Assembly: GCA_046485285.1 (NCBI GenBank) | Contig: JAWOHE010000012.1 | Location: forward strand, 1-31,520 | Source: a bacterium | GTDB lineage: Bacteria > Hydrothermota > Tepidihabitantia > Tepidihabitantales > Tepidihabitantaceae | Direction of reading: 5' to 3' | DNA length: 31,520 nucleotides | In this document: one piece after another, positions 1 through 31,520 of the stretch | Position numbering within the stretch: position 1 is the first letter of the stretch | Layout of the letters: each line of letters begins with the position of its first letter | Translations under genes and position numbers: made by a program | The notes under the pieces: model-generated | Database searches by the model: none | Seen by the model: the letters and a program-made list of their open reading frames with translations, nothing else | What the model was told of the DNA's origin: nothing

Positions 1-1
1 C

Positions 2-385
2 GCCGTCGAAGCCCTGCGACACGCAGCTTTGCCCGCCTAGGGCCGCGCCGTCGCATAGCTCGCTGCCCTCGATCACGCCGTTGCCACACACCTGGTTGAC
101 GCAGCCGGCGGTGTTGTAGCCCGAGCAGGTCGCGTTGCAGGCCAAGCTCCCGCTCGAGAAGCCCTGGGTCGCGCAGGTCTGGCCGTTGAGCGCGATGCCG
201 TCGCACAGCTCGGCGCCCTCGATGATCCCGTTGCCGCAGATCACCTCGAACTGACAACTGCTGGAGCAGCCGTCGCCATTGGCGGTGTTGCCGTCGTCGC
301 ACTGCTCACCGCGGGTCGACTGGGTGATGCCATCGCCGCAGAACTCCAGGCGACAGGTGCTGGAGCAGCCGTCGCCACTCTGGTC
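2..385 (-). CDS. Fragment of a cysteine-rich repeat protein (Myxococcus cysteine-rich / DUF4215-like repeats); runs off the window edge and lacks a recognisable 5' end
   Basis: Not in the ORF track. Manual translation of the minus strand: DQSGDGCSSTCRLEFCGDGITQSTRGEQCDDGNTANGDGCSSSCQFEVICGNGIIEGAELCDGIALNGQTCATQGFSSGSLACNATCSGYNTAGCVNQVCGNGVIEGSELCDGAALGGQSCVSQGFDG; CGDG..EQCDDGN..GDGCSS.C is the characteristic repeat. Confidence 0.85.
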
Positions 386-940
386 GGCATCGGTGCGTTC
401 GAGCGCGTCTGGCAGGCGACGATACCGGGCGGCGGCATGTGGGGCGTCGGTCGGCTCGCGGTCGGCGACCTCGACGGCGATTCCATTCCTGAGCTGGTCG
501 CCAGCTCGGGTGGCCACGTGCTGGTATTCAAGTGCGCCGGCAACGACTCGTTCTACCTCTGGCGGTTGCACGAGGCGGAAGGCGACCTCATCACCATTCA
601 CGACATCAACGCCGACGGCCGCAACGAGCTCATCTTCGAGTATGACCACGGGATCGAGGTCTGGGCGTATGGAACGCCAGGCGTCGCCGAACGGGAGCGG
701 CGGCGACTGGCCGCAGTGTCGGTCGAGCCGTCGGTGGCACGGGTCGGGGCGAGCGTGCGGCTGGTCGGGTTGCCCGAGACCGCGGGTGTGAGTCTGCTCG
801 ACGCAACGGGCCGGGTCGTGAGGGCTGTCGAGACCCGGGGCGGGTACCTCGGCACCCGGGGCCTTCGGGCCGGGACCTACTTCCTGCGGGTCGAATCCGG
901 CCCGCATTCAGTCCGTCTCAAGCTGCTGCTCACCAGCTAG
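383..940 (+). CDS. C-terminal part of a secreted FG-GAP/VCBS-repeat protein with Ig-like C-terminal (T9SS type A sorting-like) domain; probably 5'-truncated
   Basis: GDLDGDSIPELV and HDINADGRNELIF Ca-binding repeats; tail LLDATGRVVR...LRAGTYFLRV...KLLLTS. Protein-like sequence continues upstream of the ATG at 437 (VGIGAFERVWQATIPGGG from 383); no signal peptide. Confidence 0.75.
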   Translation, partial: VGIGAFERVWQATIPGGGMWGVGRLAVGDLDGDSIPELVASSGGHVLVFKCAGNDSFYLWRLHEAEGDLITIHDINADGRNELIFEYDHGIEVWAYGTPGVAERERRRLAAVSVEPSVARVGASVRLVGLPETAGVSLLDATGRVVRAVETRGGYLGTRGLRAGTYFLRVESGPHSVRLKLLLTS

Positions 941-1109
941 CCAATCCCGGCCCGGCTCTCGGCGGCCGGTGAGGACAGGGCCCTGACGCCCATCCGGGCC
1001 GCTAACCCGGCGCCTGCCCGGTGCGCTATCCAGACGACCGTCCGGGGGACCATCCCGGCCGCCCGGGACGTGCCCTGCCCGGTGCGGTGCCCGGGGAGTT
1101 CCCGCCCGC

Positions 1110-1138
1110 TTGACGCCTGCCCGCTGAGTCCGTATCAT
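1110..1138 (+). promoter_or_regulatory. sigma70-type promoter TTGACG-17-TATCAT, GTG start 6 nt downstream (likely leaderless)
   Basis: TTGACG 1110-1115, TATCAT 1133-1138, GTG 1145, no Shine-Dalgarno. Confidence 0.7.
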
Positions 1139-1144
1139 CCCGCC

Positions 1145-2896
1145 GTGCCCCGGACGCCGAAGAAGAAGCCTGCCCGCCGCAGTCCGGCCGCGCCGCCGCG
1201 CCGGCTCGAACTACCCGGCCCGCGCTGGCTCGTGCCGCTGGCGCTCGCGGCCATCGTCCTCGTCGGCCTCGGCCTGCGCGCCGCCGACCTGCGCGCCGAC
1301 CCGCCGCCGGACCTGTCCTGGAGCTTCGCGCCCTGGACCGACGAGGGGCTGAACGCCTACTCGGCCCGGAGCCTCGTCCTCCACGGCGCCTGGAAGACCG
1401 ATGACTTCTTCCCGTTTGTCGTCTACCCGCTGTTCAACCTGCTCGTCGCGCTCGCCTTCCGGCTGTTCGGCGTCGGCTTCGTGTCGGTGAAGCTCGTGTC
1501 GCTCCTCGCCGGCCTCGGCTCGATCGTCGCCCTCTACTTCCTCGTCCGCTCCTCCGCCGGCCGGCTCGCCGGGCTCATCGCCGCCCTGCTCCTCGCGCTC
1601 TGCTACCCGCACGTGATGTACACCCGGCTCGGGCTCGTCGAGTCACTGCAGGTGCTGTTCCTGCTGCTCACCGGGCTGTGCTGGGCGAAGGGTCTCGAGC
1701 GGCCGTGGGCGCTGGCGCTGTCGGGCCTGTTCGCCGCCGGCACGGTCCTGCTCGTCAAGATCTCGGCGCTGTTCGTCGCCCCGGTGATGCTGGTCATGCT
1801 CATCGTCCTCGCCGTCGAGGCGCGGCGCGACCCGGCGCGGAAGGCCGGCCTCGGCCGCGACGTCGGGCTGTTCTTCGCCGGTGTCGGTGCGGCGGTCGCG
1901 GTCTGGCTCGCGGTCGTCGTCCTGCCCCACAGCCGCGACTACGTCACCTACGTCCTGCGTCACTCCTTCGAGTCGCCGGCCGGCCACCCGGCCGACCCCG
2001 CCGCCTACCTCCTCAACACCTTCACCGTCGGCGCGGCGTCGCGGCTCTTCCCGAAGCTCGGCGTCACCGCGCTCGCCGGCTTCCTGCTCCTGCCCGGCCT
2101 CGGCCTCTCGCGCCGGCCCGCGTTCCGCTACCTGCTGGCGTGGTTCGTCTTCGCGCTGCTGATGCTCGGCTGGATGAACTACCGCCCGCCCCGCTACGAG
2201 GTCATCCTGCTCCCGCCGTTCATCGCCGCGGTCGCGGCCGGGATCGCCCGGCTCATCGAGGACGGCACGCTCCTACCGGCGGCTCGCGCCGGCTGGCTGC
2301 GCGCGCTGGGCTGGACGGCGTGGCTCTGGCCGCTGGCGGTCCAGCTTCTCATCCACAGCGGCGGCTTCGGCGGCGCACTCGCCTCGTCCACGGCCGGCGG
2401 CGCGCTCGGTGCCGGGCTCGGGGTCGCGGTCGCGCTCGCCGCGGTCAGCCTCGGTCTCGCGCGGCTCGCCCGTTCGGGCCTGTCGCTCGCCCGGCCGGCA
2501 GGCCGGTTCGTGCTCGCCGGCATCCTGCTCGCGCTCATCGTCCGGCTCGACCTCGCCCAGTTCGCGCGCTGGCACTCGAACCGCACCCACGACATGGTCC
2601 GCTACTCGCAGGAACTCGACCGCGTCCTGCCCGACGGCGCGGTGCTCGCCGGCGGCTGGGCGCCCGCCCTGCTGGTGGAGTCGCGCAAGCGGGCGCTCTG
2701 CCTGACCGACTGGGCCAACAACGACGACCCGGTCGGCCGGTTCGGGATGACCCACCTCGTCTCCCACGAGGAAAACGACATCAACCTGCTCGAGAAGAAC
2801 CGCCCCGGCCTGCGCGCCCTCCTGCGGCCGGTCTGGCAGGGCCGAGTGCGCGGGACGCGGCTGACCGCCTTCGAGCTCGCCCGGCCCGGGGAGTAG
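1145..2896 (+). CDS. Glycosyltransferase family 39 / ArnT-PMT-like multi-pass membrane protein
   Basis: Many hydrophobic segments, DE motif after first TM (WTDEG), YP.F..L loop; start moved from 1070 to GTG 1145 because of the promoter. Confidence 0.8.
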   Translation: MPRTPKKKPARRSPAAPPRRLELPGPRWLVPLALAAIVLVGLGLRAADLRADPPPDLSWSFAPWTDEGLNAYSARSLVLHGAWKTDDFFPFVVYPLFNLLVALAFRLFGVGFVSVKLVSLLAGLGSIVALYFLVRSSAGRLAGLIAALLLALCYPHVMYTRLGLVESLQVLFLLLTGLCWAKGLERPWALALSGLFAAGTVLLVKISALFVAPVMLVMLIVLAVEARRDPARKAGLGRDVGLFFAGVGAAVAVWLAVVVLPHSRDYVTYVLRHSFESPAGHPADPAAYLLNTFTVGAASRLFPKLGVTALAGFLLLPGLGLSRRPAFRYLLAWFVFALLMLGWMNYRPPRYEVILLPPFIAAVAAGIARLIEDGTLLPAARAGWLRALGWTAWLWPLAVQLLIHSGGFGGALASSTAGGALGAGLGVAVALAAVSLGLARLARSGLSLARPAGRFVLAGILLALIVRLDLAQFARWHSNRTHDMVRYSQELDRVLPDGAVLAGGWAPALLVESRKRALCLTDWANNDDPVGRFGMTHLVSHEENDINLLEKNRPGLRALLRPVWQGRVRGTRLTAFELARPGE

Positions 2897-2899
2897 CCG

Positions 2900-4258
2900 A
2901 TGACGGCGCGCGGCTTCGAACGGAAGAACCTCATCCAGACCGGTGTCGCGCTCGCGCTCGGCGTGCTGGTCTACCTCGTCCCGATACCCGGCATCCCGGA
3001 CCCGGCCAAGCGCTGCCTCGCCATCCTCGCGGTCGCCTCGTACCTCTGGGTCACCGAGGCGGTCCCGCTCTTCGCGACGGCGTTCCTCGTTGTCCTCGCC
3101 GAAGCGCTCCTGCTCTCCGGCCCGCTCAAGCTCGGCTTCCAGGTCTTCCTCGCCCCGTTCTTCGACCCGGTGATCATGCTCTTCCTCGGCGGGTTCATCC
3201 TCTCCCAGGCTCTCGCCAAGTACGACCTCGACGGCCTGCTCGCCTCGGCCATCCTGCGCCGGACCGGCGCGAAGCCGAAGAACGTCCTGCTCGGAATGAT
3301 GGCGGTCGCCGCCTTCCTGTCGATGTGGATGTCGAACACCGCCGCGACCGCCCTGCTCGTCGGCCTCGCGCTGACGATCATCCGCCGGCTCGACGCCGAC
3401 GACCCGTTCCGGGTCGCGCTCATCCTCGGCATCCCGTTCGCGGCCAACATCGGCGGCGTCGCGACGCCGATCGGCACCCCGCCCAATGCCATCGCCATCG
3501 GCATTCTTGCCGAGCGCGGCATCCAGGTCAGCTTCGTCCGCTGGATGGCGATCGGCCTGCCGGTCACCGCCGCGATCTTCCTCGTCCTCTGGCGGCTGCT
3601 GCTTCGGCTCTTCCCGGCCCGGGCGCAGTCGGTCGCGCTGCCGCCGCCGGGCGATACCCGACTCGACGCCCGCCAGTGGACAATTGCCGCGGTCTTCGCC
3701 GCGACGATCCTGCTCTGGCTGACCGCCGAGTTCCACCGCCTGCCGTCGGCGGTCATCGCGGTCATCCCGGCTTTCGTCTTCACCGGCCTGCGCATCCTCG
3801 ACAAGGAGGACTTCGGCCGGGTCGGCTGGGACATCCTCATCCTGATGGGCGGCGGGCTGTCGCTCGGCGTCGCGATCCGCGAGTCGGGCCTGACCGACTG
3901 GGTGCTGACCCTGATCCGGCTCGGCGGCGTCAACCCGGTCCTGCTCACCGCCGCGCTCACCGTCGTCGCGATGGTCGTGACGACGTTCATCTCCAACACC
4001 TCGACCGCCGCGCTGCTGCTGCCGCTGGTCGCCGGCCTCGCGCCCGACCCGGTCGTGCCGGTGCTGGCGGTCGCCATCGGCGTCTCGGTCTCGATGGTCC
4101 TGCCGGTCTCGACCCCACCCAACGCCATCGCCTACGGCTCGGGGCTGGTATCGGTGCGGACGATGGCCCGGGTCGGGCTCATCCTGTCCGCCATCGCGCT
4201 GGTCATCGTCGTGCTCGGCGTCGTCGGCCTGGCGCGCCTGCTCGACTACGCTCATTAG
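2900..4258 (+). CDS. DASS/SLC13 family sodium:anion (dicarboxylate/sulfate/phosphate) symporter
   Basis: Two SNT motifs (MSNTAATA, ISNTSTAA), TPIGTPPN and STPPNAI hairpin motifs. Confidence 0.92.
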   Translation: MTARGFERKNLIQTGVALALGVLVYLVPIPGIPDPAKRCLAILAVASYLWVTEAVPLFATAFLVVLAEALLLSGPLKLGFQVFLAPFFDPVIMLFLGGFILSQALAKYDLDGLLASAILRRTGAKPKNVLLGMMAVAAFLSMWMSNTAATALLVGLALTIIRRLDADDPFRVALILGIPFAANIGGVATPIGTPPNAIAIGILAERGIQVSFVRWMAIGLPVTAAIFLVLWRLLLRLFPARAQSVALPPPGDTRLDARQWTIAAVFAATILLWLTAEFHRLPSAVIAVIPAFVFTGLRILDKEDFGRVGWDILILMGGGLSLGVAIRESGLTDWVLTLIRLGGVNPVLLTAALTVVAMVVTTFISNTSTAALLLPLVAGLAPDPVVPVLAVAIGVSVSMVLPVSTPPNAIAYGSGLVSVRTMARVGLILSAIALVIVVLGVVGLARLLDYAH

Positions 4259-4270
4259 AAGGGAGGCATC

Positions 4271-4633
4271 GTGGAAAGCGCCAAGTCCGACCATTGCATG
4301 AACTGCAACGCGACGAGCGTCACCAACCTCGTCCACGTCCGCACCGGCGAGCCGGTGCGCGTCTACGTCAAGTGCAACGCCTGCGGCTCGTACGTCGCCC
4401 GCTACACCCTCAGCCGCTACACGTCGGACCAGCCCTACGAGTCCCTGCTCCGGCTGCTCCGGCAGTACGCCTACGCCTCGGGCAAGCGCTGCCTCGAGGA
4501 GGTCGAGGAGTTCGGCACCGCCATCAGGGCCGAGTTCGAGCGCGTCGAGCGGCTCGTCGCCGCTTCCGAGGAGAAGCGCCGGGTCGAGGAGATGATCGAG
4601 GACGCACGCCGGCCCGACAAGCCGGAAGGCTGA
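4271..4633 (+). CDS. Small hypothetical protein with CxxC...CxxC zinc-ribbon and helical C-terminus
   Basis: GGGAGG SD at 4261-4266, GTG start; CMNC and CNAC motifs; codon usage matches neighbours. Confidence 0.75.
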   Translation: MESAKSDHCMNCNATSVTNLVHVRTGEPVRVYVKCNACGSYVARYTLSRYTSDQPYESLLRLLRQYAYASGKRCLEEVEEFGTAIRAEFERVERLVAASEEKRRVEEMIEDARRPDKPEG

Positions 4634-5251
4634 TCAGCCGCCGCGCCGCTCCCGCACGAACAGCAGCGGGAAGGCAATGTCCGAGAAGGTGCAGGGCAGC
4701 CAGACCGCGACGAGCAGGAACGCGAACAGCCCCAGGTACTTCACCGCCGGCAGCGTCCCGTCGAACGCCATCCCGAAGTGCGCGAGCGACGCGACCGTGC
4801 TCAGGAGGACGTGGGCGAAGTGCGGCGCCCGGGTCGTCGGCCGGAACCAGGATATCGCGATGCCGGCCAGCGCCGCCGGGTTGACGAGATACCAGAGCTC
4901 GATGAAGCCGACGTGTGCCTCTGCCCCGGGCAGGCCCAGCAGCCGCTCGCCGAGGTACGGGATGAGCGAGTCGGACAGCGTCCCGATGCCGACCGAGCCG
5001 AGGTAGCCGACAACCAGCAGCAGCCAGGGGTTGCACCGCGTCCGGCCGCCCTCGCACTTGTAGAGCCCGTACATCGCCGAGGTCGCCATCGCGCTCGCGA
5101 ACACGTGCAGCGGGTGGAAGGTTGCGAACAACCGGTGCGACACCGCGTCGGGCAGGCGTCCCAGCGGCACCAGCAGCGCGACGCCGAGCGCCGCCCCGCC
5201 CAGGGTCCAGGGCAGGTGGTGCCCGAGCTCGTGCAGGATGCGGCGCATCAT
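4634..5251 (-). CDS. His-rich multi-pass membrane protein, putative metal transporter
   Basis: About 6-7 hydrophobic segments; HELGHH, FHPLHV, PHFAHV motifs; ATG 5251 overlaps the Fur-family stop (ATGA). Confidence 0.75.
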   Translation of the reverse strand: MMRRILHELGHHLPWTLGGAALGVALLVPLGRLPDAVSHRLFATFHPLHVFASAMATSAMYGLYKCEGGRTRCNPWLLLVVGYLGSVGIGTLSDSLIPYLGERLLGLPGAEAHVGFIELWYLVNPAALAGIAISWFRPTTRAPHFAHVLLSTVASLAHFGMAFDGTLPAVKYLGLFAFLLVAVWLPCTFSDIAFPLLFVRERRGG

Positions 5252-5691
5252 CGCCGCGCCGACTTCGCCCGGCAGGCCGGGCACCGGCCCTCGACTTGCA
5301 TCGTGTGGCTGCTGACCCGGTACCCGGTCCGGCGCTCGACGCGCCGCCGCTCTGCAGCCGGGAAGGCGCAGCCGATGACGTCGACCCGGCCGCAGCCGGT
5401 GCAGACGATGTGGTGGTGGTGCCGGCCCGGCTCGGCGCCGCAGGCGGCGTAGCTTCGAACCCGGTCCGCCCGCTCGACCCGGGTCAGCAGCCCGGCCCGG
5501 ACCAGTTCCTCGAGTGCCCGGTAGACCGTCGGCAGGCCCAGCCGGCCCATCCGCGGCCTCAATCGGGCGTGGACCGCTTCAGGGGTCAGCGCCCGCCCGG
5601 TCCGCAGGAGCAGGCCGGCGATCGCCAGCCGCCGGGGCGTTGCCTTCCGGCCGTCGGCGCGCAGTGCCGACCGCACCGCCGCCTCATCCAT
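5248..5691 (-). CDS. Fur-family transcriptional repressor (Zur-like)
   Basis: TPRRLAI, GLPTVYRALEEL wHTH, HHHHIVCTGC and C-terminal CPAC. Confidence 0.92.
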   Translation of the reverse strand: MDEAAVRSALRADGRKATPRRLAIAGLLLRTGRALTPEAVHARLRPRMGRLGLPTVYRALEELVRAGLLTRVERADRVRSYAACGAEPGRHHHHIVCTGCGRVDVIGCAFPAAERRRVERRTGYRVSSHTMQVEGRCPACRAKSARR

Positions 5692-5712
5692 AGATGGAAC
5701 TCACTTCCATTT
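5692..5712. promoter_or_regulatory. Palindromic operator ATGGAA-N5-TTCCAT, likely Fur/Zur autoregulatory box
   Basis: AGATGGAACTCACTTCCATTT fills exactly the space between the -10 hexamer and the ATG of the regulator; AT-rich in a high-GC context. Confidence 0.75.
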
Positions 5713-5740
5713 ACTGTACCGGCGCCGGCCCCGGCGTCAA
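5713..5740 (-). promoter_or_regulatory. Promoter TTGACG-16-TACAGT
   Basis: cgtcaa 5735-5740 and actgta 5713-5718 on + strand. Confidence 0.7.
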
Positions 5741-5771
5741 GCGCCGGGGCCGGCGAGTCGATGCCTGCTCG

Positions 5772-7103
5772 CTACTCGACCAGCGCGAACCGCCGGGTGA
5801 CCGCCGTCGCGCCGACCGCCAGCCGGCAGAAGTAGCTGCCGGCGGACACTCGCGCCCCGTCGGGGCCGGTGCCGTCCCAGTGCAGCGACCCGTTCGTGCC
5901 CGGGGTTCTGCCCCGGAGGAGTTCGCGCACGACCCGGCCGTCAACGCCGACGATATCGATCTGCACCGGCTCGTCCCCGGGCGCGACGTACTGGACGACG
6001 ACCCCCCGGGCCGTCACTGTCGGGATGAACAGCGCCGGGTTGGACCTCGTCTGCACCTGCCAGACCGGGGCCGTCACCGCGACGCTGCCCGGGTGTATGT
6101 AGCTTGCATCCGAGAGATACAGCCCCACGCCACACTCTCCGCCATAGACCAGGAAATTACCGTTCCCCGAATCCCAGGCGCCGCAGCTGTTCCGGCGCGG
6201 CTGGGGGACGTCGCCGCCGGCCGCGAACCGGGTCCACGCGAGGCTCGGGACGTCAAGCTCATACAGGTCCGCCAGGAAGTTCGGGGCCCAGCCGCCGAAG
6301 ACGTACAGCTTCCTGCCGTCGCCCGACTGGGCGTGGGCGAAGCCGGCCCGCTCCGCCGGGGGATTGCCGCTGGGTGCGAGCTGGGTCCACCGCTCGGAGC
6401 CGGGCGTCAGGTCAAGCTCCCAAAGGTCTCCGTAGAACGTGCCGCCGGCCTTGCCGCCATAGACCAGCAGCCGGTCGCCGTCGGCATCCAGCACCGCTGC
6501 GCCGTCGTAGCGTGCCGGCGGTCGCCGGCCCGAGACCGCTATCTGTCGCCAGGCCAGGCTGTCGAGCCTGAGTTCCCAGACGTCGTCCTGCGCGCCCGAG
6601 GACGCGTAGCCGCCAAAGATGATGAGCGAGCGGCGGCCGGGATGGTAGGCGGCGAACGGGTAGGCGCGGGCGCTCGGCGGGCTCCCCGAGGGCGCCAGCG
6701 ATTCCCAGTTCGGGTTTCGCGGTACGAGGTTGAGCGCCCAGACGTCGTTGACCAGCGCCCCGAATGCCGGCGAACCGCCAAAAACTATCGCCCGGTTGCC
6801 CGGCGGGTCGATGACCATCGCGCAGTCAGCGCGCCCTGAGGGCGGCGTCCCGGCCGGGCGCAGTGGCGACCAGCCGGAATACCCGGCGTTGCCGGCCGGC
6901 ATCTGCCAGACATCACTGTAGTAGCGGTCGTCGGCGTAGACCGACGTGCCCCCGAAAAGGATGACCCGAGCGTTCGCGCTGTCGAAGACCATCCGCGCGG
7001 CACAGCGTGCCGGCGGGCTCAGGGTCGTCCATGCCTGCGCGTGCGACCGGCCCGCAGCAAGCAGCAGGGCCAGGCACGCGACTGCGGTGCCAAGGCTTTT
7101 CAT
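5772..7103 (-). CDS. Secreted kelch-repeat (beta-propeller) protein with C-terminal FlgD-Ig/sorting-like domain
   Basis: Signal peptide MKSLGTAVACLALLLAAGRSHA; six PPxR...FGG...DVW repeats; tail VDGRVVREL...WDG...SAGSYFCRL. GGAGG SD before ATG 7103. Confidence 0.88.
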   Translation of the reverse strand: MKSLGTAVACLALLLAAGRSHAQAWTTLSPPARCAARMVFDSANARVILFGGTSVYADDRYYSDVWQMPAGNAGYSGWSPLRPAGTPPSGRADCAMVIDPPGNRAIVFGGSPAFGALVNDVWALNLVPRNPNWESLAPSGSPPSARAYPFAAYHPGRRSLIIFGGYASSGAQDDVWELRLDSLAWRQIAVSGRRPPARYDGAAVLDADGDRLLVYGGKAGGTFYGDLWELDLTPGSERWTQLAPSGNPPAERAGFAHAQSGDGRKLYVFGGWAPNFLADLYELDVPSLAWTRFAAGGDVPQPRRNSCGAWDSGNGNFLVYGGECGVGLYLSDASYIHPGSVAVTAPVWQVQTRSNPALFIPTVTARGVVVQYVAPGDEPVQIDIVGVDGRVVRELLRGRTPGTNGSLHWDGTGPDGARVSAGSYFCRLAVGATAVTRRFALVE

Positions 7104-7129
7104 TGCACCTCCCGTGTGATGCTCGCCCG

Positions 7130-7157
7130 ATTCTAGCGCCCGGCGGCGGGGTGTCAA
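7130..7157 (-). promoter_or_regulatory. Promoter TTGACA-16-TAGAAT
   Basis: tgtcaa 7152-7157, attcta 7130-7135. Confidence 0.75.
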
Positions 7158-7200
7158 TGGCCCGCCGCGCCCCGCGTCCAGGCCCGGAGACGGTGCCGCG

Positions 7201-8676
7201 TTAGAGCGACTTGAGACAGGCGAACAGCGTCCGGAGCGGCACGCCGGTCCCGCCCGCCGGCGCGTAGTCCCAGCCTTCCTTGGTGAAGGCCGGCCCGGCG
7301 ATGTCCATGTGCACCCAGGGTATTCCCTTGTCGACGAACTCCCTGAGGAAGAGCCCGGCGATGATCGTCCCGGCGTTCATCGGCTTGCCGATGTTCTTGA
7401 TGTCGGCGACCTTGCTCGCGATGTGGGGCCGGTAGGGCTCGGCGAGCGGGAGCTGCCAGAAGAACTCGCCCTGCTCCGCGCCCAGCCTGATGATGCGGTC
7501 GACCAGCGCCTGGTCGGTCCCGAGCAGGGCGGTGTACTCGTCGCCGACCGCGACCACGGCCGCGCCGGTCAGCGTCGCGAGGTCGAACATCACATCCGGT
7601 TTGAGCGTCGAACCGTAGGCCAGCGCGTCGGCCAGGATCAACCGGCCCTCGGCGTCGGTGTTCAGCACCTCCGAGGTCTTGCCGCCGAAGTGACGAATGA
7701 CGTCGCCCGGCTTCTGGGCGCTGCCCGACGGCAGGTTCTCGACCAGCGGCACGAGCCCGTGAACCTCGAGCGGCAGGTCGGCGTCGCCGAGCAGCTTGAA
7801 CAGCCCGAACACGGACGCCGCGCCCGCCATGTCCTGTTTCATCCCGTCCATCGACGGCCCGGGCTTGAGGTTGAGCCCGCCCGAGTCGAACGTCACGCCC
7901 TTGCCGACCACCACGACCCGCTTCTTCGCCTTCCGCTTCGGCCGGTAGTCGAGGTGCACGAGGCAGGGCGGCTCCTGTGAGCCCGCGCCGACCCGCAGGA
8001 TGCCGTTCATCCCGCGCCGGACAAGCTCGTCCTTGCGCAGGACCTCGACCCCGATGCGGTCCGGCTTGGCCAGCCAGGTTGCCAGCTCGGCCATCATCTC
8101 GGGCGCCTTCTGGCTCGGCGGCTCGTTGACGAGGTCGCGTACGTAGCAGACCGCTTCGGCGACCGCGGCCGCCTCGCGGGCCGCGCGATCGAGCTCCGCC
8201 TGCGCCCCGGCCGGCGCGAGCAGCGTGAGCTGAGCCGGTGGCCGGCTCTCGTCGTCCCGGACCCGGCGGTGCTCGATGTAGCGGTAGCTGCCGAGGAGGA
8301 CGCCTTCGACCGCGGCCGCGGCAAACCGCGTCGCCGGGCCGGCGGCAAAGCCGACCCCGGGCAGCAACAGCCCGAGCTCCTCGACGCCCATCTCCTCCGC
8401 CGCCTTGGCGGCCTTCGCGGCCGCGGCGCGCACCCGGTCGGCCGAGTACTCGGCCCGCTTGCCGAGCCCGGTGAGGATCAGCCGCCGGCGCCCTTTCGCC
8501 GCCCTGAGCACGACGACACGCTTGAGCTGGCCCTTGAAGCCCTCTTCCGCGGCCACTGACCGGAAGGCCGCCGCCTCGGCCTGCCCGAGCCCGGCGATGC
8601 CGGGCCGGTCCTCGAACGCGAACGCGGCCCGGAACCGGCCGCTCCACTGACGCGCGGAACGCACTCTGACTTTCAC
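7201..8676 (-). CDS. pepA: Leucyl aminopeptidase (M17)
   Basis: VGKGVTFDSGG, MKQDMAGAA, NTDAEGRL, DLATLTGA, HMDIAG; AAAGGAG SD before GTG 8676. Confidence 0.95.
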   Translation of the reverse strand: MKVRVRSARQWSGRFRAAFAFEDRPGIAGLGQAEAAAFRSVAAEEGFKGQLKRVVVLRAAKGRRRLILTGLGKRAEYSADRVRAAAAKAAKAAEEMGVEELGLLLPGVGFAAGPATRFAAAAVEGVLLGSYRYIEHRRVRDDESRPPAQLTLLAPAGAQAELDRAAREAAAVAEAVCYVRDLVNEPPSQKAPEMMAELATWLAKPDRIGVEVLRKDELVRRGMNGILRVGAGSQEPPCLVHLDYRPKRKAKKRVVVVGKGVTFDSGGLNLKPGPSMDGMKQDMAGAASVFGLFKLLGDADLPLEVHGLVPLVENLPSGSAQKPGDVIRHFGGKTSEVLNTDAEGRLILADALAYGSTLKPDVMFDLATLTGAAVVAVGDEYTALLGTDQALVDRIIRLGAEQGEFFWQLPLAEPYRPHIASKVADIKNIGKPMNAGTIIAGLFLREFVDKGIPWVHMDIAGPAFTKEGWDYAPAGGTGVPLRTLFACLKSL

Positions 8677-8721
8677 GATGACTCCTTTCACATCCGGATG
8701 CCTGTCGCGGTCCGTCCCTAG

Positions 8722-8749
8722 AATCTGCCCGCCCGACGCGCGGTGTCAA
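8722..8749 (-). promoter_or_regulatory. Promoter TTGACA-16-CAGATT (weaker -10)
   Basis: tgtcaa 8744-8749, aatctg 8722-8727. Confidence 0.5.
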
Positions 8750-8770
8750 GTCCGCGTCGGCCGGGCGACG

Positions 8771-9253
8771 TCAGTAGGGACGAGCTTGGCCCTGCTCGCG
8801 CCACTCGCGGAAGAGCGCGCGGCACTCCTCCGCCCGGACCCCGCCCACCAGCTCGACCGCGGTGCCGCCCATTGCCCGCAGGCGCTCGGCCGGGATTGTC
8901 AGCTCGTTGAACCCGGCGGCCCGGGCATCGGCAATCGTCGCGCCGTAGACGATGCGGCCGACCCGAGCCCAGTGTGCGGCCGAGAAGCACATCGGGCACG
9001 GCTCGCAGGTCGCGTAGAGCGTCGCGCCGGCCAGCACGACCTGCCCGAGCTCCCGGCACGCCGCGCCGATGGCGTTGACCTCGGCGTGTCGGGTCGGGTC
9101 GCCATCGCGCCAGACCGTGTTGCAGCCGGTCGCGACGACCTGACCTCCGAACGCGATGGCGCAGCCGAACGGGGTCTGGCCCGACGCGATGCCGGCCCGC
9201 GCCGCGGCGAGCGCGGCCGCCATCCCGGCCCGGTCTTCGTCAGTCACGGCCAT
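8771..9253 (-). CDS. Zn-dependent nucleoside/nucleobase deaminase (guanine deaminase/TadA-like CDA superfamily)
   Basis: PFGC, DPTRHAEVNAI, CEPCPMC motifs. True start may be GTG 9247 given the promoter position. Confidence 0.9.
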   Translation of the reverse strand: MAVTDEDRAGMAAALAAARAGIASGQTPFGCAIAFGGQVVATGCNTVWRDGDPTRHAEVNAIGAACRELGQVVLAGATLYATCEPCPMCFSAAHWARVGRIVYGATIADARAAGFNELTIPAERLRAMGGTAVELVGGVRAEECRALFREWREQGQARPY

Positions 9254-9254
9254 A

Positions 9255-9282
9255 GTTCTATGCGAAAGCCCGGTCCTGTCAA
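9255..9282 (-). promoter_or_regulatory. Promoter TTGACA-16-TAGAAC
   Basis: tgtcaa 9277-9282, gttcta 9255-9260; back-to-back with the plus-strand promoter. Confidence 0.55.
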
Positions 9283-9295
9283 GACCGGCGCGCGC

Positions 9296-9323
9296 TTGAC
9301 ACGCCGCCGAAGCCGCCTATTCT
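9296..9323 (+). promoter_or_regulatory. Promoter TTGACA-16-TATTCT, GTG start 6 nt downstream
   Basis: TTGACA 9296-9301, TATTCT 9318-9323, GTG 9330. Confidence 0.72.
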
Positions 9324-9329
9324 CGCCCC

Positions 9330-9890
9330 GTGCCTGCCGGCCTGAAGGTCTTCAGCCCGCCGATCCTCTTCAACGAGGAGGCGGTGCGGGAGCTCTGCCG
9401 GCTCGCCCGCCAGGGCTACGAGACCCGTCACAAGCGCGAGACCTTCGGCTTCCTCTTCGGCGTGGTCTCCGCCGACCACCGGCTCATCGTCCGCCACGCC
9501 CGCTACTACCGGGGCGGCACGAAGACCCGGTACTGCGTCACCCTCACCGAGCGAGAGATGTTCCGCCGCCGCCAGGACCTCGCCCGCGAGCTTCACCTGC
9601 GCTTCCTCGGCAGCTTCCACTCCCACGTCGAGGTCGGCGGGTTCGTCTCACGCGGAATGTCGGCCGACGACCGCGCCTCGTTCCGTCGCGACGGTGATGC
9701 GTCGATCGAGGCGCTGGTCTCAATCTGGGCCGGCCGACCCAAGTCTGTCCGTCCGACCGCGAAGACCGTCGTGGCGTGGGAGCCTGAGACCGGCTACCAC
9801 TACCGGGTCCGGGTCTACGCCCGCCAGAACGGCGACGTGCGCCGGGTCCGGGTGCGGATCATTCGATCCGGCGTCGTCATTGTCTACTAG
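9330..9890 (+). CDS. JAMM/MPN+ (Mov34/JAB) domain metalloprotease-like protein
   Basis: ETFGFLFG ... LGSFHSH ... MSADD = E-xn-HSH-xn-S-xx-D motif. Confidence 0.75.
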   Translation: MPAGLKVFSPPILFNEEAVRELCRLARQGYETRHKRETFGFLFGVVSADHRLIVRHARYYRGGTKTRYCVTLTEREMFRRRQDLARELHLRFLGSFHSHVEVGGFVSRGMSADDRASFRRDGDASIEALVSIWAGRPKSVRPTAKTVVAWEPETGYHYRVRVYARQNGDVRRVRVRIIRSGVVIVY

Positions 9891-9892
9891 CC

Positions 9893-9919
9893 CTTTCCCG
9901 CCCGCGGGGCGGGGGAAAG
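9893..9919. terminator. GC-rich hairpin between JAMM and SIMPL genes (no U-tract)
   Basis: CTTTCCCGCCC-GCG-GGGCGGGGGAAAG, stem with a 2-nt bulge, directly before the GAGG SD. Confidence 0.35.
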
Positions 9920-9928
9920 CGAGGACCC

Positions 9929-10624
9929 ATGCTGACTGCCATCCTGCTCGCCGCGGTCGTGGCCGCGCCGACTGAGACGCCACGCACCATCCAGGTTTCC
10001 GGCACCGCCGAGGTGACGGTCGCGCCCGACATCTGCTACATTTCCTTCGGCGTCACTGCCGAGCACAAGTCGAGCGCCGCCCTGGCCTACCGGGACAACA
10101 CCGCGGTGATGGCCGCGGTCGTTGCCGCCATCCGCGCGCTCGACATCCCGGACAATGACATCAAGACCGCGAACCTCACCATCAGCCCGAGCTACCGCTG
10201 GGACGACAAGGACCGCCGTCCCCAGTTTGAGGGCTACGAGGTCAACAACACGCTGGCGGTCAGCCTGCGCGACATCACCCGGGTGTCGAACGTCCTCGAC
10301 GCCGCGGTCGCGGCCGGTGCGACCACTGTCAGCAACGTCAGATTCACGGTCGAGAACCCCAAGCAGTACCTCACCGAGGCACGGGTCGAGGCGGTCAGGG
10401 CTGCGAAGGCCAAGGCCGGGGCGATGGCCGAGGCGGCCGGCGCCCGGCTCGGCGCGGTGCGGACCATCCTCGAGCACGAGGTCGGCGGCTACGGCCGGCT
10501 CTACGCCCAGTCAAACGTCGCGGCCGAGCGCGGCCTCGTCGAGTCCGTCGGCGCCGGCGACGCGGTCTCACCCGGCGACGTCAGACTCAGCCAGTCGGTG
10601 ACAGCGACCTTTGAACTGCACTAA
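9929..10624 (+). CDS. SIMPL domain (DUF541) periplasmic protein
   Basis: Signal peptide; RTIQVSGTAEVTVAPD, AVRAAKAKAGAMAEAAGARLG, VTATFEL. Confidence 0.9.
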   Translation: MLTAILLAAVVAAPTETPRTIQVSGTAEVTVAPDICYISFGVTAEHKSSAALAYRDNTAVMAAVVAAIRALDIPDNDIKTANLTISPSYRWDDKDRRPQFEGYEVNNTLAVSLRDITRVSNVLDAAVAAGATTVSNVRFTVENPKQYLTEARVEAVRAAKAKAGAMAEAAGARLGAVRTILEHEVGGYGRLYAQSNVAAERGLVESVGAGDAVSPGDVRLSQSVTATFELH

Positions 10625-10655
10625 CGGCGAGGCGGCGGGAAGGCACCGAGCAAGG

Positions 10656-10683
10656 TTGACCACTGCCCGGCCGGGTCTATAAT
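10656..10683 (+). promoter_or_regulatory. Promoter TTGACC-16-TATAAT
   Basis: TTGACC 10656-10661, TATAAT 10678-10683. Confidence 0.8.
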
Positions 10684-10698
10684 CGTTGCTCTTTGCTG

Positions 10699-10995
10699 AT
10701 GAAGTACTGGCGCACACCCCTTGATGCCGACCGCTGCAAGTCGCCGCACGGCATCGTTCACATCATCGTCGACCGCTGCAAGGGCTGCGGTTTCTGCGTC
10801 GACTACTGCCCGAAGCAGGTCCTCGAGTTTTCGCGCCACTTCAACCGCAAAGGCTACCACCCGCCGGTGGTGGTGAAGCCAGAGGCCTGCGTCGAGTGCG
10901 GGCTGTGCGGCGCGATATGCCCTGAGTTCGCCATCTGGTCAACCCCGGACCCGGAGTGCGTGCTTGATGAGCCAGCCGAGAGCCCGAAAAACTGA
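10699..10995 (+). CDS. korD: 2-oxoacid:ferredoxin oxidoreductase delta subunit (2x[4Fe-4S] ferredoxin)
   Basis: CKGCGFCVDYCP and CVECGLCGAICP; first gene of kor operon. Confidence 0.88.
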   Translation: MKYWRTPLDADRCKSPHGIVHIIVDRCKGCGFCVDYCPKQVLEFSRHFNRKGYHPPVVVKPEACVECGLCGAICPEFAIWSTPDPECVLDEPAESPKN

Positions 10996-12139
10996 CTCCC
11001 CGGTCCTGACCGGGTCGCACTACATCGACGGCGACGAAGCCTGCGCCGAAGGTGCGATTGCCGCCGGGTGCCGATTCTTCGCCGGGTACCCGATCACGCC
11101 CTCGACCGAGATCGCCGAGCGCATCGCCGCCCGCTTCCCGCTCGTCGGCGGGACGTTCATCCAGATGGAAGACGAGCTCGCCTCGATGGCCGCCATCCTC
11201 GGCGGCGCGTGGGGCGGCGCCAAGACAATGACGGTCACCTCCGGCCCGGGTTTCTCGCTGATGCAGGAGAACATCGGCCTCGGCGTGATGACCGAGACCC
11301 CCTGTGTCGTCGTCAACGTCCAGCGCGGCGGCCCGTCGACCGGCCTGCCGACGCTTACCGGCCAGCAGGATATGATGCAGGCCCGCTGGGGCTCGCATGG
11401 CGACTACGAGATCATCGCCCTTTCGCCCTCGTCGCCCCAGGAGTGCTTCGACCTTACCGTCACGGCCTTCAACCTCTCCGAGCGCTACCGCTTGCCGGTG
11501 CTGTTCATGATGGACGAGTGCGTCGGCCACATGACCGAGAAGGTCGTCATCCCGCCCGAGGGTGAGATCAAGGTCGCGGAACGCCGCTGGTACCGGGGAC
11601 CCAGGGACCGCTACCTGCCCTACCAGCCTGACCTGGACAAGGTCCCGCCGATCGTCCGCGCGGGCGAGGACTACCGTATCCACATCACCGGCCTGACCCA
11701 CGATGAACGCGGCTACCCGGTCATCACCGCCGCCTGCCAGCACGTCTGCGTCAGCCGGCTGGTCGACAAGATCCGCGATAATACCGACGACATCGTCATC
11801 ACCGAGAAGGACGGGCTCGACGGGGCCGACGTGGTCGTCGTCAGCTACGGCATCAGCTCGCGCGTGGCGACTCGGGCCATTGACCTCGCCCGCCGGCAGG
11901 GAATCCGGGTCGGCGCGCTTCGCCTCGTGACCGTCTGGCCGTTCCCGGAAAAGGTCATCGCCGACCTCTCGGCCCGGGTCAAGGCGCTGGTGATGCCCGA
12001 GATCAACCTCGGCCAGATGTTCCGGGAGTTGCAGCGGGCGGCCGCCGGGCGGTGCCGGACCCTGCTGGTCCCGCACTGCGGCGGCTGGGTCCACGACCCG
12101 GCTGACATCCTCAAGGCCATCCAGGAGGGCGCGCGATGA
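10967..12139 (+). CDS. korA: 2-oxoacid (2-oxoglutarate-type):ferredoxin oxidoreductase alpha subunit
   Basis: FAGYPITPSTE, QMEDELAS, TSGPGFSLMQE, QRGGPSTGLPT. Confidence 0.93.
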   Translation: MSQPRARKTDSPVLTGSHYIDGDEACAEGAIAAGCRFFAGYPITPSTEIAERIAARFPLVGGTFIQMEDELASMAAILGGAWGGAKTMTVTSGPGFSLMQENIGLGVMTETPCVVVNVQRGGPSTGLPTLTGQQDMMQARWGSHGDYEIIALSPSSPQECFDLTVTAFNLSERYRLPVLFMMDECVGHMTEKVVIPPEGEIKVAERRWYRGPRDRYLPYQPDLDKVPPIVRAGEDYRIHITGLTHDERGYPVITAACQHVCVSRLVDKIRDNTDDIVITEKDGLDGADVVVVSYGISSRVATRAIDLARRQGIRVGALRLVTVWPFPEKVIADLSARVKALVMPEINLGQMFRELQRAAAGRCRTLLVPHCGGWVHDPADILKAIQEGAR

Positions 12140-13032
12140 GCACCGCGACCCCGACCACCCCTCCCGAGCGGCACCCCCACGAAGACTTCCTGCGGATGGA
12201 TCGCATCCCGCACATCTGGTGTTCAACCTGCGGCCTCGGCACCGTTCTGAACGCCTACATTTCCGCCATCAAGCGCAGCGAGCTTCCCCGCGAGCGTCAC
12301 GCCATCGTCTCCGGAATCGGGTGCACCGGCCGCGCCGCCGGCTACGTCAAGCTCGACAGCTTCCACACCACCCACGGCCGGGCCCTGCCCTTCGCGACCG
12401 GACTGCACCTCGCCAACCCGGAGCTCAAGGTCACCGTCTTCTCCGGCGACGGCGACCTCGTCGCGATCGGCGGCAATCACCTCATCCACGCCGCCCGGCG
12501 CAACCTCGACATGACTGTCGTCTGCGTCAACAACTTCAATTACGCGATGACCGGTGGCCAGTTCGGCCCCACCACGCCCGAAGGCGCCAAGCTGACCACC
12601 GCACCCTACGGCAGCTACGAGCACCCCTTCAACGTCCCGTTTCTCGTCGATTCCTGCGGGGCGACCTACGTCGCACGCTGGACCGCGCTCCACGTCCGCG
12701 AGCTCATCGACTCAATCGTCGAGGCGCTCGCTCACAAGGGCTTCAGCTTCGTCGAGGTCATCGCACCCTGCCCGACCGTCTACGCCCGGCGCAACCGGCT
12801 CGGCAGCGGCCTCGACCTGCTCCACTACTACCACGACAACTCCGAAGTCCGCAACGGGGCCGACACCCGCGATGTCGACATCTCGTTCCAGGGCAGGCTC
12901 ATTGTCGGCAAGTTCGTCCAGCGTTGCCGGCCGACGTACCTCGAGACGATGGACGCCGCGCTCGGCCGCTCGGTCGGCAAGGCCTTCGTCTGCTACGAGG
13001 GCCCGATGCACATGCACCATGGCGGAAATTAA
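12136..13032 (+). CDS. korB: 2-oxoacid:ferredoxin oxidoreductase beta subunit (TPP-binding)
   Basis: WCSTCG, SGIGC, HTTHGRA, GDGD...NN TPP motif. Confidence 0.93.
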   Translation: MSTATPTTPPERHPHEDFLRMDRIPHIWCSTCGLGTVLNAYISAIKRSELPRERHAIVSGIGCTGRAAGYVKLDSFHTTHGRALPFATGLHLANPELKVTVFSGDGDLVAIGGNHLIHAARRNLDMTVVCVNNFNYAMTGGQFGPTTPEGAKLTTAPYGSYEHPFNVPFLVDSCGATYVARWTALHVRELIDSIVEALAHKGFSFVEVIAPCPTVYARRNRLGSGLDLLHYYHDNSEVRNGADTRDVDISFQGRLIVGKFVQRCRPTYLETMDAALGRSVGKAFVCYEGPMHMHHGGN

Positions 13033-13567
13033 GTTCTCCGGATTCGGCGGCCAGGGCATCATCCGGATGGGGGCGATAACCGGCAAGGCCGCCTCGCTCT
13101 ACGACGGCAAGCAAGCCACCCTCACCCAGAGCTTCGGCCCCGAGGCGCGCGGCGGCGCCTGCTCGGCCCAGCTCGTCGTCACGGCCGAGCGCATCCTCTA
13201 TCCCTACGTCATCGTCCCCGATATCCTCGTTGCGATGTCACAGGAGGCCTACGACAAGTTCGAACCCGAACTCAAAGACGACGGCTGGCTGCTGATCGAC
13301 GAGGACCTTGTCCGCCCTCACCCGGCCCGCGCCCAGGTCCGACAGCACGCGGTCGCCGCCACCCGCATCGCCGAGGAAATGGGCAACCGGATGTTCGCCA
13401 ATATGCTGATGCTCGGCTTCCTCGCCGCGATCACCGGTGTCGTCCCGTTCGAGGCGCTCGAGAAGGCGTTGCCCGGCAGCGTCCCGGACCGGTCGGTGCC
13501 CAAGAACGTCGAGGCGATGCGCAAGGGCTGGGAAATCGGCAAGTCCCGGCTCGCCGCCGCCGACTGA
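13019..13567 (+). CDS. korC: 2-oxoacid:ferredoxin oxidoreductase gamma subunit
   Basis: SGFGGQGI, QSFGPEARGG, ANMLMLG; start at ATG 13019. Confidence 0.92.
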   Translation: MAEIKFSGFGGQGIIRMGAITGKAASLYDGKQATLTQSFGPEARGGACSAQLVVTAERILYPYVIVPDILVAMSQEAYDKFEPELKDDGWLLIDEDLVRPHPARAQVRQHAVAATRIAEEMGNRMFANMLMLGFLAAITGVVPFEALEKALPGSVPDRSVPKNVEAMRKGWEIGKSRLAAAD

Positions 13568-13584
13568 CCTGCCCTTCGCAGTGC

Positions 13585-13609
13585 CGAGCGCCCCTCCCCG
13601 GGGCGCTCG
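13585..13609. terminator. 10-bp hairpin between convergent kor and suc operons
   Basis: CGAGCGCCCC-TCCCC-GGGGCGCTCG; no U-tract on either side. Confidence 0.55.
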
Positions 13610-13624
13610 ACCGTTCCGGGGCGG

Positions 13625-14485
13625 CTAGAGCCGCGCCTTCAACCGCTCGGGCAATTCCTGCGGTTCGTAGACGACCCCGATGCCGGCCGCTTCGAACGCC
13701 GCCACCTTTTCGGCCGCGGTGCCGGTCCCGCCCGAGATTATCGCACCGGCGTGCCCCATCCGCTTGCCGGGCGGCGCGGCGTGCCCGGCGATGAAGCCGA
13801 ACACCGGCTTCGAGCAGTTCCGCTTCACCCACTCGGCCGCCCGCTCCTCGTCAGTCCCGCCGATCTCGCCGACCACGACGATCGCCTTCGTCTCCGGGTC
13901 GGCGTCGAACAGCTCAAGACAGTCGAGGAAGTTCGTGCCGATGACCGGGTCGCCGCCGATGCCGACGACCGTTGACTGGCCGAAATCTCCGGTGTTGGCC
14001 GCTATCTCGTAGGTCAGAGTGCCGGATCGCGAGACTACTCCGACGCACCCGCGCCGGAAACTCTGCGCCGGCATTATCCCGAGTTTGGCCCTGCCCGGCG
14101 AGATTGCTCCCGGGCAGTTCGGTCCGAGGATTCGCGTCGCGCGACCCCGCGCATAGTCCAGCACCCGCACCATGTCGAGCGTCGGCACTCCCTCGGCAAC
14201 GCAAACGACCAGCCCCAGCCCGGCGTCAACCGCCTCGTACATCGCGTCGGTGGCGAAAACGGCCGGCACGAAGATTATCGCGGCGTCGGCGCCCGTCTTC
14301 CGGGCGGCATCCTCGACCGAGTCGAACACCGGGATCCCATCGACCTTCTGGCCACCTTTGCCCGGCGTCACGCCGCCGACCACCTGCGTGCCATAGGCCT
14401 TCATCGCCTGCGCGTGGAATGCACCGTCGCGGCCGGTGATGCCCTGCACCAGCACCCGCGTCGTCTCGTCAACCAGGATGCTCAC
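13625..14485 (-). CDS. sucD: Succinate--CoA ligase alpha subunit
   Basis: [41 protein letters not shown] 14485 overlaps sucC stop. Confidence 0.96.
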
Positions 14486-15624
14486 TTGCCACCTCCGGCC
14501 AGTTTCACCGCCTTTGCGACCGCCTCGGCCATTGTCGCCGCCGGCGTCACGTCCGTACCCTCGAGCAGTGCCCGCGCCTGCTCGGCATTGGTCCCGGTCA
14601 GCCGCGCCACGACCGGTACCCGGATGTCCGCCTGCTTCTTCGCCGCCAGCAGCCCGGTCGCGATGTCGTCGCACCGGGTGATGCCGCCGAAGATATTAAC
14701 GAGTATCGTCCTGACACTCGGGTCGGACAGGATTATCCGCATCGCGGTGACCATCTTGTCCGGTGACGACGACCCGCCGACGTCGAGGAAGTTGGCCGGC
14801 TCGCCGCCGTAGCGCTTGATCAGGTCCATTGTCGCCATTGCCAGCCCGGCGCCGTTGACCACGCACCCGACGTTCCCGTCAAGCTTGATGTAGGACAACC
14901 CGGCTCCCTTGGCCTCGACCTCCTTCGGCTCCTCGGCCGAGAGGTCGCGCAGGGCCTCGTTGTCCCTGTGCCGGAAGAGCGCGTTGTCATCGAAGTTGAT
15001 CTTCGCGTCCAGCGCCAGGAGCGCCCCGCCCTCGAGCAGCACCAGCGGGTTGATCTCGATCAGCGAGCAGTCGCGGCTGGTGAAGATCTCGTAGAGCTTC
15101 GCCGCGATCGCGGCGAACTCGCGCGCCAGCTTCGTGTCGCCGCCGAACAGCGCCATCCCGACGTTCCGGCCCTGGAACCCGAGGAGGCCCGCACCCGGGT
15201 CGATCGCGACCTTGAGTATCTTCTCGGGTGCCTCGCGCGCAACCTGCTCGATCTCCACGCCGCCGGCGGCCGACGCCATCAACACCGGCTGCCGGCTTGT
15301 CCGGTCCACCACGATGCCGACGTAGAACTCCTTCTTCACGGCGGCGCACTCGGCGACCAGTACCTTCTCGACCCGCAGGCCCTTGATATCCATCCCGAGG
15401 ATCGCGCCGGCGACACGCTCGACATCCTCCTGCCTGTCGACCTTCTTGACACCGCCCGCTTTTCCCCGGCCGCCAACCAGCACCTGCGCCTTGATGACGA
15501 CCGGCAGGCCGATCGCGCTGGCGGCGGCGGAACACTCGGCAGGTGTCGCACAGACCTTCTCGTGCGGGACCGGGATGCCGGCCTGCGCGAAAATCTCCTT
15601 TGCCTGGTACTCGTGGACTTTCAT
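14482..15624 (-). CDS. sucC: Succinate--CoA ligase (ADP-forming) beta subunit
   Basis: [46 protein letters not shown]; start ATG 15624. Confidence 0.96.
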
Positions 15625-15632
15625 AGGCCTGA

Positions 15633-15660
15633 AATCTAGCCCCGGCGCCCCGCCTGTCAA
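15633..15660 (-). promoter_or_regulatory. Promoter TTGACA-16-TAGATT, ATG 8 nt downstream
   Basis: tgtcaa 15655-15660, aatcta 15633-15638; no SD. Confidence 0.72.
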
Positions 15661-15694
15661 GGCGTGTCGGACACGAAGCGGGACGAGCGGCTGG

Positions 15695-16648
15695 CTATAC
15701 CTGCGACCACTTGCCGCAGCGGTCGCCGTAGCGGTCGATGACCGCGCCCTCGCGTACGGTCTCGACCACCTCGCAGCGGTTCGGACAGCCGTCACACTCG
15801 AATGCCCGGCTCTCGAACTCGGTCTCCGCGGTCCCAAATCCGGCGAAGCGGCTTGCCCGGCCCTCGGTCTCCTCCATCGCCAGGATCGCCGCGCCGACCG
15901 CTCCCATCACCAGAAACTGCTCCGGCACCTGCACTGGCTGGCCCAGCGCCCGTTCGAACGCATCCCGCACACCGACGTTGGCCGCAACGCCACCCTGGAA
16001 CAGGATCACCGGCTGGATGTCCTTCCCCTTTGCCACCGTGTTCATGTAGTTGCGGACAATCGCATCGCACAGCCCGGCGATGATGTCGTCAGTCGAGACG
16101 CCTAGTTGGGCCTTGTGGATCATATCGCTCTCCGCGAACACCGTGCATCGGCCGGCGATGTTCACGCGGTTCCGCGCCTTCAGCGCCCGCGCGCCGAACT
16201 GCTCGATCGGGATGTCGAGCCGTGACGCCTGGTGGTCGAGAAAACTACCTGTCCCCGCCGCGCAGACCGTGTTCATCGCGAAGTCCACCGGGATACCGTC
16301 GCGCAGGATGATTATCTTCGAGTCCTGACCGCCGATCTCGAGCACCGCCCGCGCCTCGGGGTGGAACCGGCCCGCCGCGACCGCGTGGGCGATTATCTCG
16401 TTCTTGACGATGTCGGCCTGTACCATTACCCCGGCCAGCCGCCGTGCCGACCCGGTCGTCCCGGCGCCGGCGATGCGGGCTGTGCCGTCGACGCGGCTCC
16501 CGAGCACGCGGAGCAGGGCGCGGATGGAGTTTATCGGCGTGCCTTGTGTCCGCAGGTACTCGGCCGCGAGGACGTTGGCATCGCGGTCGATCACCACGCC
16601 CTTGGTCGAGATTGAGCCGACGTCAACGCCCAGGTATGCTTCGACCAC
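15695..16648 (-). CDS. Acyl-CoA dehydratase activase (HgdC/BcrAD-BadFG ASKHA ATPase, [4Fe-4S])
   Basis: GVDVGSISTK, EIGGQDSK, MNTVCAAGTGSFL, CTVFAESD, QGGVAAN, C-terminal CDGCPNRC; GAGGAGG SD before GTG 16648. Confidence 0.92.
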   Translation of the reverse strand: MVEAYLGVDVGSISTKGVVIDRDANVLAAEYLRTQGTPINSIRALLRVLGSRVDGTARIAGAGTTGSARRLAGVMVQADIVKNEIIAHAVAAGRFHPEARAVLEIGGQDSKIIILRDGIPVDFAMNTVCAAGTGSFLDHQASRLDIPIEQFGARALKARNRVNIAGRCTVFAESDMIHKAQLGVSTDDIIAGLCDAIVRNYMNTVAKGKDIQPVILFQGGVAANVGVRDAFERALGQPVQVPEQFLVMGAVGAAILAMEETEGRASRFAGFGTAETEFESRAFECDGCPNRCEVVETVREGAVIDRYGDRCGKWSQV

Positions 16649-17690
16649 GCTTCCTCCTCTGCACCAGGTCCACGAACGCCTCGAGCCGGGTCTGGAGCCC
16701 GGTATGCGAGGAATGCTCGTCGAACGACAGCGACAGTAGTGGCACGCCCGAATCCTCGGCGAGCTGCTGCAGCGCCTCGAGTGCGATGTTCTCCGGCATG
16801 CAGGTGAAGGGGAAGATGTGGACGATGCCGTCCACCCGCTCCCGCTCGACGAAGTCGATCGCCTCACCCACCGTCCTCAGTGCCTCACCGCCCGGGCAGA
16901 CGCGCAGGTAGCGCCGCGCCAGCCGGCGCGAGCGATAGAAGCTCCTGTCAAGACGCAGGAGATGCAGCAGGTGCCGGTACAGGCTCCGCCCGAACAGCAC
17001 CTCTGCCCCGAGCCGGCCCAGCTCCTTCTCGATTTCGCCGTTGGCGAACTGCTCGATCATGAAATATATCTCGCCGACGAGCCCTACCCGGAGTGCAGGT
17101 CGACGGCCGTTCGTTCCGAAGATCCGCCGGAGCTCGGCCCGCGCGGCGCGAACCCCGGCAACGCTCCGTGCGCCCGCAACGATATCGAGTCCCGGCCGCA
17201 CCAACCTCTCGGCCCCGGCGAAATCCACCGCCCGGTGCCGGTTCAGGAGCCGCCTGAACTCCTCGCTCAGCCGGCTCCTCACGAACATCATGTACACGGC
17301 TCGGATGACCCGGAGCGGCGAAACGCCGAACTCAGACGGCATCAGCCGGAAGATAAACTCCCACGGCGTGTACTGGCTCACCGGCACCAGCCGGTACCTC
17401 CGTCCGGTCCGGGCCAGCGCCTGCTCGTGCAGGTAATGGTAGTAGCCGAACCGGCACTTCCTCGCGCCGGCCGCCATGAAGACCGTGTCCGCGCCTGCTT
17501 CGAGCGCCTCGAGGAAATTGCCCAGCGTCAGCTTGAACGGCATGCAGATCAACTCGGGCGCGTGCTCGACGCCCAGCCGGAGCGTTCGCTTCGACGTCGG
17601 CGGTGGCAGGATGACCTCGCCTCCGAGGTCCTCGATGAGCGCCCGCAGGACCGGCGTGTCGTAGCCGAACCAGGGAAAGGTGACCTTCAC
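16623..17690 (-). CDS. 2-hydroxyacyl-CoA dehydratase D-component-like / CoA activase-related subunit
   Basis: PELICMPFK, CRFGYY, VGLVGEIY, PFTCMPE, DEHSSHTGLQTRLEAF; GTG 17690. Confidence 0.85.
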   Translation of the reverse strand: MKVTFPWFGYDTPVLRALIEDLGGEVILPPPTSKRTLRLGVEHAPELICMPFKLTLGNFLEALEAGADTVFMAAGARKCRFGYYHYLHEQALARTGRRYRLVPVSQYTPWEFIFRLMPSEFGVSPLRVIRAVYMMFVRSRLSEEFRRLLNRHRAVDFAGAERLVRPGLDIVAGARSVAGVRAARAELRRIFGTNGRRPALRVGLVGEIYFMIEQFANGEIEKELGRLGAEVLFGRSLYRHLLHLLRLDRSFYRSRRLARRYLRVCPGGEALRTVGEAIDFVERERVDGIVHIFPFTCMPENIALEALQQLAEDSGVPLLSLSFDEHSSHTGLQTRLEAFVDLVQRRKRGRSIPGR

Positions 17691-17694
17691 GCCA

Positions 17695-18576
17695 TCAGGC
17701 GGCCCGGCGGCGCTCGGCCAGCTCCAGGAACGCCTCGACGCGGGTGACGAGCCCGGCCGTGCCGGTATGCTCGTCAACCACCAGCTGTAGGAAGGGCACC
17801 GCCCGCCTCTGCGCCTCTTCCCGCATCAACTCCGCGACGAGCGAATCCGGTCCGCAGCCCATCGAAACCACGGCGCAGACGCCATCGACCCTGCCGACGA
17901 AGAACCGGAACGCGTTGTAGAGTTCACGCTCGAAGATCCAGCGGATGTTCTGCGCGAAACCCTCCCGGCTGCGCAGGACTGCCAGTGGCAACTCGTCCTT
18001 CAGCCGCACCCGGTAACCATAACGCTCGAATGCCTTGACGATCGGCAGGCCGACGTAGTCGTCACCGATGTTGTAGAAATGCCCGATAAGTGCCACGTTG
18101 CGCTCGCCCGGGCCAAACTCAGGCTCAACCGGGCTGTGGTCCAGTAGTGGCCGGGCCGACACCAGCGCCCGGACAACCCTCGCCGGGTCCCCGGTGAGCT
18201 CGAGCCCGGCCCGGAAGTGCGGCCAGAACATCCCGCGTCTGATGGCCGGGGCGATGAGTCGCGTCTCCCCGCCCATCATCATCCGGGCGATGTCGACGAT
18301 GCCAATCATCTTAGGGCAGGCATAGAGATGGTCCTCGAGCGACACCATCCGGGGCAGGAATATCGCGTCGACCCGGTCCTTCAGGTCCAGGATGTGGCCG
18401 GCAACGATCTTGACCGGCAGGCAGACCTCGCTCGACACGCATTTCAGGCCGGCCGACAGGAGGACCTTGTCCGTCGGCCGACTGAGTACGACCTCGACGC
18501 CGAGCCCGGACAGGAAGGACTGCCAGTAAGTTCCGTATCGGTAGTAGAGCAACCCGCGCGGTAATCCTACCCGCAT
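17695..18576 (-). CDS. Acyl-CoA dehydratase activase-related protein (DUF2229-like)
   Basis: VGLPRGLLYY, EVCLPVK, CPK, GCGPDS, DEHTGTAGLVTRVEAF. Confidence 0.85.
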   Translation of the reverse strand: MRVGLPRGLLYYRYGTYWQSFLSGLGVEVVLSRPTDKVLLSAGLKCVSSEVCLPVKIVAGHILDLKDRVDAIFLPRMVSLEDHLYACPKMIGIVDIARMMMGGETRLIAPAIRRGMFWPHFRAGLELTGDPARVVRALVSARPLLDHSPVEPEFGPGERNVALIGHFYNIGDDYVGLPIVKAFERYGYRVRLKDELPLAVLRSREGFAQNIRWIFERELYNAFRFFVGRVDGVCAVVSMGCGPDSLVAELMREEAQRRAVPFLQLVVDEHTGTAGLVTRVEAFLELAERRRAA

Positions 18577-18582
18577 ACCCGA

Positions 18583-18610
18583 ATTCTACGACCCGCCGCA
18601 GAACAGTCAA
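18583..18610 (-). promoter_or_regulatory. Promoter TTGACT-16-TAGAAT, ATG 6 nt downstream (leaderless)
   Basis: agtcaa 18605-18610, attcta 18583-18588, ATG 18576. Confidence 0.78.
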
Positions 18611-18652
18611 CCGGCCGGGCGGTTGCCCGGTGGTCAGGGCATTGCGAGCCGG

Positions 18653-19489
18653 CTACCGGTGCCGGCGGAACTCGCCCGGATCCAGCGGCTCTGCGCCGAG
18701 CCGGGCGAGCAGTGCCCGCGCGCGGTCCAACCCGGCTCCGAGGTCACCGGGCCGGTGGGCGTCAGAACCTGTGGTGAAACGCTCGACGCCGGCCGCTCGG
18801 GCCTGCCTGAGGAGCGCAAACGCCGGGTAGGGTTCGGCGTCGCCCCGGCGAAACGCCGACGTGTTCACCTCGATTGCCGTCCCGGACCCGGCGATGGCCG
18901 CGAGCGCGCGGGGCAGCTCGGCCGCGGCCGCGGCCAGGAGCTCGGCACCGAGCCTCGGCACCACGTACTTGCGGTAGATGTCGAGGTGGCCGAGCGCGTC
19001 GAACAGTCCGCTCTGGGCCGCTGCGCCGACCCGGTCAAAATACCGGCGCATCAGCTCGGCCGGTGGCAGACACCGGAACCGCTCCGCAAACTCGTCCTGC
19101 TCGCGACCGGAACTGAGCGCCAGGTGGTCAATGCAGTGCACCGAGCCGAGCACGAACTCGAACCGGTGTCGGCCGAGCAACTCACGGACCAACGGCTCGA
19201 ACCCGGGCTCGTAGCCGACTTCGACGCCGGCCAGCACCCGGAGGTCGGGAAACTCATCCCGCGCGGCATCGATCGCCGCCAGGTAGCAGCTGACCCAGTC
19301 CGACGCAGCCGACATCAACCTGCCGCCTACCCGGACCTGTTCGCGATCCACCCGCGCCGGGTCGGGCTCGTAGTGGCTGGTGAAGCACAGACCGTCCAGT
19401 TCAAGAGCGCGCGCCCGGGCGCAGTACTCACGCACTGACCCGGTCGCATCAGGCGAGAAATCCGGGTGAACGTGCAGGTCGAAGTTCAT
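18653..19489 (-). CDS. PHP-domain histidinol-phosphatase (HisJ family)
   Basis: DLHVH, FTSH, GVEV, LGSVH, GHLD, EVNTS, GSDAH. Confidence 0.88.
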   Translation of the reverse strand: MNFDLHVHPDFSPDATGSVREYCARARALELDGLCFTSHYEPDPARVDREQVRVGGRLMSAASDWVSCYLAAIDAARDEFPDLRVLAGVEVGYEPGFEPLVRELLGRHRFEFVLGSVHCIDHLALSSGREQDEFAERFRCLPPAELMRRYFDRVGAAAQSGLFDALGHLDIYRKYVVPRLGAELLAAAAAELPRALAAIAGSGTAIEVNTSAFRRGDAEPYPAFALLRQARAAGVERFTTGSDAHRPGDLGAGLDRARALLARLGAEPLDPGEFRRHR

Positions 19490-21222
19490 CGCCCGGTCTC
19501 GAGCCAGGTCGCGGCGTTCCAGCCCGCCTCCACTCCCGGGCTCCAGCCCGCGCTCAGTCCAAAGCGTCCGAACGCCAGCCTGGCGCCGGCCGCCGCGCCG
19601 ATCCGCCAGCCGGTCCGGGCAGTCGAGTAACTCAGGGCCGGCCCGAACACCATCGGGTCAGTGAAGTACATCCGCGCGCTGCCGGCGACGTCGAACCGCG
19701 CGGCCGCGGCCCGGAGGCTGACCCGACCGACCCCGGTCTCGACCCGGACCGCCGCGGCCCGACCATGCCCGGCCGTACCCTCCGGGTAGCCGTCGTCGAA
19801 CTCGAGGCCAAGTCCAAGCACCGGGAGAGCCTGCCAGCGCAGTTCCGCGTGCGCCCGCCGGAAACTGGGCTCGTCGAGCCGGTAGCGTCGCTCGACTCCC
19901 ATCGTCAACCGGACCGGCCCGATCGGCAGACCGATGTCGAGACCGGCACGGCCCGGCAGCGAGTCGGTCACGTAGTCCTGGAGACTGCTCGCCGAGGCGC
20001 TGACCGACAGTGCGCCCGGCGTCCATCGCGCGCTGACCCGGCCCGAGAACCGGTCCCGCCGATCGGTGGTCGACTGCCAGCGGCCCAGCGGCGCAAAGAA
20101 CCCGGCCGTGCGCGCGTCCGCGCCCAGCGCGAGCCGGAACCGGTCCCAGTTGCCCTCCACCGTCGCCGCGCCAGCCCAGCCGCCGCCGGTCGAGCCGGCA
20201 GCCTCGGCCGCCAGCCGGTACGGTCGGCCCAGCCAGTCAAGACCGGCCCCGCCGAAGGTCAGCGAACGGCCGAAGAACGACCAGTGCGAATCCGCCGGCG
20301 CGATGCCCGGCTCGTAGTCAAGATGCCCGAGGGTCAACGCGAGCCTGAACCCCGCCCGCTCGAACCCGGCCCGCGCTCCGACCGACTTCTCATCGACCGC
20401 GCGTCGGCCGGCCAGCCGGGTCGAGTCGCTGTTGCGGCCGTCAAGTCGGATCCGGCGCGGCTCGCCGTCTGCGCCCAGCACCGCGTCCCGCCCGGCCCAC
20501 GAGCCGAACCCGGCGAGCGTGAACTCCCCGAAACGCCGCTCGACCGCGAGCCCGCGCAAATGTCGGGCCTCGAGCGGCAGGCGCAGGGCGCGCATCGACG
20601 ACGGCCCATCGGGGCTCCGGCCCGCGCGGTCGGCAAACCGCCGATGCGGCCCGCTGAAGACCAGCCCGAGCCCGGACCCAAAGGTGAAGTCGCCCGCGCA
20701 GGCCCGAGTGGCGCCGGACTCGTAGGCCAGCGAGCCGCCCAGCCAGTCGGGCAGTATCGGCTCGCCTGCGTCGTTCTCGGCGGCCAGCGCAGCCGACCAC
20801 GGCCCGCGCTCGATTGAGGCGGCCGCGCTTCCCGACCACCGACCGCCGGGTGGCATCGTGTCGGCCCGCAGGCTGAGCCGGGCCGAACCGCCGGCCGGCG
20901 ACTGGACCGGGCCGACGCGCACGAACGGCAGGACCAGCCGAAGCCAGTCCGGGGTCAGGCCCGGCACCCGGCCAAGCTCAGTGGTCGAGCTGAACCCGCC
21001 GACCGAATCTCGCCAGCCGACGATCCGCCAGGCAAGCACCGGGTCGAGCCAGGGGATTTCGAGTAACTCCTCGACGCCCGCGCGGTTCAGGTCGATCGGC
21101 CGCGCACGTAGTGCCTCGGCGGCCTCACGGACGTGCTCGTCGTCAGCGTTCGGCGTGAGGTCGATCGGGAGCGCCGGCAGGGCGGCGCCGAACGCCGCGG
21201 CAATGAGCGGCACTACCAGCAT
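19486..21222 (-). CDS. Helix-hairpin-helix (ComEA-like) domain fused to a probable outer-membrane beta-barrel
   Basis: N-terminal hydrophobic signal; IDLNRAGVEELLEIPWL...AWRIVGWRDSVGGFSSTTELGRVPGL HhH motif; downstream amphipathic Gly/aromatic strands. Start ATG 21222. Confidence 0.75.
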   Translation of the reverse strand: MLVVPLIAAAFGAALPALPIDLTPNADDEHVREAAEALRARPIDLNRAGVEELLEIPWLDPVLAWRIVGWRDSVGGFSSTTELGRVPGLTPDWLRLVLPFVRVGPVQSPAGGSARLSLRADTMPPGGRWSGSAAASIERGPWSAALAAENDAGEPILPDWLGGSLAYESGATRACAGDFTFGSGLGLVFSGPHRRFADRAGRSPDGPSSMRALRLPLEARHLRGLAVERRFGEFTLAGFGSWAGRDAVLGADGEPRRIRLDGRNSDSTRLAGRRAVDEKSVGARAGFERAGFRLALTLGHLDYEPGIAPADSHWSFFGRSLTFGGAGLDWLGRPYRLAAEAAGSTGGGWAGAATVEGNWDRFRLALGADARTAGFFAPLGRWQSTTDRRDRFSGRVSARWTPGALSVSASASSLQDYVTDSLPGRAGLDIGLPIGPVRLTMGVERRYRLDEPSFRRAHAELRWQALPVLGLGLEFDDGYPEGTAGHGRAAAVRVETGVGRVSLRAAAARFDVAGSARMYFTDPMVFGPALSYSTARTGWRIGAAAGARLAFGRFGLSAGWSPGVEAGWNAATWLETGR

Positions 21223-21989
21223 TGCACCCGCAGCCCGAAGATGTGGCTGTCGCGAAGCTGGGCGTGGTAGCGCAGGGCATAGTCGACGCCGACCGGCCCG
21301 GCCGCGAAACCGAGCCCGGCCGAGTACCCGAGCGGCGGCCAGCGCCCACCGCACCGCAGCGCGAGCTGGGGCAGCAACCGCAGCTCGAGGCCCAGCGCGA
21401 CCTCGGGATCGGCTACTGACCAGCCGACGTCGAGCGCCGCAGTGAGGTCGTCGAACGGCTCGGCGGCGAAACCCGCGCGGACGGTCGCCGGCAGTTCGTC
21501 GCCCCCGGCAAACCTCGGCGCGTTGACCCGGCCGCCCGCGGCACCGACCCGCAGGCGCCGGCCCGCCCAGGTGACGCCGGCGTCGAGCGCGACGGCCGCC
21601 TCGGTCCGCTCGGTGCCGGCGGTGACTGTCAGAAGGTGCGCGGCCGCGCCGACCGACCAGCCCGCCGCCGGCCGGAACGCGCCCGCGAGCCCGAAGTCGC
21701 GCTCCCGGAACCGGTCATAGCCGAGCTGGCTCGCCCCGGCGACACACGACCAGCGTTCGAAACTCGCGGCCCCGCCCAGCCCGAAGTGGTCGACGCCCTC
21801 GAGCCCGTGCGGACGCCAGTAGCCGGTCGCCGCCGCGAGGCGAGGAGCCGCGACCGCCAGGGCAGGGTTGTGGGAAAGCGCGCTTCGCCAGTCGGGGTGA
21901 GCGCCGCCGGCGAGCATCGCCGCCGCAGAGCCAAACGGCAGCCCGGCTTCGAACGCGGCCAGTGCCGCCAGCAGAAACGCGGACTGCAA
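21213..21989 (-). CDS. Probable outer-membrane beta-barrel protein (PorV/PorQ/FadL-like)
   Basis: Signal-like N-terminus, NPA motif (SHNPALA), alternating strands, ending VDYA...SHIFGLRVQCW; TTG start with purine-rich SD. Confidence 0.65.
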   Translation of the reverse strand: MQSAFLLAALAAFEAGLPFGSAAAMLAGGAHPDWRSALSHNPALAVAAPRLAAATGYWRPHGLEGVDHFGLGGAASFERWSCVAGASQLGYDRFRERDFGLAGAFRPAAGWSVGAAAHLLTVTAGTERTEAAVALDAGVTWAGRRLRVGAAGGRVNAPRFAGGDELPATVRAGFAAEPFDDLTAALDVGWSVADPEVALGLELRLLPQLALRCGGRWPPLGYSAGLGFAAGPVGVDYALRYHAQLRDSHIFGLRVQCW

Positions 21990-22017
21990 CGACCTTCTTC
22001 CTCGGCGCGCCCGCCGG

Positions 22018-22368
22018 CTACTTCAGGTAGTAGAGGAACCGCCCGCAGTTGGGGCAGGCAACGACCTCGGCCCGGCAGCGGACGACCAGCTCCGACGGCA
22101 GGACCACGTAGCAGCCGCCGCAGAACTCCTTGACGACCTGGACGACGACCCGGCTGCCGTAGCGCTTCATTATCCGCTCGTAGAGCGTCAGGAGCTTGGG
22201 GTCGATCTTCTTGGTCAGCTTGGCGCGCTCGCGCTCCGCGGTCCGGATGAACTCGGTCGAGGCCTTGACACCCTTGAACCCCATCGCCTGGTAGGCGGCC
22301 GACTCGATGTCGCGGAGAATCAGGTCGAACTCCTCGAGCGCCCGGAGCGTCTCGATCTTCGAATTCAT
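22018..22368 (-). CDS. C4-type zinc-ribbon protein (zf-RING_7 / CT398-HP0958-like), short form
   Basis: LLTLYERI, CGGC, CPNCGRFLY. Confidence 0.85.
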   Translation of the reverse strand: MNSKIETLRALEEFDLILRDIESAAYQAMGFKGVKASTEFIRTAERERAKLTKKIDPKLLTLYERIMKRYGSRVVVQVVKEFCGGCYVVLPSELVVRCRAEVVACPNCGRFLYYLK

Positions 22369-22823
22369 CGGATCTTCTCCTCCAGGCCCCTGACGAGTTC
22401 GAGGAACTCCTCGGGCGTCTGCGGGTCGAACAGCCGCTTCTCCTTGGCCAGCTCCTGGCAGACCATTGCCACCCGGCCGAGCGTTATCAGGTACTGGTTG
22501 CCCCGGTCCTGGGGTGGCGCCATTATCAGGAAGAACAGGTGGACCGGCTTCTTGTCGATGGCGTCGAACTCGACGCCCTTGACCGAACGGCCGACCGCAA
22601 CCTCGAGCCGGTCAATCAGCAGCGACCGGCCGTGGGGAATCGCCACTCCCTTGCCGATCCCGGTCGAGCCGAGCTCCTCGCGCTTGAGCAGCGTCTGGAG
22701 CAGCGTGTCGGCGTTGTCGCCGGCCTGGACCATCGCGACCAGGTCCTTGAGCACGTCCGCCTTCTTCCGACCTTTGAGGTCGAGGTTGATGCGCTCCGGG
22801 GACAGCAGAGACGTCAGGGTCAA
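22365..22823 (-). CDS. PTS EIIA domain protein (Ntr/fructose type)
   Basis: REELGSTGIGKGVAIPHGR with phospho-acceptor His; AGGAGG SD, TTG start. Confidence 0.92.
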   Translation of the reverse strand: MTLTSLLSPERINLDLKGRKKADVLKDLVAMVQAGDNADTLLQTLLKREELGSTGIGKGVAIPHGRSLLIDRLEVAVGRSVKGVEFDAIDKKPVHLFFLIMAPPQDRGNQYLITLGRVAMVCQELAKEKRLFDPQTPEEFLELVRGLEEKIR

Positions 22824-22836
22824 TCAACACCTCCTG

Positions 22837-23208
22837 TCAGGGCATCTTCGGTGACGGGGTCGCGCCGCCCCGGCGCGCCGTCGGCAGGTCGCCCCACAGC
22901 CGCTCCAGTCCATAGAACTGTCTGGCTTCACCTGAGAAAATATGCACGATGACGTCGACGTAGTCAAGCAGCGCCCACTGGCCGTGCTCCAGTCCTTCGA
23001 CGTGCTTGACCCGCTCGCCGCGCTCCTTCATCCCGGCGACGACCGCCTCGGCCAGGCTCCGGGCGTGGACGCTCGAGCCCGCGGTCGCGATGACGAAGTA
23101 GTCGGCGAGCGCGGTCTGGCCGCTGAGGTTAATCGCGACGATGTCCTCGCCGAGCTTCGCCTCGAGAATCCCGACAATGCCCTCGGCCAGCTCCGCCGGC
23201 GTCATCAT
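22837..23208 (-). CDS. rsfS: Ribosome silencing factor
   Basis: ADYFVIAT, VEG...WALLDYVDVIVHIF...RQFYGLERLW. Confidence 0.95.
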   Translation of the reverse strand: MMTPAELAEGIVGILEAKLGEDIVAINLSGQTALADYFVIATAGSSVHARSLAEAVVAGMKERGERVKHVEGLEHGQWALLDYVDVIVHIFSGEARQFYGLERLWGDLPTARRGGATPSPKMP

Positions 23209-23660
23209 CGCAGTGCCAGCACTCCCGGGAAGAATGTTCCATGGTCGCGCCCGACGACGACCCGCAGGTCAACGAACCGGCTCGAGTCGAGCCCGGCCCG
23301 CGCCTCGGGTGCCAGCCGGCCGCGGAGCGGCACGAACCACCAGCGCCGGCCGACCGCCAGCTCGGCCGCCACCGTCTCGGCCCGGTCGCCCGACGGGTCC
23401 CGAAGGTCGATCACCGCCGTTCGCTCGACGACCGAGTCGCAGTTGCCGGTGTCGTAGACGTCGAACCCGCGGCGCAGCAGCTCGTCGGCGACCGCCCGCG
23501 CCATCCGCGGCGCGCCGCAGCCGTTGAAGACCTCGAGGCTGACCGACTTGCGGTCGAAACCGGTGCCCGGCGGCGCGGCGAGCCGCCGCAGGACGAACAG
23601 CACGGCGACCGCGAGCCCGGCGGCCGACGCGGCGACAACGGCCGCGACGATTGCCTTCAC
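23205..23660 (-). CDS. Membrane-anchored LytR C-terminal domain protein
   Basis: N-terminal TM, LEVFNGCG...A..VADEL...GF...GN, DLRVVVGRD; GTG 23660 overlaps the upstream stop. Confidence 0.82.
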   Translation of the reverse strand: MKAIVAAVVAASAAGLAVAVLFVLRRLAAPPGTGFDRKSVSLEVFNGCGAPRMARAVADELLRRGFDVYDTGNCDSVVERTAVIDLRDPSGDRAETVAAELAVGRRWWFVPLRGRLAPEARAGLDSSRFVDLRVVVGRDHGTFFPGVLALR

Positions 23661-24394
23661 CCGCCCGTCCCCTGCCGGGCCGCCAGCTCCGCCTCGACCA
23701 GCGCGAACTGCTCCGGCGTGTTGATGCCCAGCACCTCGTCCGCGCCCGCCGCCGAAACCGCGACGACGCGGCCGCCCGCGGCCCGGATGCCTCGGACCGC
23801 GTCGGTCAGGTAGTACTCGCCCGAGACCGGGCTCGGTGAAATCGTCTCGAGCACCGGCCGGACCCGCCCCCAGACGAAGCTGTAGGCGCCCGAGTTGACC
23901 TCGCGGATGCGCCGGGTCGGACCGTCGGCGTCGCGCTCCTCGACGATCGCCTCGATGCTCGCGCCCTCGCCGCGGACGATCCGGCCGTAGCCGGCCGGGT
24001 TGGCGAGCTCGGCGGTCAGCACCGCGACGTCGGCCGACGCCTCGCGCCGCGACTGCCAGAGCCGGCGGACCGTCTCGCCCCGGACCAGCGGCGCGTCGCC
24101 GCAAAGCACCACGCATTCCTCTTCGTCGGCGAGCAGTTCCCGGCCGGCGAGGAGCGCGTCGGCGGTGCCCCGGGGCTGGCGCTGGACCGCGTACTCGAGC
24201 GACTCGCCCGCGAACGCCGCGCGGACCGCCTCGTGCCCGGCCCCGACAATCGCGATGACCCGGCCGGCGCCGCCCGCGCGCGCTGCACCGATGACGTGGC
24301 TCAGCACCGGCCGGCCGTCCAGCGCCAGCAGCACTTTGGGGATTTCCGCCTTCATCCTGCTGCTGCGGCCGGCCGCGAGGATGACGGCGGTCAT
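23657..24394 (-). CDS. Sugar-phosphate nucleotidyltransferase equal to the GlmU N-terminal (uridyltransferase) domain only
   Basis: ILAAGRSSRMK..PKVL, Q.QPRGTADA, GDAPL, GYGRIVR, IVEERDA, EVNSG, EYYLTD, GINT; ends before any hexapeptide repeats. Confidence 0.9.
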   Translation of the reverse strand: MTAVILAAGRSSRMKAEIPKVLLALDGRPVLSHVIGAARAGGAGRVIAIVGAGHEAVRAAFAGESLEYAVQRQPRGTADALLAGRELLADEEECVVLCGDAPLVRGETVRRLWQSRREASADVAVLTAELANPAGYGRIVRGEGASIEAIVEERDADGPTRRIREVNSGAYSFVWGRVRPVLETISPSPVSGEYYLTDAVRGIRAAGGRVVAVSAAGADEVLGINTPEQFALVEAELAARQGTGG

Positions 24395-24744
24395 TCGACG
24401 ACCCGGTTTCGCCCGTCGACCCGGACCCGGACGAAATCCGGCGGGGCGGTGGAGTCATCAACGAGCACGACGCTCATCACGATCAGCTCGTCGTCGACCT
24501 CGCCCAGTCGGGCGGCCGCGCCATTCAGCACGCACGCGCCGCTGCCGTCCGGTGCGTCGATTACGTAGGTCTCGAACCGCTGGCCGTTATTGACGTTGAC
24601 GACCTGGACCAGCTCGTGGGGCAGGATACCGGCGGCGCGGCTGAGCGCGGCGTCAAGCTCGAGACTGCCCTCGTAGCGGAGGCTCTTGCCGGTGACCCGC
24701 AGTCGCTGAATCTTGGCTCTGACGAATCGGCGGTAGGAGGGCAA
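24391..24744 (-). CDS. panD: Aspartate 1-decarboxylase (pyruvoyl-dependent)
   Basis: YEG|S cleavage site, NNGQRFETY, NGAAAR; TTG start. Confidence 0.92.
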   Translation of the reverse strand: MPSYRRFVRAKIQRLRVTGKSLRYEGSLELDAALSRAAGILPHELVQVVNVNNGQRFETYVIDAPDGSGACVLNGAAARLGEVDDELIVMSVVLVDDSTAPPDFVRVRVDGRNRVVE

Positions 24745-24756
24745 TGCCGGCCCGGG

Positions 24757-25215
24757 CTACTTCTTCTTCGGCTTGGCCTTGGGCTCCGGCTTGCCGGACG
24801 CTGGCTCCTTGCCGGCGCGCGGCTTCTTCCTGGCGGCGGTCTTCGCAACCGCCGGTGCCGGGCGCACGACGAACTCGAGCAACGCCATCTCGGCCGCGTC
24901 GCCCGGGCGCGGGCCGAGCCGGTAGATCCGGGTGTAGCCGCCCGACCGGTCCGCGAACCGGGGACCGACCTCGCCGAACAGCCGGCGCAGTGCGGCGCCG
25001 TCGCCGATGAAACGCGCGGCCTCGCGCCGGGCCGCGAGCGTCCCGGTCCGCGCGTAGCTGACCATCCGGTCGGCGAAACGCTGGGCTTCCTTGGCCTTGG
25101 CCAGCGTCGTCTGGATGCGGTCGTGGGTGACGAGCTCCCGCACCAGGTTACGGAGCAGCGCCCGGCGGTGCTCGTGGGTCCGGCCCAGCTTCTTGACCTT
25201 GTTGCCGTGGCGCAC
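24757..25215 (-). CDS. rplQ: 50S ribosomal protein L17 with Lys/Pro/Ala-rich C-terminal tail
   Basis: MRHG..KLGR..HRRALLRNL, TTLAKAK, GGYTRI, GDAAEMA. Confidence 0.97.
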   Translation of the reverse strand: MRHGNKVKKLGRTHEHRRALLRNLVRELVTHDRIQTTLAKAKEAQRFADRMVSYARTGTLAARREAARFIGDGAALRRLFGEVGPRFADRSGGYTRIYRLGPRPGDAAEMALLEFVVRPAPAVAKTAARKKPRAGKEPASGKPEPKAKPKKK

Positions 25216-25218
25216 CGG

Positions 25219-26229
25219 TTACTCCCGCGGCTCCGGTGCGACGACGTCCATCCCGAAGGTAAGCCCCATGTCCTCGAGCACCTTCTTGAGCTCCTCGAGC
25301 GACTTGCGGCCGAAGTTCTCGATGTCGAGCATCTCCTTCTCGGTCCGCTGGACGAGGTCGCCGACGGTCTGGATCGAGATCTTCTCGCCGGTCCGCTTCG
25401 AACGCCCCTTCTTCAGGCAGTTGAGCGCACGGTTGGACAACTCGAGCTCCTCGATGTCCATCACCATCATCTCCATCATCCGGTCGCGGTCGCGGTAGAG
25501 CTTCTCCTCCTCGATGAACTCGGGCTCCTTCTCCTGCGGCACCATCACCGCCATGTGGTTCTTGAGGATCGTCGAGGCCTGGATCAGCGCCTCGTCGGGC
25601 CGGACCGTACCGTCGGTCCAGACCTCGAGGATGACCTTCTCGAAATCGGTCCGGTCCAGCACCCGCATGCTCTCGACCCAGTAGTTGATCTTCTTGACCG
25701 GCGAGAAGAACGCGTCGAGGAAAATCGTCCCCTGCGGCGCGCTCTGGTTCTTCTTGAGCCGGTCGGCCGGGACGTAGCCGCGGCCGTTCTCGACGACGAG
25801 CTCGATGTTGATCGCCCGGTTCTTCTCGGAAATCGTCAGCAGCTTCTCGTCCGGGTTGGCGATGATGAGCTCGGGCGGCACGGTCAGGTCCTTGGCGGTG
25901 AACTCGCGCCGGCCCTTGGCGTGGAGCATGCACGACTTCGGCGTCTCCGACCACAGCCGCATCCTGAGCTTCTTGATGTTGAGGATGAGCTGGGGGCCGT
26001 CCTCGAGCACCCCGTCGATCGTCGAGAACTCGTGCGGGACGTCCTCGATCCGCACCTGGGTGACCGCCGCGCCCTGGACCGAAGAAAGCAGCGCGCGCCG
26101 GAGCGCGTTGCCGATGGTGTTGCCCCAGCCCTTCTCGAGCGGGGCGATGATGAACCTGGTGTACGACTCGGTCGCCGAGTCGGCGTCGAACTCCAGCTTC
26201 TCCGGGATGACAAAGCGCTTGAGTTTCAT
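25219..26229 (-). CDS. rpoA: DNA-directed RNA polymerase alpha subunit
   Basis: PLEKGWGNTIGNALRR, HEFSTIDGVLED, DAFFSPV, ELELSNRALNCL, NFGRKSLEE. Confidence 0.98.
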   Translation of the reverse strand: MKLKRFVIPEKLEFDADSATESYTRFIIAPLEKGWGNTIGNALRRALLSSVQGAAVTQVRIEDVPHEFSTIDGVLEDGPQLILNIKKLRMRLWSETPKSCMLHAKGRREFTAKDLTVPPELIIANPDEKLLTISEKNRAINIELVVENGRGYVPADRLKKNQSAPQGTIFLDAFFSPVKKINYWVESMRVLDRTDFEKVILEVWTDGTVRPDEALIQASTILKNHMAVMVPQEKEPEFIEEEKLYRDRDRMMEMMVMDIEELELSNRALNCLKKGRSKRTGEKISIQTVGDLVQRTEKEMLDIENFGRKSLEELKKVLEDMGLTFGMDVVAPEPRE

Positions 26230-26843
26230 CGCGAGTAGAGCTCCACGATCAGCTGCGTGTTGCAGGGAATGTCCTTGACGTCCTCAGGGGCCGGCTCGCG
26301 CTCGATGCGGCCGACGAGCCGCTCCGTGTCGGCGGAGAGCCAGGTCGCCTGGGGCGCCTCCTTGGTGGCGGCAATCGGCTTCAGGAACGCCGCCGCGGCC
26401 TCGCCGTTGGCGGTTATCTCCTGGCCGGACCGGACCTGGTACGACGGGATGTTGACCCGCCGGCCGTCGACCAGGACGTGGCCGTGCCGAACGAACTGCC
26501 GCGCCTGGGAGCGCGAGTCCGCGAATCCGAGCCGGAACACGACGTTGTCGAGCCGGCGCTCGAGCAGTATCACCAGCGCCGCGGCGGTGTTGGCCTGCTT
26601 GGCCGCGCGCTCGAAGTAGTTGCGGAACTGCCGTTCGAGCACGCCGTACATCATCCGCAGCTTCTGCTTCTCGCGCAGCTGGATCGAGTACGCCGACTGG
26701 CGGCGGCGGCGGTTGCGGACGACGTTCTCCTCGCCCCGCTTCATCAGGACGCACTTGTCGGAAATACATTTTTCGCCGCGCAGGAAGAGCTTCTCGGCCG
26801 ACTTGCGGCACTTCTTGCACCTGGGTCCGATAGTTCTTGCCAT
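26226..26843 (-). CDS. rpsD: 30S ribosomal protein S4 (Zn-binding, four N-terminal Cys)
   Basis: CKKCR...KC...KC, QLREKQK, LERRLDNVV, ARQFVRHGH, IVELYSR. Confidence 0.98.
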   Translation of the reverse strand: MARTIGPRCKKCRKSAEKLFLRGEKCISDKCVLMKRGEENVVRNRRRRQSAYSIQLREKQKLRMMYGVLERQFRNYFERAAKQANTAAALVILLERRLDNVVFRLGFADSRSQARQFVRHGHVLVDGRRVNIPSYQVRSGQEITANGEAAAAFLKPIAATKEAPQATWLSADTERLVGRIEREPAPEDVKDIPCNTQLIVELYSR

Positions 26844-26855
26844 CTTTAGTCCCGG

Positions 26856-26883
26856 ATTATAGAAACCAGCCCGTCCAAGTCAA
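26856..26883 (-). promoter_or_regulatory. Internal promoter TTGACT-16-TATAAT upstream of rpsD
   Basis: agtcaa 26878-26883, attata 26856-26861, within the 47-bp rpsK-rpsD gap. Confidence 0.78.
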
Positions 26884-26890
26884 ACCGGCC

Positions 26891-27265
26891 TCAGACGCGC
26901 CGCTGCTTCGGCGGCCTGCAGCCGTTGTGGGGAATCGGCGTGATGTCCTTGATGGTCAGGATGTCCAGCCCGGCGTTCTGGAGCGAGCGCACCGCCGCCT
27001 CGCGGCCGGGACCGGGACCGTTGACGACGACCTCGAGCTTCCGGACCCCCATCGCGACCGCCTCCTTCGCGACGGCCTCGGCGCAGACGCCGGCCGCGTA
27101 GGGCGTGCCCTTCTTGGCACCCTTGAACCCGACCCGGCCCGCGGTCGACCAGCACAGGACCGCGCCGGTCGGGTCGGCGATCGTCACGAGGGTATTGTTG
27201 AAGTTGGTGTTGACGTGGGCGACGCAGACGGCCGGGACGCGCCTCTTGACTACCCGCCTTGCCAT
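26891..27265 (-). CDS. rpsK: 30S ribosomal protein S11
   Basis: [43 protein letters not shown]. Confidence 0.98.
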
Positions 27266-27267
27266 CG

Positions 27268-27645
27268 CTACTCCTTGGCCTTCTTCTGCGCGCCGGTCGT
27301 CTTCCGCGGTCCCTTGCGGGTCCGGGCGTTGGTCCGGGTGCGCTGGCCGCGGACCGGCAGGCGGGTCCGGTGACGGGCACCGCGGTAGCTGCCGATCTCG
27401 ATGTAGCGCTTGATGTTCGCCGATATCTCGGCGCGCAACTCGCCCTCGACCGTGTGATTGTTCTCGATCTCGTGCCGGATGCCGGCGACCTCGTCCTCGG
27501 TCAGGTCCTTGACCTTGCGGTCCGGGTCGACCTTGACCGCGGCGAGAATCTGGCGGGCGGTATGCGGCCCGATCCCGTAAATCCCGGGCAGGGCGTACAG
27601 AACCTTCTTCTTGTCGGGCAAATCAATACCAGCGATACGAGCCAA
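27268..27645 (-). CDS. rpsM: 30S ribosomal protein S13
   Basis: [34 protein letters not shown] start after AGGAGG. Confidence 0.98.
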
Positions 27646-27701
27646 TCAGACCTCCTGACTTACTGAACCAGTGGTTGGCAGGCTATCTGCCTGAGGTGTA
27701 A

Positions 27702-27729
27702 GTTATAGTGGATTTGCCGGTGATGTCAA
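27702..27729 (-). promoter_or_regulatory. Alpha-operon promoter TTGACA-16-TATAAC
   Basis: tgtcaa 27724-27729, gttata 27702-27707. Confidence 0.7.
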
Positions 27730-27763
27730 GCCGGACCCCGGCCCGCCCCGGTCGCGAAAACGG

Positions 27764-27791
27764 TTGCCCTCGTCCCGGCCCGGCCTAGAAT
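27764..27791 (+). promoter_or_regulatory. Promoter TTGCCC-16-TAGAAT, ATG 7 nt downstream (leaderless)
   Basis: TTGCCC 27764-27769, TAGAAT 27786-27791, ATG 27799, no SD. Confidence 0.65.
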
Positions 27792-27798
27792 CCTCCCG

Positions 27799-29658
27799 AT
27801 GAAGGCGCATCACGACGTCATCGTCGTCGGGGCCGGCCACGCCGGCTGCGAGGCCGCCGCCGCCGCGGCCCGGCTCGGCTGCTCGACCCTGCTGCTGACC
27901 GCAAGCCTCGACGCGATCGCGCTCCTCTCCTGCAACCCCGCGGTCGGCGGCATCGGCAAGAGCCAGCTCGTCCGGGAACTCGATGCCCTCGGCGGGCTGA
28001 TGGCGCGGGCCGCCGACGCCGCCGGCATCCACTTCCGACGGCTCAACACCAGCAAGGGCAAGGCGGTCCAGGCCACCCGGGTCCAGGTCGACCGCGACGG
28101 CTACCGCGAGGCGGTCCGCCGCCTGCTCACCGCCATCCCCGGCCTCGACTTCGCCCAGGGAATGGCCCGCGCGGTCATCGTCCGCCGCGGCCGGGCCGCC
28201 GGCGTCGTCACCGAACTCGGCGAGGAATTCCGCGCCCGGGCGGTCGTCCTCGCGCCGGGCACCTTCCTCGACGGACTCGTCCACGTCGGGCTCGAACACT
28301 GGCCGGCCGGCCGCATCGGCGAGGCGCCCGCCGCCGGCCTGCGCGCGAACCTCGCCGCGCTCGGCTTCGAGCTCGGCCGGTTCAAGACCGGCACCCCGCC
28401 CCGGCTCGACCGGCGCACGCTCGACTGCGGCCGGATGACCGAACAGCCCGGCGACGAACCGCCCAACCCGCTCTCGCTCTGGACCCGGGACCCGGTCCGC
28501 AACCGGGCCTCCTGCTGGCTGACCTACACCAACCACCGCACCCACCGGGTCGTCCGCAACGGCCTCCCCCGCTCGCCGCTCTACTCCGGGGTCATCCGCG
28601 CCACCGGCGTCCGCTACTGCCCCTCAATCGAAGACAAGGTCGTCAAGTTCGGCCACCACCCCCGGCACCAGGTCTTCATCGAGCCCGAGGGCGCGGACTC
28701 GGTCGAGGCCTACCCCAACGGCGTCTCGACCAGCCTGCCGGTCGACCTCCAGCTCCGGATGCTCCGGACGATTCCCGGCCTCGAGCGCTGCCGCATCACC
28801 CGCCCCGGCTACGCCATCGAGCACGACTACGCCCCGCCGACCCAGGTCCACCCCACGCTCGAGACCCGCCGCCTGCCCGGCCTCTTCTTCGCCGGCCAGC
28901 TCAACGGCACCACCGGCTACGAAGAGGCCGCCGCCCAGGGCCTCGTCGCCGGGCTCAACGCCGCCCGCCTCGCCCGGCGCGAGGAACCGGTCGCGCTCCC
29001 CCGGGCCGAATCCTGCATCGGCGTGATGCTCGACGACCTCACGACCCGCGGCACCGACGAACCCTACCGGATGCTCTCGGCCCGGGTCGAATTCCGGCTC
29101 TCACTGCGCGAGGACAACGCCGACTTCCGGCTCGGCCCGCTCGCCGAACGGCTCGGGCTCCTCGACCCGGACCAGGCCGCGCTCCTCGCCCGGCGCCGCC
29201 GCCAGCTCAACGCGGCGATGAAATGGCTCAGGACCGCCCGGGTCCGCCCCGGCCGGGCCGCCAGCCGCCGGCTCAGGGCGCTCGGCACCCCGCCGCCCGC
29301 CGAACCGGTCCCGGCCATCGAACTCCTGCGCCGGCCGGAAGTCGGCTGGGCCGACCTCGTCGCGCTCGCCGGTCCCGGGCCGGACGTCGAGCCCGGCATC
29401 GGCGACCTCGTCGAAATCGAGACCAGGTACGAAGGCTACATCGCCCGCGAGCACCGGCGCCAGTACGACTCGCTCGAACTCGAGGCCCTGCGCCTGCCCG
29501 CGAAACTCGACTACGGCCGCATCAACGGGCTCTCGGCCGAAGTGCGCGAAAAACTCACCCGCCTCCGCCCCGCGACCATCGCCCGCGCGCGCAGCATCCC
29601 GGGCATGACCCCGGTCGCGGTCTTCGCGCTCATCGCCTTCCTGAAAGCGAAACGCTGA
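27799..29658 (+). CDS. mnmG: tRNA uridine-5-carboxymethylaminomethyl(34) synthesis enzyme MnmG (GidA)
   Basis: VVGAGHAGCEAA, SCNPAVGG, FKTGTPPRL, RYCPSIEDK, GQLNGTTGYEEAAAQG. Confidence 0.98.
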   Translation: MKAHHDVIVVGAGHAGCEAAAAAARLGCSTLLLTASLDAIALLSCNPAVGGIGKSQLVRELDALGGLMARAADAAGIHFRRLNTSKGKAVQATRVQVDRDGYREAVRRLLTAIPGLDFAQGMARAVIVRRGRAAGVVTELGEEFRARAVVLAPGTFLDGLVHVGLEHWPAGRIGEAPAAGLRANLAALGFELGRFKTGTPPRLDRRTLDCGRMTEQPGDEPPNPLSLWTRDPVRNRASCWLTYTNHRTHRVVRNGLPRSPLYSGVIRATGVRYCPSIEDKVVKFGHHPRHQVFIEPEGADSVEAYPNGVSTSLPVDLQLRMLRTIPGLERCRITRPGYAIEHDYAPPTQVHPTLETRRLPGLFFAGQLNGTTGYEEAAAQGLVAGLNAARLARREEPVALPRAESCIGVMLDDLTTRGTDEPYRMLSARVEFRLSLREDNADFRLGPLAERLGLLDPDQAALLARRRRQLNAAMKWLRTARVRPGRAASRRLRALGTPPPAEPVPAIELLRRPEVGWADLVALAGPGPDVEPGIGDLVEIETRYEGYIAREHRRQYDSLELEALRLPAKLDYGRINGLSAEVREKLTRLRPATIARARSIPGMTPVAVFALIAFLKAKR

Positions 29659-29706
29659 CGTGGCGACAACGGACCCCGGCTCGGCCCCGCCGGCCGGCTA
29701 CCCACG

Positions 29707-30381
29707 ATGACTCCTGACGCCGCCCGCGCGCTCGTCGACGGCGTCTGCCGCGAACACCGCGCCGCGGCCTGGGGCGCGACGCCCATCGACCGCCTGCCTG
29801 CCGACGACTTCCTGCTCCCGGCCGGCACCATCGCCCGCCACCCGTACGCGATCAGCGCCGCCCTGCCGCTCCTGCCCGCGGTCCTCGCCACCCTCACCGA
29901 CCGCCCCAACCACCTCTACGAACACCACTACCGCCAGGCCAACTTCGCGCTCGACCGGCTCGGGCTCGCCCTCGCCCGCGCGGTCCAGGACGCGGGCCTC
30001 TCCGCCCTGCCGATTCCCGCCTCGCAAATCGTCGACTGGCAACGCCAGCGCGGCCACCTCTCCCACAAACGGGTCGCGGTCGCGGCCGGGCTCGGCTGGC
30101 TCGGCCGCAACAACCTCCTCGTCACCCCCCGCCACGGCGCCCAGGTCCGGCTCGTCACCGTCCTCACCGACCTGCCCCTGCCCCCACCCGGGCCGCCGGC
30201 CGGCGACTGCGGCGACTGCCGCGCCTGCCTCGCCGCCTGCCCCTGCGGCGCCATCCGCGACACCGCCGCCGAATTCGACCACCGCGCCTGCTACGAACAA
30301 CTCCGGGAATTCCAGCGCCGGCGCGACGCCAGCCAGTACATCTGCGGCCTCTGCGTCAAAGCCTGCCCGGGCCGGTCCTGA
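29707..30381 (+). CDS. Epoxyqueuosine reductase (QueG)/reductive-dehalogenase-like 4Fe-4S protein, short form
   Basis: SHKRVAVAAGLGWLGRNNLLVTP..G..VRLVTVLTD, CGDCRACLAACP, CGLCVKACP. Confidence 0.85.
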   Translation: MTPDAARALVDGVCREHRAAAWGATPIDRLPADDFLLPAGTIARHPYAISAALPLLPAVLATLTDRPNHLYEHHYRQANFALDRLGLALARAVQDAGLSALPIPASQIVDWQRQRGHLSHKRVAVAAGLGWLGRNNLLVTPRHGAQVRLVTVLTDLPLPPPGPPAGDCGDCRACLAACPCGAIRDTAAEFDHRACYEQLREFQRRRDASQYICGLCVKACPGRS

Positions 30382-30411
30382 CCCGCGAACCGGACCGGAC
30401 ACAAAGGACCC

Positions 30412-31446
30412 ATGGGCCCTGCCATCCTGACCCACGGCCCCCCGCCCGTCATTTCGACCGCAGTGGAGAAATCCCTTTCCGGCTTTCTCCCCCTCTCCGC
30501 CTTCGGGCCGTCGACTCCGAAGCCATCCCGGCGGACCGCAATCAGCACCCTTGGGTCCAAGCCTTCGCCGGCAAAGTCGGTCAGGAGCCACCAGCAGGCC
30601 CCGTTTTGGGCATCAAAACGTAAGTCACTCACCGGCCGAGCTTTGACGGCAGGGGGGGATATCCCCGGGGATATCCCCGGGACGGTCCCGGGGGCCGCCC
30701 CGGGGATGGTCCCGGGGACCGCCCCGGGGACCGTTCCGGGGGCCGTCCCGGGAGCCGCTCCGGGGGCCGTCCCGGGGGCCGCCCCGGGGACCGCTCCGGG
30801 GGCCGTCCCGGGAGCCGCTCCGGGGACCGCTCCGGGGGCCGCTCCGGGGGCCGTCCCGGGGACCGCTCCCGGGACCGCTCCCGGGACCGCTCCGGGGGTG
30901 CGGTGGGGGATAGGGGTGTCGTCCGGCTTCTCCGGTAGGTTCGAGGCAGGCAGGAGCGCTCCGGGGGGTATACCCGGGGATATCCCCGGGACGGTTCCCG
31001 GGGCCGTCCCGGGGACCGTCCGGGAGGCCGCTCCCGGGGCCGCTAGGGGAACCGCTCCTGGGGATATCGGGGGGACGGTTCCCGGGGCCGTCCCGGGAGC
31101 CGCTACCGGGGCCGTCCCGGAGGCCGCCCCGGGGGCCGCTAGGGGAGGCGTCCCCGGGGCCGCTAGGGGAAGGCAGGTGGGGGTGGGGGTCCGGACGGGG
31201 TCAGGACGCGGGTCACACTCCATTGTCTTGACATCGGTGACGCTCTTCTGCCGGCGGCCGGCACCCGTGCTCCTGCCTGTCAGGCCCGACCGCCGTCCTT
31301 CCGCAATCAGCGTCTTCGGCCTCGCCCGCCGCGTCCTCGACCGCGCCATCGCCGAAGGCAAGGCCCCGGACTCGCTCCGCCAAGACCTCGACCGCTGGCT
31401 CGCCGGACCCGGCCGGCCCGGCCATCCGGCCCAGGTTGACAGGTAG
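30412..31446 (+). CDS. Doubtful low-complexity ORF spanning the arrays; only the last ~45 codons look like real protein
   Basis: Open frame of 344 codons mirrored by an equally open minus-strand frame; tail SVFGLARRVLDRAIAEGKAPDSLRQDLDRWLAG has the C-ending codon bias of neighbouring real genes. Confidence 0.25.
   Translation: MGPAILTHGPPPVISTAVEKSLSGFLPLSAFGPSTPKPSRRTAISTLGSKPSPAKSVRSHQQAPFWASKRKSLTGRALTAGGDIPGDIPGTVPGAAPGMVPGTAPGTVPGAVPGAAPGAVPGAAPGTAPGAVPGAAPGTAPGAAPGAVPGTAPGTAPGTAPGVRWGIGVSSGFSGRFEAGRSAPGGIPGDIPGTVPGAVPGTVREAAPGAARGTAPGDIGGTVPGAVPGAATGAVPEAAPGAARGGVPGAARGRQVGVGVRTGSGRGSHSIVLTSVTLFCRRPAPVLLPVRPDRRPSAISVFGLARRVLDRAIAEGKAPDSLRQDLDRWLAGPGRPGHPAQVDR
30448..30473 (+). repeat. 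Possible single REP/RPE-like short palindromic element (GTCATTTCGACCGCAGTGGAGAAATC)
   Basis: ATTTC...GAAAT internal inverted repeat after a GTC(A) 5' end; resembles from memory short interspersed palindromes of Bacteroidota; only one copy in the window. Confidence 0.4.
30655..30894. repeat. Tandem array A: 20 degenerate 12-bp units (consensus ~GGG RCC GYY CCG)
   Basis: Counted from the in-frame translation GDIP GDIP GTVP GAAP ... GTAP; begins with the perfect palindrome GGGGATATCCCC. Confidence 0.92.
30964..31167. repeat. Tandem array B: 17 more-diverged 12-bp units of the same family
   Basis: GGIP GDIP GTVP GAVP GTVR EAAP GAAR ...; same opening order as array A; separated from A by 69 bp. 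Confidence 0.88.
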
Positions 31447-31463
31447 AAACCAGCCGGCACAAT
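31436..31463 (+). promoter_or_regulatory. Promoter TTGACA-16-CACAAT, GTG 6 nt downstream
   Basis: TTGACA 31436-31441, CACAAT 31458-31463, GTG 31470. Confidence 0.6.
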
Positions 31464-31469
31464 CAGGAC

Positions 31470-31520
31470 GTGAGAGAGACGCGCGCACTTCCGCTCTTCG
31501 GAATGCCGCCCGTCGCAGCC
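31470..31520 (+). CDS. 5' end of a possible gene running off the window (MRETRALPLFGMPPVAA...)
   Basis: Open to the window end; positioned as a leaderless start behind the promoter. Too short to identify. Confidence 0.35.
   Translation, partial: MRETRALPLFGMPPVAA

Follow-up and report, generated by a model that had tools for sequence, protein, structure and literature searches.

Promoter-prediction models have an optimum of 17 bp between the -35 and -10 hexamers built into them, a value regarded as nearly universal. The window examined here, that is, the whole stretch of 31,520 nucleotides that was analysed, comes from an uncultured WOR-3 bacterium and carries hexamer pairs of sigma-70 type in which the spacer is nearly always 16 bp, raising the question of whether 16 bp is the preferred spacing of this lineage and, if so, what sets it.

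Promoter sites in the window

Rereading of the window recovered all 13 sites that a preliminary description had placed there, with coordinates and strands right in 13/13; the spacer is 16 bp in 12 of them and 17 bp in one, at 1110(+), which had rightly been singled out as the sole 17-bp member. The -35 hexamer is TTGACN at 12 sites and TTGCCC at one, and the -10 hexamer follows TAnnnT at nine of the 13, with C as the first base at 8749 and 31436 and as the last base at 9282 and 27729. An independent consensus scanner, which allowed spacers of 16-18 bp and was run on positions 1-16000 and 15500-31520, yielded 14 distinct sites (eight and seven, respectively, with 15660 counted in both), as against 0.5 and 0.6 in shuffled sequence; their spacers are 16 bp in 11, 17 bp in three and 18 bp in none. 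Ten of the 13 sites were retrieved in this way, and those at 8749, 9282 and 27729, read from the sequence, were missed because their -10 hexamers break the scanner rule; the four extra sites, at 3323(-), 9886(-), 18305(-) and 22967(-), are weaker.

The 17-bp site, TTGACG-17-TATCAT at 1110..1138(+) (10/12 scanner matches), stands upstream of a three-gene unit comprising a membrane protein, a DASS anion symporter (NCBIfam) and a small ORF; a GTG in frame with the ORF 1070..2896 lies 6 nt past its -10, which suggests that the mRNA is probably leaderless. The position of the start codon likewise suggests a probably leaderless mRNA at three 16-bp sites: TTGACA-16-TATTCT at 9296..9323(+), heading the ORFs 9330..9890 and 9929..10624, with a GTG at 9330, exactly 6 nt past the -10; TTGACT-16-TAGAAT at 18583..18610(-), heading a three-gene unit (17695..18576 and downstream) that includes an acyl-CoA dehydratase activase-like gene, with an ATG at 18576, again exactly 6 nt past the -10; and TTGCCC-16-TAGAAT at 27764..27791(+), before mnmG (27799..29658), with an ATG 7 nt past the -10. 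The mnmG promoter is divergent from that of rpsM, TTGACA-16-TATAAC at 27702..27729(-), which is followed by a leader of about 56 nt. Similarly, the 9296(+) promoter lies back-to-back with TTGACA-16-TAGAAC at 9255..9282(-), found before the gene for a TadA-like tRNA adenosine deaminase (8771..~9247), with a GTG 7 nt past the -10.

The remaining sites all have 16-bp spacers. TTGACA-16-TAGATT at 15633..15660(-) precedes the succinate-CoA ligase beta subunit gene; its ATG at about 15624, 8 nt past the -10, agrees with an NCBIfam match that begins at residue 72 of the longest ORF. The gene for a Fur-family regulator (5248..5691) has TTGACG-16-TACAGT before it, at 5713..5740(-), with the ATG at 5691, 21 nt past the -10, and upstream of an unnamed ORF (5772..~7103), for which an NCBIfam search gave no match, is TTGACA-16-TAGAAT at 7130..7157(-) (11/12 scanner matches), followed by a GGGAGG-type ribosome-binding site and an ATG 26 nt past the -10. 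The leucyl aminopeptidase gene (7201..8691) is preceded by TTGACA-16-CAGATT at 8722..8749(-), a weak -10 because of its initial C, and the transcript carries a leader that contains a GGAG-type ribosome-binding site. Two sites with 11/12 scanner matches, TTGACC-16-TATAAT at 10656..10683(+) and TTGACT-16-TATAAT at 26856..26883(-), head the 2-oxoacid:ferredoxin oxidoreductase operon (delta, alpha and beta subunits; 10693..13032) and rpsD-rpoA-rplQ, respectively. At the window end, the promoter-like TTGACA-16-CACAAT at 31436..31463(+) has a GTG 6 nt past the -10; the ORF behind it runs off the window.

Genome-wide spacing and promoter form

Both strands of the genome (2,339,643 bp) were scanned with the pattern TTGAC.-N-TA...T for N = 10-24, giving 415, 165 and 59 sites for spacers of 16, 17 and 18 bp, respectively. 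Off-peak spacings (10-15 and 19-24 bp) gave 7-33 sites each, typically about 12; the 12 sites at 15 bp are at background level, and reversed-pattern controls gave 12, 10 and 8. After subtraction of the controls, the split among 16, 17 and 18 bp is about 66/25/8%, with a mean of 16.4 bp. The mode of the genome-wide histogram, which the preliminary description had named as one possible refutation if it were 17, is therefore 16 rather than 17, but the wording "16 bp almost without exception" suits the window (12/13) and not the genome. When only sites matching at a single spacing were kept, 395, 162 and 45 remained at 16, 17 and 18 bp among 688 TTGAC sites with a -10 match. Stable-RNA and ribosomal protein genes, the classes expressed most strongly, follow the same preference: distinct tRNA promoters have 16 bp in 19 cases and 17 bp in six, a 16-bp site lies 86 nt upstream of the 16S rRNA, and rpsD and rpsM likewise have 16 bp.

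These sites are associated with gene starts. A same-strand ORF start of high GC3 lies within 300 nt downstream of 341 of the 395 16-bp sites (86%), compared with 41% of 2000 random positions and 37% of 4251 TTGAC sites lacking a -10. Start codons fall 5-10 nt past the -10 at 152 of the 395 (about 38%), which points to leaderless mRNAs and fixes the register of the -10; the peak at 6 nt is the geometry expected for a transcription start site (TSS) 7 nt after the -10, TSS positions here being those deduced from leaderless gene starts. The genome-wide logo, (G)(C)TTGAC(a) - 15 N - C - TA(t/g)(a/c)(a/c)T, has A as the sixth base of the -35 in 40% of sites and C at -13 in 62%, and the TG extended -10 is absent. 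Compared with canonical sigma-70/sigma-A promoters (TTGACA - 17 +/- 1 bp - TATAAT), known from E. coli and from a TSS survey of 49 species, the -35 and -10 words and the sigma 2.4/4.2 stretches are the same, the deduced TSS would likewise lie about 7 nt after the -10, and the spacing stays within the 16-18 bp working range, yet the modal length is 16, unlike the canonical 17; almost no sites occur at 15, which places the mode at the lower limit of the distribution, and the C at -13, the missing TG and a much higher adherence to the -35 consensus are further differences.

Could the 16-bp mode be an artefact of hexamer register, a repeated element, the promoters of a second sigma factor or chance? 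The counts come from matching exact words, reversed patterns make an imperfect control in A+T-rich genomes, and E. coli K-12 gives no positive signal with the strict TTGAC/TAnnnT pattern, which is rarer there than its reversed control. On the other hand, a misreading by one position is impossible, since TA would have to stand at -13/-12 for the -10 to be shifted, and leaderless start codons set the -10 register independently: when 338 pairs of TAnnnT and start codon are used as anchors, TTG occurs 163, 53 and 11 times at spacers of 16, 17 and 18, and at most 8 times at any other offset. The 16- and 17-bp classes agree in their flanks (G/C before TTGAC; C before TA in 62% and 59%, respectively), spacer sequences are diverse rather than those of a repeat, and only one RpoD-like gene was found at E<=1e-40. 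Moreover, the same count gives mode 17 in the five outgroup genomes with a readable signal, and 415 sites against 12 is not chance. An artefact, largely refuted on the grounds of register, flanks, spacer diversity, the single RpoD and the outgroups, is thus highly improbable, and these are almost certainly real sigma-70-type promoters with a modal spacer of 16 bp as a trait of the clade.

Another explanation retains 17 bp as the optimum and holds that near-consensus hexamers are combined with a short 16-bp spacer to give short-lived, globally regulable open complexes, as at the stable-RNA promoters of E. coli. According to PMC9303308, as far as its account is drawn on here, E. coli has 16-nt spacers at the two promoters of each of its seven rRNA operons and at most tRNA promoters, and its 16-nt promoters have G+C-richer discriminators. 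The hexamers in the present genome are indeed unusually near consensus, with about 600 exact TTGAC + TAnnnT sites in 2.3 Mb, which suits this explanation, as does the rarity of the pattern in E. coli K-12. The shared spacer and its use at rRNA and tRNA genes notwithstanding, 16 bp is here the norm for all gene classes, including metabolic, regulatory and tRNA-modification genes (for example Fur, aminopeptidase, oxidoreductase, sucC and mnmG). The discriminator, taken as the six positions after the -10, has a G+C content of 0.60-0.74, close to the 0.69 of the genome and not enriched. The start deduced for these promoters lies at the usual 7 nt from the -10 and is not displaced, whereas the TSS of E. 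coli rrnB P1 lies 9 nt from it. In addition, TTG...-N-TATAAT occurs 31, 3 and 4 times at 16, 17 and 18 bp; better -10 hexamers therefore pair with 16 bp, which argues that 16 is the favoured spacing and not a compensated one. Sister lineages with equally consensus-like hexamers have a sharp 17, and a sub-optimal 16-bp spacer is accordingly an unlikely explanation.

Spacing across WOR-3 and related loci

Across the WOR-3 phylum, the mode is 16 in 47 of 81 genomes, including 15/15 of the window's class, and 17, often sharply so, in 27. The preliminary description had ascribed a shifted promoter geometry to this lineage, and the shift itself is borne out by the class and by the outgroups at 17. 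The 16-bp preference is inherited and is common to the whole class and several other WOR-3 families, while other families retain a sharp 17. The trait spans G+C contents from 0.50 to 0.69. Conservation is also seen at single loci: in five of six related WOR-3 loci the rpsD promoter keeps both hexamers and the 16-bp spacer while the spacer sequence diverges. For rpsM, locus L003 has a 16-bp spacer, L004 and L006 can be read as 16 with a non-T last base, and L005 and L008 have 18 bp followed by TATAAT.

The 17-mode families (f8, f10, f11, f17, f18, f24-f26) share the phylum, the TTGACA/TATAAT words and the sigma DNA-contact stretches, but their spacer is sharply 17, as in genome G034, where the excess is 17/348/-33 at 16/17/18 bp. 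A 17-mode sample, drawn from seven genomes and amounting to 374 kb with a G+C content of about 40%, has C at -13 in 0/43 and a T-rich tract before the -35. Among the sequences listed for this sample, the downstream region often has a Shine-Dalgarno-type leader, as judged by eye and uncounted.

The two states are interleaved on the RpoB tree, with at least six state changes, and several families are divided about 50/50 between 16 and 17. Sharp use of a single length is found in 30 genomes, a pattern more suggestive of a discrete ruler than of a graded physical parameter. A lineage-specific departure of one bp from 17 is of a kind already known: mycobacterial promoters have been described with an 18-bp optimum, which was shown with reporter assays across a range of spacer lengths and is attributed to that lineage's own RNA polymerase (RNAP) (Agarwal and Tyagi 2006, PMC1616969, as far as that report is drawn on here). 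The 16-bp mode is a genuine trait of its lineage. It differs from the mycobacterial case in that the shift is -1 here and +1 there, is derived from genome statistics alone rather than from reporter assays, and involves repeated switching within one phylum.

Candidate causes of the shift and their meaning

Altered holoenzyme geometry is a plausible cause of the shift. The single RpoD-like gene, a 618-aa ORF, scores 343.5 bits against the RpoD C-terminal model TIGR02393, just below the curated cut-off of 354 bits, and in regions 2-4 its alignment with 46 relatives contains no gaps. Lineages of mode 16 and mode 17 have the same DNA-contacting stretches in sigma 2.4 and 4.2, and therefore the same bases are read and the distance alone differs. 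Indels in RpoD regions 3-4 or the beta flap had been suggested as correlates, but none tracks the mode in sigma regions 2-4 (47 RpoD sequences) or the beta flap (45 RpoB sequences), so the holoenzyme part of the earlier claim gains no support from them; nor does any in the first ~390 residues of the beta' N-terminus (21 sequences), and a column-by-column scan gave no clean convergent substitution.

The promoters are those of the single primary (sigma-70/sigma-A type) sigma factor, with 16 bp as the preferred spacing. As the most likely cause it is proposed that the resting distance or angle from sigma domain 2 to domain 4, on the beta flap, would be shorter by about one bp step (3.4 A, 34 degrees). 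The shorter setting may come from amino-acid substitutions in sigma or the core, or from an accessory factor, rather than from insertions or deletions; promoters with 16 bp would then be best at forming closed and open complexes, and selection would hold them at 16. That the cause is intrinsic to RNAP, a property of the transcription machinery, has a nearly even chance. The at least six state changes and the evenly divided families are points against such a cause, as a tunable, non-structural one would give the same.

One such cause would leave RNAP unchanged and lie in the twist of intracellular DNA, so that 16 bp aligns the boxes as 17 bp does in E. coli, possible sources being less negative supercoiling, other nucleoid proteins, ions or temperature. 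In the account of PMC9303308 drawn on here, a thermodynamic model with E. coli experiments ties the spacer optimum to superhelicity: it predicts that relaxed DNA favours short spacers and highly negatively supercoiled DNA long ones, the optimum being 17 nt at sigma = -0.06; 17 is also given as the most frequent E. coli spacer (PMC8695583, PMC9303308). Multiplying 0.06 x 34 degrees x 17 bp gives about 35 degrees, close to one bp step, and full relaxation could therefore move the optimum by 1 bp; a tunable parameter would also suit the frequent state changes and the intermediate families. However, the same account places 16-nt spacers off the model, and the sharp single-length distributions are unlike a graded parameter. 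The presence of gyrase or reverse gyrase does not track spacer mode in the 81 genomes: GyrA occurs in 77, of both modes, and reverse gyrase is above cut-off in 15 (6/47 of mode 16, 9/27 of mode 17 and none in the window's family), a distribution that, if anything, runs opposite to the prediction, although this evidence is weak because gene presence says little about actual superhelicity. A difference in twist is, on balance, rather improbable, if somewhat less so than a sub-optimal spacer.

Returning to an RNAP-intrinsic cause, it is conceivable, though appreciably short of an even chance, that the -35/-10 distance is a discrete, evolvable holoenzyme setting that has flipped between sharp 16 and sharp 17 several times in one phylum, by substitutions alone and with the DNA-reading residues unchanged. 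Whole clades at 16 beside sister clades at a sharp 17 indicate that the optimum can move. A TSS survey of 49 species is described as having used E. coli energies, which penalise 16 bp, and models of this kind would put the -35 at the wrong position in these lineages. Thanks to a clean two-block signal and an abundance of leaderless starts, start codons and transcription units can be annotated in these uncultured genomes without RNA data. The sister clades also form a comparative system for asking whether RNAP geometry or DNA twist sets the distance. To our knowledge, the geometry between sigma-2 and sigma-4 has so far been approached only with engineered E. coli promoters; if the distance is a discrete holoenzyme setting, related WOR-3 clades would be natural 'ruler mutants', and comparing them could pinpoint the residues or accessory factor responsible for this geometry.

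Promoter-like sites in the window and across its genome

The window corresponds to contig C40 in a genome bin of 2.34 Mb (102 contigs, 69% G+C, 88% complete). The RpoA encoded on it shares 75-90% identity with proteins from MAGs titled 'candidate division WOR-3'. The gene content of the window is that of ordinary housekeeping, including rpsM, rpsD, rpoA, rplQ, mnmG, sucC, an operon for 2-oxoacid:ferredoxin oxidoreductase, pepA and a Fur-family regulator, among others. An ORF at the left end (2-907, minus strand) carries a myxobacterial-type cysteine-rich acidic repeat. Intrinsic-terminator-like hairpins are not above shuffles (1 vs 6.7 expected in 15500-31520; 4 vs 4.8 in 1-16000), and transcripts in this organism may be ended by other means. 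A search of public sequencing runs with positions 22000-31500 returned no RNA run and two DNA runs, each with 0.05 of the sampled words.

All 13 promoter-like sites listed in the preliminary description were found where it had placed them, with a spacer between the -35 (mostly TTGACN) and -10 (mostly TAnnnT) elements of 16 bp in 12 and of 17 bp in one (1110+, sites being named by the start of the -35 and the strand). A consensus scanner accepting spacers of 16-18 bp, run on the window in two halves, returned 14 distinct sites, against an expectation of 0.5 and 0.6 for the respective shuffled halves; their spacers are 16 bp in 11, 17 bp in 3 and 18 bp in none. The scanner recovers 10 of the 13 sites, and in the three that it misses the -10 hexamer fails its rule, two ending in C and one matching the consensus at 3 of 6 positions. 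Four weaker sites are added, all on the minus strand (22939-22967, 9858-9886, 3296-3323 and 18278-18305), two with 17 bp and two with 16 bp. The first of these, located within the rsfS ORF and upstream of a PTS IIA-like gene, has a counterpart at the equivalent position in four related WOR-3 loci (L003, L004, L006 and L007), where it reads TTGACT-17-CATATT. The -10 stands exactly 6-7 nt before a start codon at 1110+, 9296+, 18610-, 27764+ and 31436+, and a leader with a Shine-Dalgarno-type sequence is present at 7157- and 8749-.

The 16-bp spacing, which had been extended from the window to the lineage, is also the mode of the genome-wide histogram. On both strands of the genome, matches to TTGAC.-N-TA...T number 415, 165 and 59 at spacers of 16, 17 and 18 bp, against 12, 10 and 8 for a reversed-pattern control and 7-33 matches at each other spacing within 10-24, giving a control-subtracted split of 66/25/8% and a mean of 16.4 bp. 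A stricter -10 word sharpens the preference, with TTG...-N-TATAAT found 31, 3 and 4 times at 16, 17 and 18 bp. The genome holds 4920 TTGAC words, 688 of them with TAnnnT at a spacer of 13-21 bp; a match at a single spacing only is found at 16 bp for 395 words, at 17 bp for 162 and at 18 bp for 45. The genome-wide logo reads (G)(C)TTGAC(a)-N15-C-TA(t/g)(a/c)(a/c)T, from which a TG extended -10 is absent. The C at -13, directly upstream of the -10 (for example, at window positions 10682 and 26857), is present in 62% of the 16-bp and 59% of the 17-bp promoters, and since the two classes share the same flanks, the 17-bp sites are promoters of the same type whose spacer is longer by one base. That the preference is an artefact is considered hardly credible. 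Deliberate use of a sub-optimal spacer for regulation, in the manner of E. coli stable-RNA promoters, is an improbable reading, as the 16-bp spacing is in use genome-wide, the discriminator composition is ordinary, and the best -10 hexamers go with 16 bp.

Position of the sites relative to genes

The case as a whole rests on sequence statistics, in which the placement of the sites relative to ORFs, called by a simple GC3 rule of our own instead of a gene finder, can be compared with background. A high-GC3 ORF begins on the same strand no more than 300 nt away for 86% of the 16-bp sites (341/395), 81% of the 17-bp sites (131/162) and 78% of the 18-bp sites (35/45), compared with 41% of 2000 random positions and 37% of 4251 TTGAC words lacking a -10. 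A start codon falls 5-10 nt after the -10 in 152 of the 395 16-bp sites (28, 41, 24, 23, 23 and 13 at successive distances, with the peak at 6), as well as in 46/162 17-bp and 5/45 18-bp sites. This arrangement is the signature of leaderless mRNAs, many of which are predicted genome-wide; such start codons would put the first transcribed base about 7 nt past the -10, and they serve as an internal ruler that supports the -10 register. Start codons within 12 nt of the -10 in the 16-bp class are ATG, GTG and TTG in a ratio of 100:55:14. Anchoring in the reverse direction, on 338 TAnnnT words located 5-8 nt before a good ORF start, places TTG at spacers of 16, 17 and 18 bp in 163, 53 and 11 cases, respectively, and at each other offset in no more than 8.

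Stable-RNA genes present a similar picture, with 19 distinct 16-bp and 6 17-bp promoters upstream of the 39 tRNA genes found, and a 16-bp site 86 nt upstream of the 16S rRNA. The genome also contains a tRNA-SeC gene (contig C49, 6554-6648) with its own 16-bp promoter. In the rpsD promoter, both hexamers and the 16-bp spacing are kept in five of six related WOR-3 loci (G+C 0.50-0.65) while the spacer sequence varies freely; in the sixth locus the pattern was not matched. The spacer of the rpsM promoter is 16 bp in the window and its nearer relatives, and 18 bp in two relatives of 50% G+C (L005, near 1484, and L008, near 1474), where the spacer is followed by a perfect TATAAT, preceded in L008 by TGTG, indicating that the spacer of an individual promoter can vary in length among orthologues.

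Distribution of spacer modes across the phylum

Three fixed-spacer patterns were run on 81 genomes sampled across the phylum, in which kin are not independent, and a mode was called when the excess over the control exceeded three times the square root of the summed counts; the control is rough in A+T-rich genomes, and the contrast between spacers inside one genome is independent of it. Mode 16 was called in 47 genomes, mode 17 in 27 and mode 18 in one, with six left without a call. Mode 16 holds throughout the window's family (8/8), order (12/12) and class (15/15), and calls agree within families. Sharp examples, given as excess at 16/17/18 bp, are G017 (447/-10/28) and G066 (554/-17/91) for mode 16, and G034 (17/348/-33) and G002 (-6/271/-51) for mode 17; four families (f16, f19, f21 and f23) are near 50/50. 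In a 374-kb sample of seven mode-17 WOR-3 genomes (about 40% G+C), 43 sites were found at 17 bp vs 9-25 at other spacings; the -35 is preceded by a T-rich tract, and -13 is C in 0/43. The downstream sequences listed for this sample often have, by eye and uncounted, a Shine-Dalgarno-type leader.

G+C content was rejected as the cause, since a 16-bp spacing is found in this genome of 69% G+C, in rpsD promoters at 50-51% G+C, and in the visibly A+T-rich sites listed for the mode-16 family f12. On an RpoB tree of 45 rows, including 5 outgroups, with SH-aLRT support and unresolved basal forks, the two modes are interleaved: the window's class forms a well-supported mode-16 clade (99) with a mostly mode-17 sister clade, and further mode-16 groups are f9+f14, f12, f15 and f7. 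Parsimony requires at least six state changes over the 32 scored tips (13 tips unscored).

E. coli K-12 was tried as a positive control for TTGAC-N-TANNNT and rejected, as it shows no excess (90/42/24 vs controls of 124/146/212) and so cannot calibrate the count; outgroup MAGs were used in its place. The pattern is rarer than its reversed control at all three spacings in E. coli, a depletion that could come from strong spurious promoters being avoided or from a peculiarity of the control. Outgroup genomes with a readable signal are mode 17 by the same count, with excesses at 16/17/18 bp of -18/103/26 in Armatimonadia, 50/143/34 in Spirochaetota, 17/37/6 in Saccharibacteria and 14/51/-4 in Paceibacterota, and of 19/27 at the two spacings counted, 16 and 17 bp, in Parcubacteria. 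No clear excess was seen in Nitrospiraceae and Leptospiraceae MAGs (16 and 17 bp) or in the unclassified MAG G089, and SZUA-485 (73 vs 47 at 16 bp, 53 vs 47 at 17 bp) is too weak for a call.

Candidate causes of the 16-bp preference

The main rival, judged unlikely, is that the same RNAP works on intracellular DNA of a different average twist that favours 16 bp. A published model predicts an advantage for short spacers when DNA is relaxed (PMC9303308), and by our own arithmetic a change in superhelical density from -0.06 to 0 would, across 17 bp, amount to roughly one base-pair step. Against this, GyrA is present in 77 of the 81 genomes, in both modes, and reverse gyrase is over the cut-off in 15 of the 81, again in both modes and in none of the window's family; neither separates the modes, and topoisomerase gene content was rejected as an explanation.

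A setting intrinsic to the RNAP is the cause that we tentatively favour, and the remaining probability, beyond this and the three alternatives, is left to causes not thought of. One RpoD-like gene was identified in the genome (E<=1e-40; 618 aa; contig C86, locus L001 1477-3333, minus strand), scoring 343.5 bits with the C-terminal model, slightly below the 354-bit cut-off. Its N-terminus has a long Arg/Lys/Ala-rich extension, a long insert precedes region 2, and the open frames that contain RpoD in genomes of the phylum are 505 to 669 aa long. Among 47 RpoD sequences (3 of 20 added loci, all of family f14, having been dropped by a motif filter), the two modes essentially do not differ in the stretches of regions 2.4 and 4.2, and regions 2-4 are of equal length. 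Indels in sigma or the beta flap, for which the preliminary description proposed an inspection, do not track the mode in sigma regions 2-4 of these 47 sequences, where one-residue indels occur only in f2, f6, f11 and f13, or in the flap including its tip helix (45 sequences). The same holds for the variable beta loop near E. coli residues ~735-745 and for the beta' N-terminus (zipper, zinc-binding and clamp-helix region; 21 sequences, 7 of 28 loci having been dropped by the motif filter). When the RpoB and RpoD alignments were scanned column by column for association with the mode, no clean convergent marker was obtained; the best RpoD column, R vs E in region 4.1, and a K/R column before TLEEVG were both rejected as mode markers because of exceptions, in the latter case in f10, f18 and f26. 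Sigma 3.0 and a conserved beta' segment carry substitutions specific to the window's class, which are missing from other mode-16 families.

The commonest spacer is 17 bp in E. coli (PMC8695583, PMC9303308), Rhodobacter rRNA promoters have 17 bp (PMC7703639), and a 2025 survey, which covered 49 species with mapped TSSs and used an E. coli-trained energy model, found mainly 17-bp spacers (PMC12641261). Full-text literature searches, with subscription journals outside coverage, turned up neither a described lineage whose modal spacer is 16 bp nor any paper dealing with promoters of WOR-3. Mycobacteria favour 18 bp, as shown by a spacer series (PMC1616969), whereas the modal spacer in the window's lineage is 16 bp; they provide a precedent for a lineage-specific optimum, and the 16-bp preference of this lineage may be a setting of its RNAP.

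Follow-up and report, generated by a model that had tools for sequence, protein, structure and literature searches.

The question raised by this locus is what a small membrane protein of an unnamed family does when its gene overlaps that of a Fur-family regulator. An earlier note on the same DNA had proposed a metal-uptake permease under a self-repressing Fur/Zur-type protein, and that interpretation, taken as a whole, is supported in all its computationally testable parts. Throughout, "the window" is the entire stretch of DNA analysed, 31,520 nucleotides.

Operon, operator and regulator

The gene layout previously described was confirmed, with a promoter, a 21-bp palindrome, a Fur-family gene and a membrane-protein gene, all on the minus strand:

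5735..5740, minus strand: -35 hexamer TTGACG, from a promoter scan; hexamer also kept in the related locus L112
5713..5718, minus strand: -10 hexamer TACAGT, 16-nt spacer to the -35; identical in L112, with a 17-nt spacer
5692..5712: operator palindrome AAATGGAAGTGAGTTCCATCT (minus-strand reading), 21 bp, spanning the predicted +1
5248..5691, minus strand: gene for a Fur-family (Zur-like) regulator, 147 aa, with a Pfam FUR match
4634..5251, minus strand: open reading frame for a six-helix membrane protein of an unnamed family, 205 aa, a candidate divalent-metal permease

The promoter is sigma-70-like and is the sole promoter-like site in 4400-5900, as against 0.0 expected from shuffles. Because the first base of the operator directly follows the -10 hexamer and its last base lies 1 nt ahead of the regulator ATG, the palindrome covers the expected +1, as had been claimed. 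It is, however, an imperfect palindrome and not a perfect 21-mer: the arms ATGGAA/TTCCAT are perfect, but only 8 of 10 pairs around the central G are complementary. By simple arithmetic, a palindrome with 6-nt arms at fixed spacing should occur about 8 times per 31.5 kb, and hence is not rare by itself. What makes this one significant is that it is single in the genome and that in L112, a relative with 76% identity, the same promoter is followed at the equivalent position by a perfect 10-1-10 palindrome, AAATGGAATTGAATTCCATTT. The genome scan suggested in the earlier note found ATGGAA-N5-TTCCAT once in the 2.34-Mb own genome (uniqueness here refers to an assembly that is 88% complete) and 0 times in the control. 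With the outer arms included, that genome has no second site at ≤2 mismatches, and the 4 further sites at ≤4 mismatches are background, the reversed control also giving 4. The only operator site for the regulator in its own genome is thus that of its own operon.

The regulator stop codon TGA is overlapped by the first ATG of the membrane gene as ATGA, which fits the coupled protein of about 205 aa noted earlier (5251-4634). Neither the open reading frames nor a Pfam search of the window places znuABC next to the two-gene operon, in agreement with the earlier reading; elsewhere the own genome carries a ZIP gene and a NikR-linked ZnuABC-like system. At the Rfam gathering score, the window and 20 loci with long upstream gaps yielded tRNA and tmRNA only and no riboswitch.

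The regulator was assigned to the Fur family, as had been proposed, on a match to Pfam FUR (PF01475) of 69.7 bits (cut-off 23.1) over residues 14-133. It has a winged-helix N-terminal domain followed by C84, H91-H94, C97xxC100, C108, H129 and C137xxC140, and the two CxxC pairs, invariant in a 9-sequence alignment, correspond to the structural zinc site. The nearest solved structures are Fur and actinobacterial Zur. In an alignment with M. tuberculosis FurB/Zur (2o03) and a Fur (9ire), C84, H92 and H94 fall opposite C76, H81 and H83 of the 2o03 sensory site, while Asp62, a further ligand of that site, falls opposite Thr70. One account of Zur proteins gives a Cys-containing N2OS sensory site as their hallmark (PMC6103462), and C84 is kept throughout the six-member subfamily to which we assign the regulator, a distinct branch of the Fur family. 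The NCBIfam equivalog for E. coli-type Zur (PRK11639) was not reached (32.5 bits, cut-off 167), and the models for Bacillus Fur (74.3 bits, cut-off 220) and PerR (64.6 bits) both scored above it. We read the regulator as Zur-like, since its subfamily also fronts znuABC in Omnitrophota genomes, and operators of this subfamily are found before a TonB-dependent receptor operon and before the membrane gene.

These links come from relatives of the regulator. Three Omnitrophota genomes each hold one clear orthologue (97.9-106.5 bits, other paralogues ≤61.7); all three share Y-x-x-C84, HHHH, C108 and H129 with the window regulator, and the consensus AAATrGAAAT-n-ATTTCyATTT stands ahead of the orthologous regulators and their targets. 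In genome G151, the only two perfect operator matches precede an operon of a TonB-dependent receptor, ExbB, ExbD and TonB, laid out again as a -10 followed by the palindrome; the best match of this receptor is a copper-type model, below cut-off. In G153, the operon starts with the regulator and finishes with the membrane gene, and between them is encoded a protein that has a signal peptide, a His-rich stretch and a C-terminal end resembling a barrel. It is because relatives pair the membrane gene with such outer-membrane uptake parts that the term "stand-alone", applied earlier to the permease, is doubtful. Both G151 and G152 have an extra operator between the regulator gene and the membrane gene. 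G152 also encodes a further subfamily member (37% identical, E 4e-34) directly ahead of ZnuA (219.8 bits), an ABC ATPase and ZnuB (265.4 bits). Against NCBIfam, this binding protein comes closest to AdcA, MntC, ZnuA and AztC and the permease to AztB, no score reaching its cut-off, with a Mn-type model scoring almost equally for the binding protein; it has a His-rich loop before the DPH motif and a His at the third ligand position, features that we take to be those of a Zn-type ZnuA. When 111 loci related to the membrane gene were scanned with a weight matrix derived from ten operator sites, only the four loci that had supplied those sites reached ≥24 bits, all others scoring ≤16.2 at scattered places. 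With no strong operator beyond loci that have an adjacent regulator, this operator type does not explain the control of most family members.

The membrane-protein family

The earlier note could not place the membrane protein in ZIP, NiCoT or CDF, and the searches agree. The only Pfam match at E ≤0.1 is DUF7520 (13.3 bits, cut-off 27), and NCBIfam gave no match. The family comprises at least 491 clusters at 50% identity, from anaerobic bacteria and Methanosarcinales, with identity of about 50% across phyla and two domains of life, and is present in 569 genomes or more. In the ESM Atlas, 28 of 30 matches, including the three best, lie in clusters without a common Pfam family. Among the papers listed under regulon and transporter terms, no title or abstract describes such a family; since the literature was sought by those terms and not by sequence, this gives weak grounds for taking the family to be unpublished.

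The window protein has every one of the ordered motifs on the six helices (ELxxH, HPxH..S, SDxxxP, PHxxH..S and PCxSDxxxP), and 63-71 of 71 diverse family sequences retain them, so that the H-x2-H-V-x2-S and SD-x3-P motifs singled out earlier have near-invariant cores. Single residues are kept as follows: H13 in 70 of the 71, H47 and H50 in 69 each, D95 in 68, H114 in 64, H145 in 67, H148 in 68, C188 in 70 and D192 in all 71. Most members also have the PCC motif in helix 6. The N-terminal HELGHH is present as quoted, but only its E, L and last H are conserved in the family, and a reading of it as a zincin HExxH was rejected because the first His is not conserved. Divergent members have His/Asp/Glu-rich inserts in loop 1-2 or loop 3-4, loops that the positive-inside count puts outside the cell, as well as His-rich C-terminal tails. 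Three such members give sub-threshold ZIP matches (17.9-20.7 bits, cut-off 35.1); kinship with ZIP on the basis of these weak matches in long homologues was rejected, since they are located on the His-rich inserts.

The AlphaFold2 model (mean pLDDT 88.8) has six long helices. The internal two-fold repeat noted earlier holds to the extent that the motif halves align, HPLHVxxS opposite PHxxHVxxS, but its statistics are weak (hhalign of the N against the C half, E 0.012 over 31 columns); an internal duplication is likely. Foldseek, one of the checks suggested earlier alongside profile searches, found no PDB match at E ≤0.001, the best being TRIC at E 0.23, and a profile search of PDB sequences gave two chance-level matches only, at E 0.3 and 0.54. 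Structural comparison of the model with TRIC (5h36, 5wtr, 5wud) gave Z 8.2-9.5 over 129-133 residues at rmsd 2.8-3.1, below the Z of about 13 that the alignment tool advises for helical bundles. The best of these matches (Z 9.5, rmsd 3.1, 132 residues) is offset by one helix, and the next unrelated entry scores 5.9-6.2. Against BbZIP, VIA-align gave Z 4.5-4.6 and Foldseek E 2.2. On the predicted model, then, there is no convincing solved fold for this protein among the structures compared.

Gene neighbourhoods and the role of the membrane protein

Same-strand neighbours within 150 nt were surveyed at 111 related loci. A Fur-family gene is directly upstream in 6 of them, and these represent two different Fur types, the second being found at L103 and L106, where the promoter holds TTGCAA-like repeats. 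Metal genes also occur: the family gene ends a Fur-FeoA-FeoB operon at L044, has a ZIP gene directly downstream at L071, and neighbours HypA in 2 loci. The commonest operon partners are, however, not metal genes but MBL-fold proteins (24/111) and class I SAM methyltransferases (13 + 3), with radical SAM proteins (7 loci), MinD-like 4Fe-4S ATPases and YggS as further partners, thioredoxin and disulfide reductase among the other neighbours, and PEMT and UbiA in single loci. Fusions join the family to methyltransferase (P0125, P0272, P0276-78, P0284) or phosphatidylserine decarboxylase (P0275, P0279-83) domains, and the partners are diverse, including a pilin-like tail and a NifX-like domain. The long open frame of L111 was rejected as a fusion, since its sequence past helix 5 is of unnatural composition and that copy is probably broken or misassembled.

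The explanation toward which we lean, if only slightly, is a two-gene operon, repressed by zinc, whose membrane protein is an uptake permease for divalent metal and belongs to a new family. We infer transport itself, its direction, the identity of the metal and repression by the metal-bound form of the regulator; judged from sequence, the most likely role of the membrane protein is the import of zinc, or of a similar metal, in microbes that live without oxygen. The unit would be a self-repressed metal-starvation operon. By analogy with other Fur-family proteins, a regulator dimer would sit on the 21-bp palindrome whenever the sensed metal (most likely Zn2+) is abundant; since this lies directly after the -10 and over the expected transcription start, binding would block RNA polymerase. 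Under scarcity of the metal, the dimer would come off the DNA and one mRNA would be made, on which the ATGA overlap may couple the two genes in translation. The membrane protein would be inserted with both ends in the cytoplasm and as two three-helix halves, on which ELxxH (helix 1), HPxHVxxS (helix 2), SDxxxP (helix 3), the H..E of loop 3-4, PHxxHVxxS (helix 5) and PC(C/T)xSDxxxP (helix 6) are predicted to converge. Together these motifs might form a His/Asp/Cys-lined path for the inward movement of a dehydrated divalent cation, and such a path could serve a channel, a uniporter or a coupled carrier.

Several findings count against this explanation: Thr70 opposite the Asp ligand of actinobacterial Zur, the low score to the Zur model, the near-equal Mn-type score of the G152 binding protein, the FeoAB and HypA links, the operon partners and fusions that are not metal genes, the want of strong operators at loci lacking the adjacent regulator, and the ZIP gene and NikR-linked ZnuABC-like system of the own genome. 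Since most family members adjoin enzymes rather than metal genes, an enzymatic, non-transport role is possible. The protein could be an integral-membrane metalloenzyme or an enzyme partner, acting for example on a lipid or methyl-acceptor substrate, with the His/Asp/Cys residues as a catalytic metal site and Zur-type control, in a few lineages, reflecting metal need or zinc sparing. The MBL-fold hydrolase, methyltransferase and radical SAM neighbours, the PEMT and UbiA loci and both sets of enzyme fusions argue for this, and strong constraint on an active site would fit the level of identity seen between phyla and between the two domains. We nevertheless consider it unlikely: the outer His-rich loops and tails of divergent members typify metal carriers and not enzymes, the gene shares operons with outer-membrane uptake parts, FeoAB and ZIP, no enzyme family was matched in Pfam or NCBIfam, and the diverse fusion partners look like neighbouring genes merging behind a cytoplasmic C-terminal end. 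A little less probable again is the same architecture and uptake role for a metal other than zinc, be it Fe(II), Ni(II), Co(II) or Mn(II), or for a broad range as in ZupT; Fe, Ni or Co, at least, could be carried instead of Zn. The best NCBIfam scores of the regulator, to Fur and PerR models, lean this way, as do the different upstream Fur type at L103/L106, the HypA neighbours, the copper-type best model of the G151 receptor (below cut-off) and, for Fe(II), the L044 operon; moreover, the family lives in anaerobes, with their high demand for Fe(II), Ni and Co. Zinc is favoured by the Zur-type Cys kept in the regulator subfamily and by the member that fronts a ZnuA with a His-rich loop, and since G151 and G152 have 6 and 7 Fur-family genes, other paralogues are available there for iron and peroxide. 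It is highly improbable that the protein exports or detoxifies a metal or metalloid, with the regulator activating or releasing transcription at high metal. Streptomyces Zur is reported to be able to activate an exporter at high zinc (PMC5472717), the neighbouring methyltransferase, thioredoxin and disulfide-reductase genes are reminiscent of operons for metalloid detoxification, and the helix-6 PCC could be read the same way. The operator over the -10/+1 is, however, in a repressing position, the same operator stands ahead of a TonB-dependent receptor operon and a subfamily member ahead of znuABC, and the His-rich inserts face outward.

Beyond the zinc-repressed uptake operon that we favour lies a broader proposal, advanced tentatively and given somewhat less than even credence. 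The 205-aa protein may found a superfamily new to science, one of metal channels or permeases that have six helices, an internal repeat and a His/Asp/Cys-lined path and are unrelated to ZIP, NiCoT, CDF, Nramp and Feo. For anaerobic bacteria and Methanosarcinales these would be a main inner-membrane route for zinc (and for ferrous iron in some lineages), taking over from TonB-dependent receptors or from His-rich barrels of the outer membrane. In the large uncultured anaerobic phyla (WOR-3, Omnitrophota, Atribacterota, Elusimicrobiota, anaerobic Planctomycetota) and in methane-cycling archaea, the annotation of metal uptake rests almost wholly on likeness to model organisms. If the uptake reading holds, a widespread and highly conserved carrier family stands outside all domain libraries, hundreds of "hypothetical proteins" gain a function, a gap is filled in genome-based trace-metal models for sulfidic, metal-poor habitats, and a new small fold becomes available for the study of metal selectivity. 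The regulator and its operator, for their part, are a compact, well-defined test case for a Zur type beyond the phyla studied so far.

Comparison with known systems

NiCoT/HoxN, HupE/UreJ and CDF proteins resemble the window protein in being small and polytopic, in having signature motifs of His and Asp within their helices and, often, in their His-rich loops. Their signatures are HX4DH, HPxxGxDH and HxxxD. These are absent from the window protein, which has no Pfam match to these families at E ≤0.1. The best structural match, the prokaryotic TRIC cation channels, likewise consists of small helical membrane proteins derived from an internal three-helix repeat, but identity is 5-12%, TRIC has seven helices (a 3+3+1 fold) in place of six, and model helices 2-6 pair with TRIC helices 1-5, a one-helix shift. 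TRIC conducts monovalent cations and is not known to have His/Asp/Cys ligand motifs. With ZIP (ZupT, BbZIP; PF02535), the candidate would share the character of a small secondary or channel-like divalent-metal carrier with His/Asp/Glu ligands within helices, His-rich loops and frequent Zur control, and one family relative (L071) is co-transcribed with a ZIP gene; unlike ZIP, it has six helices rather than eight, and no ZIP profile match at E ≤0.1.

The closest parallel in regulation is with the Zur operons of actinobacteria and Bacillus (zur-znuABC), although here one six-helix protein of an unnamed family stands in for an ABC system as the target, the sensory-site Asp ligand of actinobacterial Zur is not kept and the NCBIfam Zur model is not reached. 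Zur boxes are described as palindromes of 7-1-7, 9-1-9 or 23 bp (PMC6103462); compared with the mycobacterial Zur consensus (PMC7174638), the AAATrGAAAT half-site has its conserved G/C one position nearer the centre. In common with these operons, the locus has a predicted repressor of the Fur family, in which a structural Cys4 site is joined by a putative Cys/His sensory site, an AT-rich palindromic operator over the promoter, and presumed self-regulation and control of what would be an uptake gene, and the regulator belongs to a subfamily that, in G152, fronts znuABC itself.

The operon and its candidate operator

The two genes lie on the minus strand of the window, behind the single sigma-70-like promoter that the promoter scan found in the region (shuffles averaged 0.0), and the layout is compact:

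5740-5735, minus strand: -35 hexamer TTGACG (promoter scan)
5718-5713, minus strand: -10 hexamer TACAGT (promoter scan), with a 16-nt spacer to the -35
5712-5692, minus strand: palindrome AAATGGAAGTGAGTTCCATCT, immediately 3′ of the -10 hexamer
5691-5248, minus strand: regulator open frame, 147 aa, its ATG 1 nt past the palindrome
5251-4634, minus strand: membrane-protein frame, 205 aa, its first ATG sharing ATGA with the regulator stop

The palindrome is imperfect, with 8 of 10 pairs complementary around a central G, and palindromes with 6-nt arms at a fixed spacing are common by chance (about 8 per 31.5 kb, by our arithmetic); conservation is therefore the decisive evidence for an operator. 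At L112, a metagenome locus whose membrane protein is 76% and whose regulator is 67% identical to those of the window, the -35 and -10 hexamers are identical and are followed by a perfect 10-1-10 palindrome, AAATGGAATTGAATTCCATTT. The genome scan proposed in the earlier note, for ATGGAA-N5-TTCCAT, bore out the distinctiveness of the site: the genome (2.34 Mb, 88% complete) contains a single copy and the control none. When the outer arms are included, the same genome has no second site with ≤2 mismatches, and 4 sites have 3-4 mismatches, just as many as in the reversed control.

Several features of the surroundings deserve mention. Overlapping the -35 hexamer is a GC-rich inverted repeat with perfect 14-bp arms and a loop of 5 nt (CGCCGGCCCCGGCG / CGCCGGGGCCGGCG, 5723-5755); by eye L112 retains a shorter one there, with 10-bp arms. 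The window repeat may serve to terminate transcription of the upstream gene, although it lacks a T run, and a formed hairpin might mask the -35 hexamer. At L112 no regulator start codon lies past the palindrome; the only candidates (2543-2551), an ATG and a TTG inside it, fall 2 and 8 nt 3′ of the -10 hexamer, so read from sequence the mRNA may be nearly leaderless, or the promoter may have to be read otherwise. Tail to tail with the membrane gene is a plus-strand gene (4271-4633) for a 120-aa protein with two zinc-ribbon-like CxxC pairs and no Pfam family above cut-off; L112 has a 120-aa frame in the equivalent convergent position (3614-3976, minus strand), a likeness of length and position. 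Upstream, the operon is separated from an M17 aminopeptidase gene (7201-8691, identified by eye and from synteny) by a minus-strand gene (5772-7157) whose 461-aa product is a Kelch-repeat beta-propeller protein, its C end weakly FlgD-Ig-like by Pfam; in L112 and L111 the M17-type gene is immediately upstream with no intervening Kelch gene. L111, from a genome of the window's taxonomic family (G147), carries a copy of the membrane gene that lacks the helix-6 motif and an upstream regulator gene and whose frame stays open for about 420 further residues, unnatural in composition; the copy is probably broken or misassembled.

A membrane protein family without a name

The membrane protein belongs to a family without a name, library model or solved relative. 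It matches no NCBIfam family, Pfam gives one chance-level match alone, and the full-text literature searched holds no description of the family, although one may exist under another name. At E ≤0.001 the 90%-cluster collection yields 971 family proteins; none of the 120 listed carries a Pfam domain, and all names given are "hypothetical" or "uncharacterized." There are 491 representatives of 50% clusters (98 at E ≤1e-30) and at least 569 matched stretches in species-representative genomes. Among the matches listed, record titles cover Omnitrophota, Atribacterota, Elusimicrobiota, Planctomycetia, Desulfobacteraceae, Syntrophales, KSB1 and, in the archaea, two Methanosarcinales. Among the 120 proteins listed from the 90%-cluster collection, the nearest named relatives are labelled candidate division WOR-3. 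The family is present in 32 of 151 genomes from the phylum to which the window belongs.

The AlphaFold2 model (mean pLDDT 88.8, pTM 0.88) has six long helices, and Lys plus Arg counts place both termini, together with loops 2-3 and 4-5, in the cytoplasm. The His/Asp motifs singled out in the earlier note proved to be conserved in a comparison of 71 sequences (the query plus 70 full-length representatives, from 150 listed; residues are numbered from the search reference, 4634-5254, which starts one codon early). The candidate ligands, each given with the number of sequences that keep it, are nearly invariant: E9 (67), H13 (70), H47 (69), H50 (69) and S54 (68) in ELxxH and HPxH..S; S94 (63), D95 (68), P99 (67) and H114 (64) in mid-protein; H145 (67), H148 (68) and S152 (70) around helix 5; and P187 (69), C188 (70), S191 (68), D192 (71) and P196 (70) near the C terminus. 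Position 189 is Cys in 63 of 71 and Thr in the window protein. The two-fold internal repeat that the note had proposed fared less well: hhalign pairs HPLHVxxS with PHxxHVxxS at E 0.012, a weak support for duplication.

In a scan of twenty divergent relatives, none matched a family over its six-helix core; P0125 has a fused C-terminal methyltransferase domain, and three members show sub-threshold ZIP matches, which fall on inserts of the kind described next. Long His/Asp/Glu-rich inserts occupy loop 1-2 in P0227, P0263, P0205, P0235 and P0253 and loop 3-4 in P0142, and divergent members also have His-rich C tails. Given the Lys/Arg-based topology the inserts would face outward, which suits metal capture for import. 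Foldseek with the model returned nothing at E ≤0.001. With VIA-align the top match was to prokaryotic TRIC cation channels (Z 8.2-9.5 over 129-133 residues, rmsd 2.8-3.1), ahead of unrelated entries at Z 5.9-6.2 and BbZIP at 4.5-4.6; however, the TRIC match is offset by one helix and its Z is lower than the tool recommends for helical bundles, and we take the modelled resemblance as similar architecture, not kinship.

The regulator and its relatives in Omnitrophota

The regulator is a Fur-family protein (Pfam FUR, 69.7 bits; cut-off 23.1) that reaches no NCBIfam equivalog cut-off: Bacillus-type Fur scores 74.3 bits (cut-off 220), PerR 64.6, also below cut-off, and E. coli-type Zur 32.5 (cut-off 167). 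Among solved structures, 9ire (a Fur, E 8e-16) and 2o03 (M. tuberculosis FurB/Zur, E 1e-15) are nearly equally close, and 3mwm (Streptomyces Zur, E 1.5e-14) comes next. Both CxxC pairs of the structural site are present. C84, H92 and H94 align with C76, H81 and H83 of 2o03, and H91, H93 and H129 with H80, H82 and H118, all of which we take to be metal ligands there, as we do Asp62 and Glu101. In the same alignment these last two are matched by Thr70 and Ala112 of the regulator. According to a review (PMC6103462), all known major Zur sensory sites are built from two N ligands, one O and one S, with the Cys essential.

The gene pair also occurs in three Omnitrophota genomes, G151, G152 and G153 (loci L070, L076 and L025), each with one clear regulator orthologue (97.9-106.5 bits; remaining Fur paralogues ≤61.7). 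Y-x-x-C, HHHH, one more Cys and H129 are common to all orthologues in the alignment. Forward matches to AAATRGAANNNNNTTCYATTT with ≤2 mismatches numbered 10, 26 and 3, against 19, 22 and 8 in the control, totals not above background; despite this, the best-scoring matches are tellingly positioned. The only two perfect matches in G151, 180 bp apart, lie upstream of a TonB-dependent receptor-ExbB-ExbD-TonB cluster, the first directly behind a TTGACA-16-TAATAT promoter, a layout identical to that of the window; further sites precede the regulator gene by 14 nt and fall in the stretch that separates it from the membrane gene. G152 has sites upstream of the regulator and between the pair, and another 34 nt upstream of a second member of the subfamily (E 4e-34, 37% identity with the window regulator). 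Downstream of that member come ZnuA (219.8 bits), an ABC ATPase and ZnuB (265.4 bits). This ZnuA has a His-rich loop immediately ahead of the DPH motif; its best NCBIfam matches (AdcA, Mn-type MntC, ZnuA and AztC) are all below cut-off. In G153 the order is regulator, signal-peptide protein, membrane gene. The combined pattern of targets is that of a zinc-uptake regulon, and so, on the basis of gene linkage, we call the window regulator Zur-like.

The G153 middle protein (L025, about 2740-3981), for which neither Pfam nor NCBIfam has a matching family, combines a signal peptide with a coiled stretch, a segment rich in His and a barrel-like end (...FALAF); it is a candidate metal-capturing outer-membrane channel. 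Elsewhere in G151 (L148, C1 263500-269500), another Fur paralogue adjoins peroxiredoxin and MntP manganese-exporter genes, in what looks like a PerR-type unit, with a 2-mismatch operator-like site upstream of the MntP gene.

Gene neighbourhoods and the function of the operon

We examined 111 related loci (80 from species-representative genomes, 29 from the window's phylum, 2 others). A Fur-family gene is directly upstream in 6, of the window type in L070, L076, L112 and L113 and of a different type in L103 and L106; in L025 and L044 it is one or two genes off. FeoA and FeoB directly precede the family gene in L044 (FeoB by Pfam, FeoA by eye only), a ZIP gene overlaps its stop in L071, HypA is near it in 2 of 111 loci, and ArsR-type and Rrf2-type regulators appear at one locus each. 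On the same strand and within 150 nt, the commonest neighbours are non-metal genes: 24 of 111 loci have an MBL-fold protein upstream, 13 have a downstream class I SAM methyltransferase (~220 aa) and 3 one of a second type; radical SAM proteins occur in 7, and MinD-like 4Fe-4S ATPases and YggS in 6 each. In 12 of 13 loci (L027, L054, L058, L061, L087-L090, L092-L096) the six-helix gene is packed closely between those for an MBL-fold protein and a class I methyltransferase, a triad with 3-nt gaps and 11-20-nt overlaps; the exception, L054, has the methyltransferase but an Rrf2-type regulator upstream in place of the MBL-fold gene. The triad methyltransferase best matches the DVU_1556 family in NCBIfam, below cut-off. 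Long fusions join the family protein to a methyltransferase, phosphatidylserine decarboxylase, MinD-like ATPase, NifX-like domain or pilin-like tail, and since the partners are so varied this suggests downstream genes merged behind a protein with a cytoplasmic C end. Seven of the 111 loci encode a Cys-rich DUF6485 protein (64-70 aa, CxC..C..CCxC..H) in the vicinity of the family gene, directly upstream in L010, L035, L046, L085 and L086 and further off in L040 and L044.

On balance, and by a modest margin over even chances, we read the operon as encoding an uptake permease under Zur-type repression, with zinc as its most likely substrate. For a metal carrier of some kind count the regulators of two Fur types across several lineages, the dedicated operator ahead of the membrane gene itself, the presence in some loci of FeoAB, ZIP or components of outer-membrane uptake in one operon with the family gene, the outward His-rich inserts, and the invariant intrahelical His/Asp/Cys set. 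For zinc in the window count the Cys-containing site of the regulator subfamily and its linkage to a ZnuA system with a His loop. Against the zinc permease stand a Zur ligand set that appears incomplete in the alignment, the Feo and HypA links in other loci, and neighbourhoods rich in enzyme genes. Those enzyme genes, and above all the recurrent triad, leave room for an enzymatic role, and a non-transport function for the membrane protein is accordingly an unlikely reading that still has to be reckoned with. A Zur-type repressed permease for some other metal, which would share the carrier evidence and accommodate the Feo and HypA links, seems to us doubtful, and an exporter, set beside inserts that would suit capture for import, very improbable.

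The window's genome also encodes a ZIP protein and, behind a NikR-domain protein, a ZnuABC-like system; its second Fur-family gene adjoins a HerA-like helicase gene. An uptake permease would therefore be an additional, starvation-induced route, not the sole one. The NikR-domain frame ahead of the ZnuA-like ABC system (307 aa, contig C69, L117 461-1384) has its ribbon-helix-helix and nickel-binding domains in only the C-terminal 130 residues, and either its start codon was called too early or it has a long N extension.

The regulator and operator are a fresh representative of an already known kind of system; if the membrane protein is a carrier, a new family joins that known class.
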